DNA of 64,000 bases from Nitrospirota bacterium (lineage in GTDB: Bacteria; Nitrospirota; UBA9217): NCBI GenBank assembly GCA_963751455.1, contig CAVVUN010000001.1:64001-128000 (forward strand). Direction: 5' to 3'. Within the stretch, counting starts at the first letter, position 1. Each line of letters begins with the position of its first letter. The notes below the pieces were generated by a model, which saw nothing but the letters and a program-made list of their open reading frames with translations, was not told the DNA's origin and did no database searches. The translations under genes and the position numbers were made by a program. This document shows, piece by piece, positions 1 through 64,000 of this stretch.

Positions 1-966
1 CGGCAAGCTGCATGCAGGTGTCAGATCGCACTTATTGCATTCAAGTTCGATCGTACTGTGCGCAATTTTGAACTTTTCATGCAAGAGCGTCCTGATCCGG
101 TCGAGTATATCCCTGCTGCGACTGACCAGCTGGTCCTCAATCAGGACGTGAGCGCTCATTGCATTAACCCCGGAGGTAATTGTCCAGATATGGATATGAT
201 AGGCTTCCCGGACGCCTTCGATCTTCTCTATTTCAGCAGCAACCGCTTCGAGATTGAGATGTGCGGGCACGGACTCGAGAAGTATGCTGACCGATTCTTT
301 TACGAGCGTCCATGCTCCATAGATGATGACGAGGGAAATCATCACGCTGAGCACGGGATCTATATAATTCCATCCTGTTTTGAGGATGATAATGCCGCCG
401 ATGACGACCCCGACCGAGGAAAGCGCGTCTCCGACAATATGGAGGTATGCTCCGCGAATATTCAGGTTGGCATGGCTATGCTTGGTCAAGAACGAAGCGC
501 GCCCGCGATATTTGCAATAAGACCGATTGCGGCAACGGCGAGCATAAGCACGCCTTTCACCGGTTCCGGGTTAATGAATCGGAGATAGGCCTCATACATG
601 ATATAGAGAGAAATCAGCACAAGAACGATGCCGTTCACGAATGCAGCGAGGATCTCGAGGCGGTAGAACCCGAACGTCCTTCTGTCCGTAGCCGGCATAG
701 AAGCGAATTTAAGCGCGAAAAAAGAGAGCACGAGCGCCAGATTGTCGGTGAGCATATGGCCGGCGTCTGAAAGCAGCGCCAGGCTGTTTGATAAAAAGCC
801 GCCGATTACTTCGACAACCATCATCAGCAGGGTAATCGACAATGCAATCAGCAGGTCCCGCTTCCCAGAGGGATGAGGACCCCAACTGGTGGCCATGCCC
901 GTGGTGATGCCCGTGATCATGGTCATCATGAACGTGATCGGCCTTATAAAACTCTATTGCAGACAT
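1..966 (-). CDS. czcD: CDF-family cation (Zn/Co/Cd) efflux transporter, frameshifted, 3' end runs off the window
   Basis: ORF 486..929 has SLALLSDAGHMLTD and RRTFGFYRLEILAAFVNG. The His-rich N-terminus MSAIEFYKADHVHDDHDHGHHH starts at ATG 966 in another frame, and the C-terminal half continues below 486 after a second shift. Confidence 0.88.
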
Positions 967-977
967 GTTCAGTTTTC

Positions 978-1809
978 CTATTTTCTCTCCCAGATCCGGA
1001 GCTCGGTGACGGGCCTGGATGTACCGATTTCCGAAGCATACTTGTAATAGGCGAGCAGACCTTTTTTCTCCTCTATTCCGAATCCGTAACTCAAAGAACT
1101 CCAGTAATAGAAAAGCGGCATAGCACAGGCAGACCGAAACGTTGCGCCTGCTCATTAGCAATTTTTTTAAGGTTCAGCCAGGCCGTATGCCTTCGATTCT
1201 ATTAGTATATCATATAGCACGCCGAGATCGTAATCAATATCTTTTTTATAATGTACCTGCCAAAGGGCGAACACAAAAGGCAAACCGGTAAATTCATGCC
1301 AGAGAACACCAAGATCATAGAGATGGGGATGGGTGTGGCGTCTTTTCTCTTTTTCAGTCCGAGGTCGCCTATGAAGAGCGCTGCATCGGCTTCGGGAAAC
1401 GGTTCCTCTCTTCCCTGGTCGAACTCTCTGAAATGCGAGATGAACGCCGTAACGGGGATTTCGAGCAGTATCCTGAGCAGAAGAACCGACGTGGCGGATG
1501 CGCTTGGTAAGCGCTATAGTCTTCCCGCCGAGTTCCTCGATAGGAACGGTACTTTGAAGGATAATGCTTCTTCACCTTGTCCCGGGACGTTATGGAGAGG
1601 TCTGGGAAGCAAAATATACCGCTGGGCTGTTTTTGGCATATTCAATGGAGGATGACGGAGAAACGTCGATTGCGCCCTCGGACAACAGTCGGTTCAACTC
1701 CGTCGGGATGCCTTCCACAATCCTGAAAGGGAATCTGTGTCTTGCCGGTGATGATACCCGCATGGGGAGGAAAACAATTCGAATACGTGATATGGCCTAG
1801 GGTGAACAT
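978..1809 (-). CDS. mqnA: Chorismate dehydratase MqnA (futalosine menaquinone pathway), multiply frameshifted and missed by the ORF track
   Basis: Manual translation across frames gives MFTLGHITYSNCFPP, EGIPTELNRLLSEGAIDVSPSSSIEY, DAALFIGDL and YDLGVLWHEFTGLPFVFALW, all characteristic of MqnA. ATG at 1809, TAG at 978. Confidence 0.85.
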
Positions 1810-1819
1810 GGATACTATG

Positions 1820-4800
1820 TTAATCGCGAAGCAGAAGATCGAAAATCAAAAAGAATGTTGCTTTTTTCTTCTGCTTCGAAACTATGCCGCCTTTCGCTTC
1901 TTCTTTAAAAAAGTTCTCCAGATCATCGACCAGCGTGTATACAACAGGAATGACAACAAGCGTCAGCAGCGTCGATGTGATCAGGCCGCCGATCACCGCA
2001 ATGGCCATCGGTGCCCGTGTTTCAGCGCCCTCCCCCAGCTTCAGCGCCGTCGGGAGCATGCCGAAGACCATAGCGGCCGTTGTCATGACGATCGGTCGGA
2101 GCCTGGACAGGCCCCGCCTCGAGAAGCGCCTCTTCACGCGACATACCGGTGCCTCAGCGTAATAGTATAATCAAATCAGCAATATTGCGTTCTTGGTAAC
2201 GAGCCCCATAAGCATGATGATGCCGATAAGGCTGAAAATACTAACCCGTTCCCCGGTAAGCAGCAGCAGGCCCATTGCGCCTATCCAGCTCACCCGGCAA
2301 AGAGAACATGATGGTAAAGGGATGGGCGAAGCTTTCGAACTGCGATGCCAGGATCATGTAGACCATGATGACGGCGATGATCAGTGCAAATGCGATGTTC
2401 TTGAATGAATCGATCATCGCATCCGCCATACCGACATACTTTGTAGTCAATTCCGGGGTCAGATGTTTCTTTGACGATCTTGATCGAGGTCCTTCATTGC
2501 TTCAGCCATCGGTTTTGTCTTCTCGGTGGCGGCAAACAGCGTAGCAGCGCGCTGCCGATTATAATGCATGATGACGGTGGGACCCTTTCCGGTCTCAATG
2601 GACGTGACGTCTTTTTGAGACGGACCAGCTTGCTCCGTCGTGGAACGCAGCAAAAGTGAATCGATGTCTTCAGGATGGTCCCGTTCCGATGGTATCAGAG
2701 CGGGCGGCAATATCGTAACACTCGCCGGCCTTCTGGTCCTTGTATTTGCCAACTATTTCTCCGCCGATCGGCGTATTGACCGTGCCGCCGATCGAAGCTG
2801 CACTTAAAGATTTCTCGCCATGTCCCGGTTTATGCCGATACGAACTTCCGGCTTGCCGCTTTCTATCGAAGTATCGACGTCCACCACGCCGGGCACTTTC
2901 GCATATTCCTCTTTGATGGCGAGCGTGCGTGTGTTCACCTCTTCAAGGTCCCTGCCTTGGATCAATAACTGGATTGGCACCGGCGCGGAATCCCGCCGCC
3001 TACCATGCCTATGAGCTCAACGGACGGTTTTAGCTCGGGACCGCCCGACAAGAGGAATCACGAACCTGCTTCATAGAATCCAGCTGTATGAGGTTTCGTT
3101 CATGACGCTCTTTCATGTTGACGTAAATTTTGCTTTTATTCACATCAGGTCCCAAAATCGGAGCCGGTAACGTAGAAAGTGCTCGTGACCTCAGGCCGTT
3201 CACGGAGCTGTTCATCGATTTTTTTCATTATGCTGTCAGCCCTGCCTAGAGAATAATCAATCGGGGTTTCCAGGCGGACGAGGAACCTTCCCTGGTCTTC
3301 AGCCAGCAGGAACTCCTTGCCGAGCAGCCCGAAAAGCATGACGCCCGCCACGACGCTCGCCACGGCTACTGCGATCACTTTCCACCGATTGTTCAAGGCG
3401 AAATGCCAGGAAGCGGACGGTATAGATCGTACATCTTCTCGAAGCCCTTCTCCAGGAACATATAGACTTTTCCGTGCTTGGGTGTATAGCTTAAAAAGCG
3501 GGACGTCAACATCGGCGTAAGAGTAAGTGATACGAATAGGGAGATGAGCACCGCGACCGTGACCGTAATGCCGAATTCAAAAAAGAATTTTCCAGACAAT
3601 ACCTTTCATAAAGGCAACCGGAACGAAAACGGCTACGATCGAAAAGGTAGTCGCCATGACGGCCAGACCGATCTCTGACGCCCCTTCTCTTGCGGCGATG
3701 CATCGGTGTTTCTCCTTCTTCCATTCTGCGGTAAATATTTTCGAGCACCACGATGGCATCATCGATGAGTATGCCGATTGAGAGCGACAGCCCGAGCATG
3801 GTCATGTTATTCAGCGTAAACCCGAATATCTGGATAAACGCAAAGGTCGCAATGACGGAGGTAGGCAGTGCTACCGCGCTGATCAGCGTACTTCTTACGC
3901 TCCGGAGAAAGACGAATATAATAAGAACAGCGAGAACTCCGCCCAGCCAGAGCGATACCTCAACGTCCTCGATCGAGCGCCGGATGAACTGCGACTGGTC
4001 GAACGTAATATCAAGATGAATGCCATTCGACGGTTTTATTGCTAGCAACGGCCGCTTTCACGCGTTCTGCCACGGCCACCGTGTTTTCGCCTGATTGGCG
4101 CTTAACCGAAAGTCCTACGGCAAGCTTTCCGTTAAAACGGGTGATCCGATCGTTCGTCTTCAAGGCCGTCTTCAGCATATCCGATATCCTTCAGTTTTAT
4201 AAGGCTTCCGTGCCGGTACGCAATTACAAGATCATTGAAGGCTTTCGGCGTTTCGTATTCACCTTGTTTTAACCACGATATTCAGTGCGGTTGTTTTCAA
4301 CCCGTCCGCCAGGCACCTCACGGTGTTCTTTTCCAAGGGCAAGTTTGATATCGTCAGCCGTCAGTGATGCCGCTGCGACATTTTTTTCAGGATGGATCCA
4401 GATGCGTACCTGGCGTGTCCGGCCGCCGCTCATAGTGACGGACCCGACTCCCGGGATTTTTTCGATATCACGCTTCAAAACCTTATCGGCATAATGCGTA
4501 AGAACTCTCGTATTGACCGGTCGCCCCAGACGGCGATCCAGACGATCGGCTGATCCGCGGGGCTTATCTTCTGATTACGGGAGGTTCATTATTGTTCGGC
4601 AAACGGTTTCTGACCGCAGCCACTTTGTCGCGAACATCCTGTGCTGCCTGTTCAGAGGTCCCGTTCCAGGTGAAACTCAACGGTCACAATAGACTGTTCT
4701 TCCATGCTCCGGGAGGTAATGGATTTGACGCCGTTGATGGTGTTTACGGCTTCTTCAATTACATCGGTGACGTCAATCTTCCATGATTTCCGGACTGGCG

Positions 4801-4958
4801 CCGATCAGTTTGGTCGAGATGTTTACGACCGGAAAATCAATTTTGGGGAACAAGTCGAGCGCCAGCTTCGGCAGGGCAATGAGGCCGAATACGATCGACG
4901 CCACGCTTATCATCGTGATGAAAACAGGCCTTTTTATGGATATTTCAGGAAGACGCAT
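1820..4958 (-). CDS. RND efflux permease (AcrB/AcrD/AcrF family), split into more than 10 fragments by frameshifts
   Basis: Colinear fragments: [86 protein letters not shown]. Confidence 0.9.
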
Positions 4959-5032
4959 AGTTTAACCTCACTAAATAATTCAGTACAAAAACGAAGGACG
5001 GTAAGACCATCCATTATTGCATCCCTTATCTT

Positions 5033-6321
5033 TTATATTCCGTTTCCAAGTATTCCAATGCTCTTCTTGAGCCGCAGAATCTCAAGTTGCTTCTCATAGG
5101 TCGCGTTTATCAGTTCCAGTTCCGTCCGTAACAACGCCTGTTCAGCGTCGATCACCGACAGACTCGTCAGCAATCCCTCGGAGTAAAGTCCTTCTACGGC
5201 GTTGTAGTTGTCGCGCGCGAAACCAAACTGCGATGTAGCCGTTTCAAGGACGGAAATTCACAGTCTCCAGACTGACATACGAGTCGTACACTTCGTTCTC
5301 GATCGACCGTTTCAACAAGGCCGTTGACAGTTCAGCCTGCCGAGCTTTCGAACGAGCCTCTGATGTCTCCGACTTCGAGAGACCTCCTTCGAAAATAGGC
5401 ACCTGCAATCGAAGCGCTCCGTAGTAAATAGTGCCCTTGATGATAGTCTCAGGGTGTGATCTCTGATACTGCAAGGCGGCTTCTGCTGCGAGCTGGGGAC
5501 GATGCGCACCGGCGACGATTATCACGTTTTCCTTCGCAATTTTCACGTTTTGGCTTGCAGTCGCGTAATCCGGACGGGTAGCCAGTGCTTTCTCCTTTAA
5601 TTGGTCCAGGCCGCCCTGGGGTATCTCGACCGCCTCCGGTTCGGCAAGTTTCGCATCCGGGGGCACGTTTGCCGCGAGCTTCAAGCGCTCCCGGTCTTTC
5701 TTGAGCGCTTCCTCCGCTCGTACGATATGATCCGGGCCTGGCTGACCAAAGTTTTGGCCCTGAACAGCGCGGAGAGGTTGGCCTTCGTTTTCCGGGTGGC
5801 TGCCTCGCGCTCAGTCACTTTCTTATGTCTTTCAGTTCGTTCCAGAGACTTCGTGCTGGCATCAACCAGTTTCTGAGATTTCATAACGGCGTAATATGCT
5901 TCCGCCACATTGAGCAGAATGTCCTGTTTGGCTGCGTCAAGAGCGCTCGTGCTGGATTCGCCAAGTGTTTTTGCAATCCGAAGCGCCGACATGGTCCTTC
6001 CGCCGGTATAGAGAGGCTGCCTCAGAACAAGCGCTGCCTGGAACTGGTTCAGCGGCTGGAAAGTAAATGTGTCGTCGCCGGCCGGAAGCTTTTCGTTATA
6101 GCGAGTAACACCGGATTGCGCGATGATGACGGGTACACATGACCCCATGCCTGGTCCAAGAGCGTTTGCGACTGGATCACATTCTCTTCAGCTATCTTTA
6201 CAATTTCATGTGTCCCGAGAGCTGAGACATATGCATCCTGAAGGGTATAGACCTTATCCGCTGCCTGAACGGGAGAAACGAGTCCGATCACCGTGATAAG
6301 CACTGCCGTTGCGAGTATCAT
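5033..6321 (-). CDS. TolC-family outer membrane efflux protein, frameshifted
   Basis: Fragments 6049..6321 (signal peptide), 5681..6148 (LRQPLYTGG) and 5244..5684 (LQVPIFEGG), with the C-terminus ending at TAA 5033. Lies between TetR and the RND gene. Confidence 0.85.
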
Positions 6322-6322
6322 T

Positions 6323-7030
6323 TCATACCGTAGAAATCCTTTTTTGATTTATTTTGCCGGCCTTCCGCATCTCGTCTTTCGATGCAAGCCCGTAAAAAAA
6401 CAGCTTCGTAACAAAGGCGCCGAATTTTTTCGGCGATAAATTGACGCTTTTCCCGTGAACGTGCTCCGCCATGGGCTGCAATATAAAATTATGTATAATA
6501 ACGCCGATCAGGGAAGAAACAGCCAGCGCAGGCTCGAATTTCGTCAATTCGCCGTTTCGCATGCCTTCCTTGAATATGGCTGCAAGCTGCGCGTAATTAT
6601 CAGCGAAGTACTTTTCACAGATCCATGAACAGTTCCCGCCGTTTCCCGCGAACTCCATCGCCATGATCCTGCGCAGGTCTTTATTCACCTGCTGAAACCG
6701 GATGAAACCCTCGACGTATTTTTCTATCTTTTTTCGTACAGGAGCACCGGACTTGAATACCGGGTCTTCCCAAATGGTGGTGAGCGCCGAAAAGGAGTCG
6801 GACAGGACTGAACGGTAAAGGTCATCCTTGTCCTTAAAATGGTAATAGATCATCGCATTATTTACGTTGGCAGCTTCGGACACCTGACGAACTGAAGTTC
6901 CATCGATGCCATGCCTGGCAAAGACCGTTCGGGCTGCGGCCAGAATGGCCGCCCGTGTATTGCCGTCCGGCTGGTCCGCCTTGGGTCGGCGTCCGGCTGT
7001 ACGTTTATGAGATTTAGCTTCCGGATTCAT
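6323..7030 (-). CDS. TetR/AcrR family transcriptional regulator
   Basis: N-terminal HTH ILAAARTVFARHGIDGTSVRQVSEAANVNNAMIYYHFKDKDDLY. Confidence 0.95.
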   Translation of the reverse strand: MNPEAKSHKRTAGRRPKADQPDGNTRAAILAAARTVFARHGIDGTSVRQVSEAANVNNAMIYYHFKDKDDLYRSVLSDSFSALTTIWEDPVFKSGAPVRKKIEKYVEGFIRFQQVNKDLRRIMAMEFAGNGGNCSWICEKYFADNYAQLAAIFKEGMRNGELTKFEPALAVSSLIGVIIHNFILQPMAEHVHGKSVNLSPKKFGAFVTKLFFYGLASKDEMRKAGKINQKRISTV

Positions 7031-7053
7031 ATGTGGATTTTCACAGTGATTAT

Positions 7054-7073
7054 TTAACTAAACGGTTAATTAA
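7054..7073. promoter_or_regulatory. Candidate TetR operator (imperfect palindrome TTAACTAAACGGTTAATTAA)
   Basis: AT-rich dyad 24 bp upstream of the tetR start, a typical autoregulatory position. Confidence 0.6.
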
Positions 7074-7174
7074 TTAGAAGCGTACTTTACATCAAGTAAG
7101 GGGGCGGTGTCAAGAAATTTGATTGATTGGATGCTTAGCGGAATATCGTTCGGCAGGGTTCTTCAGAAGTTGTC

Positions 7175-7576
7175 CTATTGTCGTGCAAGTTCGTCAAACG
7201 TGGTTTTCTTCAGAATATCGCTCACCTTCGTCTGCACATTCAACCATACGGAACTCACAGGACACTGCTTGGAGAAGTTGCACTTCTTTTTGTCCATCAG
7301 GCACAGGTTCACATGCATCTTCCCTTCGATTGCTTCGAGTACATCAAGAAGGGATATGTCCCGTGCCTGCTTCGCCAGGGAAAAACCACCCTTCACACCT
7401 CTGTAAGAACGTACAATCCTCGCTTTGACCAGCTTCTGGAGTATTTTGGCGAGAAAGCTTCTGGGAATTTTATATTCTTCGGAGATTTCGTTCACAAAGC
7501 TGATTTTTTTAAAGGGCTGCCGGGAGAGATACAGGATACTTCGAATCCCGTAATCTCCTTCTCGTGTAATTTGCAT
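7175..7576 (-). CDS. Rrf2 family transcriptional regulator with three C-terminal Cys (possible Fe-S)
   Basis: MQITREGDYGIR..IPRSFLAKILQKL..SYRGVKGGFSLA..ISLLDVLEAIEG..CLMDKKKCNFSKQC. Confidence 0.95.
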   Translation of the reverse strand: MQITREGDYGIRSILYLSRQPFKKISFVNEISEEYKIPRSFLAKILQKLVKARIVRSYRGVKGGFSLAKQARDISLLDVLEAIEGKMHVNLCLMDKKKCNFSKQCPVSSVWLNVQTKVSDILKKTTFDELARQ

Positions 7577-7699
7577 GGTACCTACTATATCAAACCTTTC
7601 ATGCTTGTCAAGAAAAAGAACTAGATTTTTTACGCAGTCGACAGCAGGTGGAAATCTGGTATACCATTATGATATAATAATGAAAATTTAGGAGAAAAT

Positions 7700-8420
7700 A
7701 TGCAGATAGCGTTGTTGTTTCTCATTTCTCTTTTCGGATTAACAGGTTTTGCATGCAATTCGGAGAACGGCTTAATCACCGGCACTCGTGTTCCCGGCCG
7801 CTGAAGGCATTCAGGTCCATGCTTTCGTTAACGGTAAGCAAATCACCACCGCGGATGCGAATGCTCATGATGGAAGATTCATCATGACCGTGCCTTCCGG
7901 GATATATGAGGTCAGGCTGTCGGTTCCGAATGCTGCGTTTCCCGTAGTATTCAAGGATATTTCCGTACAGTCCGGAAAAACCACGGACTTGTCAAACATA
8001 CAGACAGGTACCCCGGTCTCCGGCAGCGGGGATTTGCCCGGTTCTACCGCTCCTTCACAGTATTTCTATGCTTCTCCGATAGAAGGAGTGGATTGGGCAT
8101 CCGGAAAAATCCGGGTGACAGGAACAGGCTTGCCGCCTGCGGATGCTTCCAATCCTTCTATTAGCCGGGAAGCTGCGCGACGCGCCGCACTTGCCGATGC
8201 TCAAAGAAAAATGGTCAAAGCAATCTCCCAGATAAAAGTGGGTCCCAACAAGAGCCTGAAATCAAAACTTGGACAACATAAATTTACCGAGAAAATAGAG
8301 GGATTCATCCGCGGTTATGCGATTACGGACGAACGTGAACTGGATGGCGGCAAAATCGAAGTGGATATGGAACTCCCTTTGACCGGTCAAAACGGTTTAT
8401 CACGCTACTTGGGTGAATAA
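7700..8420 (+). CDS. Putative lipoprotein (Ig-like/carboxypeptidase-regulatory-like N-domain plus LPP20-like C-domain), frameshift near 5' end
   Basis: AGGAG + ATG at 7700 gives MQIALLFLISLFGLTGFAC (lipobox-like), out of frame with ORF 7788..8420. The C-terminal VDWASGKIRVTGTG..ARRAALADAQRK is LPP20-like. Confidence 0.6.
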
Positions 8421-8429
8421 GTTTAATGG

Positions 8430-8984
8430 GTGGAACTAACGATGGGCGCTCTTCGAAGTCCGATACCGGCAAAACTTTTCATAGGCATACTCTCCGCCGA
8501 AGATCTTTTTCAGGAATGCGAAACTTTGCTGAAGCGGGAATACGGAGCGACCGATTATGAAACCGCAATTCTGACCTGGGACGGCACCAACTATTACCGT
8601 GAAGAGATGGGCAGCGGCATAAAGAGGAAATTTATTTTTTTTAAAGAACTGATCGACCCCGGTACACTGAGCGAAATCAAGATATTCACAAATATTCTCG
8701 AGGCGCGCTTCGCGGGCGCTGCATCGAACGGTTCACGCCGCAGGCTCAATCTCGACCCGGGCTATGTCACGGAAGCCAAGGTGGTCCTTGCAACAACCAA
8801 GGATTTTCCCCACCGGGTATACATCGGAAAAAGTATTTACGCAGAGGCAACCCTTCGCTACAGCAGCAGGGAAAAAACGTTTATGTCATTCGACCATACG
8901 TATCCTGATTACCGTACCGAAACGTACCGGGGATTTTTTAATGAGGCGCGGGACCTGCTGCGGAAAAGATTGAATCAAGGCTGA
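8430..8984 (+). CDS. DUF4416 family protein
   Basis: YYREEMG, RRLNLDPGYV, VLATTKDFPHRVYIGKSIYAE and TYPDY motifs. Confidence 0.9.
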   Translation: MELTMGALRSPIPAKLFIGILSAEDLFQECETLLKREYGATDYETAILTWDGTNYYREEMGSGIKRKFIFFKELIDPGTLSEIKIFTNILEARFAGAASNGSRRRLNLDPGYVTEAKVVLATTKDFPHRVYIGKSIYAEATLRYSSREKTFMSFDHTYPDYRTETYRGFFNEARDLLRKRLNQG

Positions 8985-9003
8985 ACCGGGCGAAGTTTGT
9001 CTT

Positions 9004-9546
9004 TCAAGCGTTTGATGAATCTGCCGAGGCTTGTGCTTTTTTGTCTTCGGATAAAGCAGGGAAAAAATCCTTTGCCGAACTCAGCGAATCGGGAATAATA
9101 AATTCCTGCACGTTCAAATGAATCCCGTCAAAGGGCTGAATTTCCTTCTCTACAAAACTGGCCCTGATATTCGGCCACTTCTGAAAATCCTTTACTGACT
9201 GCCGTATCTGCTCGTGGATCATCGTCTCGATGGTTTCGAAGCTTACTCTTCCTGCCCTTAAAAAAAAATAGCCTGTCGGGAAAATTGAATGTTTTCTTCT
9301 CACCTCAAGAGCGCTCAAAAGTTCATTCTCACTGATAACCCCGTCTTCAACAAGCAGGTCTCCGATCGCTCTCGAATAAGGGGAAAAGGCCTGCAGTATG
9401 CGGCCCCTGTGAAATATAATGCTTCCTATATTATTGCCGGACTCGAGCACGAGTTCTCCGGTTTTTGCCTTCAATCCGATAAGCAGAAAAATATCGAGTA
9501 AATCAAAATCGGTAGATTCGAAGTTCATAGCCAACGATTTAACCAC
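9004..9546 (-). CDS. DUF4388 (PatA_N-like) domain protein
   Basis: FDLLDIFLLIGLKAKTGELVL..GSIIFHRGRILQA..IGDLLVEDGVISENELLSAL. Confidence 0.8.
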   Translation of the reverse strand: MVKSLAMNFESTDFDLLDIFLLIGLKAKTGELVLESGNNIGSIIFHRGRILQAFSPYSRAIGDLLVEDGVISENELLSALEVRRKHSIFPTGYFFLRAGRVSFETIETMIHEQIRQSVKDFQKWPNIRASFVEKEIQPFDGIHLNVQEFIIPDSLSSAKDFFPALSEDKKAQASADSSNA

Positions 9547-9682
9547 AAATATCGGGCAAAGTCAAACCGGAAAAAGATAACGTCCGGTTGCTCTCAGCTT
9601 TTTGTTCGGGAAAATGAGATCGATAAAGAGATCGAGCGGAGAAATGGTTTTATAGACGGCATGAAGAATACAGTCATCAGTC

Positions 9683-10138
9683 CTAGCGCGTCCGTGAAAC
9701 GGTCACACCCCCGTCCGGGAGTGATTTCTGGTTACTGCAGTCAAGAGCTGCTTTTACGATGCGTCCGAGTTCCTTCGCTCTCACTGGCTTGTTTACATAT
9801 TCGAATACGCCAAGGCTGAGAGACTTAAGATACGTTTCCACCTCCCCGTATCCGGTCAACATGATAACGGGAACCGCAGGAAGGCTTTGCTTCAGCAGGA
9901 CCAGAAATTCCAGTCCATCCATTTCGGGCATGCGATAATCGGTAATAATGAGATCAACAGCGGCTCCGCTGCGGACTGCCGAAAGCGCTGACCGGGCATC
10001 AGGCTTGGCTATGACCATGTAGCCCATCCTGTTCAGTACCTCGCCGAGACATTTTAAATTTTCGGGTTCGTCATCTACTAAAAGCAATGTCTTCATTATA
10101 GTCACCCCCGTCATGTACGGTAATGCGCCTTTGATCAT
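9683..10138 (-). CDS. Single-domain response regulator (receiver); probable start at MKTLLLVDDE
   Basis: LLVDDE, DLIITDYRMPEMDG, VIMLTGYG and YVNKP receiver motifs. Confidence 0.95.
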   Translation of the reverse strand: MIKGALPYMTGVTIMKTLLLVDDEPENLKCLGEVLNRMGYMVIAKPDARSALSAVRSGAAVDLIITDYRMPEMDGLEFLVLLKQSLPAVPVIMLTGYGEVETYLKSLSLGVFEYVNKPVRAKELGRIVKAALDCSNQKSLPDGGVTVSRTR

Positions 10139-10188
10139 TAGCAGAGTACCTGGAAACCTCAGCAGTCAGCTCCTGTCTAAATAGATTG

Positions 10189-10204
10189 TGCAAGACCGGT
10201 GCCT
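10189..10204 (-). promoter_or_regulatory. Sigma-54 (-24/-12) promoter upstream of the response regulator
   Basis: Minus strand AGGCACCGGTCTTGCA matches TGGCAC-N5-TTGCA with the correct GG-N10-GC spacing. Confidence 0.7.
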
Positions 10205-10448
10205 CTTAACATCTCCTTTGAAAACAATGAATTGAGGCGAATAGGGTGACAGGATTTAGACGGTAAAATAAGGCAGGCTTTTGATTAATTCGTAATTTTA
10301 TGATTTTATTGGACAATTTGGAATCGGATTTCACACAGTCAACTGGTCTTCCGCCAAAGAACAAACAGTACGATCGATATGGAGGTAACCGCCGGATAAT
10401 TCCCAAAATGGATCGGAACAGAACCATGAAACAGGGATCTGTTCGTAT

Positions 10449-11234
10449 TTAAATTCTCCACGTGATTCCCACCAAGATTGAATAATCTGTCTCGGTTTTG
10501 TTCAATCCTGATTTGATACCCATATCTATATCCACGTTTTCCGACACGGAATAAATGAATCCCCCTAATATGAACGCAGGATGGGTGTCCGATGTCTTAT
10601 CCGGGTTCCGCTCCATGCCGATGTTTGCCACGAGGTTCAAGTCCTTTATCACTTCTACCTGCGACGCGAGCGAAATATGCCAGATGTCCTTTCTGTTCGC
10701 CTCGTTGTCGACATCAAGTTTGTACTCGTTTCGGACATATCCCACATTGAAATGGAACGCCCACGGCTCGGATTCCTTGGTAGTGATGAAGAATGCGCTG
10801 TAGGACATCTTTCCATTTCCCAATCCCTTCTCTTCATCGCCGGTCGGAAGGCTGAGACCGGGTTTCAGCGCCAGGGTCAAGCCCTCCTTTTCGTAAAAAA
10901 GGGCTTTAACTTCGATCGAAGCATCGCCTAATCCGCGCACCGCGGCAGTCTCCGCTTCCTTCGTTATGACTGAAACATAAGGAAGGCCGAATACAATATC
11001 GATAGAATCGGACAATCCGTATGACAAGAAGGGTATGGTTGGAGTTTCGTAACCTTTCTCCGTCACGCCGTTTTCTTTGTCATGAGCATATTCTCCGATG
11101 AATTCGAACTGTAGTTTTCCTTTGCCCTGTGTGCCCGTGTCGTCCGTAATGAGCGGATGGGCGCCAAATGACGTCCCCGCTGCCGAAGCCATTAAGACGA
11201 GCGACAATACCGTTGCTAAGACCCCCTTACGCAT
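10449..11234 (-). CDS. Putative outer-membrane beta-barrel transporter (MetA-degradation/YdiY-like barrel class)
   Basis: Signal peptide, AHPLITDDTGTQGKG, GLGDASI, LSLPTGDEEKGLGNG, and terminal strand VGITWRI. Confidence 0.75.
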   Translation of the reverse strand: MRKGVLATVLSLVLMASAAGTSFGAHPLITDDTGTQGKGKLQFEFIGEYAHDKENGVTEKGYETPTIPFLSYGLSDSIDIVFGLPYVSVITKEAETAAVRGLGDASIEVKALFYEKEGLTLALKPGLSLPTGDEEKGLGNGKMSYSAFFITTKESEPWAFHFNVGYVRNEYKLDVDNEANRKDIWHISLASQVEVIKDLNLVANIGMERNPDKTSDTHPAFILGGFIYSVSENVDIDMGIKSGLNKTETDYSILVGITWRI

Positions 11235-11354
11235 TCCTTACTCCTCCTTTTTGTGGAAACAATCCCTTAGCGTTCATACGCGAATTTATTCGCCTCATTT
11301 TTATAATGCCGTTCGAGACGATCCATTCCTCCGATCAACTTGCCCCGGTCTTCG

Positions 11355-12056
11355 CTAAAACGGGACTCCGAGCAGAAACCGCACTTCACGGTCGTTAGTC
11401 TTGCGGTTCATTCCGTATGCCGCGCCTAGATTCGCCCATATCCTGCCCCCGACCCATGATAGCGTAGGGCCTGCGGCATACTTCCCGGTTGAATAATTGC
11501 CTTTTGATTCTACAGCCAACCGGAGTGCCGGAATTACCTCATAGCTTACACCTGTTGCGTATTCATGGCTGGCCTTATCTCCCGAGATGTAGGTGTTCTT
11601 ATAAATGGCATTGTAGGCCATATTCAGTTTACCGATATCTTTGGTGAGAATCAGCTTGCCCTCATATACGTTCTTGGCATCGACCTTCTCCTGATGTTCC
11701 AGATAAAGCAGAGTGTCAACGGGTAGTGTATTCTTTTCAGCAATCCGGTAACGAAGCCGGAATTTATAGCCGGAATATTTCATCTGGCCGCCTTCCTTCT
11801 GGTCGTACACCTGATACAGGGCCGCATCCATGTGGTCCGTGAGTCCGTATTCCAGCTCCAACTGCTGCTGCCAATCGCTGCTATTGTCCAACTGGCGGTC
11901 TTTCGTCACTGACGTCTGATAATACTCCAGTTCTGCACTGTCCTTGGAGAGAGTTAAATATTCGTACGTCCAGACATAACTTCTCTGGTCCGCATGTGCG
12001 AATCCGCTTATACTCAGAAACAACGCTACGATAAGTACACCAAAAGCCGACTTCAT
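11355..12056 (-). CDS. Putative Fur-regulated outer-membrane beta-barrel protein
   Basis: Signal peptide, YVWTYEY, ELEYGLTD, alternating strands and C-terminal Phe. A Fur box lies directly upstream. Confidence 0.7.
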   Translation of the reverse strand: MKSAFGVLIVALFLSISGFAHADQRSYVWTYEYLTLSKDSAELEYYQTSVTKDRQLDNSSDWQQQLELEYGLTDHMDAALYQVYDQKEGGQMKYSGYKFRLRYRIAEKNTLPVDTLLYLEHQEKVDAKNVYEGKLILTKDIGKLNMAYNAIYKNTYISGDKASHEYATGVSYEVIPALRLAVESKGNYSTGKYAAGPTLSWVGGRIWANLGAAYGMNRKTNDREVRFLLGVPF

Positions 12057-12073
12057 TTTTTCATCTCCTTGAT

Positions 12074-12092
12074 ATTGATATTCATTTTCAAT
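12074..12092. promoter_or_regulatory. Fur box ATTGATATTCATTTTCAAT
   Basis: 19-bp dyad closely resembling the site upstream of fur, 18 bp before the OMP start. Confidence 0.8.
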
Positions 12093-12246
12093 TGAAGCCT
12101 AAATAAAAAAACGGCCCTTATTTTTCCTGCAGCCACATGCCCACTTGCAGCGATCAACGGCATCTGTACTGGCATTTTCTTTAACTGTACCCCTCCTGCA
12201 GCCTCCTTTCAATAAAGCATAAGCATTCTTTGCTGGGTTCGCTCAA

Positions 12247-12954
12247 CTATATTCTCTTAACAAATATCTCTTTTGTGATTTCCTTGTCCACAGCAATCAT
12301 TGTTTCTCCCAGTTGGATAACGTACGACGGCTTCTTTTGATGCAGTTTGACGATGCTTCCCGGGACAACCCCCATCGCCGAGAGGCGATCGAGCCTGGAA
12401 TGGGATTCAGGCGTAATGAACACGATCTTTGCATGGTCCCCGGGCACAAGGTCTGCCAGCGGCGCAACAAGCGGCTTCATCTCCTTCCGGAACATAGTGC
12501 AGCATTCACCTCGCGGGATCGGCTTACCGTCGGGTGAATTGGGCGGATGCCCGAGGAGAGTGCACACGCTGTCGGTAACTTCCGGTGAAAGGATATGCTC
12601 GAATTTACAAGCCTCGGCTTCGGCTCCGTCAAGTGCGAAAAGGTCGTAGAACATGCGAAGCGACAATCTATGCCGCCGTACGAGTTCGCGTGCTCTCTTC
12701 TCCCCCTTCGGCAGCAGTTCGACAGCCTCTCCCTTGATATCGATCCATCCGTTTTTCGAAAGGTCGCTCAGAATCTTTTCACATTCCTGAAGCGTACAGC
12801 TCTGTACTATCTGTTCCTTTGTGGAGTATCCGCTTTCCCGCAAAGTCCAGATTATCTCGAAAAGTTCATCTTCTTTCTCTATCTCCGGCAGTACACAAAG
12901 GGCCGGATGTCCGGGTTTTCCTTCAACAGTATCCAATCTTTTAAGTTCCGTCAT
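12247..12954 (-). CDS. ideR: DtxR/IdeR-family metal-dependent repressor with C-terminal FeoA domain
   Basis: RRHRL, EACKFEHILSPEV and LGHPPNSPDGKPIP (DtxR dimerisation), plus FeoA-like RLSAMGVVPGS. AAGGAG SD precedes ATG 12954. Confidence 0.88.
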   Translation of the reverse strand: MTELKRLDTVEGKPGHPALCVLPEIEKEDELFEIIWTLRESGYSTKEQIVQSCTLQECEKILSDLSKNGWIDIKGEAVELLPKGEKRARELVRRHRLSLRMFYDLFALDGAEAEACKFEHILSPEVTDSVCTLLGHPPNSPDGKPIPRGECCTMFRKEMKPLVAPLADLVPGDHAKIVFITPESHSRLDRLSAMGVVPGSIVKLHQKKPSYVIQLGETMIAVDKEITKEIFVKRI

Positions 12955-13073
12955 CTGTTTCTCCTTATTCTGGACCGAGGCAACCGCGTTGCCGTCCGGA
13001 TTCACGCCGATACACCACAAACTCACGCTGCCGCACTTGTAAACACAGGGTGCACGGATCGGCTCGCTCCATA

Positions 13074-15059
13074 TTACAGCTCGACTTTAAAGTACCTCAA
13101 AACCAGGTTCAGGACTCCCCCTACACCAAAGGCAAACGGGAATATGAAGGCAACCATATACAGCGCTGTTTTCAGTCCCCGTTCTTTCACCATCATGAAA
13201 AAGTTTGCAATACAGGGAACAAAAAGCGTAATCACGACCAGGCTTACAACGATCTGTATGGGATCGAGCATTCCTTCCTTGGCCATTATGAACAAGCCCG
13301 CGGCCCCGTAGTCTCTCCGCAGGAAACCGATGACGAACGCCTCTGCAGCCTTGCTCGGGAGCCCCAGCACACCGACTACCAGCGGGTCAGTCACGTTTTG
13401 AATATATTCAAGTGCGCCCAGCTTATGCCCGATAAACAGAATAAAAGTTCCGAGAATGAAAAGCGGCACTGCCTCTTTCAGATACCACTGGACCCGCGCA
13501 ATGGTCTTGACGAATATATTTGCAAGCTGCGGCACGCGAATGGGGGGCAGTTCCAGAACAAAATCAGACGGCTGGCCCGGAATCACTTTCGCTGCGAGGT
13601 ATCCGACAAGCAGCATGACAGCGAGAATCGAACCTATCCATATTGCAGTGGCAAGCCCGGAGAGACCCGCAACCATTCCCAGGATGACCCCGAGCTGAGC
13701 GGAACAGGGCACTCCCAGGGCCAGGAGCAGCGTCACGAGAATACGCTCTTTCTTGGTCTCAAGGATCCGTGTGGTAAGGGTTGCCATGGTATCGCAGCCG
13801 AGACCGAGTATCATGGGCAGGACCGCTTTGCCGTTCAGGCCCATGACTTTGAAAACCCTGTTTACCATCACCGCCAGCCGCGGCAGATAACCGGAGTCCT
13901 CCAGGATTCCGAAGGCGATGAAGAAAAAACCGACGATGGGAAGCACGATGGCGATGGCATACGTAAGCGCCATGGTGATAAGACCGTAATCGCCGATAAG
14001 CAGCTCCTGAATGAAGGGCACCGGAAACACGAAGTTCACGATCTTCGCTGCCCACGGGTTCAAATATTCGCCGAAGACGGTCTCTTCGAGGAACCCCACG
14101 GCGTGCCCTGCGCCAAGTACGCCCACGAATTGATAAACCACATACAATACTGCAAGGAGGATCGGCAACCCATAGACCGGATGCATGGACCAGTTACCGA
14201 TATGGGACGCTATCCTAGATCCTTTTCCGGCCTCATGGAGGCTCATAACCTGGGCAAGAATTTCATCCGCGCGCTTAAGCCTTCGCTGGTTTATAAGGTA
14301 CCCCAGCGAATTGTTAAACTTGGACTGCACATCCTGCCGGAACTTCTCAATTTCAGCGATTATATAGTGCTGAATATTGGCATGAAGCCACCCCTTGAGG
14401 CTTTCGTCGCCTGCCAGGAGCATAAGCGCAAGCGCCCTTCTCGATATGTTCGCCTCCGGCAGGAGAGCGCTGATATCTCGAATTCCGGCCTCGATTGCTG
14501 CGTCATATTGTACAGCTATCGGGGAAGGTCTCGGCTGCTGAATGCCTTTCAGAAGCTTGTCGATGCCGGTTCGGCGAATCGCCACTGTTTTGACGACTTC
14601 GATCCCGAGTATGCCGGAAAGCTTATGCTGATCGATCACAATGCCCCGGCTTTTCGCCTCGTCATCCATATTAAGATCGAGGATGAACGGCACGGCCATC
14701 TCTGCCAGCTGAAGTGTAATGAGAAGTCCGCGCCGAAGGTTTTTGGTGTCAGCTACCTGCACTACAACGCCTGCACGGTCCGTAAGCAGCATGTCCCTGG
14801 TCACTTTTTCGTCTTCCGACATGGGCACAAGACTATTTACCCCGGGCGTGTCGATTACGAGCGTTTTGACCTTGTTCAACGTCGCATTTCCGTATGTCAC
14901 CTCCACGGTAGTGCCGGGATAATTTGATACAGTAACATACTTGCCGGTAAGGAGACCGAAAAGAGCGCTTTTCCCCACATTTGGATTGCCGATCAACAGA
15001 ACTTTGTTAAGATTCGAGTCGCGATATCGCTCCCCGTCATTATTGCCATGATCATGCAT
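13074..15059 (-). CDS. feoB: Ferrous iron transporter FeoB
   Basis: GNPNVGKS, VSNYPGTTVE, DTPG, LEDSGYLPR, LGLGC, FVLELP and LFVPCIA. Confidence 0.98.
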   Translation of the reverse strand: MHDHGNNDGERYRDSNLNKVLLIGNPNVGKSALFGLLTGKYVTVSNYPGTTVEVTYGNATLNKVKTLVIDTPGVNSLVPMSEDEKVTRDMLLTDRAGVVVQVADTKNLRRGLLITLQLAEMAVPFILDLNMDDEAKSRGIVIDQHKLSGILGIEVVKTVAIRRTGIDKLLKGIQQPRPSPIAVQYDAAIEAGIRDISALLPEANISRRALALMLLAGDESLKGWLHANIQHYIIAEIEKFRQDVQSKFNNSLGYLINQRRLKRADEILAQVMSLHEAGKGSRIASHIGNWSMHPVYGLPILLAVLYVVYQFVGVLGAGHAVGFLEETVFGEYLNPWAAKIVNFVFPVPFIQELLIGDYGLITMALTYAIAIVLPIVGFFFIAFGILEDSGYLPRLAVMVNRVFKVMGLNGKAVLPMILGLGCDTMATLTTRILETKKERILVTLLLALGVPCSAQLGVILGMVAGLSGLATAIWIGSILAVMLLVGYLAAKVIPGQPSDFVLELPPIRVPQLANIFVKTIARVQWYLKEAVPLFILGTFILFIGHKLGALEYIQNVTDPLVVGVLGLPSKAAEAFVIGFLRRDYGAAGLFIMAKEGMLDPIQIVVSLVVITLFVPCIANFFMMVKERGLKTALYMVAFIFPFAFGVGGVLNLVLRYFKVEL

Positions 15060-15150
15060 TGCTTTGTAAAACCTCCGCCCTCACAACGAATCTAAGAAAC
15101 GTCCAGAATTCTTTATTACGGGTTCCATCTTAATCGGTACCCGCTATTTC

Positions 15151-15585
15151 TCACCTTTTTTGACAATCAGAACAAAGGCCGTACAGCTCCAACTTGTGGC
15201 TCTGCACTTTGAAGCGGTTCTTTTTGGCGACATCCTGTTGCAGCGCTTCAATTCGTTCGTTCTCGAACTCAAGGATCTGGCCGCAGCGAGTACAAATGAG
15301 ATGGTCGTGGTGCCCTTCCGAGGTCTTGTATTCATACCGCGTAAAACCGTCCTCGAACCTCCGTTCCTCTGCCATACCTGCTTCGGCAAGAAGCTTCAGC
15401 GTCCGATAGACCGTTGCGTACCCTATCCCCGGATGCGCCTTTTTGATAAGGGCATATAGCTCTTCCGCGCTCATATGGCGGCCGGCCTCCACGAATATTT
15501 TCAGGATCTTGTCGCGCTGACTCGTGGATTTGAGCCCCTGCCCGGACAGGTACTCAGACAGCTGATCTGCGGCGTTTCTCTTCAT
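15151..15585 (-). CDS. fur: Ferric uptake regulator
   Basis: GLKSTSQR, IGYATVYRTLKLL, HHDHLICTRCG and LYGLCSDC. Confidence 0.96.
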   Translation of the reverse strand: MKRNAADQLSEYLSGQGLKSTSQRDKILKIFVEAGRHMSAEELYALIKKAHPGIGYATVYRTLKLLAEAGMAEERRFEDGFTRYEYKTSEGHHDHLICTRCGQILEFENERIEALQQDVAKKNRFKVQSHKLELYGLCSDCQKR

Positions 15586-15593
15586 AATTTGAA

Positions 15594-15612
15594 ATTGAAA
15601 ACCATTTTCAAT
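15594..15612. promoter_or_regulatory. Fur box ATTGAAAACCATTTTCAAT (autoregulation of fur-feoB-ideR)
   Basis: Perfect 8-3-8 inverted repeat immediately upstream of the fur ATG. Confidence 0.88.
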
Positions 15613-15708
15613 ATGTCTTTATACCACGTGATCCTTTTGTAGTCAAGAACTATTTTATGAGCTTTGACTTTTTTGTTGCCTAGATTCTAAACGATCCCAT
15701 ACTTCAAT

Positions 15709-15903
15709 CTAGTGTAGAGTCTCTTAAATAGATGGTGTTATAAGATGGAGCGACAAATCGTCCTTATCTCGTCATTCCGGCTTGTCCGGAATCTTTCCAC
15801 CCATTCAGAAGGATTCCCGACGCGCTTCGCTTGCGGGAATGACCGTCTTGGGAAAGTGACTATGGCCGCAATAACACCATTCGTTTGTGAGACACTACAC
15901 TAG
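15709..15903. mobile_element. 195-bp MITE-like element with a nested REP-like palindrome
   Basis: Left end CTAGTGTAGAGTCTCTTAAATAGATGGTGTTAT matches the reverse complement of the right end, CTAGTGTAGTGTCTCACAAACGAATGGTGTTAT. Internal GTCATTCCGG...GCGGGAATGAC at 15771..15843. Confidence 0.75.
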
Positions 15904-16250
15904 CTGCTATTCATCCGGCGCCATGTGCGATACTTTTGCGACGAATTGCCGTTCTCTGAACTAACAAAGGAAGAACCGACTTTAGCGGAAAGATAATCAA
16001 TGATAGTCGGGTCATAGTTCGCGATAGTGTTTACGTCATAAATGGCTAAATTGTCAGGATTGTCCAGATGCTCCTGACTTTCTTCGCCCGATAGAAAACG
16101 CCAGCCGCTGTCTGATTCATTATCCGGCTCTTCCCGGTACATAAAGCCAACTTTCTTGCCCTCTACTGTTATCTGATCTGATGCATAGCAAGAACCAAGC
16201 CCTTCCGCGATGGGCATAATCTCAGATGGTTTAAGCTTGAACTCTTTCAC
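15900..16250 (-). CDS. DUF2185/Imm33-like orphan immunity protein
   Basis: CYASDQITVEGKKVGFMYREEP..DSGWRFLSGEES..IYDVNTIANYDP. AGGAGG SD precedes GTG 16250, and the stop lies in the MITE end. Confidence 0.85.
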   Translation of the reverse strand: MKEFKLKPSEIMPIAEGLGSCYASDQITVEGKKVGFMYREEPDNESDSGWRFLSGEESQEHLDNPDNLAIYDVNTIANYDPTIIDYLSAKVGSSFVSSENGNSSQKYRTWRRMNSS

Positions 16251-16351
16251 TAAAGTGCCTCCTGATACTAATAACGGGGGTGAAACAGGCATTTTTTGTG
16301 GTTTGTTCGCACTGAAATACTTATCTTCACTATATATAAGCCTATCTGCTA

Positions 16352-19147
16352 TTAGTGCCTTTTCAAACGAAGACTGTAAAACGTCAGAAGCACTCCTGTC
16401 GTTACCATAACAAAAGCGATTGCGATCATAAAAGGATATTCAATGATGAACACGACGGGTGTCAAGCACCACCGAGTAATCGTTCTGAGCGCTTCATGCC
16501 GCCTGATGAAATCAGCAACGGGCGGTGAATACCGATAATAATTTTGAACAAAGGCTCTTCCTGCTGCATTTGTGACAAGACATCGGTCTCTGAAGCTTCT
16601 GAGAACACTCACATGAGGATCAAGATACGAACCATATGCGGCTGTAGCGATGAAACAACCACCGCCTCCCCCACCGCCTCCTACGACACCACCCGTGTTA
16701 GTGCCACCGCCACCGTCTCCGTCTCCGCCAGTGGAACTCGAAGAGCCCAGGCCATGCAGGGAAATCGAGGTCGAGAGGTTTACATCAAAGGGCAGCGTGG
16801 CTTGAGCGGTATGATCAGTCGATGAGATAGGCGCAAAGACCACCGATAGCGTGCACGTAGCCGTCGGGGCGAGTGTTTCACCCGAACAGGTATCGCTCTG
16901 GACGCTGAACTCCGTTGCGTTCACTCCAGTCACAGTTGCAGTGCCAAGTGACACTATAGTTGAGCCTGAATTGGTGAATGACACAGTGTCCGTCGAGGCA
17001 GACCCAACAGTCACTGTTCCGAAATCGAGAGACGTCTTGTTTAGCGATACCTGGGGAGGCATGCCGGTCGCGTATTTGAGATGTTTACAAATAGCGTCAT
17101 AGTAGCTGATGTGAATCCTCCCGCTTGCATCAACGGCAATGGACGTATCCATGCCGACATCGCCGAGAGAATCGATTGTGTAGCTCTCCCATTTCCCGTT
17201 CAGGTTCGTTGCGTACTTCAGATCCCCGTTTGTCTCGTCGTAATAGCTGATATGGACCTTATTGCCTGAATCCACAGCCATCGACGTAAATTTGCCGGCA
17301 GAACCGCCGCTGTCGATAGTATATGCATGCCAGGAGCCAGATGCATTCGTTGCATACTTCAAATCTTTGTTGTATTCGTCATAGTAACTGATATGGAGCT
17401 TCCCGGAATTGTCGAGAGCTATGTCGCTGTAGGAACCGACTTTGCCAGCGATAAGTGAATCGATTGTTGTCTCCACCCAGGACCCTACAGTTCCCGTCGG
17501 GCTCGTCGCTAACTGTAGTCCGTTTCCTTGACAGCTTACGTACACGGTTCCGCTCGGATCCGTAACGACCGATGAATAGTATGGCCCGCACCCGATAATC
17601 GACGTCTTCCAGGTGCCTGTTCTGTTTGAAGCGTAGTAGATGCTGCCGTTATAAATCGGGGGTTGGCTATAGAAAGTGACATGGTCTTTGCCGTTGGCGT
17701 CAACGGTCAGCGATGTGTTGCTTATTGATTCCTCGGCGGTATAAAAAGGCGTGCTGTCCCACGTCCCGCTCGCATTCGTCACCAAAATAAATTTATTGAG
17801 CTGAAGATCCTTGCTGGTAATATGGACGTTGTCCTGGAAATCAACGGCAATAGAGGTGTATTGACCGCTTGCGCCAACAGCAATGAAGCTCCACATTCCA
17901 TTGTTTTTTTCGGCATACTTTAAAGTATCGTGTTCACTATCACTGTAACTGATGCGAACTATGCCGGTTTTCGCGTAATCGAGCGCAAGCGAAGAATATT
18001 CTCCGATGATCCCGCCGGTATCGACAATATTCATGGGCGGGGCGACGGAGCCATAGTAATTGACAGTAAGGTCGAAGTTGTCACTCAGGCAAGTGACATG
18101 GTAGTTGCTTCCCGAATCGGCAGCAACGGCAGAGTAGCGGCCGACGTAACCTTGAGATGCCAGCATCGTGGGCGCTGACCAGGTTGTGGTTCCGGCAGGC
18201 CTGACGGCAAGCATAAGGTTGCCCCCTGAGTTGTTGTAGTAACTGACATAAAGGGTGCCGTTGGCAGCTGCGGCTATCGAGTTATACTGACCTGCGTTAC
18301 TGGCGGAGTCAATCACTGTCGTATGCCAGCTCCCGCCCGAATTCGTCGCGTATGCCAAACCGCTGTCCTGGTAACTGATATGGACAACACCTGCCGTAAC
18401 GGTGATCGAACTGTAAATATTTGATGAGCTGTCGACTACTGTGTGCACCCAGGCACCCGTTGCGTTAGTAGCGTAAGTGAGTCCTGATAAACCATAATAG
18501 CTGATATGGGCCTTTCCACCGGAATCAACGGCAATCGTGGCCGATTGCCCTCTAATAATGCCCGTCTTGACCCAGGTCCCTGATGCGTTCGTCGCATACT
18601 TGACCGTCGGCGATAACGATCCGTCACGGTAAGCGATATGCGCCTTGCCGTTTGCTTCAACCGCTATACAGGACTCGATCCCGACATTGCCGCTGTCAAC
18701 AGTCACGGCCTGCCAGTTGCCTGAGGAATTCGTCGCGTACTTAAGCCCACCGTTCGCCTCATCGTAGTAGCTGATATGGACCTTGCCGCTCCCGTCGATC
18801 CCGATGGATGCGAAACTGCCGACACCGTAATTCGGGTCAACCACTTCGGTCTGCCAGTTCCCGCCGTCATAATAGGCATGATACAGCCTGTCGCCGCCAT
18901 ATGCTATGTGAGGTCGGTCAGTGAGGGGATCGACCGCGATGGCGCGAGGTGACAGTCTTGAAAAGTATTTTGGCGCATCTACCCGTTCGATGTTCCAGCC
19001 ATAAGCTGTTCCGCTGGAAGCTGAGACAACGCCGTGCAGGACAGCACCGGATGCACGTTCGTTTCTCGAGCCGGATTGTCCGCACCCAAAAAGAAGTCCA
19101 ATAAAAAACAATGCGATAACTATATGCCTACCTGAAAGAGTTAGCAT
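16352..19147 (-). CDS. Surface lipoprotein: beta-propeller-type repeats, choice-of-anchor D/ASH Ig domain, CFI-box-CTERM
   Basis: Lipobox LFGC; about 12 repeats of [27 protein letters not shown]; [30 protein letters not shown]; [30 protein letters not shown]. Confidence 0.9.
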
Positions 19148-19239
19148 TATTCGCTCCGCTTGAACGAAGTATCACGGTTTGTAAGTTCGCCGCGTCTGCG
19201 TTGCGCTCCGCCTGACCCAATCGATCGCTTTTCGCAATC

Positions 19240-20202
19240 TCACCCCTGCCAAAGCTTGTCCACATTCAGATTTCTGCACTTGCGGTCTTTCCTGCGCCGC
19301 ACGAAGTACGGATCATCACTGTCAATGTTATAGTGTTTTAGATCGCTGGCAAAGCCCCAATGACAAAGTTCTGGTAATCCAAGTAATGGTGTTAGATCGC
19401 CATCGACAATGTTCGTGCTACCCCCGAACAGAAGCGACTTCAGTTTTGTTAAATTTCTGACCGGGTCAAGTGACTGCACTTCTCCGCAGTCTACGAACCA
19501 AAGAAGTTCCAGATTGATCAGTTTGCGCACCTGCTCAATCGATCTAATACCGCTGCACCCATCCAAACGGATGCAACGCAGCAAAAGGATATCCTCAATT
19601 CCTCTCAAAGATCGCAGATGACGGAGATTGATTAACTGCAGTCTTTGAAGAGAGTCAAGGGCATTGAAGAACTCAATCTCTTCAAGACCGCCCCCCGATA
19701 AACAAAGTTCTTCAAGCTGCCATAACTCGCGAAAACGCTTCGATCCCAGTTTCCCGGGGTAGAGACCGATCGATAATTGATTTATAGATTTACATCCGAA
19801 TAGTTCCTCGGCCCCAGGAAACCACTCGATATTCAACTGTTCCAGTCTATTCCAAACTGAAAATTGCAAGCCGCGAGGTCGCGGCACATGAGAAAGCTCT
19901 AATGATCGCAAGGCAGGAAGGTCCGATAAAGGCGATAAGTCCCGAAGGTTTTGATTGACGATCCTGATCCCTGTTAAAAAGGGAATTTCCTTAAGGAACT
20001 CACATGAACCATCGAGCTTGCATCCATATAGGTAGTTGCATTCAAGTTCAGTGACACCCCTGCGCTGCATCCATTTCCCGATCTCGGGGGCCCAAGCCCC
20101 GGTTAAGACAACCCGGGGACCATAGCGGCCATTTACAATCTTGAATCCCTTGCTGAAAAGAGTTCGTACTTTGTTGATTATTGTCCGAACATAAATTTTC
20201 AT
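19240..20202 (-). CDS. Leucine-rich-repeat protein, probable orphan immunity protein
   Basis: Repeated LxxLxxLxLxx units, C-terminal TNIVDGDLTPLLGLP..HYN, no signal peptide, position downstream of the RHS tip. Confidence 0.75.
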   Translation of the reverse strand: MKIYVRTIINKVRTLFSKGFKIVNGRYGPRVVLTGAWAPEIGKWMQRRGVTELECNYLYGCKLDGSCEFLKEIPFLTGIRIVNQNLRDLSPLSDLPALRSLELSHVPRPRGLQFSVWNRLEQLNIEWFPGAEELFGCKSINQLSIGLYPGKLGSKRFRELWQLEELCLSGGGLEEIEFFNALDSLQRLQLINLRHLRSLRGIEDILLLRCIRLDGCSGIRSIEQVRKLINLELLWFVDCGEVQSLDPVRNLTKLKSLLFGGSTNIVDGDLTPLLGLPELCHWGFASDLKHYNIDSDDPYFVRRRKDRKCRNLNVDKLWQG

Positions 20203-20320
20203 GCATCATCACCATCTGATAAATTTAGTTCGGTTAAGAACCTTTCCAGGTCGATTTGGCACGCCCATTTTGTCAAGAATTCTCCAAATCTGGGCTACTT
20301 GTACCAAGCATGTAATAAAG

Positions 20321-20920
20321 TTATTCGATCACGCCTGCTTCAATGTAGCCTAAGTTTGTGAAGTTCTGTTTTATTAATTCTTGTAACGCTTCCTCAGTTA
20401 CAAATGTAGCCCTCGATTTTGGGTACTGTTTTATTCTGAACATCTTTTGACCTGCCCATTCTGATTTCTTGATAAAGATTCCCGTTCTCTTAAATGTGTA
20501 TTTATTCTGATTGCAAACGGGACACTCTATTTCTAGCCTTACATTACTTTTTTCTTCGTCGAGACTTATGAACTCAGTCGGCAAAACTCAGGACAATGTT
20601 GGCCCGTCGTAAGGGAATGCAACTCTCTTTTTCTTTCTTTTCTTGCTTGGGGCAACTACCTGGGTTTTACCAAAATCGCATTTAAAACCATTTCCCATAA
20701 GAAACTGCAGGGCTTTCGGTGTAACTACCATTACATACCCGCACCACGAAAAATCGCCTATGAGATCAGAGTCCGGGTCCCATTCAATCGGTAATGGTTC
20801 TATTAACTCAGATGTCCCTTGCCCGCAGTTCTTACATATCCCGCCTTTCGTCCATGTTCCGACATGCGAAAACCTAGCGAATTCATAATTTGGCGGATTT
20901 TCCATTAAATATATTTTCAT
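20321..20920 (-). pseudogene. Double-CxxC immunity-like protein interrupted by an in-frame TGA at 20588-20590
   Basis: ORFs 20588..20920 (CKNCG, IGDFSW) and 20321..20584 (CPVCN, MFRI..FVTEE) are in the same frame and separated only by one stop. Confidence 0.7.
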
Positions 20921-21282
20921 AAATTAAATTCCTTGGCTAGCAAACAGAAGGAATGATTTCTTTGAAAATTTTCGTGAGTTTATTCGCATTTCCCACCCCC
21001 GTAATTGTCTTAACAGAAAGAAAATGCGCTGACGTGACCAAAAAATCGTGTTATTAGCAGAGAAACATCAACGTCAGAAAAAATGTTGAGTTGCGCTGCT
21101 ACTGCCGTTGTAAAAGAGCATAGTTTGAGAGAGTATTCCTCGCATAAAGCGAATACATCGACCAGCAGATGCTTTTCCGCGGCGTGTAGCTTATGGCGAT
21201 TCTTCTTGCGTAGGGACTTTCCTACGTTCGAGATAGTGTTATCAAAGCCGCCAAGAGTCCACTCTCCCTAAGCAAGAACACT

Positions 21283-21756
21283 TCAATAAGCCCGCAATTT
21301 TCTATAAAACTTGTATATTCTTAGTACGATAGCTAAGATTATCGTACTTATAAAAGAATAAATAGCACCTGTAATAACCATTAGATTTCGGCCTAGGCTG
21401 TTAGTCCACATTTCAAAATATTTTATTTGATCCGGTGTTTGTTCTTTTTTTGAAAAAAAAGAATCACCATCGAGATCAAACAAGCTTAGTTTATATTCTA
21501 AAAACCTGTTAAAGAAATAAGCGCTACCAACCAACATCAGATATAAGGTAAAAAAATTGATTAAATAGAACCAAATAGTTCTTTCCTTCTTTTTTAAACA
21601 GTAATGCCATATTAACAGGCAATCCGTTGGGGACACAATAGTCATCGCAATGTAGATATAAAATTCATGGCCCTGCCACAAAATAGGCAAAATAACCATT
21701 ACAACTAGAGATAGCGTTAATATTAACGCATATAAAATAGAGTTACGTTTGCTCAT
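21283..21756 (-). CDS. Integral-membrane putative cognate immunity protein of RHS-1
   Basis: Starts 2 bp after the RHS-1 stop, AT-rich, about four hydrophobic segments, loop FDLDGDSFFSKKEQTPDQ..NSLGRN. Confidence 0.75.
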   Translation of the reverse strand: MSKRNSILYALILTLSLVVMVILPILWQGHEFYIYIAMTIVSPTDCLLIWHYCLKKKERTIWFYLINFFTLYLMLVGSAYFFNRFLEYKLSLFDLDGDSFFSKKEQTPDQIKYFEMWTNSLGRNLMVITGAIYSFISTIILAIVLRIYKFYRKLRAY

Positions 21757-21758
21757 CC

Positions 21759-24700
21759 TTAATTTGCCTTTTTGTACGGATTAGGATAACTAATTGTCCA
21801 ATTATAAGGTACATATGGATAGGGATGTCCACCGCGAAACTCACCGCCTGGGCCCATTCTATCATTATTGAATCCAGTTATATCCCAGACCCCGTCTTGA
21901 GTGAAACCGCTAAAATCCGTTAAACAATATTTTGATCCACACGTACTCGAATAATCTACACGAGTATTTCCAACATGAAACATCGATAATGTCATATTTA
22001 CTCCATAATCACCTGATAGTGATGTTGTTACACCATTTCGAATTCTACCTTCACGTCTTAGTTGTTCAGAATCATTTCTTAATAAACTTTGGGTTCTAGG
22101 ACCCAAGTTCGCAGGTTCACCGTTTCCGCCATAATAGTGTGCCTTTGCTTCCGCATTAGAATCAATTGTTATATTTGACCGATTAGTATTTTTCGAAGCC
22201 AAATCGACCTTCTGACCTATTTGTAATTTGGTTGGATCGCCTTTAAAATCTGAACGTTCCCAGTCTTTGCCGGTTTCTTGCTGCAAGCCCCATAAAGTAT
22301 CGCCCTTTTCAGCAACAAAACTTCCATCGCCATTATCAATCCACATGCCATTTGGGTCGATGTATTTCAACGGATTTAAGCCAGCATATTGATACATATT
22401 CAAATTTTGTGATTTAAATATCCCACCACCACCCTTTAAGCTACCCGCGTTCAACGCTTCTTCCGGAGACAACTGCGTCCCTATGGGGAGATATTCAGGC
22501 AACGCCGGATCCGCACTGATCCACTTGGAGAGCACCGCATCATAGTACCGTGCTCCATAATAGTACAGCCCTGTCTCGGGGTCAAGCTCCTTGCCCGTGA
22601 ACTTGTATCCAGGCGTATTTCCACCGTAATAACCGCCCTCCTCGATCCACGTCTCCCCGTACGGGAAGTATTCGAGATGCTGATACACCGCCCCGTAGGC
22701 GTCAGTGATCATGTTGCTCGATCCCAGATGGTCGGTGTGGTAGTAGAACTCATCCTTCTCGATAGGCTGGTTCACGCCGGTTACGTATCCGTCAGGCAGT
22801 CTTTTGATGATACCGAGCTTCTTTCCTCTGCCGTTGTCCAGCCCGTTTATACCGGGTGTGGTCGTTGTCGTAACCGAGGTAACGTTCGATGTTGTGGACG
22901 TAACCGTTGTAGCGCTGTTTGCGGTGTTCGTAGGCGGCGTCTTGACGAGCTTGGAAACCACTCTGGTTCCGCCTGCGTACACTTGCTTGGTGCCGAGTTC
23001 GCCGCTTCGTATGGAGAAGAACTTGTTGACATAGATGGTCTCTCCATGCTGGCCGCGTTTCACCACTCGCTCGCCTGCGTCGTTATATAGGAAGTATGTC
23101 GCCTTACCGTTGTCGTCTATCTCTTTGACGCGGTTCTCTTCGTCCCACGTAATCACTCTTCTGGTGCCGTTGAGCTTGCTGGTCCAACCCGTCATATTGC
23201 CGTTTGCGTCGTAGGTGTAATTCTTATCGTCTGTTTCCGTGACCGCGTGAGGCTTGGTGCTGTGGCCCGTCATGTACTGATAACTGAGCACGTAGTTGGT
23301 TTCTTTGGGCAGTATCTCTGTTGTTGACGGCTGGATGATCTTGTTCTCCAGCTTCTTCTTAGTGAAGTTCCCGATTGTGTCGTACATGAACCGGTTATGA
23401 TATTCGTTCTGCTTGCCGGGTCCGAATGTGTACTTGCCCTGTGCGTCGACGATCTGGTACAGGTCGTCGTATTCATATTCCTGTATTACGGGTCCTGCCG
23501 GCAGGGCGGTGTTAGTCGGCACGCCGATGTTGTTGGTAAGAGATTTAATGTTTCCGACCAGATCATAACCGTAGGAAAGCTTCTGGACCTGCTGCCCGTT
23601 GCTAAGTGTTGTGTCGAGCGTAGCCAGTCTGCGATTCAATTCATTGTAAGTGTACTTCGACCAGGTGCGGTTGCCGTAGGTGATCCGGGTCCTCTGGCCG
23701 AATTTGTCATACAGAAGTAAGTTGATGTAGTTGTATCGGTTCCCGCTCTTCTCTCCCCATGCTTCCTTTAACAATCCTCCGTGGTCATAGGCGTAATGGA
23801 GCTTTTCGCCGTCGGGATAGGTCATGTCGACCATCCTGCCGAAGGAATCAAAGACGTAGTCTGTGCTGAACTTCTTTTTCTGGACGGCAGGAGTATGCGC
23901 AAGAACTGTTTTTTCTTCTCGTGTTATTTCTCCAAGTTTGCCGTAATAGCGCGCTTCCTGACCGGACTCGTCGTCGACTATCTTGATTCGGGCTGCGCGG
24001 TTATAGGCTTCTTCCATTTCCCCGTAGGTGTACGTTACGTAGTCCGCCTTCCCGTTGTAGTCGATGGCCATCAACCGGTTAAAGTCATATTTATAAGTGA
24101 TCTTGTCGTTTTTGGCAGTAAATTTCGTTATAAGATTGCCGTTATTGTCGTAGTTGTACACGGTCCTGCCCGTATCCGGGTTCGTTATGGCTGTCCGGCG
24201 GCCGAGATCGTCGTATTCAACCGATGTCACGTTCCCCCTGTTGTCGACAACCGTCGCAATCTGTCCGAGGGAATCGTAGTTGTAGGTCGTTACAAGCCGT
24301 ACCCACGTAGTCGCGGTATCCTGGATCCAGTTATATTCCACGACTCCGATGATCCGGTCGTCCACGTCTTTATACGAGATCTTGGTGCCACGATGATTTG
24401 CCCCGTTTAGGTTGCCTTCGGGATCCACGACAGTGGTCATCGCATAGAGGCGACCGTTGAACTCTCCGAAAGTGTATGTGGTCGTGGTCCGGGCCAACTT
24501 ATTCGGCACTGCCTTTTCGTCGGGCGCCAGCACCTCGATTGTCCGATCCAAGGCGTCGTGCGCAAAGTACGTGGGGTTCAGGCTACCAGTATAACGAACA
24601 TAATTTTCTCCGGTAGCAGTTTCAAAGTTCGGCTGGCCTTGCTGCTCCACGCGCCCCAGTTCGTCAAATTTGAGCACCCCGGAAATGGTTATGCCTTTTT

Positions 24701-27700
24701 GCGGATTGCCCTCGCCGGCGTCGACATCGGCATCCTTGCTGATCTGGATGATCCGCTTCATGCCGTCGGCAAACGTGATCGTCCTGACGATGAAGGCGTC
24801 GCTTCCTTTCACCGAAACTGCCTTGTTTTTAGTGACCGCTCCGGCCGGTTTTGGAGAATTCTCGTCTGTATCGTTGTCGTCTCCTTGAAGATCCGGACCT
24901 GTAAATTTGAAGGCAATTGTAGGCTTCGGGTTACTGTCTGGAGTATTTCCTATAGTTCCTGAGGCAACGCCGGCGCAGACAGGGATATCGCCCACGACAA
25001 CGTCATAGGGACTGCATACCGCGACTGTGCGGCCGAATTCGTCGTACAGGTTCACTTGATAATTGTGGTTCAGGTCCTGCGTCCAGTCAGGCTGCCCGAA
25101 GAGAACGTTGTGGCTGGATGTCGAATAATAAGATGCGTTCGCCTTTTCCGAGAAGTTATCCAAAATCTTCGTAACATACGTCTCAACGAGCGGGTCATAG
25201 AAGTATTCAAGTTTATAAAGAACAGGGTCTTTGATAGCGTGAAGATTTCCGTTGGGGTAATACTCCATGACCCAGTGTGATTCCGGACCCTTCGTATTAT
25301 GCAGAATGACGTCCGTCATATTGCCCGCGCTGTCGTAACCCGCCCACCTCCATCGAAGCGGATTAACGTTACCTGATCCGTACACCTTGATCTCCTGCGA
25401 CTTGATAATATAATTAGTGGGATCAATGTAATAGTCGATCGTTGCGGTCACGTCGTCGCTGGGATCGCTCGTCGGGTACTCCTCGCCTGCATCAAAAAAC
25501 CACTTTACATCGCCGTGTTCGTTGTACAGGAAGGCCTGGTAGGTGCTCTTCCTGCCGGTCTCGCTTTCTGATGAACCGTCAAAGAAGTTCGTTATAGTCT
25601 TGCTCAGACCCGGGAAAATTGTGTCCGGAATCGGATCGGTTTTGTCCATAACCTGCAGCAGGTCATGGATATTCTCGACTTTCGACCAGACATTGCCCGC
25701 ATATCCCTTCATCATATCTTTTGTTACTGTTGTCTGGAGCAATCCTTTCCGATAGTAGTCGCTGTTGTAGTAGGTCTGAATAACCTGTCTCGCGATATTC
25801 TTTCGGGCAGGATTGTTAATTGTTTCAGGCGCGTAGGTCTCAGTCACTGTCCTGAAGCCGTAGAATTCGCGCTCGTAGCGGTCCTGGTACCCGCCTGCGT
25901 AGGCATAGTCGTTCCTGTAGGTGTTCCGCATGCCGTTTGTGGTTTTGACCCTGCTCATGACCCACTGGCTCTGGGGCATATCGTAGGTGTTGCCCACGCG
26001 TTCGTATTCGATCTCGAGCTTCCCGCCCAGCGGCCTCTTGACCGTTTTGAGCAGGTTGCTCCGGCCGGTCGTATTCAACGCCACGGTCAGGCTTTTTTCA
26101 GTCGTGCTCGATATCTGGTCCGGATAGCCGTCGCCGTTCACGTCCTGGATGGCGCTCTCGGCCCGCGCAGTGTTCTCTGATTTGCTGACGGCCGGGTTCA
26201 GATCGATGTAACAGGCCGCGATGCAGATCGGGCCTATCGTAATGTTGAAGGCGAAGCCGCCGTTCTTGCTGAAGCTCTGATTGTCGCCCAGACTGCCGCC
26301 TCCGGTCCACACCCGTGCCGGAGCGAACTTATTGCCGGTGTTGATGGCGACCAAAAGCGCGCCGCTGCCTTCAAGTACGAGGTCCGGGAGCCCATCGCCG
26401 TTCATGTCGACGAACTTCTGGTGGGTGTTGCCGAGACTCTGGGTCAGCGAATAACTTCCGGAGTAGCCCTTGACGCCGTCGTTAAAGCTCATACTGACGC
26501 CCGCATTTATGTATGTTGTCTCGCTGTCGTCGATCACACCCACGTTCCAGGTCTCCTCAGGCGCAAATTCATAACCCAGGTTCAGTGCTACGCGCCCGTT
26601 GTCAGTCACTTTGTCAGGCAAGCCGTCGCCGTTCATGTCCAGGTAGTCTGCCTTGACGTCATTGTCACGGGATCCCAGGCTTCCGGTCAATCCGAAGCTG
26701 GAGTTTTTGCTCCTCGGTTGGGCCACTCCGTCCTTCGGGTTGAACAGGCCCTTGGCGCTTGCTACTGCCTGCTGGACCGTGCCGCCGGGGGCGATATTGT
26801 CCGCTGTTGAAAGCGAATCGCGGACATAAGAAATTCCGGTACTGCCGACCTTGCCCGTTGCGTCGCCCAGGCCGCCGACCATGTTCGTGTACTGAATGCT
26901 GTTTCCGCCCACCATATCCGGGAACCGGTCGCCGTTCATGTCCATGAAATCGAGCAGACCCTGACCCGGGGTTTCGGTATGGTTGATGTTGATAATAAAT
27001 CCGATTCCATAGGTCTCCTCGAGTTCGACGATGCTCATGCGCGGCGGGGCGGTCGCGCCTGCGCCGCCGCTCGGCACGCCCGGGGCCTCGCTCTTGAGTT
27101 CATCCGCCCGCGGCAGGTGCACGTTGTTCAGGCCCATGCGCGAGGATTGCATCCGGCCTGCCTTAACGCCCCAATCGTCGTCGCCTGCGAACCAGCGTTT
27201 CTTTTCCAGCTGCGGCGCTGCAGGATAGGCCGTGAAATCCTTGACGCGCTTGCTTCGTGCCTCGTCGTGGTCTGTCGGCACCTCGTAGGAGCCCTCATTC
27301 GAGGGGAGTGCGAGCCGCGACTGGACGATAGGCTGGTCTTTCAGATCAATGTCGTTGTACGTGCCCTGGCTGTTGTAACCGGCGAAAGCCCATCCCCGAT
27401 AGGAATTGGCAAAAAGATCCCAGTAGCCGTACCTGTGCAGCATCGAAGACGGGGTAGCGGCAGGTGCATATCCGTTTGTGTGACGACGGATCTGCGTCCA
27501 GAGGCCCCAGCCGAGGTTGAGACCCGCGAGTTCGCTATCCTCACTCGTGAAATACATCACCAATGTATCGTTAGCCTGCGCATCGACGTCGAACGTATAT
27601 TCACCGGGATTGAACCGTTTGCCCGTAAGCGCAACAGGCTTCTGTGCGATGGTCTGTTCCTGTACCTGGGGCTTGCCTTCGGAGTCTATTACGATGAAGC

Positions 27701-30700
27701 GGCGTACCACTGTGAGGGTTGCGTTGCCGCTGACATTCTTGACCAACTCGCTGTTTTTCGTGATGACCGGGGCGATCGCCACTTTTGCCGCGCTGCCGCC
27801 TACCGGAAGCAGTGCTTTGCCGGTGTCGGTCAAGGTTGGACCAGTAAAGAGCTCAAGGCCGTTGAACTGCTGCTGACTCTCGGCAAATGCGGTCTGTACA
27901 GCGATCGTCACTGCATGAGTCTCTATAGCGGACGCAAGGTCAGCATTTTCAATCGAATAACTGAAAGCAAACGTGCCGTATGAATAATCCGGTAGATCGA
28001 AAGCGTTTTCATACGGATTAAAGGCGGCTTGAGTATCAAAATCAATGCGGCGATTGAAGACGTTGGCGCTTACAGCAACGCCGCTCTCGTCTTCACTTAT
28101 GTATGAAACGTTTAGCACCACCGTGCCGCTAATCGGGTCGGAACCGGCCTTCGCGGTCAATATGGGCAGTACTGTCTTGGTGCCTGCGGCGACGGCCCAC
28201 TCGGTAACCGTGGGCTTGTTGACTGGAACGCTATTCAATGTCGTCGTGTAAGAGGGCTTGATGTAGTGAACGCTGACACCAGTGCTCTCGAGCGTGTTAT
28301 ACAGTTCCGTATCCCTGGTGCTGAAGTCGAAGAAGAGCTTGTCTCCGTTGTAGACCGGCACCGCGAAGCTCTGTTGATGTGTTTCGTACTCACTGAGAGC
28401 GGAGAAGGACAAGGTGCGTTTGCCAGCAAGCTCGCCGCGCTGCTTCACGGTAAATGACAGTTCAGTATCATGCTGGAACAAATTTTTCCAGGAGGTCACA
28501 CCAAATATATCGTCTATGGGCACGGGCTTCGGCGTAACCTGCGGATTGACCATTAACCAGCCGGTTTGGTTGGCGACGAGTGCTTGCTGCGCCTGGTTCA
28601 GATCATTATCAGGATAGAAATTCATTTCCTGCATCGGGAAGATCTGGATCACATAATTGCCGTCCTCATCCTGAACAGGCATGGAGCTTCCCGGGTCCCA
28701 GCCGACTGTATTGCCATCTTTGTCCTTGATCGGATTGCCGTCTTCGTCCTCCGGCTGATCCGTTGTCCGGTATGCCTCGGTATAGAATATTTGAAGCCTA
28801 TTATTCGGGTTGTCTTGCTCCCAATTGAGTTTTGTCAGGTCTATATTTGAGTCGACCTCGACAATGATGAACAGTTTGTCCTTCGCCTGCACATCGATAT
28901 CGGGAGTATTGCTCAGGTCTATGTCTCCTATTTGATCCCATTGCAGTGAATACCGGGCGATAGGTTCACGACGGGTATGGATCAACGTAAAGACGCGCCG
29001 TGCATCCTTGAACTGAGACTGATATTCGTCATCACTGAACTTGTAGACGGAGATGCGGACGTTATCGCTGGTCGCATCGGTCTTATGAAGCTGACCGATC
29101 AATCGGACCCTGCCCTTGAACGGCAGTTCCATAGGGCTGACGCGTCCGGCATAAACAAAGTCCTGGTCGGCCTTAAAGACATACGGATCGAGATTATTCC
29201 CGTCTCTCGTGTCCACTGGCGCGGCGCCGCCTTCGGTCGTTTCAAGGTAGCTGACCCGTGGGGCCCAGTTTACTTCGTCGTAAGCTCCGTCAAACTGCGA
29301 TTGTACCCTGAAGTAGATCACATCGCCTTTGTTCACCGTGAGTGAATCGGTGTTCGTCGGCGTGATACTCGAAAAGAAATCGTGCTCAATGTCCTGCTGC
29401 CACAAGGCAGCGCTCAAACCGGGCCGCTCTATTCCTACGCGCACACCGTCCGCTTTCTCGTACTTCTCCCGGTCCTTTTTCTCATCTTCTGTGGCATTCG
29501 GATCGTTCATGACATCGATCAACTGCACGTCGCCGTCTATCGCAATACGGCCGGAATACGGAGCTTTCCACCGGCGCACCACGTCCATCAGCGGGTTCTC
29601 TTCCATGAGATCGTTTTCAATGCTTGCAAACGTGTCTTCAGGAAGCATGCCTGTCGGATCGACTTTGCCTCCGCCGATCGGGAATTCGGTGCCCGCGCTC
29701 GTTGAAGAAAATTCCGGAGTGTGGTCGCCATGCGTCTTGTCTTTCCAGCGATTGAACAAAACCGTCCCGTTGCTGACGACATCGATGAGACCGTCTCCGT
29801 TCACATCCGAAATGTAGGTCGGCTGCATCGTGAAATTGGTGGCAAGATCAAGGATAAGGTTCAGGCCAAAAATATAGGCCTGGCCGCCGCCGTTGAAATT
29901 CATGGTCTGGTCCTGGGACAGCGCTCCCATATTTGCGGCTTCTTGCGGCTCTGCAAACGTAATATGCTGTGACGGGAGCGAACCCGCCGTTACCGTATTG
30001 CGGTCATAAAATATTTTTTGTCCCTTGCGAAAGACTTTGTCGGACAATCCGTCGCCGTCGATGTCCACCAGCTGAAGTGTCCCTTCGCTGGTGCTCATGC
30101 CGCTTCCCACCATCCCGTTGAATGAAAGATACTTGGTCGGCGGCGGAGCGAAGCCGACCGAGAAAGAACTTCCGAAACCCTCGCCCTCGCTGCCGCTGAT
30201 CGCGCTGGGGCCCGCAGACACTCCCAGATAATTTACGTCCAGACCGTCGGTCCTTGTGTCCCAGGTCGTGCTGCCGGAAAAGCCGTTATAGACGGGGCCG
30301 TCAGAGATGTCGTCGTAATAAGCAAAATTATGCGTATTAAATAGAGTTCCCTTCGCACCGAACTGGCTGACCGACTGGAGCAGTGTTTTATGGAATACCC
30401 CCTCTTGATACTCAAAGTCGTAGCGGCGTATCAGGGTTGCGTCGAATTTCACCTCTATGCGCTTCAAAAGAAGCGCTGTTACCTGCTTGAACCCTCCGCG
30501 AGCATCGATGATCACGTCAGAGCGCCGCACATAGGGCCTGCCGGGGATTACAACTTCGTTGTCGCGGTAGAATGTGACGGTATACCGCCCAGGCGTGGTT
30601 CCATGACCGGTATAGGTAATCTTCCTAAGATACAGTTGTCGTCCGGCCACGGTGCCTGCGTCAACGCCCGTGTCTGTCACGAGGTCGTAGTCGTATGTCA

Positions 30701-31964
30701 TGTAATTGTTGTTCGCATCCCTGACTTCGCGGAGCGCCCAGCGGTAGATATCCAGATCATCGTCCGTCAGTATCGAGCTTGCGTCCGGTCCTGCGGCAAG
30801 GGTGCCGCCGTAAACATAACGGGTTCCATTTTTGTCGGTGACTTCCCACCAGTAGTTGTTTGGCTGCGTGCCGTGCCGGATGATCTTTCTAAACTGTCCC
30901 TCCACGCGCGCATGGAACACTTTTTCTGAAGTGCGGGGCTGAAGTTGTCCTCTGTGCGCCAAAGGCGTAAGCTGTTCGCCGTCCAGAAGATAGGTCTCCG
31001 TCTCCATGTTTGACGTGGGAGAGTCATCGTATGTGGAATCGTAGCGTGGAACACCCCAGCGGGTATCTATCGTGATAGACTGGGCGGGCAGGTCCCATCC
31101 TACGCCCATCCAACCGTTGCCGCCGGAGGAATTGTACTGGACCGCCATGTTCGGCTGGACTTTATTCCTTCCCGGCGGGACCTCTATGGGGTAGCTGAGG
31201 TTGGCCGTGCCTTTACTGTTTGCCTTCGGCGGTTCAATGAGATTGACGCTGGCCGACGGGTCCGCGGCCTTGATGTCCTTTATCGAGTTTGGATTGAAGG
31301 ACAATGCCTGCGGATGCTCCGGCACCACCAGCGTCGAGTTGATGATGTCGGTAAAGTGATCGCTCTGCGATTCCACAATGGACAGGGCAGCGTCAACTTT
31401 CATACGGTTCAGTTTCTGCCACCGGAGGAACTTTTCGTCGTAATAGTACATGTTCACTTCATCATCCACCTGGCCGGCGGCAAATAGCTGTTTGGAATAG
31501 CCAAATGATACTTTGATGGGCTTCAGGAACTTCATGCCGTGGGGCAAGAAGCGGTAACCCGCGTCAGGGAAGGTCACGTTTACCATGCCCGGGTCGAAAC
31601 GGGCAAGATCTGGTTCGGTAAGCGGGATGATCGTGATGTCTGTGTCCTTATCCACAGCGCCCTCGGGTATGTCCAGAGTAACGCCTTTGTATTGGATCTT
31701 TTTTGCCTGGCCGGGGCTTACCCGGTCGGAGAATTTTTCCCGATTATCAGCAAATGGGGCATTGCCCCTGGTTTCACTTTTTGGCTCTGCCGACTGGATA
31801 CTGCCTGAATTTTTATTCAGGTGCAAAATATAGTTGGCACCAGGTTGTCCGGCATATTCCGATTTGATAACCGGGTCCCATGCTTCATCATCAGGCTGAA
31901 CGGAAAAATGAGTTTCATCCTTGGCAAGCGAAACGCTAAAGGAACTATCGGTATTAGATAGCAT
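21759..31964 (-). CDS. RHS-1: giant ZU5-SpvB-FG-GAP-TcdB_mid-RHS polymorphic toxin (main ORF) with LysM and toxin tip
   Basis: ZU5 (GVTLDIPEGAV..RFLPHGMKF..DHFT); SpvB (GTANLSYPIEVPPGR..QYNSSGGNGWMGVGW); many DxNGDGLxD repeats; YD repeats; core YHTDHLGS..YFPYGE..FTGKELDPETGLYYYGARYY..NPLKYIDPNG. Confidence 0.95.
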   Translation of the reverse strand: MLSNTDSSFSVSLAKDETHFSVQPDDEAWDPVIKSEYAGQPGANYILHLNKNSGSIQSAEPKSETRGNAPFADNREKFSDRVSPGQAKKIQYKGVTLDIPEGAVDKDTDITIIPLTEPDLARFDPGMVNVTFPDAGYRFLPHGMKFLKPIKVSFGYSKQLFAAGQVDDEVNMYYYDEKFLRWQKLNRMKVDAALSIVESQSDHFTDIINSTLVVPEHPQALSFNPNSIKDIKAADPSASVNLIEPPKANSKGTANLSYPIEVPPGRNKVQPNMAVQYNSSGGNGWMGVGWDLPAQSITIDTRWGVPRYDSTYDDSPTSNMETETYLLDGEQLTPLAHRGQLQPRTSEKVFHARVEGQFRKIIRHGTQPNNYWWEVTDKNGTRYVYGGTLAAGPDASSILTDDDLDIYRWALREVRDANNNYMTYDYDLVTDTGVDAGTVAGRQLYLRKITYTGHGTTPGRYTVTFYRDNEVVIPGRPYVRRSDVIIDARGGFKQVTALLLKRIEVKFDATLIRRYDFEYQEGVFHKTLLQSVSQFGAKGTLFNTHNFAYYDDISDGPVYNGFSGSTTWDTRTDGLDVNYLGVSAGPSAISGSEGEGFGSSFSVGFAPPPTKYLSFNGMVGSGMSTSEGTLQLVDIDGDGLSDKVFRKGQKIFYDRNTVTAGSLPSQHITFAEPQEAANMGALSQDQTMNFNGGGQAYIFGLNLILDLATNFTMQPTYISDVNGDGLIDVVSNGTVLFNRWKDKTHGDHTPEFSSTSAGTEFPIGGGKVDPTGMLPEDTFASIENDLMEENPLMDVVRRWKAPYSGRIAIDGDVQLIDVMNDPNATEDEKKDREKYEKADGVRVGIERPGLSAALWQQDIEHDFFSSITPTNTDSLTVNKGDVIYFRVQSQFDGAYDEVNWAPRVSYLETTEGGAAPVDTRDGNNLDPYVFKADQDFVYAGRVSPMELPFKGRVRLIGQLHKTDATSDNVRISVYKFSDDEYQSQFKDARRVFTLIHTRREPIARYSLQWDQIGDIDLSNTPDIDVQAKDKLFIIVEVDSNIDLTKLNWEQDNPNNRLQIFYTEAYRTTDQPEDEDGNPIKDKDGNTVGWDPGSSMPVQDEDGNYVIQIFPMQEMNFYPDNDLNQAQQALVANQTGWLMVNPQVTPKPVPIDDIFGVTSWKNLFQHDTELSFTVKQRGELAGKRTLSFSALSEYETHQQSFAVPVYNGDKLFFDFSTRDTELYNTLESTGVSVHYIKPSYTTTLNSVPVNKPTVTEWAVAAGTKTVLPILTAKAGSDPISGTVVLNVSYISEDESGVAVSANVFNRRIDFDTQAAFNPYENAFDLPDYSYGTFAFSYSIENADLASAIETHAVTIAVQTAFAESQQQFNGLELFTGPTLTDTGKALLPVGGSAAKVAIAPVITKNSELVKNVSGNATLTVVRRFIVIDSEGKPQVQEQTIAQKPVALTGKRFNPGEYTFDVDAQANDTLVMYFTSEDSELAGLNLGWGLWTQIRRHTNGYAPAATPSSMLHRYGYWDLFANSYRGWAFAGYNSQGTYNDIDLKDQPIVQSRLALPSNEGSYEVPTDHDEARSKRVKDFTAYPAAPQLEKKRWFAGDDDWGVKAGRMQSSRMGLNNVHLPRADELKSEAPGVPSGGAGATAPPRMSIVELEETYGIGFIININHTETPGQGLLDFMDMNGDRFPDMVGGNSIQYTNMVGGLGDATGKVGSTGISYVRDSLSTADNIAPGGTVQQAVASAKGLFNPKDGVAQPRSKNSSFGLTGSLGSRDNDVKADYLDMNGDGLPDKVTDNGRVALNLGYEFAPEETWNVGVIDDSETTYINAGVSMSFNDGVKGYSGSYSLTQSLGNTHQKFVDMNGDGLPDLVLEGSGALLVAINTGNKFAPARVWTGGGSLGDNQSFSKNGGFAFNITIGPICIAACYIDLNPAVSKSENTARAESAIQDVNGDGYPDQISSTTEKSLTVALNTTGRSNLLKTVKRPLGGKLEIEYERVGNTYDMPQSQWVMSRVKTTNGMRNTYRNDYAYAGGYQDRYEREFYGFRTVTETYAPETINNPARKNIARQVIQTYYNSDYYRKGLLQTTVTKDMMKGYAGNVWSKVENIHDLLQVMDKTDPIPDTIFPGLSKTITNFFDGSSESETGRKSTYQAFLYNEHGDVKWFFDAGEEYPTSDPSDDVTATIDYYIDPTNYIIKSQEIKVYGSGNVNPLRWRWAGYDSAGNMTDVILHNTKGPESHWVMEYYPNGNLHAIKDPVLYKLEYFYDPLVETYVTKILDNFSEKANASYYSTSSHNVLFGQPDWTQDLNHNYQVNLYDEFGRTVAVCSPYDVVVGDIPVCAGVASGTIGNTPDSNPKPTIAFKFTGPDLQGDDNDTDENSPKPAGAVTKNKAVSVKGSDAFIVRTITFADGMKRIIQISKDADVDAGEGNPQKGITISGVLKFDELGRVEQQGQPNFETATGENYVRYTGSLNPTYFAHDALDRTIEVLAPDEKAVPNKLARTTTTYTFGEFNGRLYAMTTVVDPEGNLNGANHRGTKISYKDVDDRIIGVVEYNWIQDTATTWVRLVTTYNYDSLGQIATVVDNRGNVTSVEYDDLGRRTAITNPDTGRTVYNYDNNGNLITKFTAKNDKITYKYDFNRLMAIDYNGKADYVTYTYGEMEEAYNRAARIKIVDDESGQEARYYGKLGEITREEKTVLAHTPAVQKKKFSTDYVFDSFGRMVDMTYPDGEKLHYAYDHGGLLKEAWGEKSGNRYNYINLLLYDKFGQRTRITYGNRTWSKYTYNELNRRLATLDTTLSNGQQVQKLSYGYDLVGNIKSLTNNIGVPTNTALPAGPVIQEYEYDDLYQIVDAQGKYTFGPGKQNEYHNRFMYDTIGNFTKKKLENKIIQPSTTEILPKETNYVLSYQYMTGHSTKPHAVTETDDKNYTYDANGNMTGWTSKLNGTRRVITWDEENRVKEIDDNGKATYFLYNDAGERVVKRGQHGETIYVNKFFSIRSGELGTKQVYAGGTRVVSKLVKTPPTNTANSATTVTSTTSNVTSVTTTTTPGINGLDNGRGKKLGIIKRLPDGYVTGVNQPIEKDEFYYHTDHLGSSNMITDAYGAVYQHLEYFPYGETWIEEGGYYGGNTPGYKFTGKELDPETGLYYYGARYYDAVLSKWISADPALPEYLPIGTQLSPEEALNAGSLKGGGGIFKSQNLNMYQYAGLNPLKYIDPNGMWIDNGDGSFVAEKGDTLWGLQQETGKDWERSDFKGDPTKLQIGQKVDLASKNTNRSNITIDSNAEAKAHYYGGNGEPANLGPRTQSLLRNDSEQLRREGRIRNGVTTSLSGDYGVNMTLSMFHVGNTRVDYSSTCGSKYCLTDFSGFTQDGVWDITGFNNDRMGPGGEFRGGHPYPYVPYNWTISYPNPYKKAN

Positions 31965-33457
31965 CTTTCCTTCAATATTGATCTGGGCGAAATCAGGACC
32001 GAGTCGATATTGGTGTCACAAAGCCCTGGATATAAGCAGTCCTTTCGAAATACTCGCCGTCCCGGGGATAGCTGATAATCACACGAGGACTTTTGGAAGG
32101 AGAACCGGTCAGGCTGGCGCATACTCCGACTTCTTCGATCATGCCGAGTTGAACTCCGGGCTTCACGCGCAGCCCGGCTGTATTCAAGACAAGTCGGAGA
32201 GCATCGGTTGTGACCGCTGCCGGGCATTGTTATTTCGTTCCAGCCTGAATGCATTGTTGAAAAATCGATCTGGAAGCCGGGCGCAACATCCTGCCAGGCA
32301 GTCCCGGTCAGATACTGAAGTCCTGCGCTCAGGTTCATGGCGCTGGAGAGATGGAGTTTTAGGGTCTCGGGCTGAACAGTGCGTTCAAACGTTATGTCCA
32401 GAGATTGGTCTGAAGAGGAAGCGGCTATCTTATAGGATGTTGTGATGTCTCCGTCATATGCAGCCTTATAAGATACGGATGAGACGGAGTTCCATCCGCT
32501 GTCGGTTTCAACGATCAGCTTGAGGGCCCGGATGATTGCTGTTCCTCCTGTTGCCTGAAATTCGATCTTGTTTTCACCCTGGACCAGCCATAAGGGGTTG
32601 ATCTCCTCGATATACGAAGACCAGGCAGGCTTGGTGCTTTCCGGCTGGGGTATGTCAAAACCGCCCGCCCAGAAAAGTCCATTGATGCGCCGTTTAATGC
32701 TGACCGACCTTACCAGATTGTATCCGTCATAGAGCATGATAGGCGCGCTTGAAAAGATACGGGTTCTGGGTCATCCCAAGCATCACCGCGGGCGTGGAAC
32801 CTTCTGCCACTGATAATTCGGACGGAGCAGCAGAAAATTCGAGGATATGCGAGTGATTCCCGGACGAGAATGCCAAGTGCTTCCTGCGGAGAACGGATGC
32901 CTTCGAGCGTTATATGAGAAGCATTATCCTGCTCTGTGGACCCATCTTCTCCCCAGAGCTCGATCTCCGCGATTCCCGTGGTTATGTTTCCAAGGGGCAC
33001 GAATTCTAATAAAAGATGCTGTGCAGCCAACGGCTCCGCAGGTGTCAGGGAATTCCAGGAAGTACCGAGCGTCGTGAGGTCTTTCCCGGTAAGGGAGGGC
33101 ACAGGCTCCCACGTTCCCGGCATTGTCTCTGTAGACGTTGATTTGATAGGACGGCGAGCCGTAAACATGTATGCCGCTCAGGCTTCGCGTTTCGGACAGG
33201 CTCACGGTAACTCTCGCAGTCTGCATGGGCATATATGCAGTTGCAGTGTCCCTGTCGAAGAGTCGCCAGGCGAAATTCATTTCAGCCTGGGCCAGTTTCG
33301 GTGAAAGGGCAGTGGTATCAACCGAGACCATGGCAGGTGTCAGTTTGACGGTTACAGAAGCCGGAGATACGCCCATGACGGAAACTGCAATCACCCAAAT
33401 AATCGCCGCACATACAAAAGCAGAAATTATTCTCGCCTTCCTTTGCTTGAACATGAT
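31950..33457 (-). pseudogene. 5' part of RHS-1 (signal peptide plus discoidin/beta-sandwich domains), broken by at least four frameshifts
   Basis: Fragments 32924..33484, 32710..33168, 31817..32737 and 31993..32187 align in order to RHS-2 residues (AWRLFDRDTATAY/AWTLFDLDTNTAY, GIAEIELWG/GIKEIEIWG, RRINGLFW/RRINGLSW, YPRDGEYFERTAYIQGF/YPLNGEYFGRTAYIQGF). Confidence 0.88.
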
Positions 33458-33534
33458 CGTCTCCTTAATTTTGGGGCCTTTCATAAAGTGTGATCGTTTG
33501 TATCGTGTCCGGCTCCGGATTTATTAAAATAAAT

Positions 33535-34865
33535 CAGTAGTGTCCGGTTATCGTTTTTTTAATGTGCGATAACTCGCTGTCATTCAAAGATAAAAGAGAC
33601 TGTATGCAACTTTTCGATTTGAACTTAATTTATCCAGAATCATCCTATAATCCACCTCATCTATGCATGAGGAGGGACGAAGATGAATTCCGGAAAGACG
33701 GTTTTTGCTCAGCTGATCCAGCATCTACCACGGTACGAGTTCAACCAATGCGTCCTTCGTTATCACGGCAATCACAAAGTCAGAAGCTTTTCATGCATGG
33801 ATCAGTTTCTCTGCATGGCATTTGCCCAGCTGACCTATCGCGAAAGCTTGCGCGATATTGTAACGTGTCTCAACTCCCATCGACCAAAGCTTTACCACAT
33901 GGGCTTTCGAGGGAAGGTCGCCAAATCCACGTTGGCGGACGCCAACGAGCTTCGAGACTTCCGCATCTATCAGGACTTCGGCTATTTGCTCATCGACATC
34001 GCCAGCAAACTTTATCGGAACGAGGAGTTTGGCCTCGACCTGAAGCTCTCGGTCTTTGCGCTGGACTCAACGATCATCGATCTTTGCCTTTCCACGTTCC
34101 CTTGGGCGACGTTTCGGAAAAAGAAAGCAGCCGTCAAGATTCACACTTTGCTCAACGTGCAGGGATCGATTCCAACCTTTATTTTCGTGACTCCCGGCAG
34201 CGTTCACGATGTCAATATGATGGATACTGTCCCGTTCGAAGCCGAATCGGTCTATACAATGGATCGCGCTTACCTCGACTTCGAGCGACTTTACCAAATC
34301 GATCAACTGTCCGCGTTCTTCGTTATCAAGAGCAAAAGCAATACCCGGCTTCGTCGCGTCTACTCTGCTCCCGTGGACAAAGCCGACGGGGTGCAAGCCG
34401 ATCAGACGGTTATGCTCATTGGCTACAAATCCCGCAAGGCTTATCCAGATCCATTTCGTCGGGTGCGCTATTACGACACCGAACGAAACAAACGCTTGGT
34501 GGTTCTTACGAACAATTTCCTTATCCCGGCCAAAACAGTCGCGGATATTTATCGCTCGCGTTGGCAGGTAGAGCTGTTCTTCAAGTGGATCAAGCAACAC
34601 TTGCGGATCAAGTCGTTCTTCGGGACATCTCCGAATGCGGTCAAGATCCAAATCTGGATTGCCGTAAGCGTTTATCTCCTCGTGGCGATTGTCAAGAAGA
34701 GATTGAATCTGCCCGGCAGCCTCCACACAATTCTACAGATTTTGGAGGTCAACCTTTTTGAGAAAATACCGATTTCTCAACTGGTTGAAGACACTATCAA
34801 TCACGAAAACGAATATCGCGACGATAACCAATTGAATCTATTTACGTAACAACCGGACACTACTG
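33535..34865 (+). mobile_element. IS4-family insertion sequence, 1331 bp
   Basis: Perfect 15-bp TIR CAGTAGTGTCCGGTT; 9-bp target duplication AAAATAAAT at 33526..33534 and 34866..34874. Confidence 0.95.
33683..34849 (+). CDS. IS4 family transposase (DUF4372 + DDE)
   Basis: QLTYRESLRDI, ALDSTIIDL, MDRAY and IYRSRWQVELFFKWIKQHLRIKSF (YREK motif). Confidence 0.97.
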   Translation: MNSGKTVFAQLIQHLPRYEFNQCVLRYHGNHKVRSFSCMDQFLCMAFAQLTYRESLRDIVTCLNSHRPKLYHMGFRGKVAKSTLADANELRDFRIYQDFGYLLIDIASKLYRNEEFGLDLKLSVFALDSTIIDLCLSTFPWATFRKKKAAVKIHTLLNVQGSIPTFIFVTPGSVHDVNMMDTVPFEAESVYTMDRAYLDFERLYQIDQLSAFFVIKSKSNTRLRRVYSAPVDKADGVQADQTVMLIGYKSRKAYPDPFRRVRYYDTERNKRLVVLTNNFLIPAKTVADIYRSRWQVELFFKWIKQHLRIKSFFGTSPNAVKIQIWIAVSVYLLVAIVKKRLNLPGSLHTILQILEVNLFEKIPISQLVEDTINHENEYRDDNQLNLFT

Positions 34866-35031
34866 AAAATAAATCAAATATTGGGAATCAGATTGATGAA
34901 CGTTTATTCGACGCGTTTTATATTGAAACTGCCGCTCATTGCGATTGTTCCCGAACAGGAACAGAAGCAGCCGAATTTGCATTGAAGGTCTTGATGATAG
35001 AATCTCATTGTTTTATCCTCTCACAGCAAAA

Positions 35032-36510
35032 TCAAAGGGCCGTAAATGTCCCATAGGCAAACGTTGTGTCAGACATATCTACCTGCAAACCCGGGTCGGC
35101 CGGAGGAACCGTCGTCATGTCGGTCATGTCCTGTTCGCATGCCGTTACATAAACATCGTAAATCGTACCGTTCGTAAGCGTCCCCGTTTGTATGGTCGTC
35201 GAAGCTGTATTGACCCAATTTGCAGCTATTTCCGCATATGTACCGTTGTTCGTGCAGCCCGTGTCAGAGTTGACGCTTCCCGCCCCCACGCAAGTCCAGA
35301 CATTGACGTAATAGGAGTTAGCTCCGGGAACCGCGCTCCAACTGAGTGTAGCCGCTCCCCCCGAAGCCGGTATTGCAGTGAGCCCGGTGGCAACGGGAAG
35401 CTTCGCGGTTGGAGAGGGAATCGTGAAAGTCTCTGTTACGGACGCCGTACCGCCCGATACAACTGCGGACACGATGTAGGTTCCTGAACCGGGAACTGCT
35501 CCGAAATCCCAGTAGGTGTAATGAGCATTGGTCGCGGGATAGGTAAACGAGATCGGGGTCGTAATTCCAGAACCCGTTATGGTGATATTCCAGTCGCTTG
35601 CGGGCGCCGAAGGAGTGGTTGTGTTCGTAAGGAGGGAAGTCCAGATCACTAATCCATAATAATCCGCAGTTCCCGACTGGTCCGAATAGAGCGTGCCTTC
35701 ATATAATACTCCGCCGCGTACATCCAGTGAATAACCGCTTCCGCTTCCGCCGGCCACAATGTCCAAAGAGGCCAGCGAGATGTTTTCCTGAGCAGCAAGT
35801 GACGGCGAAGAGGAAATATCATTTTGCAAAGCCATGCGGTTCGTGGTATGCGCGAAGATTTCTACAACATAGCTGCCGTCAGTAAGAACAGGCAGATTAA
35901 ACCAATAAGAGGAATAAAGCGGATCGGCACCGTAATAGCCGGAAAGCACTTCGAAGCCGGATCCGTCTCTGACCCGGTAATAATAAGAGCCGGCTCCGGG
36001 CAGTGCGTTCCAAGTTATGATATCGCCGGATTTGTTGAGAGTAGGTTGTGAGAGATTTTTTGAGGCGTCAATACTGAAATTATAGGTCAGAGTCGTGGTT
36101 CCGTTTGAAGCAGTTGCGGTATAGATTCCGGAGCGCGGGCTAATAGATTCCCACCACCACGTTGCATAGCTGGAGGGAGAACCGTCATCATAACTGACGA
36201 CCAGAGGAGAATCTATTCCCGGGCCTGTTATCGTGATGTGCCATCCCGCCGCTCCGCCAGGACCGTTCCCGCCGGCATCACGGAGGGTTGCGAGAACCGT
36301 TAGTCCCGCCACGGATCCGTCATTCAATGTGCCTCCGGAAGCAATAAGGGTAAAGCCGCCGCCGATATTCGCAGGAGGATGATTATGCTTTCCCTTGCAT
36401 CCTGTGAATAAAATGATAAACAGCAACAGGGGAAGCAGGAATACAATCAAGATAAGGGAAGATGATACAGGGAATGTGGAAGAGAAACGAAGTGGAAAAC
36501 TCTTAACCAT
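35032..36510 (-). CDS. RHS-associated lipoprotein with an internally duplicated beta-sandwich/FN3-like unit
   Basis: Lipobox LFTGC; two units GG.L..G..GL.V/I...W.ITITG.GI..P....Y..W, each followed by W.A.PGA.SYY. Paralog of the 63178..64000 gene. Confidence 0.8.
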   Translation of the reverse strand: MVKSFPLRFSSTFPVSSSLILIVFLLPLLLFIILFTGCKGKHNHPPANIGGGFTLIASGGTLNDGSVAGLTVLATLRDAGGNGPGGAAGWHITITGPGIDSPLVVSYDDGSPSSYATWWWESISPRSGIYTATASNGTTTLTYNFSIDASKNLSQPTLNKSGDIITWNALPGAGSYYYRVRDGSGFEVLSGYYGADPLYSSYWFNLPVLTDGSYVVEIFAHTTNRMALQNDISSSPSLAAQENISLASLDIVAGGSGSGYSLDVRGGVLYEGTLYSDQSGTADYYGLVIWTSLLTNTTTPSAPASDWNITITGSGITTPISFTYPATNAHYTYWDFGAVPGSGTYIVSAVVSGGTASVTETFTIPSPTAKLPVATGLTAIPASGGAATLSWSAVPGANSYYVNVWTCVGAGSVNSDTGCTNNGTYAEIAANWVNTASTTIQTGTLTNGTIYDVYVTACEQDMTDMTTVPPADPGLQVDMSDTTFAYGTFTAL

Positions 36511-36779
36511 AAAACCTCCTGATTTATTGCAATCTGGGCTTAGGACGATCGCAATGGAGACTTTGCCCCCCAGCCCCTTCGACTGCCTTGCTGTAATATT
36601 AAAGTATTAGGAATCGAGCAAATTATTTCATAATCCGGTATTTTTGTCTCGGCATCTGTTGCTTTTTTTGTTCGGCTTTTATTGCTGTTTATTTCTTAAT
36701 TGGTATCGTAGAAAGATTAGACCTAAAAACGAAGAAACCAGCGGAGGGGTACCACATGGCAAGATTGAAATAAAGTTGC

Positions 36780-36926
36780 CTATTTTTTTCTCATTTGTTT
36801 TCTAAACTGGGTAGGAGTGGAACCGATAATTTTTTTAAAAATTCTCTCGAAGTGCGTTAGATCCGAAAAGCCCGTGCAGAAACCGACGTCCGTTATCGAG
36901 AGGGCCTGATCGGTCAACAATTTTTT
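36780..36926 (-). pseudogene. C-terminal half of an AraC HTH separated by the ISH6-like insertion
   Basis: Translates KKLLTDQALSITDVGFCTGFSDLTHFERIFKKIIGSTPTQFRKQMRKK*, which continues RIEQAK from 38316. Confidence 0.9.
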
Positions 36927-38315
36927 GGTAGTGTAGAAAAGGAGAGACTTTGGACATGAAGTAACAACAAATTGCCCTCCATTTTATGGATAATAGTTTT
37001 GGACGAAACTAACCATAAAACAGGAGGGCAATATGGGTGTTACCCCACAAAGGAAAGGTATCACCATCAGTTTTGATTGTCAATTTGAAGTGCATTTGAA
37101 GGACAGCTCTCTTTCATCAATACTCGCCGCCTTTGCCGAGCTTTTGCCGCAGATTTTGACGGACTTCATTCAGAAAGTGCTTGTAGGCTTTGGCGAGCAT
37201 GTGATGGCTCTTAAGAAAAAGCCTTTTGCCTGCGGGTGCGGCAATGATCGGGAATTCACATGGAAGACGCGGCACGGGAAAAAGACTAAGATTCATGCCT
37301 TTTACCAATGGGTCTGGTTACAGCAGCTCCAGGTTGTTTGCAAACGCTGTGGGAGTAAGCTCTACATCACCCGAAAGCTGCTCGGAATGAAGCCGAAAAA
37401 GCGAATAGCGGCAGAAATTTATCGAAAGCTTGGGCTTCTGGGTTCCTTGACAACCTTTCGTGTGGCGGAGAAGATCGGCAAGATGTTCGGCTGGGCCGTG
37501 GACAAGATGACGGTCTGGAGCGCTGTCCAAAAGACGGGGTCGGAAATAGAGTTCAAGGTTGATGAAAAGGAGCTTCCCCAGGGCGAGGCTGACGGGACCG
37601 GGATCGGCATCAAGGGAATCAAGAAGCGCGGGAAGGAATTGAAGGCGTTCATACAGTACAAGAAGGGTGGCGGCGTGCGGGTGGCGGGCCTTGATATCGG
37701 GAATTATAACGGGTCCTGGGACAACCTTTTCAAGAAGAGTCTCAAGGCTCTGGGGAGCTTCACCCGTCCGTTTTCCTTAATCACCGACGGCGACACCTCC
37801 ATCCTGGATGCTCTTAAGGGGAAGGTGAAGATAATTGTTCAGCGCTGCTTGTGGCATATTCCCTATCAAGCGAAGTATGTGTTGTGGCAGGACAAAGTGA
37901 AGCGTAAGAGCGAGGACTGGTTGTATGTGATCGTGGAGCTGATGGAAATCTGCGCGATACGGCCGTTTGTAGACGACAAGCAGACGATAGCCGCGATGAT
38001 CGCTTCGAAGAAGGCCCGGCTGGATGAACTGATAAAGCGGTGCGCTGAGAGAGAATATACTCACACAGCCGCTTATCTTGAAAATGCCCGCCCGGATATG
38101 TTTACGGCGATCAAGAAGAGATTAGACGGTAAGACCACGAGCAAGGTGGAGCGACTCATGCGCACGGTCAATATGCGGGTAAACGTGAGCAAGTGGACCG
38201 AGGCCGGAGCGCTGAATGTCATGAAAGTCCGGCTGGCTTATTACTATAACGGATTTGATGCATAATGCGCGTAAAATGGGGGGCTTTTGTCAGGTCTCCA
38301 CTTGACAACGCTACC
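36927..38315 (+). mobile_element. ISH6-like insertion sequence, 1389 bp
   Basis: Imperfect TIRs GGTAGTGTAGAAAAGGAGAGAC / GGTAGCGTTGTCAAGTGGAGAC; 8-bp target duplication AATTTTTT at 36919..36926 and 38316..38323. Confidence 0.88.
37033..38265 (+). CDS. Transposase (ISH6/UPF0236, Mutator-like DDE)
   Basis: EADGTG, LITDGD, QRCLWH and TTSKVERLMRTVN motifs. Confidence 0.88.
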   Translation: MGVTPQRKGITISFDCQFEVHLKDSSLSSILAAFAELLPQILTDFIQKVLVGFGEHVMALKKKPFACGCGNDREFTWKTRHGKKTKIHAFYQWVWLQQLQVVCKRCGSKLYITRKLLGMKPKKRIAAEIYRKLGLLGSLTTFRVAEKIGKMFGWAVDKMTVWSAVQKTGSEIEFKVDEKELPQGEADGTGIGIKGIKKRGKELKAFIQYKKGGGVRVAGLDIGNYNGSWDNLFKKSLKALGSFTRPFSLITDGDTSILDALKGKVKIIVQRCLWHIPYQAKYVLWQDKVKRKSEDWLYVIVELMEICAIRPFVDDKQTIAAMIASKKARLDELIKRCAEREYTHTAAYLENARPDMFTAIKKRLDGKTTSKVERLMRTVNMRVNVSKWTEAGALNVMKVRLAYYYNGFDA

Positions 38316-38800
38316 AATTTTTTGCCTGTTCTATTCTCACGCGATTTAAATAGCTTTGATAGGTCAATCCCGTCGTTTCTTTGAACGTCCGGGAAAAATG
38401 AAATCTGGAGACAGACGCTATCTTTGCCACCTGGTCAAGGCTGATATTCGTGGAACAGTAGCTGTGAATATATTGAAGCGCTTTATGAATGTAACTGCTC
38501 TTGTCGTTCGTGTCGGCGTCCTGGACCTCTTCTCTCACGCTTGTTTCAGCTGGGTCCAGTGGGGCCGTTCTGTGCTTGACCGGCCCGATGCCCTTGCGAA
38601 ACAAGCATACATTTATCCGTTCGATAAAATCGTCATAAATAAAGGGTTTTTTAACGTAATATCGTGCCCCAAGTCTGAATGCTTTTGAAGATCACCGGAA
38701 TTAAAGGCATGATTTTTTTTAATTCGATCAGAACTTCGATGCCCGACATGTCAGGCAACCTATAATCAATGACCGCAAGATCAAGATCCGGGCTCTTTTT
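38316..38800 (-). pseudogene. Receiver-AraC response regulator, degraded N-terminal part
   Basis: ORF 38311..38604 has ISLDQVAKIASVSRFHFSRTFKETTG..YLNRVRIEQAK. An upstream frame reads DYRLPDMSGIEVLIELKKIMPLIPVIF, a receiver-domain fragment. Confidence 0.85.
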
Positions 38801-38872
38801 AAGGAATACATTAGGGTCACCCATATGACGCTAAAGCGAAGCGTTTGAGCCGCTTTCTTTCGGCTGTATGGT

Positions 38873-39451
38873 TTAATTAACCACTCCCTCAACGATGCCG
38901 TCTTCGTTGAACCTGATGATCTGCCTGTCAAAGCGTGATTTCCAGTAATACCATGTATTATCTTTTGTCGACCGGGTGAGGGTCTCGGGCGGATATCCGT
39001 AGACAACTATAACCGCTTCCTTCCTCATGCTGGGTTTAACGATCCCTTCTTTAATGCATTTATTTTCAAGAGGAGAAAAACCGGCGGTCAGCTCCTTTAA
39101 ATTTTTTTTGGTGAAAAGTCTCTCGACAAAATCTTTCCTTTTCAAACCAGTGTGATGCTTCGGAGTAAAGTGGATCGCGAAAATACGATTGATATTTTTT
39201 ATCTCGAATTCACACATCTTTACCCTTCGGCCGCGCCTGTCATCAAAAATCAACGAGGTAACTTCCGAGCCGGCGGGAATGAGAATGCCTTTCCTGTAAT
39301 TGGCGCTCCACATTACGTCAGGTTTTTCGTACCAGAGATTGTATGCGGTATATAACGGACCTTCAATTCTCCGGGGATCAACCGCGAACAGACAGGAGCA
39401 AAAGCAAAAAGGAATGATCATGATTATCATCGGTAATTTTGCTCTGAACAT
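38873..39451 (-). CDS. Exported protein with a C-terminal SmpA/OmlA(BamE)-like segment; paralog of 47741..48322
   Basis: GGAGG SD before ATG 39451; hydrophobic leader; C-terminus MRKEAVIVVYGYPP..TWYYW..RQIIRFNEDGIVE. Confidence 0.7.
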   Translation of the reverse strand: MFRAKLPMIIMIIPFCFCSCLFAVDPRRIEGPLYTAYNLWYEKPDVMWSANYRKGILIPAGSEVTSLIFDDRRGRRVKMCEFEIKNINRIFAIHFTPKHHTGLKRKDFVERLFTKKNLKELTAGFSPLENKCIKEGIVKPSMRKEAVIVVYGYPPETLTRSTKDNTWYYWKSRFDRQIIRFNEDGIVEGVVN

Positions 39452-39475
39452 TACATGCCCTCCAGCGGAAATGAT

Positions 39476-39580
39476 CTCCGCGTCTTTGGTCTGGATGACG
39501 CGCTTCATGCCGTCGACGAACGCGGCGGTTCGGATATTCGCCCGGCCGCAGCTTTTGCCGGAATCGGGCCTGTTGTTCCG
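39476..39580 (-). pseudogene. About 35-codon relic of a further RHS gene
   Basis: NNRPDSGKSCGRANIRTAAFVDGMKRVIQTKDAE aligns with RHS-2 TNRADSFLGCTSATINTTTFADGLKRIIQIRKDAD and RHS-1 VRTITFADGMKRIIQISKDAD. Confidence 0.8.
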
Positions 39581-39583
39581 GCT

Positions 39584-40372
39584 TTAATAAGCTACGTTCG
39601 TGCTCTTGAGAGAGTAGGTTAAATTCATATTCGCGATTAGAATAGTTCCTATGTAGCCTTTCTGGCTCTCCACAATCTTGGCGACTCCCATGCCGGGAAC
39701 TATCCAGGAGGTGGAAACGCTCTCAATCTTCGTATAGGATCCGGAAACGTAATTGGTGGTACTTGTGAAACTGACTTTATAACTTTCATAATTTGCAACA
39801 GCCGTCCCGACGTATTCCTTTCCCATAACCGTATATGAGTATGTTTCGGTGTTGCCGCTATCATAATTCACAGTGGTGCTGTAGGAGTCGCCGATCGTAA
39901 GTGGGCTTCCAATCAGCTTTATATAACCCACTGTCGGCGAGGTTATCCAATAATCGCCGCTTTCGTCCCCTTCTCCATGCAAAAAATAGCTGCCCGAGCT
40001 GTCTTGCGTGTAGTATGTATACGAGTTGTCGGTATAATTCGCGAAATTGTTGTTGAGACTGAGAGTATACTTAAAAGAGGTGTAATCGAGACTGCAGGCT
40101 ATTCCGTTGATCGGCGATGTCTTTGTAGTCGCCGTAATGATCTCGTCTTCGTTTCCTGAAAGATTGTAAGTCACACCGTTATAAACATAGGTTCCTGCAA
40201 CGCTATACGACCATGTATCACCCGGCCGTTCGATTCTGATGTCACTCGTTTTAAGAGGAATCGACGGCGTCTCTGCTCCCCCTCCTCCGCCGCCCCCGCA
40301 GGACATGAGTAATCCGGGCAAAAGTGCGACCAGCAGGACAATCCTAAAAATCTTTGCCACATCGTTGATCAT
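39584..40372 (-). CDS. Hypothetical beta-rich lipoprotein
   Basis: Lipobox LMSC followed by a poly-Gly linker; PGDTWSY, TAVANYESYKV and SWIVPGMGVAKI resemble DUF3108/TapB-like folds. Confidence 0.7.
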   Translation of the reverse strand: MINDVAKIFRIVLLVALLPGLLMSCGGGGGGGAETPSIPLKTSDIRIERPGDTWSYSVAGTYVYNGVTYNLSGNEDEIITATTKTSPINGIACSLDYTSFKYTLSLNNNFANYTDNSYTYYTQDSSGSYFLHGEGDESGDYWITSPTVGYIKLIGSPLTIGDSYSTTVNYDSGNTETYSYTVMGKEYVGTAVANYESYKVSFTSTTNYVSGSYTKIESVSTSWIVPGMGVAKIVESQKGYIGTILIANMNLTYSLKSTNVAY

Positions 40373-40567
40373 GGTTACCTCCTATTCGGATTGCAAGAAT
40401 ATTTCGGTATTCAATGTCGTTTCAAACAATATTTTTACCAGGATAAAGCAATAATCTCATCCTCCGAGGATTTGCCCTTCCTTTATCTCGTCAATTCCGG
40501 TTCGCGTAATTTCGCTAATGCTTCCCGTTTAAGTTTCCTACCCGGCTTGAGCAGTATTGGCCCATGC

Positions 40568-41163
40568 CTATCCTTCCAGCGTCAAGCTCTTCACGATCTG
40601 CTCGAAAGTGCCGGCGTTCGTATCGAAGTAATGACGGCCGGGCGCCGAGTACCGGATGCTGTAAAACAGGTCTCCTTTCCTGAAACCGTAGTAGATGCAC
40701 TGGTACTGCAAAGTGCCGTCCAGGCGGTAGGCGTAAACAAGCCTGAAGCCCGGCAAACCTGTCACGGCCGCGGGTTTGTCCTCAAGGACATTGAAATTTT
40801 GCATGGATTCATTTATTTCGAAATCGTTTATGATAGCCTGCGCCATTTCCTGCGGCAATAGCAATAGCCCCATTGCACGATCCTTTTCCATGTGTTTGAA
40901 TTCGACGGTTACCAAATGTTTTTTAAATTCGACTTTGTCGAGCAGCAGGCCGTCCTTGGTGATAGTCACTATCTTTTCCTTTGCCTTTCTTCTTTCTTTT
41001 GCCAATCTTCTCCCCAGCTTCACTTCCTTGGGTGCATACCAGCCTTGAGGAAGCAGAAACGTGAAACCGTTATGCTTGTCTTTCCTTCGTCAGGCCCGGC
41101 AATGATCACCTGGGCATCGAGCGCGAGGACGAGAAGCGCGATGATGATCAATATTTTTTTCAT
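40568..41163 (-). CDS. Exported PsbP/DcrB-like protein, one frameshift
   Basis: Signal peptide MKKILIIIALLVLAL from 41163, shifted into ORF 40568..41023 (PAAVTGLPGFRLVYAY..FYSIRYSAP..FEQIVKSL). Confidence 0.65.
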
Positions 41164-41192
41164 GAAATTGTCCTTTGCCTATATCAGAGAGT

Positions 41193-42335
41193 TTACCGAC
41201 ACGCGCTTAAATATTGCCGGATGTAATCCTTCTCTTCAGCATCGGGCTGTAGGGCCAGGTAACGCTCAAGATTCTTCCTAGCCTCCAGCTTGTCGCCTTT
41301 CTTATAAGCCATTATGCCCATGGCCCGGTAAGGCTCAGGATAATTCGGGTCTAGCCCGACAGCCTTCCTGTAATTTTCAAGTGCCTCCTGCTGCCCCTCG
41401 GGAAGTCCGTTCTCCCGAAAGATCTCTCCGAGCAGAAAATAGGCCTTCGCATCATTCGGCTTCCAGGAAAGGTATTTTCTAACAATCTGTTCCGCGATCG
41501 TAAAATTGCCCCGTTTCACATCGAGCTCTGCATTAGGGATGAGCAGCCCTATTATATGTCTACGGATGGAGACCGCATTCGTAATACCCCGCTGCCCCTT
41601 GTACTCGCCCTCAATAAGATCGTTGAAGCTGTCGATGCGTTGCTGAAGTTTCGGGTGATCGCTGTAAGCGAATGGCGCCTTCTTTTTTACTTTTTCCACG
41701 TCCCGTTGGAAAAGCTCAAAAAGCCTGGGCGCTTCGCGAGGATTGTAGCCTGCGCGGACCGCCCGGCGAAGCCCTTCCCTGTCCGCTTCCGATTCCATTG
41801 TCCGCGAATAACCGTTTACGGCCGCGGTTACGCTCCATTGGCCCAGAGATTCTCCGAAACTCCCGAGCCAGGAGCCAAGCGAGATTTTGCTCCTGTTCCT
41901 CTTCTTCATATTCATGAATTCCTGCGCTGCGTGATGGTTCACGATATGTGTCATTTCGTGACCGAGAAGGACAGCGAGCTGAGCTTCGTTCTCAATCGCT
42001 GCCAGCATGCCGGTATGGATATATATCCTGCCCGTCGGATAAGCCATCGCGTTCAGATACGGGTTCTTGATGATCTTGACGCTGATCGGCGGAGATCCCG
42101 GCTCCGAAAGCTTCCGGGCGACTGCGTTTACATAATCGTCGAGGTCTTTGTCCTCGTAAAGCCATCCGCTCCGGTCGATTGTGCGGGTCTCTTCCTCAGC
42201 GTGCGCCCACAGTCGCTGTTCGCTGCTCTCATCGGTGCCTTCCGATATTGTCGTTTTCCCGCGCTCTGCAATCGCATCGGTTACTATCGTCAAAAGCGCA
42301 GCTAAGACTAAAATTGTGATGACCGGCCGTCTCAT
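41193..42335 (-). CDS. M48 family metalloprotease with C-terminal TPRs (BepA-like)
   Basis: NAMAYPTGRIYIHTGML, LAVLLGHEMTH (HEXXH), YSRTMESEAD, SDHP, followed by TPRs. Confidence 0.92.
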   Translation of the reverse strand: MRRPVITILVLAALLTIVTDAIAERGKTTISEGTDESSEQRLWAHAEEETRTIDRSGWLYEDKDLDDYVNAVARKLSEPGSPPISVKIIKNPYLNAMAYPTGRIYIHTGMLAAIENEAQLAVLLGHEMTHIVNHHAAQEFMNMKKRNRSKISLGSWLGSFGESLGQWSVTAAVNGYSRTMESEADREGLRRAVRAGYNPREAPRLFELFQRDVEKVKKKAPFAYSDHPKLQQRIDSFNDLIEGEYKGQRGITNAVSIRRHIIGLLIPNAELDVKRGNFTIAEQIVRKYLSWKPNDAKAYFLLGEIFRENGLPEGQQEALENYRKAVGLDPNYPEPYRAMGIMAYKKGDKLEARKNLERYLALQPDAEEKDYIRQYLSACR

Positions 42336-42337
42336 TG

Positions 42338-43080
42338 CTATTCCTCTACGCGTACCCGATCCAGCATTTTTTTCGTCAATTCCTCGATTTTAGCGGGGTC
42401 ACGAAAATCAAAGCCCTTTCCGCTCATTATCGACGTATACCAAAGCACGCTCCCGGTGTGATCGATGAGGGCCATACTCAGATATGTCCCCGGGTTCCGA
42501 AGTGGTGCAAGTCTTACAGGACTAAACGAGCTCACAAATGCTACTGACCTGCTCCGATGCCGCGCTGACGCCCTCGCTTCCGTTTCCAGCTCATTCTGCC
42601 CAAAGACCAGGAGAATCGCATCTACGTTATGTTTTCTCAAGAGCGAATCGATCGGGCCGAAGGAGTAATCGGGGCAGGTGCGTTCATTCGAACAGAGTGA
42701 AAGCTTGCGATACGTCTTGTTCCAATAGAGGCTTTCGCTGATCGCCCGGAACAGGTAGTACATCTGCTCGAGGTCGCTGTCCCTGTCGCGGTCGAAGCCG
42801 ATAAACCGGGAAGCAACAGCCCTGTACTTTAGCTCGTTAACCAGGGATACTGAAAATTCTTGTCGGCAGTCTCACACCATTCGTCTATAAGCTCCCTCAT
42901 GCTGCCGCTAGAAAGTTGGTACATCAGGATATCAGGAGGAATTATGCCCACAGTTTTGATCGATTTGATCTTGTTGTTGAAATCCACTAGAGCTTGTTCC
43001 CAAAGCGAAGGACCGCAGCTCTGAAGATTGACAACGAAACAAAGAACCGCAAGGAAGGAAAGAATTTTTGAACGGGTCAT
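42338..43080 (-). CDS. Hypothetical lipoprotein split by a frameshift (42829..43080 + 42338..42763)
   Basis: Lipobox LQSC; IKTVGIIPPDI..; VDAILLVFG..LSMALIDHTGSVLWY, an alpha/beta lipoprotein pattern. Confidence 0.65.
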
Positions 43081-43235
43081 ATTTATACCCTTTTTTCTTG
43101 GCCACGGGGTTGTTTAATTAACCGGTCAATTTTCATGGTTCTATGCTGCGGCCTGGCCGGTCAATGACTCACAAAAAACGTTTTTAGGGTGCCAGGTTAA
43201 AACTCGTTGGTTCAACTTTCGGAATCTGATCGCCA

Positions 43236-45125
43236 TTATTTTGAGAGCATCTTTTCTTGTTCCTCAATAAACATTTTAAACTTCTTTTCGTTACGAATCC
43301 TGTCGAAGTCCTTGTCAGATCTAATTTTCTCAAGCCACATCTTTCTATCATAATCGAGGGGAATTTTCGCCCAAAGGATAGCTTGCTCCACGTTACGATT
43401 TAGCGCGTTCGCCGATGCTATATTGTAAGCTTCAATGTTATATGCGGCAATATTCCTCGTCGGTTGTTTTTCAAGTATGTTAAACCCTTGAGTAAAGTAT
43501 TTTATCGCCTTTTCATATTCCTTTAAAATAGCGTGACAAACTCCCAAAATATCGCTTGCCATAACATTCTCACAATTAAGAACAAATATTTCTAGATCTT
43601 CAATAGCCCTCTTACAATCGTCCAATTGGTAATTGGCGCTTCCGCTTACAAATAGCATGTAGTGGTAGTAATCTCTAATATCCTTTTTTTCTTCCTGAGT
43701 CAAAGTTTGATCATCCGGGCCTTGACCGTCAATACGGGCGTACGCCTTTTCAATTTTATTTCTTACTTTATTAATTAAATTTAATGCATCTTCTGGTTTT
43801 TCCTGTTTCAAGTAAATTAGACTCGTAAGCAAAATGGTTCTCTCGTCATCCGGCTTGTTTATATGTTTTAGCGTATCTAACGCTTTATTTATTTCCCCGC
43901 CGTTATAAAATGCCCATGCCCTTGCATAATTGATTTTTTCCTGCGGATACTGCTTAATGAACTCACAGGCATCGCTATAATTCATTTCGCAAGCCTTCTT
44001 GACGTCAGACATCCCACGGTCGTCATCAAGCAATTCTATGTAACTAAGACCCCTTACGAAGTAGGCTTCGACATAATCAGGATTCATTTCAATTGCCTTG
44101 GTGGCATCCTTTATGGCGGCCTCATAAGCGCCTTTTTTAAAAAAAACGAAACCGCGGTTATGATACGTTGTAGGATCGTTAGAATTTAATGATATTGATT
44201 TTGTAAAGTCATCTATTGCAAGATCATATTGCTTTTTGTGCGAGTATGCGGTGCCACGATTATTATAAGCTTCAGCGAAATTTGGATTGAGTAGAATAGC
44301 TTTCGTTAAATGTGTAATTGCCAGATCATCCTCAGCCTTTTCAACGAAAATAGTTCCAAGATTATAATGAGCGTTTTCATGGGATGGATTAATGTCAATT
44401 ACATGTTTATAATCTTGAATCGCAGCTTCTATGTTTCCTTGTAACTGGTATAATTTTGCTCTATAGGAATATGCCTTCACATAAGATGGATTTAGTTCGA
44501 TCGATTTTGAAAATTCTATAATTGCCAGATCGTCTCTCGCTCTTAAAAAGTACCCAAAGCCCTTATCGTAAAAAATTAACCCTTGAAAAAGTCTTTCCGC
44601 CTCTTGTATTCTGTTAACTGTTTGTTTCTTCGAACTTGCGCTTTTGAATTGCCTCTTGAGTTTGTTAAGTTGTGATTGATTTTTTTCAATTTGTTCAAGC
44701 AAATCCCGGTAATCATCTGCAATCAACTTTCCTGTAGCCTTAATCGCCGTCTCAATAATTTTTTCAGGCCATACTACCATCCGCAACTTGATTGAATACA
44801 TAGTCCCTGCTTTAGTGACACTCGCTTTTTCTTTAATCACTTCAAATTCAGTAAAAAAGGAAGCAACTACTTGCAATTGGTCTTTTGTAAGATCTATTTT
44901 TTTGTCTTTCAGAAGCATGTCAATGTAAGGCATGGCTTCGGTTATAATCTTCCTTTTTGCTTCAATAAATGCCCTCTCTTTTGCAATAGTAGGGTTTTCC
45001 GTTTGACCTATGGAATATAAGATTTCCGCCAAATACTCCTTTTCTAATGCGAAGGCAAAAGTGGAGATTATCATTGTGGCTAATAACATAAAAACTGACT
45101 TAAAATATACCGCGTTCATTCTCAC
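43236..45125 (-). CDS. Exported tetratricopeptide-repeat protein, low GC
   Basis: Signal peptide; canonical TPRs (AEAYNNRGTAY..AIDDFTKSISLN); C-terminal YNIASANAL..IRSDKDFDRIR. Starts 35 bp after the orphan RHS stop. Confidence 0.9.
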   Translation of the reverse strand: MRMNAVYFKSVFMLLATMIISTFAFALEKEYLAEILYSIGQTENPTIAKERAFIEAKRKIITEAMPYIDMLLKDKKIDLTKDQLQVVASFFTEFEVIKEKASVTKAGTMYSIKLRMVVWPEKIIETAIKATGKLIADDYRDLLEQIEKNQSQLNKLKRQFKSASSKKQTVNRIQEAERLFQGLIFYDKGFGYFLRARDDLAIIEFSKSIELNPSYVKAYSYRAKLYQLQGNIEAAIQDYKHVIDINPSHENAHYNLGTIFVEKAEDDLAITHLTKAILLNPNFAEAYNNRGTAYSHKKQYDLAIDDFTKSISLNSNDPTTYHNRGFVFFKKGAYEAAIKDATKAIEMNPDYVEAYFVRGLSYIELLDDDRGMSDVKKACEMNYSDACEFIKQYPQEKINYARAWAFYNGGEINKALDTLKHINKPDDERTILLTSLIYLKQEKPEDALNLINKVRNKIEKAYARIDGQGPDDQTLTQEEKKDIRDYYHYMLFVSGSANYQLDDCKRAIEDLEIFVLNCENVMASDILGVCHAILKEYEKAIKYFTQGFNILEKQPTRNIAAYNIEAYNIASANALNRNVEQAILWAKIPLDYDRKMWLEKIRSDKDFDRIRNEKKFKMFIEEQEKMLSK

Positions 45126-45159
45126 CTCACAAAAAAGAGCCTGCCCAAATTGAGACTCT

Positions 45160-47277
45160 TCACTTCATGTCTATTCGTGTGGGTTCCGGCAATTTATTAC
45201 TAATGAGGCTGGGCAAGCCTGAACTATTATTGCCTCCGGAACCGATACTAATGGAAATTTTACCGACATTGTCTCCCGGCGCCCCAACAAGAGATGGGTC
45301 ATGACTATATTCACCTCCGATAGTTAGGTTGAATTCCTTCGTCAATGGAATAGTATAGCCGGTCGTTGCTTTAACATTTCCGCTCCCTTTGACTTCGCCA
45401 CTCATTGAAAAAGTGCCGTCACCGAGTTTAAAATCTGCTGTCATTTTTCCTCCTATTTTATTGTTATCCACAGAAGGCGCTATTTTTACGCTTCCCTGCA
45501 ACTCAGTACGAATTGTGTGTTGCGTTACTTTATTTATGTCGCGTATTGCGGGATTGACAGTGTTGTTAACTAACCTATCAACGACTGCAGGAGCAGATTG
45601 CGGGACGTTAATCTCCTTTATCTCTGATCCAATCGATAATTCTATATCATTTCCATCCGGGTCTACAAACTTAATTGGATTGCTCCCCGCATAAGAGTAC
45701 ATGTTCATGTTTATCGGATTAAACACCCCACCTATTCCCGGCAGATCTCTTTCCGGCTTCCAGTCTTTCTGCTCTGTTTGTCTAGTGTCATTAACGTTCG
45801 GCAAATATTTTTCTAATATTGGATCCGCACTAATCCACCTGCTTAGCACCGGATCAAAATATCGTGCCCCGTAATAGTACAACCCCGTCTCCGGATCAAG
45901 CTCCTTGCCCGTGAACCGGTACATCGGCATCTGGCCGGAGCCGCCTTCTTCGACCCATGTTTCCCCGTACGGAAAGTATTCAAGCTCCTGGTACACAGCG
46001 CCATAATCATCAGTAATGAAGCTGCTGCTTCCGAGATGGTCCGGATGGTAGAAATATGCAAATTTCTCGGTAGGTGGATTCGTAGTTGTCGTGTCGGTTG
46101 TTCCTGTACTGGTTGTTGTCGTGCCGCTTGTGACCAGCCTACGCCCAATGCCTCTGTGGCTTCCGCGTCCTCTGTTGTATGCCTGCAGGATCCCCTGGCT
46201 GTTTATGATCGCGACCGTGCCTGGTACGCCGGACGTGATGCTGCCGCCGTCCTTTTCGAGTTTGGTGCAGACCCGGGTCTCTCCGGCAAAGACGTGTTTG
46301 CTGCCGAGATCGCCGTTCTTGAGACTGTAGAACCGGTTGAGGTAGACCGTCTCATTCCCGCCTCCGCCTTTGACAACTCTTTCTCCACTGTCATCATACA
46401 GGAACGCAGTGCCGCTCCCGAAGTCTGATATGGATTTCACCCGGTTCTCTTCGTTCCATATAATTGTCCTGGCTGAGTTCGTGGTTTTGCTGGTCCAGCC
46501 GGTCATGTTGCCGTTGTCGTCGTAGCTGTACAGCTTGTCGCCCGCGTCCCTGACCGCGTGGGGCTTGTTCTGCGGATTGTAGAGATACGTCATGTTGTAG
46601 TTCGTCTCTCTGGGCTGCTGGGAGCCGTTCGTACCCAGGATCAGATGGGTCTGGATCTTGCCGGTGATGTTTCCGATTGTATCATAAGCTAAATTGTTCG
46701 TATAGTTTGTTTTCTTGCCCGGATCGGCCTGATGCAGACCATTGGCTGTCGTAAGCTGATACAGATCATCATATGTGTAATGATGCTCTGTTGGGCCGCC
46801 GATCTCGCCGCCTGCCGGTATTGGCGCGGTATTGGTTATATCAAGTATGTTGCCGACAAGGTCATAGGCATACACGATATCCTGGATGACCCGGCCTTTG
46901 GTCGGTTCTTTTGTCCAAAGATGGGTCAGCCGTCGGGTGAGCGGGTCGTAGGCGTAGGTGGTTTTGACGTTATTCCCGTACGTGAACTCGGTCCGCTGTC
47001 CGAATTCGTCGTATAGTAGTTTATCCACGTAGACGTACCGGTTCCCGCGTTTTACTCCTTCTGCTCTCTTGAGCAGCCCTCCCGTATCATAGAGGTAGGT
47101 GAGCACCTCTCCGTCTGGATAGGTGAGTTCAATCATCCGGCCGAAGGAGTCGAAGACATAACCGGTCTGGTACAGCGTCCGGGAAACTGGATTGCTGGAG
47201 GCGTTTACCTGCCTCAATTCTTTCGCGGTCTCACCCAGTCTGCCGTACCACCGCTCTTCCATGCCTGATTCGTCGAC
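45160..47277 (-). pseudogene. Orphan (5'-truncated) RHS core with a distinct C-terminal tip
   Basis: Begins at DESGMEERWYGRLGET, matching RHS-2 DESGTEQRWYGRLGET. Full core HPDHLGSS..FTGKELDPETGLYYYGARY..NPIKFVDPDG, then a unique 163-aa tip. Confidence 0.92.
45818..45995. repeat. RHS core DNA repeat, near-identical to 51272..51448 and similar to 22507..22680
   Basis: Shared ATTGGATCCGCACTAATCCACCTGCT and TAATAGTACAACCCCGTCTCCGGATCAAGCTCCTT; similarity stops just before each tip. Confidence 0.9.
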
Positions 47278-47684
47278 CAGAGCAAGGGTATCAAGAACCT
47301 CGAAAGAATCTCGAAATCCGTGGAAACCGACGACCGTTCCTACAAGGGATTCAATCTCTTCAGCGATGATGATCTCAAATTGTTTAAAGTTCTCGCCCGT
47401 GGTGAGTTCAACATCAACGGCTTGCAGAACAAGTCTCTGCGAAAACAACTGCCATCAATAACGAGTAGCACAATGACGAGAATTCTGAAACGCCTTCACG
47501 TCCACGGGATTATTCGTAAAGTCGGTAAAACATATAAGTACTACGTCTCAAAGCTCGGCAAGGCTGTTATCACTGCGGGATTGACCGTTCGAAATATGTC
47601 AGTAATCCGCAATTAGCGCATGTTTGATGCATGTTCGATAAATAATTCTACCCATTTTGAGAAGCTTTTGATTCTTTAGTAACT
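47272..47684 (+). mobile_element. 3' remnant of an IS transposase with winged-helix C-terminus, abutting the orphan RHS truncation
   Basis: RSYKGFNLF..LARGEFNINGLQNKSLR..TRILKRLHVHGIIRKVGKTYKYYVSKLGK resembles the C-terminus of transposases often labelled MarR-like. The right boundary is approximate. Confidence 0.7.
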
Positions 47685-47740
47685 AAAAGGTTCCTGATCT
47701 TTGAAAAGACCGGCTGATGAATTTCGGGTGATGCATGAGT

Positions 47741-48322
47741 TTAATTAAGCACTTTTTCAACTACGCCGTTGTCATTGAATATGATGATCTGCCTTTTAAA
47801 GCGCGTTATCCAGTAACTCCAGGCATTCTCTTTTATTGAGTGCGTGAGGTGCTCGGGCGGATATCCATAAGCCACTAAAACAGCTTCCTTCCGTATGCCA
47901 GGCTTGACTTCCCCTTCCTTGACGCATTCAAGTTCCAGAGTCGAAAAACCGGCTGTCAGTTGCTTAAAACTTTGGCTCGTGAAGAGTCTGTTGGTAATAT
48001 CTTTGCTTTTCAATCCCGGATGATACTTCCGCGTAAAGAGGATGACAAAGACACGGTCATTGTTATATATTTCAAATTCACACGCCTTTCCCTTTCGTCC
48101 ATGCCCGCTTTCAAGCGTCAAAGAAGTTACCGCCGTGCCGGCGGGGATAAGAATACCTTTCTTATAATTAACACTCCACATTACTTCAGGTTTTTCATAC
48201 CACACATTGTATGCGGTATATAGTGGATCTTCACTTTTCTCAACAGCGATAGCAGACAGACAAAACCCTGAATAGACAGAATAGAGAGACAGAACTACAA
48301 TCAGCAGTTTTATTCTGGACAT
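47741..48322 (-). CDS. Exported protein, paralog of 38873..39451 (BamE/SmpA-like C-terminus)
   Basis: PLYTAYNVWYEKPEVMWSVNYKKGILIPAG vs PLYTAYNLWYEKPDVMWSANYRKGILIPAG. GAGGAGG SD before ATG 48322. Confidence 0.75.
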   Translation of the reverse strand: MSRIKLLIVVLSLYSVYSGFCLSAIAVEKSEDPLYTAYNVWYEKPEVMWSVNYKKGILIPAGTAVTSLTLESGHGRKGKACEFEIYNNDRVFVILFTRKYHPGLKSKDITNRLFTSQSFKQLTAGFSTLELECVKEGEVKPGIRKEAVLVAYGYPPEHLTHSIKENAWSYWITRFKRQIIIFNDNGVVEKVLN

Positions 48323-48407
48323 TGCAAATGCCTCCTCTGAAAAGAAAATTATCACGATAAGGAAAAGGCCACTTGAATTCGTAGCAACGGATGCCCCTTT
48401 AAATAGA

Positions 48408-49508
48408 TCAATGAATCTTTCGAATAGTAGCGTTACCCATATCTGCAACATACAGGGTGGTTCCGCTCATGGTTATGCCGTGAGGCTCTAAAAAACGCGC
48501 CGCTGTCAGAGCCCCATCCGTTGATCCGCCAAGAGGCACTGGCGCACCCGCGAACGTTGTGACGACTCCTGTGGAAATGACGATCTTCCTGATGGTATTG
48601 TTTGTACTGTCCGCGACATAAAGGTTAGTTCCGTCAGTAGTGATTCCGTAAGGACTGTTGAATTGTGCTGCTGTTCCCGTTCCGTCGGCAGACCCTGGAG
48701 TCATGACTGTGCCGGCGAGGGTAGTAACCGAATTTGTGGAAATGACAATCTTTCGAATAGTTGCATTGGCCGAATCCGTCACATAGAGGTTAGTACCGTC
48801 CGTGGTAATCCCGTTTGGATAGCTGAATCGCGCCGCAGTTCCCGTCCCGTCGCTCCATCCCCAAACTCCAGCTGTGCCTGCCACAGTCGTGACTAATGCT
48901 GAAGAAATAACTACTTTCCGGATAATACAATTCACTGTATCAGCAACGTATAGATTAGTTCCATCGGTCGTGATACCAGTCGGTCCGGCAAATCGTGCCG
49001 CCGCACCTGTTCCTTCGCTGAACCATCCAGGCCCTGCTGAACCGGTTAAGGTCGTAACCAGACCCGAGGAAATGACGATCTTCCGGATCGTACTGTTACT
49101 TGTATCGGCAACATAAAGATTAACCCCGTCATTGGTAATGCCAATTGGTTTTTTGAATCGTGCTGCGGTTCCGATTCCGTCAGCGGACCCGGTAATTCCC
49201 GGTGAACCTGCCAGTGTAGTAACAGCGCCCGTGGAAATAACGATCTTCCGGATGGTGCTGTTATAGGTGTCCGCAACATAAATGTTTGTTCCATCCGTGG
49301 TAATGCCGCACGGCAGATTAAAACGTGCAGCAGTCCCAATTCCATCAGCAGACCCGTAGGACAACGCTAGACCTGCAATGGTAGTAACAGGCTGAGTCCC
49401 TGTGGTATCGGCATTACCGTCTCCGCCCCCGTCCTCTCCGCCTCCGCAGGCGATGAACAAAATTGACGCAGTAAGAATGGTAATGAATGCAATCAACAGT
49501 TTTTTCAT
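48408..49508 (-). CDS. NHL-repeat beta-propeller lipoprotein
   Basis: Lipobox FIAC; six repeats of GxxDGxGTAARFxxPxGITTDGTNLYVADTxNxTIRKI. Confidence 0.93.
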   Translation of the reverse strand: MKKLLIAFITILTASILFIACGGGEDGGGDGNADTTGTQPVTTIAGLALSYGSADGIGTAARFNLPCGITTDGTNIYVADTYNSTIRKIVISTGAVTTLAGSPGITGSADGIGTAARFKKPIGITNDGVNLYVADTSNSTIRKIVISSGLVTTLTGSAGPGWFSEGTGAAARFAGPTGITTDGTNLYVADTVNCIIRKVVISSALVTTVAGTAGVWGWSDGTGTAARFSYPNGITTDGTNLYVTDSANATIRKIVISTNSVTTLAGTVMTPGSADGTGTAAQFNSPYGITTDGTNLYVADSTNNTIRKIVISTGVVTTFAGAPVPLGGSTDGALTAARFLEPHGITMSGTTLYVADMGNATIRKIH

Positions 49509-49847
49509 TGTGATCCCTCCCAAAATATTTTATTTAATAACGAACGTTATACCTGTAGCTTCGCTATGGAGAACCTTATGTTTGGGATTCCAATGGGCGT
49601 TAAGCACCCTCGTGGTCACCGGCGGGGGTTCAATGCCCGTAAGTGAAAACGAGCTACGGGAGTTTGCTAAATCTGATCGACGGCAATGCAGCCGTCATTA
49701 ATAAGGTCTGCGACTTCTGCCCAACGTCTTTACTTCGTATTTCTCCCGTTGTGCGTATCGCGTTTGATATTAAAACCTTTTTTCATAAAGAGTCCCTTTC
49801 CTTAGCTCTCATAGATGTCGAAACTCATCTCGCAATTTATATCTCCG

Positions 49848-50504
49848 CTACGGTTTAACATTGCTGAATTCTTCGACTAAGTCAAAGAAAGGAAACGATT
49901 GATCAGTCAGATAATAATTGCCATAAGTCATCACAGTATCGCGAATATATTTTAAAGGGACTTCTTGCTTGTTTGATTCAAAATAACTCTTCACCAATTC
50001 CCGAACTATCTTTCCGCCCGGCTCATAATATGTTCGCCTCTCTACGATATAGGGTCCAGGTGATAGTGGTTGCTGCTTATCGGTATTATACCCTTGCATT
50101 GTGTTCAGTCTTTCAAAAACAAAGGCTGTATTGCCATTATGATAAAAATAATATTCTACGGTGTTATTCCATCCTTCGCTAACCGCGAATATAACGATTT
50201 TTACAACTTGTTCGCCCAAAAGATATGCCTTCGCCTTGTAGTCACTCTCTTCAAATGCCTTTACATCTTCTGCAGATTTAACTCTGTACCATTTGTCTTT
50301 TTTATTTTCGCTCGGTCCCGGTCCTTGGTCTGGGGCGCCAGTATGCAACATGATTTCCCGGACTTTCGTTTTAGAAATTAAATCATTCGTATGCTTATAT
50401 ACCTCCTTAATTTTTGTAATCGGATCGTCCGCTGCAAACGTTAACGAATACAAAAAGAGTAATGCAAACATCAATAAAGCTTTATTAATTTCTCTCATCC
50501 CCAT
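49848..50504 (-). CDS. Periplasmic putative cognate immunity protein of the RHS-2 M15 tip
   Basis: Directly downstream of RHS-2; cleavable signal peptide (SLTFA-A); EYYFYHNGNTAFVFE..ERRTYY; low GC. Confidence 0.75.
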   Translation of the reverse strand: MGMREINKALLMFALLFLYSLTFAADDPITKIKEVYKHTNDLISKTKVREIMLHTGAPDQGPGPSENKKDKWYRVKSAEDVKAFEESDYKAKAYLLGEQVVKIVIFAVSEGWNNTVEYYFYHNGNTAFVFERLNTMQGYNTDKQQPLSPGPYIVERRTYYEPGGKIVRELVKSYFESNKQEVPLKYIRDTVMTYGNYYLTDQSFPFFDLVEEFSNVKP

Positions 50505-50559
50505 GGGCCACTAATCCTCCTAAAATGCGTGACCTTTTTGCCACGTTTAATTATTATAA

Positions 50560-53500
50560 TCAGAATCCAGAGCCTGATGTAGGAGCTGATTTTAATTCAC
50601 CCGGACTAGGTTGCTGTTTCGGAAGATCTGGCATCTCTAAATGACCGGGATCCCAACCATAGCCCGTATTTTTATTTATTGGTTTGAAATCGCCACCCCA
50701 TTTCAACCCTTCCTGCTTCCCAACATCACCCAACTCTCTAAAAAATTGTCGCTGCTCTGGGGTTTTGTCAATTTGGCCCCATCTCGTATCCATGATATCC
50801 ATTGCTTCCGATTTACCTGTGCCAGCACGATCAACGTGTTTGCTTGTATAGAGCGAAGTTGGTTTTGAATAGCCTTGCTCAATCTTTTGTTTTTGCTGCT
50901 CCACTGTCCTCACAGGATTTTCAACAGACTGGGGTTTATACCCTTTTGCCTCCATCCTTGCAAAAGTTTTTTCGGCAGGCTCTCTCATCCTATCAGCGAG
51001 AAGGGTTAAATATGGATGGCTCTTTTCTAACGCAGCTGTCGTATTGATTCCGACACTTGCACCTCTATGGCCGCCACTGCTTACTAATTCAGCCACGAAA
51101 TATGCCTTAACAAAAGGTATCTTCCATGCAAAGTTTCCGTCAGGGTCTTTGAATATTACCGGATTATTATGAGCATACGTGTATAATCCTAAATTGAACG
51201 GATTAAATATTCCACCCATACCTACTAGTTGATCCTTGTTCTCAATCCTGCTTGGTAGATACTTCCCTAAGATTGGATCCGCACTAATCCACCTGCTCAA
51301 TACCGGATCATAATACCGTGCCCCATAATAGTACAACCCCGTCTCCGGATCAAGCTCCTTACCCGTGAACCGGTAGTACGGCATCTGGCCGGAGCCGCCA
51401 TCTTCCACCCACTGCTCTCCGTACGGGAAGTATTCAAGGTCCTGATACACTGCCCCAAGATCATCCGTGATGAAGTTACTTGATCCAAGATGATCGCCAT
51501 GGTAGAAGAACTCAAACTTCTCGATAGGTGGATTGGTCGTGGTCGTCGTGGTTGTGGTACTAGTGCCACCGGATGTACCTGATAATCTCCTGTTTATCCC
51601 TACCTGCCTGCCATTTCCGCGTGTGATGGCATTCTTGATGCCTTGGCTGTTTATAAGGGCGATGCTGCCCGGCACTCCGCTCTGGATGCTGCCGCCGTCT
51701 TTTTCGAGCTTGGTCACTACTCTTGTCTCTCCGGCAAATACATGCTTGCTGGCAAGATCACTGTTCTTTATGGAGTAGAACCGGTTGATGTAAACGGTCT
51801 CGTTGCCGCCTCCGCCTTTGACCACACGCTCGCCCTGGTCGTCATACAGGAAACTCGTGCCGTTCCCGGAATCCGTGATGTTCTTGACTCTGTTTTCCTC
51901 GTTCCAGGTTATGATTCTGTTGGCGTTGGCGGTGGTCCACCCAGCCATGTTGCCATCCGAGTCATAGGTATAGTTCTTGACCGGTGTTCTGGTGGTGACA
52001 TCCGAGGTGTTGGTGACTGCATGGGGCTGGACGCCGTTGTAAGCGTAGTTCCAGGAATAGTTCGTCTCCTTGGGCAGGTTGCTTGAACTCGTGCTATAGA
52101 CCAGGTGCTGCTGAATCTTCTGCGTTATGTTGCCGATTATATCATAGGCGAAGCTGTCTGCATACGTCGTCTTTGAATTGGCGGATGACCAGTGGGTTCC
52201 GCTGGCTGATATAAGCTGATACAAATCATCGTAAGCGAAAATCTGGACCGTCGGGCCCCCGATGTTCCCGCCTGTCGGGATGAGCGCCTGATTATCCGTG
52301 CCGAGTTGCAGGATGTTTCCTACAAGATCGTATTGATAGCTGCTGTCCTGAATAGAGCGACCGCTCGGGAGTATCGTGGTCAGCCTGATCAATCTTCGGG
52401 TGAGGGGGTCATAGGTATAATTCGTTTTGACTCCGTTCCCATACTTGATCATCTCCCTCTGGCCGAATTCGTCGTAAAGGAGATTATTGATGTAGACATA
52501 CTGGTTCCCGCGCTTGGTCCCTATTGCGCTCTTCAGAAGACCGCCGTTATCGTAGATGTAGGTAAGCATTTCTCCGTCTGGATAAGTAAGCTGCTTCATC
52601 CTGCCGAAGGAGTCGAAGACGTAATCCGTCTCAAACTGGGTCTTGGCAACAGTATTGTTTGAAGCATTTACCTGCCGCAGTTCCTTGGTGGTCTCGCCCA
52701 GTCTCCCGTACCAGCGCTGCTCGGTCCCTGATTCGTCCTTAACCTGTTTTATTCTGCCGGCAAGGTTTCCATGTTGGTCTCCGCCCTCATTCGATCCGCC
52801 GTATTCGTAGGTTACCGCTGTGGTGGTCGGGTATGAAATGGTTTTCAGCCTGTTATATTCATACGTGTAGCTGATGTTCGGCTGGCCTTTGTATTTCGGA
52901 TCGTTTTTCAGGTTTGCTGTCTGCTTGGTTGTGACATTGCCATTTGCGTCATACGTATAAGTCGTCAGGCCCGTATCCGGGTTGTCGATCGTAAGACGGT
53001 TGCCCAGGAGATCGTAAGTTATATTCGTCTGGTTGTTTTTTGCGTCAGTAACGTTGATGATTTCGCCCATAATATTATAAGCATAGATCGTTTTTATGTC
53101 GACATTAGTTCCTTCTAACTTTCCATGTTCTTTCACGGCATGGATCCGATCATGAACATCCTTGTACGATTCTTTGGAACGGTACATAGGATCAACGACC
53201 TTGACCAGGAACAACATGCCTGCTCCATCAGGTGAGGTGTCGAAACCGTAGGACATGGTGGTTGTCGCTTTATCGGGAGTAACGATGCTGTTCGTGCGAT
53301 CAAGCGTATCATAGGTGAACAGCGTCGGATACTGAGTTGTCAGATCTTCATACGCGTACCCGCTTCGGAATGCGGGCTGGCCCTGTTGTATTGTCCTGCC
53401 GAGCGAGTCGAAAACAACAGTCCCTGAGACAATAACGCCGGTACTGACTGTTAAACCGCCGTCCCGGGTAACGTCGGCATCCTTCCTGATCTGAATAATG

Positions 53501-56500
53501 CGTTTGAGACCGTCGGCGAACGTCGTTGTGTTGATTGTGGCTGACGTACAACCCAGGAAGGAGTCGGCCCTGTTCGTCGTGACGGCTCGCGCCGGAATAT
53601 TGTTCGAGGCCGGTACGTCATACGTGAAAGACACGGTAGGCTGGCAGACAGGACTCCCTCCGCTGTTCACGGCATTAGGGCCATAGACTGCGATAAGTCT
53701 GCCGAAATCATCGTAATTGTTGACCCGGAAGTTTCCGTTGATGTCCTTCGTGGTCAAAGGTTGACCGAAGCGTGGATCATAAAGGGCCGAAGAGCTGTAA
53801 CCGAAGGAATCGGATATACCGGTAACATAAGTCTCGACATCGTCATCATAGACGTATTTAAGCTTATAACCATCTGAATATTTATTGTACTGGGGGTCCC
53901 CCGCAGGTAAAGTGATGGTCCAAAGGTTGCCATCCGGGTAATAGGTCATATTCCACTGAGCATTCTTGCCCCCCTGTACAAGCATGGTAAAATTAAGAAG
54001 ATTTCCAGTGCCGTTTTCGTAATTCCCCGAGCGGCTCCGGTAAATCGTACCCTTGGTATCCTTCACAAGGATACTGCTCGGCTTATCCATGATGTAATGC
54101 GCCGTGTCCTTCTGATTGTAGCCGATCGAGACATAAATGTCGTCGACGGTTCCGTTGTCCGCACGATCCACGTATTCAAGAAGGTTTCCGTACTCATCAT
54201 ATGAGTTATATTCCTGGGACGTGTTCTTGACAATACTCTGGGTCGAGACGTCGTAATAATTGGTTGTCGTCATCGTTAATTCAGGGAACTGCGATAAGGG
54301 ATCTGACCCGGGTACAAGCTCGTAATCGTTCTCGGTTGCCACATAAGCCGGGTTCACAGTGCTCTGAATATTTTTGATGTCCTGGATGCTCCCTGAGCGT
54401 GTGATAGAATTTGCGAGGAGACCTTTAAGATAATAATTCTGGTTATGATACGTGTTGACAATGGTGACGGTGTCGTTTCCAGAGCCCCGTGTTTCAGCTA
54501 CAGTATGGAAACCGTAAAATTCACGCTCGTCGCGGCTGTAGAACCCGGAATCGTAGGCATATGAAGTTTCATAAACGTTCTTGAGCCTCCCGGAAGAGTC
54601 CTTCATGCCGTCGTTCCTCGTCACTTTCGACAGCACCCAGTAGCTCTTCGGCATGTCGATGCTCTGGTTCTGATTGGAGAAGTCCACCTTGTTGCCCTTG
54701 CGTTTGTAGTTTATGGTAAAACTCCCACCGAGGGGGCCATTCGCTGATTTTAGAAGATTTGCCTTGGAAGAGAGGTTACGCTTAACCAGGATAGTATGTT
54801 TGTCGAAATCCGCGTCGTGAGTGATTTTGAAAATATGGTCCGGCAAACCGTCACCGTCGATGTCGGTGAAATCTATATGAGAAGTAGTGGAATGGGTCGG
54901 TATCTTTTGGGGATTATAATCCGTTACAAACGGATTATTATGTATGTCCGGATTAGAGATATTGTCTTCCCTGATAATCCATGAAAGGGGATTTCCCGTC
55001 AACGGTGATATAAGTTGATACAATTCGGAAGAGTCAGGGAAACCGAGCACAGATGACTCGAGCAAATTGCCGCCGGGCAGGCTTCCCAAACCGAATTTGC
55101 GTTTATATGTCGAAGTACTTGCGAGACTGCCGGAGTCCTTGCTCGACCTCACAGCCGGCGCAAAAAGACCAGATCCGTTCACAATCCCGGCACTAATAGT
55201 GTCCATTAGGACGAAATTAGTATTAAAGAACCCATAGATATAGCTTACTGTGGCGCTATTGGATAGCGTATCGTTATAAAGAAACGCAGACAGCCTTTGA
55301 TAAAGCTCTTGATCTGACACTGATAAAAGAAGGCTTGTAAATAGGTCTGGTGCAACGCTCAGCATTTGCGCAGTCACAGCTTCAGGGTCCAGAGACGAAG
55401 AGAACTGCCAGAAAGGAATTGCCCATTTCTCTTCGTTCCCGAATCGACCTCCTTGGTTGATCCTAACCACCATAAAGCTGTCATTGGAGTTCTTTGAAAC
55501 CATATCAGGCAGACCGTCATCATTAACGTCGACCATATCAAAATCGTGATTAGTCACGCCCAGATTTATCCCCCAAGAACCTCCTGAATAGTTCAGCCAA
55601 TCGTGAGTGCCGAAGGTACCCGCAATCGTTTTGTTACTGCTCTTTCTCATCGGAATGTTAGCCGGCGTTCTCCATTCTTCCTGATAGCCGAACCGGCTCC
55701 CGAGGTTCAGACGAACAAGAAGCTTACCAGAGCCGTCAGGCTCCGGAGGCCCCTGTGTTACCAGATCCGGCAAGCCATCGCCGTTGATATCGATCAGATC
55801 GGACTGCGTCGAAGCGGTCCCTTCAGTATAACCCAGGTTTAATGAGAAGAGATTCCAGACGGAGAAAAGGCTGGAAAAGTCTCCTGAGGAATACGCGCCA
55901 CTCCCTGAGGAAAATAAATACTGACCAGCGGAGGAAATATTACTGACAACAGGTCCAACGCCGAGATTATAGCTGGTACTCTCGTTTGTGACGGTCCTGA
56001 AATTACCAGGATTAAGCCTGCTTGGTGTGGTAAAACCGCTTTTCCCGTCATTCAGTGTCACACCGGTTGTTGTAACCTGGTCGGGATAATGGTCTCCGTT
56101 CATATCAATCAAGTCGAGCGATGTACCGCTGTTCCCGCTCCCTTGCTGCCATGAGACGCCGGCGCCTGATCTCGTGGAACTATTATCTACGCCGGAACTA
56201 AGCCGGATTGTGGCGCTGGAGGCCTTCGGATTTATACGAGTAGAGCTCAACACCGAGCTGCCGATAAAACATCGATCCGCGCTTCCCAGCCAAACAGGTG
56301 CAGCTTGTGAAAAAGAATTACCGCCCGGCAAGGGCACCATGCGAGTGAAATCTTGAGACCCGGCATACGATCCGTCCGCCTGCTTCGTCTCGATAACCAT
56401 AAGGCTTTCAGCCCACATCTTGCCGCTATTCCATTGGCCGTAGTACCATTCGCGGAACCCCCCGCCATAAGCTTCTATTTCCTGCTGCGGATCCAGGTAA

Positions 56501-56914
56501 TAAAATTGAACGTCCGGATTGAAGACAAACTGATTTCCCGAAGGAGTACATGTCCACTGTTCCTGACCATCCTGGGTGCACTGCACGTTAGCGCAGGTTG
56601 AGGAGTCATTTGGGCAATATTGCGTGTAGGTGATCTTCGGCGACCAGGAAACGGAGCTTCCTAGGTTTTTGTCTGACCGCACTTCGAAAAAGAGCTGATC
56701 GCCGGCTGCGACGGGAATCGTGAAGTCGTGGGAATTCACTCCACCGGCACCCAGTTGCTGTTTCCAATAGGATTTGTTGATGCCAAGAACCCGCGCCGTA
56801 AAGGAAGCGGTTGATTGTGTTCCATTAACTGTGCCGGTAATCTCTATAGTCCCGGAGTACGGAGCGACCCAAGTTAAAGCCGTTGTTCTTGGGATCGTAG
56901 TCCATAAGGGATAA
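50560..56914 (-). CDS. RHS-2 C-terminal part: FG-GAP, TcdB_mid, RHS core and M15 peptidase tip
   Basis: Open frame from the IS junction. Tip has RTVEQQ, SKH..AMDI, GLKWGGDF and WDPGHLEM, the M15 Zn-peptidase motifs. Confidence 0.93.
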
Positions 56915-56918
56915 TTGA

Positions 56919-58436
56919 CCTTAACGTTGCATAAAAAATCGCTATGCGGCCCGTTGCAATCGGTCGAGATAATGCAACAACCCCTTTTTGACTCGTGGAT
57001 TGGCGTTCATTGTCAGAGTTAGCTTGCCGCCGGGCTGTGTCAGGCGGCCGGCACGCTGTATAAGTGTTCTTCGCAGGGTATTGGGCTCCGTGAACTCCCA
57101 AAGAGCGGCCCGTTTTTCGGTGGTGCCCCGGTCGGGTTCATGCGCGACCATGTGAAGTTCCTTCAGGAGATTGTGCGAGATGATCGCCGACATCATGTAT
57201 AGCTGATTTCCGTGCAATCTTCTCACAGCCACGTAATCCATATTGCACTGGGACTTTAGCTCTCCAAGGATGTTTTCCTGAGAACCGCGGCCCTGATGGA
57301 AGTTCAGGACTTTCTTCACCGTCGTTGTTTTGTTTGTAACGATCACCTTGAAGTCAAACCCGTATTCGTGCGGCGTGAACATATCAAGCTGCACCGGCTC
57401 TTTTGACTGCTTTTTGGCTTTTTGACGAATAAAAAGAAAGCGGAACCGGCTGTCCCAGCTTTTCGGCTTCCAGGGTGTGTCGAAATAGGAAACAACGGAA
57501 TCGTAACGCCTCCAGCGTTTTTTGGCTTCGATCATGTGCTTGAGTTCGGAGAACCGCTCAAAGGGGACCGAGATGGTGAACTCAATTCCGTCGCGCTCCA
57601 GCGCGCCGACGATTTCATCGCTGAAGAAAGCGCTGTCCATGCGCACTTCGATGACGATATCCGAACAGGTTGCACGCACCTGTTCGATGCACGCAAGGAT
57701 GAACGCCCGGGCGCCGTTGGAATCATGTACGTTACCCGAACGGGGCAGGACGTCAAGGACCATGCCCAACTGAGCGATCATGCAGAAAAGCGGATAATAG
57801 CTTCTCTGCCCTTTTTTCTTTTTGTTGAAGCCTACGGCGGCACCCTCAGCCCATCGGGAGGTCGAGAGCACAGAGCCGTCGAAATCAAGCGTCACGCGAC
57901 GAAGCTTCAAACCCTGTATGCGGGAGAGCGACATTTCCCGGCAGAACCGACGAAGATTCAAAATGTCCTTTGCGTCGACCGTCATCAATGCCCGGCTGAT
58001 CGTGGAAACGTCCGGCATTTTTCGGAGGCCCAGAAGACGAAGCGCCATAAGGTCGTCCTGATAGTATTCGATGTCGCGGAGTTTCCGATAACCCAGCATC
58101 AGATGCACGATCAGCACGAGCGTAATGACGTGATTGCCGAAGATGGCGCTCGACGGTAGATGATCAAAGCAGCTTTTCAAGCGGGCTTTCAGATTCAGCT
58201 TCGTGAAGAATGCCTGAATGATAGCAAGGCCCGCGTAGGAAGTGAGCTGTTGATCCTCGAACTTCAGTTCCGGTATTTTGTGAACGCGGCTTAGAACCTG
58301 TGCTTTACTGGACTTCACTTTCAGTGGCCTCCTGCTTGAGTGAAATAATGATATCGCAGGAGCACTATATCCAATAATGAAGCCTGTTTCCAGAGGTTTC
58401 TGCATATTTTCAAGAAATGTTTATGCAACTACAAGG
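56919..58436 (-). mobile_element. IS1380-family insertion sequence, 1518 bp, inside RHS-2
   Basis: TIRs CCTTAACGTTGCATAAA / CCTTGTAGTTGCATAAA; 4-bp duplication TTGA at 56915..56918 and 58437..58440. Confidence 0.93.
56942..58405 (-). CDS. IS1380 family transposase
   Basis: LTSYAGL, PDVSTISR, TLDFDGS, SYYPL, VRMDSAFF and FHQGRGSQENILGELK. Confidence 0.95.
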   Translation of the reverse strand: MQKPLETGFIIGYSAPAISLFHSSRRPLKVKSSKAQVLSRVHKIPELKFEDQQLTSYAGLAIIQAFFTKLNLKARLKSCFDHLPSSAIFGNHVITLVLIVHLMLGYRKLRDIEYYQDDLMALRLLGLRKMPDVSTISRALMTVDAKDILNLRRFCREMSLSRIQGLKLRRVTLDFDGSVLSTSRWAEGAAVGFNKKKKGQRSYYPLFCMIAQLGMVLDVLPRSGNVHDSNGARAFILACIEQVRATCSDIVIEVRMDSAFFSDEIVGALERDGIEFTISVPFERFSELKHMIEAKKRWRRYDSVVSYFDTPWKPKSWDSRFRFLFIRQKAKKQSKEPVQLDMFTPHEYGFDFKVIVTNKTTTVKKVLNFHQGRGSQENILGELKSQCNMDYVAVRRLHGNQLYMMSAIISHNLLKELHMVAHEPDRGTTEKRAALWEFTEPNTLRRTLIQRAGRLTQPGGKLTLTMNANPRVKKGLLHYLDRLQRAA

Positions 58437-61400
58437 TTGATTTGCGGCTTGAACCGGTAGATAAGATTGCCATTGCCGTCCGTGGCATTTGGATCTACGG
58501 ACATCGTACTGCAGCCGAATTGCGATAAATCCGTTGTTATACCGCAACCGGTAATGCTTGAAAAAGCCGTTTCAACCGAGAAAGTTACGCTGTTCGGATC
58601 AACATTCATCTTGGATGAAATATCAAAGAGAAACTGTTCTCCTTCCTTCACGTCATCGACTGTTTCGTTCAGGGTAATCGTCTGCTCTGAATCTGCCGGC
58701 AAGGTATATTCTTTAAAGATGGTAGTGTCATCCACAGCGGAATTCGGACTCGCTCGCAGGATTCGGACGGTTACATCATCGGTTGTCGGATGTTTTTTAA
58801 TTGTCCCGTTCAAAATCATAGTTCCTGCAAATGGAGATGCCCAGACAACCTTTTGTGAATCGATGAGAGAATAATCGGAAGAGCCTTGATAAGTGTACAA
58901 TGGCCGGCCAATCGAGTCTTTAAGGTTCTGAAGTGATTGTTGCGTTTGGTTCCCGGAATTTGTGTAGGTGATAACAGGGTCGAAAATTATCTGGTCGTTC
59001 TCGCCGTTATCTATGGAATTAAGCCGGAAATAGATACGCTCGCCTTGCTGAACATTCGTCAAATCGATGCTGTTTGAACCTGTGTTATTCTCGACTTCGC
59101 CGAGGAGATGAACTGTATAATCGTCTCCGGTAATAGTGAGTTTGCCGATCTCGGTATTTTCTCGGTAAACATACAGGATTACTCCATCGCCGTCATTCTC
59201 TTGTTTCGTTTTTTGGATGGTGCCGGCTATACTGATGTCACCGCTGAAAGGTGCGACCCATTTGCGCACGGGATCGGCTAGCGGGGAATATGGCGTTGTA
59301 CTGCTCGCTAATGAAGAAAGATCTGTCGCGTTTGACCAGGTGCCTTGTGCGAATTTTTTTTGAGACGGGATGAGATTCAGGGAAGCTGCTCCATTCGAAA
59401 TGGAGTCTACAAGTCCGTCCCCGTTTATGTCGCTTAATGTAGCATTGGAACTGCTGATTGTCGTGGCCTTATTATTCGACATGGATGCTGCCATAGTATA
59501 AGTCGCGTTTCCTTCGCTGTCCGTCGTCTTCTTCTCCGACTCGATTATTCCAAGCCCCACGTTTGTAATTGGTCCAAAACCGGTAGTTGTTCCGGACGGC
59601 GCTTCCTGATCAAACTGGTTGAAATAAACTCCGTCCGGATTAACCATATCGGGCAGTCCATCCCCGTTGAGGTCGATAAACTTTCTGGTAGTAGTGACGT
59701 TTGACTCGCTGTGGCTGGTTAAACTGCCGGTTGAAGGCGCTTTTAATGGGAGCGGTCCTATTCCTTGGTATGTTTGTTTGCTTGTTGCATAATCTTCTAT
59801 CTTGGTTATCGCATCGGACTCGGGGGTATACCATGCTTCTTGCTCGCCGAAGCCCTTAATCGAACCGTCATCCAGATGATCCATTCGATAATAATCGAAA
59901 CTGTGGCTGTAAAATACCTGATCGTTTGCTCCTTTTGCCGTAATAGTGCTCAGCAAGGTTTTGAAAAAATCGCCTATGATGTAGTCGAATTTGTAACTCC
60001 TGATCGTCTTATCTTTAAACTTAACAACGATGCTGTCCAATATATAGCGGATAGCCGTTTTGAATCCAGCAATGCCGCTGATAATAAGATCCTGGCGGTT
60101 CCCGGCTTTACGAATGAATTGAACACTATATTGCGCCGGAGCACCAGTACTGTTATTCTGTGTATACGTAATCGTATCAGGGTAAAGATAAACCCAGTTC
60201 TCTTCGCTAAGTGAGGTCTTTGGAGGACTTGAGGGGTCGAATAGACTGTTTAAGTAAATTTCCTGAGAATCTTTATAATAAGAAAATGTCGTCACGTTTC
60301 CATTGGTATCTACAACCTTATCAAGGAACCATTGAAATATGTCAGACGGATTCTGATAGTCAGAGAGTCGCGATTGGTCACTCGATCCGTAGTAGTACTT
60401 GACACCTGACTTATCGGTAACTTCCCACCGATAATTCGTTGGATCGCTCCCTTTACGAATGACCCTCAGAAAATCGCCCTCTACTCGTTTGTAAAATTGT
60501 AAATCCGTTGTTCGGTTGATCTTGGGCGTGTTCCACCTGAATACAGGCGCCAACTCCTGTCCAGCAAGGAGATAGCTTTCTGTCTCGTATGTATCATTAT
60601 ATTGAGGTACGCCCCAACGAGTGTCTACCTGAATGCTTGGGATCGGGATGTCCCAGCCAAGGCCCATCCACCCGTTAGCATTGTTGCTGGTATAGGTGAC
60701 CCTTAAGTCAGGCGTATACGCGCCTCGACCTTTTGGGATTTGGATCGGGTAGCTGAGGTTGGCAGTTCCCTTGTTGTTCGCCCTCGGAGGTTCTATGAGA
60801 TCAATATTCGTGCCCGGGTCCGCTGCCTTGATGTCCTTGATCGAGGTCGGATTAAATGTTAATGCTTCGGGATGCTCCGGGACAACAAGGGTGGAATTTA
60901 TAATATCGGTGAAGTGGTCCGATGAAGACGTGACCAGAGAAGCACTGGCATCCACCTTTTCACGCGTGAGCTGCTGCCAGCGCAGAAGAGATTCATCGTA
61001 GTAGTACATATTAATGTCGTTGTCTGTCTGGCCCGCCGCAAACAGTGCCTTTGAATAGCCGAACGAAATCTTGATAGGCTTTTTGAACTTCATGTGGGGT
61101 AGAAAGCGGTAGCCGGCGGCAGGAGACGTGACGTTTATCATGCCGGGATTGAGGCGATTGAGGTCGGCCTCTGTCAGCGGGATAATCGTAATCTCGGTCT
61201 TCTGGTCCACGGCGTCTGCGGGAATATCAAGTGTCACTCCACCATATTGAATTTTCTTTGCCTGGCCAGGTGATACTTCTTCGCTGAACTTTTCGCGCTT
61301 ACTCATTGCTGCATGGCTTGAGTTCGTCGTACTGCTCGGACCGTTGTTCAGAAGGTTCTTATTAAGAGTTATGGTCTGAGTAAACACAGTGCTATCGGGA

Positions 61401-63013
61401 TACGTCCCCGTTATGACAGATTGCCAAGGGTCGTTGTCGTCCTGGTCTGCGTAAGACGTCTCATCCTTAGTGACCGGGACACTGAAAGAACCATCAATGT
61501 TCGACACTGTCTTTCCGGAGATATCGACCTGAACCGTCTCAGAAGAATTGGGTACGGAATCGAGGAACCCTTGGATATAGGCTGTTCTCCCGAAATACTC
61601 TCCGTTTAACGGGTAATTTACAACAAGACCTCGCCCGACTCGCGAGCCGACCGGGCTTGCGATAAGTTCGATTTCATTTATGCCGCCGACGGTCGCACCA
61701 CGTCGTTTTTTGTCCGGGGTGACCTGTATATTTAGTCTAAGCGTGTCAGTTGCGACTACCGAGGGTATTTTGATATCGTTCCACCCGTCCTTGAGAGAGG
61801 ACAGGTCGACCGAACCGCCCGAAGCAAAGTTTTTCCATTGACCGCTTTCGACGTACTGAAGGGTTATTGTGCCGGAAGGAACGCCGGACACACACCACAG
61901 ATTGATCCTCACTGTGTCCGGCTGGACTGTTCGTTCTGTTTTTAGATCAAGATTATGCGTTGATTTAAGCTCAAAATAGGTAGCCGGATCTCCGTCGATC
62001 ACCGTCTGGGCGGAATGGACGGCATTTTCTGACGTCCCGGTCACCGAGGAAAGGACGTTCCAGCCGCTGTCGAGCTCTGCGACGAGTTTAAGATCTCGGA
62101 TCGAATATGAAGAGTGATCTCTATCCGTGACCTGGTTGATGAATTCTATGGTATTTATGCCGTTTACAAGCCATGAAGGACTAATCTCTTCTGCATGCGC
62201 TTTCCAAGCAGGGTTATCCGAAGTTGTCGGGACGAATCCGCCCATCCAGGACAGACCGTTGATCCGTCTTTCCGGAGAGATCGGGTAGTCTGCATTATAG
62301 GAAGCGTAGTAAAGGAAGGCACGCTTTATGAGCCTGGGGTCTGAATTCAATGTGAAGCTTACCGTATAGGAATTGCCGTCAGCAGGCACATCAATTGTTT
62401 GGGGCATGGCGCCAAGCTGCATCATATGGTAAGGCATCGGCGAAGAGGATAATATCTTTTGAAAATCTGACGCTGTCTTGACGTTCTTCAGAGTCAGCGT
62501 CGGGTCTCCTGGATCTGTTCCCCATATCTCAATTTCCTTGATCCCACCGGCGTTTCCACCAGCAGCGGTGAATTCCAGCATGAGTTTGTCGGTGTTGAGA
62601 GCGGAAGTCGCGGTAAGCGTATTCCATGCAGTCGTTTGGGATTTGGGAGTGATATTGTCGAGGCCCGGCACTGCAACCCAAGAGCCTGAACTGCCGTCAT
62701 AGACAGCAAGATTGTAGGAAGCGCTGCCGTAGATCTTGATGAGGCCGATATTTCTGGCTCCTGGGAGGGTAACCATGACCCGTGCCGGTGCCATCGGGGC
62801 ATAGGCTGTGTTCGTGTCAAGGTCGAAGAGCGTCCAGGCCGAACTATCTTCAACCCACGCGCCTGATGATTCTACCCTCACAATGGAGGGATTCAGCTTG
62901 ACGATATTCTGGCCGCCTGATCCGCCGAAGACGGCGTAGCTTCCTAAGATTGCAGTGGCAGCCGAGGCTATCAATAGGATTCTCACCATCCCGCATTTAT
63001 TGAGACTGCTCAT
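58437..63013 (-). CDS. RHS-2 N-terminal part: signal peptide, discoidin-like domains, ZU5, SpvB, FG-GAP
   Basis: GGGAGG SD before ATG 63013; hydrophobic leader; ZU5 GVTLDIPADAV..DHFT; SpvB GTANLSYPIQIPKGRG..NGWMGLGW. Joins 56914 in frame once the IS is removed. Confidence 0.93.
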
Positions 63014-63177
63014 GGCGCATACCTCCCGAAAAATGAAAAGATCACTTCTCACAGCCAATGCTCTAAAAGAACGCCATTGTCCCCTTCATGATCCCTTCTT
63101 TATATAAAGGCGCGCACGGGGAGGGAGAATACAATGGGATTATTCGAAGGATAACACGACTTGCATTCCATTCCTGA

Positions 63178-64000
63178 CTACGGTGTTAGGAACGGCAACG
63201 GATAGCCATGATAATTCTCCGACATGTCGGCTCTAGTCGGAGCTGTTTGCGGAGGCGTAGGCGACGTCATATCAATCTGGCATGCCGTTACATAGACGTC
63301 GCACTGCAATCCGCTCGCGACGCTCCCGTTCAAAACCCGTGCGTTCGTAGTATTTACCCAGTTGCCCCAGACCTCGTCGTACTTGTACTGCTTGGTCGAA
63401 CTATTCCAAACATCGGCCCACAGACTGATATAATATGATTTAGCATTAATCACTGAAAGCCACGTTATACTGATATCTTTCACGTTCGCATTCGCTGCGT
63501 TCGAGACAAGGGAGGCGCTGATGTCCGATCGGGAGTCTGTTACAGAAAGAGGAATGAGATTCGGATTCGGATTTGTATTCGCGAAGCTGAAGGCAGCCGA
63601 CTCCGAAGCCCCTCCATATGTAGCGGTTACGGTGTAGGTTCCTCCTCTGACCGGTTCGATATTGTAGTACCAGTATGCATTGTGGCCCTCGTTTGCCGGA
63701 TAAATGTAATTCATGACAAGACCGTTAGGATCTGTAACCATAATGTTCCAGTCGCCTGAGGGGACTGTTGGCGAAGGATTCGTGGATAAGTCCTGAATCG
63801 AGGTCCAAATGGCCAAAGCGTAGATAGGGGTATTATTCGAATCGCGCATGCCATAATCGAGTATGCCGCCCGCAGTCTGAAGACTGTAATTAGCAGAGAT
63901 CTGCCCCCCGCCCACGGGGAAGGTGAAAGAATACTCGGAGATATTCTCCTGAGGGGCAAGGCCGGGCGACGATAGATGGTTGGCGTAAAGAGCGACAAGA
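63178..64000 (-). CDS. RHS-associated surface protein, paralog of 35032..36510, 5' end outside window (probable frameshift near 63915)
   Basis: YALAIWTSI/YGLVIWTSL, GDWNIMVT/SDWNITIT, YPANEGHNAYW/YPATNAHYTYW, DVYVTACQIDMT/DVYVTACEQDMT, DMSE/DMSD. Confidence 0.85.
   Translation of the reverse strand, partial: LVALYANHLSSPGLAPQENISEYSFTFPVGGGQISANYSLQTAGGILDYGMRDSNNTPIYALAIWTSIQDLSTNPSPTVPSGDWNIMVTDPNGLVMNYIYPANEGHNAYWYYNIEPVRGGTYTVTATYGGASESAAFSFANTNPNPNLIPLSVTDSRSDISASLVSNAANANVKDISITWLSVINAKSYYISLWADVWNSSTKQYKYDEVWGNWVNTTNARVLNGSVASGLQCDVYVTACQIDMTSPTPPQTAPTRADMSENYHGYPLPFLTP

Follow-up and report, generated by a model that had tools for sequence, protein, structure and literature searches.

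The window, by which we mean the whole stretch of 64,000 nucleotides analysed, belongs to genome G000, which is 5.7 Mb in size, 100% complete by markers and has Nitrospirota as its family-level kin. The earlier note had described a three-gene unit that occurs twice here, and this layout was borne out. Each unit comprises, in this order and all on the minus strand, genes for a lipoprotein, an RHS protein and a small product; the two lipoproteins are paralogues of 40% identity. No further copies of the lipoprotein were found in G000.

Unit 2 begins with lipoprotein 2 (63178-64698; 506 aa from the first ATG, protein P0062), which runs past the window to G000:C1:128698 and whose 5′ end is abutted by an ISH6-like element. 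After a gap of 165 bp follows RHS-2. Its N-terminal part (58439..63013) encodes a hydrophobic leader, CBM32/discoidin-fold domains, a ZU5 domain with an HFT motif, SpvB and FG-GAP. The C-terminal part (50560..56917) encodes FG-GAP, TcdB_midN, the RHS/YD core, the PxxxxDPDG motif and the tip (50563..51135). Between them lies an IS1380-family element of 1.52 kb (56918..58438, minus strand), of which the genome holds 10 near-identical copies; the halves on either side of it align end to end with the intact homologue P0083. The unit closes with a 218-aa gene (49848..50504). Unit 1 is made up of lipoprotein 1 (35032..36510; 492 aa), an IS4-family element (about 33519..34880, plus strand), RHS-1 (21759..33454), with ZU5, SpvB, FG-GAP, TcdB_midN, RHS and the tip (21762..22346), and a 157-aa gene (21283..21756). 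The RHS cores of RHS-1 and RHS-2 are 37-42% identical.

The AraC-type response regulator region 5′ of the units is duplicated as well: an intact paralogue sits upstream of lipoprotein 2, and a minus-strand remnant (36783..38806) is split by an ISH6-like element (36924-38324, plus strand). A recent duplication of the unit was considered and ruled out, as the paralogues are only about 40% identical and another genome, G031, holds one pair of each paralogue type. The window also contains an orphan RHS C-terminal cassette (45160..47280, minus strand), which is 66% identical to the RHS-2 core and carries a third tip. Immediately 3′ of this tip is the gene for a leader-bearing TPR protein, a candidate immunity protein (43236..45125, minus strand). 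A weak PsbP-like gene (E 2.9e-5) was found at 40568-41023. The downstream tail (15900..20920, minus strand) holds a 110-aa ORF, an LRR protein, a CFI-box-CTERM surface protein and an Imm33 immunity gene.

The giant RHS genes have the architecture described earlier, but they are not intact in the assembly. RHS-1 contains five frame changes between 33454 and about 31995, i.e., in its first ~1.46 kb, followed by a 10.2-kb open frame with zero frame changes. As a background, 46 proteins of relatives were mapped to the genome; two of them fell on a split gene, which was the same gene for both. The clustering of the RHS-1 frame changes was put at about 1e-3 (post hoc), and because they cluster in this way, a local consensus error of the assembly is suggested; the frame changes may therefore be assembly errors. 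Three public sequencing runs were listed, with no RNA run among them, and the best (0.13 of words shared) gave no coverage of the frame-change zone. As assembled, both RHS genes seem to have been inactivated by insertion elements, which for RHS-2 is certain.

RHS proteins, tips and immunity-like genes

The order of segments is the same in both RHS proteins: leader, CBM32-fold domains, ZU5, SpvB, FG-GAP, RHS and tip. SpvB (PF03534) was matched by Pfam at E 5e-25 and 2e-30; PF12256, PF13517 and PF05593 were also matched, and TIGR03696 was matched by NCBIfam, so that these two databases together annotate SpvB, TcdB_midN, FG-GAP and the RHS core. The N-terminal 720 residues of RHS-2 were modelled with AlphaFold2 from an alignment of 40 rows (pLDDT 86.8). 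The model has a CBM32/discoidin fold at residues 316-453 (Z 14.7, rmsd 2.6), with matches to this fold extending also into its N-terminal part, and an ankyrin ZU5 fold at residues 571-709, before SpvB (Z 14.1, rmsd 2.5). The Pfam match to ZU5 is sub-significant (E 0.3), and the assignment rests on the fold match. At the end of ZU5 is an HFT motif, invariant in 22 of 22 homologues, which is a putative self-cleavage site by analogy with PIDD. These 22 are all the full-length or near-full-length homologues found; a search for shorter homologues of the RHS head yielded one protein. By hydropathy, which does not distinguish a cleaved signal from an anchor, a hydrophobic leader with a basic n-region is present in all 22 and in both window copies. 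The Sec-type leaders and the shared segments of the earlier note are thereby supported, as is its statement that the tips of RHS-1 and RHS-2 differ from each other.

The RHS-2 tip matched a PHROG endolysin (E 1.7e-9) and PF13539 (E 0.009), and its only PDB matches, both weak, were LysB4 (E 0.03) and an L-Ala-D-Glu peptidase. Aligned to LysB4, it has SKH..AMD..GHLE, whose His, Asp and His residues are presumably zinc ligands. The tip is predicted from these similarities to be an M15-type (L-Ala-D-Glu) peptidoglycan peptidase acting on the envelope. The product of the downstream gene (49848..50504) had no family match in Pfam, PHROGs or NCBIfam; its position and its N-terminal hydrophobic leader fit a predicted periplasmic immunity protein to the RHS-2 tip.

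The RHS-1 tip gave no Pfam, PDB or plasmid match and shares 85% identity with the P0076 tip. Its start matched ActS weakly and is a segment that we take to be LysM-like. The domain that follows is weakly colicin M-like: a pairwise comparison with colicin M gave E 0.005, and the nearest named Atlas cluster was Colicin_M, at 0.87 and with 47% of members, which is a lead only. The colicin M-like motif DxYDx5HR (PMC5821083) is missing from the tip, which has DGVWD and then NDR instead. The gene downstream (21283..21756) encodes a small membrane protein, to which hydropathy at the chosen cut-off assigns three hydrophobic segments, and a membrane immunity protein of RHS-1 is predicted.

Among relatives, Pfam was run on 13 full proteins, two of which have a TseH-like or M23 tip, and on 15 tips, four of which were recognised at E <= 5e-4 as RNase A-like (E 4.8e-28), M91, DUF5675 or deaminase (E 5e-4). 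The downstream gene could be read in seven lipoprotein-linked loci (the two window copies, L016, L052, L060, L091/L094 and L115); judged by eye, its product is exported or membrane-bound in five of them and small and leaderless in two. Envelope targets thus appear to predominate among the cargoes, without being a rule. The earlier proposal that the cargoes are envelope-targeting holds, as a prediction, for the RHS-2 tip, but an envelope-only cargo was rejected for the whole family because relatives carry RNase and deaminase tips. The variable tips are followed by genes of predicted immunity function, as in the TcdB/TcaC class (below), and we consider the toxin gene very probably an antibacterial polymorphic toxin.

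The upstream lipoprotein and its linkage to RHS genes

A total of 66 lipoprotein homologues were found at E <= 1e-3. The lipobox cysteine of lipoprotein 1, Cys38, is shared by at least 90% of the 63 rows in the alignment, and 51 of these rows have a strict lipobox. The model (pLDDT 91.7) is all-beta and consists of four sandwich domains arranged as 2 x (Ig-like + FN3). The internal duplication was also seen with a profile of the first half, which matched the second half in all 75 rows. A fold search with the model returned generic FN3/Ig matches only (best Z 10.6). The protein could not be assigned to a family by Pfam (where fn3 came closest, at E 0.019), NCBIfam or PHROGs, and its Atlas matches were all unnamed and below 0.9. 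Searching 1.84 billion representatives with a profile returned 77 proteins at E <= 1e-30, some of them giant multi-FN3 proteins; from these, 30 standalone full-length homologues (420-455 aa) were picked, and 27 have a lipobox. A literature search, which covered mainly open-access papers, found no account of this lipoprotein. It is apparently an undescribed, lineage-restricted partner family.

After removal of duplicates, 17 genome loci of the lipoprotein were counted. In 14 of them an RHS gene follows on the same strand at a distance of 0.04-3.3 kb, and the remaining three (L020, L024 and L031) are cut off within 2.6 kb by the end of the contig, so that no informative locus is without RHS. In a set of 401 Nitrospirota genomes, nine have the RHS head, 10 have a strong lipoprotein match (12 at first, of which two weak FN3-only ones were dropped) and eight have both. 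In G006 the lipoprotein and RHS are on separate contigs, and in G304 the gene immediately upstream of RHS encodes a different lipoprotein. Of the 301 Geotalea-class genomes, two have the RHS head, and the same two have the lipoprotein, adjacent to it.

The linkage was also examined from the RHS side, in 60 metagenome loci with the RHS head. The lipoprotein was found upstream in nine of 12 close loci and in three of 48 distant ones; some of the close rows duplicate genome loci, and one locus, L056, is too short to judge. Two close loci, L053 and L061, lack the lipoprotein over 9.8 kb upstream. The three distant loci with it are L091 and L094, which are near-identical, and L097, where the lipoprotein stop is 19 bp ahead of the RHS start; here the lipoprotein is kept beside RHS genes only about 25% identical. 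Several distant loci without the lipoprotein have the same head. In distant loci the slot is often occupied by a different surface-type gene, in one group for CarboxypepD_reg lipoprotein-like proteins (5 of 5 tested) and in another for proteins with a T9SS tail (2 of 3), and several distant loci have no surface-type gene in it. Where the lipoprotein is present it is the constant first gene, and the genes between it and RHS differ between loci.

Trees were built for 17 intact lipoprotein/RHS pairs, with window RHS-1 omitted and the RHS tree made by a quick method. Both recovered the same six-member clade, which holds unit 2 (support 100), and pairwise identities of lipoproteins and RHS proteins were correlated (Spearman 0.90). 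This shows, as far as sequence relationships go, that lipoprotein and RHS are inherited as a unit; linkage in an operon would by itself be enough to make the trees congruent. The earlier note's view of the lipoprotein as a dedicated partner agrees with the tight linkage in 14 of 17 loci, but the lipoprotein is not obligatory for the RHS family, because it lies upstream in only part of the close and few of the distant RHS loci.

Delivery, proposed mechanism and alternatives

Delivery genes were searched for in whole genomes that carry the module. TcA (PF18276, PF20220) was not found in four genomes, including G000, while the pADAP control plasmid was matched, and TssC was not found in five, while control genomes were matched. 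VgrG was not found above the cut-off in any of the five. PAAR was found in one of the five, G063, on another contig, together with a sub-threshold VgrG-like match. The absence of TcA, VgrG and PAAR claimed for the window therefore holds genome-wide in G000, and extends to TssC. GspE was above the cut-off in all five genomes, and G000 has a type II secretion (T2SS) cluster, gspC-K, in which gspD is split in the assembly. The GspK model missed a GspK-like gene visible in this cluster, and such a miss is not evidence of absence.

We lean, if only slightly, towards the following reading. The locus would encode a TcA-less, leader-bearing polymorphic toxin of the TcB-TcC type, likely antibacterial, with a lipoprotein predicted to bind the RHS head and hold it at the surface. 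The RHS precursor of ~3,600 aa would cross the inner membrane by Sec and fold into a TcB-TcC-like cocoon, in which the PxxxxDPxG site would free the tip. The ZU5 HFT site would cut the head from the cocoon, and the lipoprotein would tether or escort the head at the cell surface. The outer membrane would probably be crossed with the T2SS; at about 400 kDa, the folded cocoon may exceed what a secretin passes. The CBM32-fold domains of the head would bind glycans of a neighbouring cell, where the tip would be released. A role of the lipoprotein as an anchor or loading factor is what we infer, and a direct lipoprotein-RHS partnership, with binding predicted, seems to us marginally the better bet. 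More generally, and only tentatively, TcA-less TcB-TcC cocoon toxins may be a widespread antibacterial contact weapon, in which a lineage-specific surface partner replaces the TcA syringe and grips a self-cleaving CBM32-ZU5 head that releases the cocoon on the target cell. In Nitrospirota, Geobacteraceae and distant GC-rich lineages this partner would be the four-domain Ig/FN3 lipoprotein; in other lineages its place would be taken by different lipoproteins or by proteins with a T9SS tail.

An argument against this explanation is that assorted Ig, NHL and MAM lipoproteins also occur in these operons, so that the lipoprotein might simply be another surface protein expressed along with the rest. 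The toxin would then be the same, and the lipoprotein would be an adhesin or other surface protein transcribed with it, aiding cell-cell contact without touching RHS. Its generic Ig/FN3 fold with no catalytic signature, the RHS genes that lack it and the other variable lipoproteins of the operon agree with such a role. However, it is the only constant neighbour, RHS is present in 14 of 14 informative loci, and it is retained beside strongly diverged RHS genes; we consider this alternative rather unlikely. If the lipoprotein were instead a dedicated outer-membrane export factor like MafA, the two genes would form a secretion pathway independent of the T2SS. The gene logic is the same as that of mafA-mafB as outlined in PMC7738311, but the model of four soluble beta-sandwiches with only Ig/FN3 matches, the existence of lipoprotein-less RHS genes and the presence of GspE in every module genome tested make this improbable.

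It is still harder to regard the RHS proteins as orphan B-C components that depend for delivery on a TcA, T6SS or eCIS from another locus, with the leader being incidental. SpvB and TcdB_midN are present, and G063 has its PAAR gene and VgrG-like match. On the other side stand the searches for TcA (0/4, with a positive control), TssC (0/5) and PAAR (0 in the other four genomes), the leader in every homologue, and the downstream immunity-like genes, which the account of Tc loci in PMC7861908 reports to be absent there. Delivery by TcA or T6SS was rejected on the missing markers in G000 and the leader, and the G000 genome, 100% complete by markers, largely refutes the orphan reading for G000. The earlier note's question about delivery genes elsewhere in the genome is thus answered in part: TcA and T6SS markers were not found, but a T2SS was. 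The locus family also points to this cocoon-toxin route as a way in which anaerobic sediment bacteria that lack a T6SS compete.

Comparison with known systems

The RHS proteins match the TcdB/TcaC polymorphic toxin class, as had been proposed. In the definition given by Zhang et al. 2012 (PMC3482391), this class combines a signal peptide, ZU5, SpvB and RHS, so that the leader is already part of the published definition; the pathway in that account is itself a prediction. The integrin-like propeller, variable tip and toxin-immunity order are shared as well. In contrast, the passages of PMC3482391 on this class name only TcdB as a neighbour and include neither a lipoprotein partner nor a CBM32 head, and the ZU5 motif given there is CxH, whereas HFT is invariant in the RHS homologues here. 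The earlier view of the system as uncharacterised accordingly stands for the lipoprotein but not for the toxin architecture and leader, which are known from PMC3482391; the new element is the upstream lipoprotein, and the toxin class is already published.

The closest working analogue, without membership, is MafA-MafB of Neisseria, in which MafA is needed for MafB secretion according to the account in PMC7738311. Both have a conserved upstream lipobox gene, a signal-peptide toxin with a conserved N-terminal domain, immunity genes and orphan cassettes, as far as the descriptions in PMC3482391 and PMC7738311 go. Here, unlike in MafB, the cargo lies within a 3,500-aa RHS cocoon, and MafB-N (DUF1020) had no Pfam match on the RHS heads. 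The partner here is an Ig/FN3 protein, whereas MafA is reported to form an outer-membrane oligomer.

With the Tc/ABC toxins, as presented in PMC7861908, the locus shares TcB- and TcC-like domains and the PxxxxDxxG cleavage motif. It differs from that presentation in having a single fused gene, a leader, no TcA found, immunity-like genes and mostly antibacterial-type tips. Bacterial teneurin-like proteins are similar in being Sec-targeted YD-shell polymorphic toxins whose delivery machine is not obvious from the account in PMC13018210. In the Gram-negative proteins of that account, the lipoprotein anchor is within the toxin chain, whereas here a separate gene would provide it, and the shell here is of the SpvB/TcB type, unlike the one described there. 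For teneurin-like proteins, PMC13018210 treats it as an open question how such Sec-exported RHS/YD cocoons, lacking TcA and T6SS, get out of the producer and to a target. The locus family described here makes this question testable, as it offers a concrete candidate partner, a defined CBM32 + ZU5 head and an intact copy in Geotalea (L021).

Possible tip exchange between RHS genes

An intact RHS relative of 3,714 aa (P0076) was compared with RHS-1, one of the two giant RHS proteins of the window. The variable C-terminal tips are 85% identical, whereas the RHS/YD cores share only 42-56% identity. This pattern is consistent with tip swapping.

Candidate upstream partners and additional SpvB-RHS genes

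Immediately 5' of the distant ZU5-SpvB-RHS genes at L073, L077 and L083, a secreted protein of 480-660 aa is encoded, a candidate analogous partner of the RHS protein. A T9SS C-terminal sorting domain was found in two of the three tested. At L063, L065-L067 and L071, the RHS gene is preceded by a CarboxypepD_reg/beta-propeller lipoprotein gene, and the leader of the RHS protein itself ends with a lipobox-like Cys.

The source genome carries three more leader-bearing SpvB-RHS genes of ~2,100 aa each, which lack the CBM32-ZU5 head (L121-L123; C2:371567-380514, C15:1093731-1102711 and C15:117918-126716). Each adjoins a gene for an ~800-aa lipoprotein without a Pfam family, divergently oriented in two of the three loci. 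The C15 lipoprotein, used as query, had no match in any other of the 401 Nitrospirota genomes.

Further genes in the window and assembly quality

A lipoprotein-like propeller protein of 931 aa with choice-of-anchor D and CFI-box-CTERM domains is encoded at 16352-19147, between the LRR and Imm33 genes. Two paralogues without a recognised family (38873-39508 and 47741-48451; 57% identical) flank the orphan RHS cassette and the M48 peptidase/PsbP-like cluster. At C1:140746-149650, housekeeping-type genes, read by eye, appear split or truncated, which suggests local indel-rich patches in the assembly.

PAAR/VgrG-like locus of a module-bearing genome

In G063, another genome with the lipoprotein-RHS module, TssC was not found; a PAAR gene adjoins a below-threshold VgrG-like match (C9:64829-65809), and this locus is possibly of the eCIS type.
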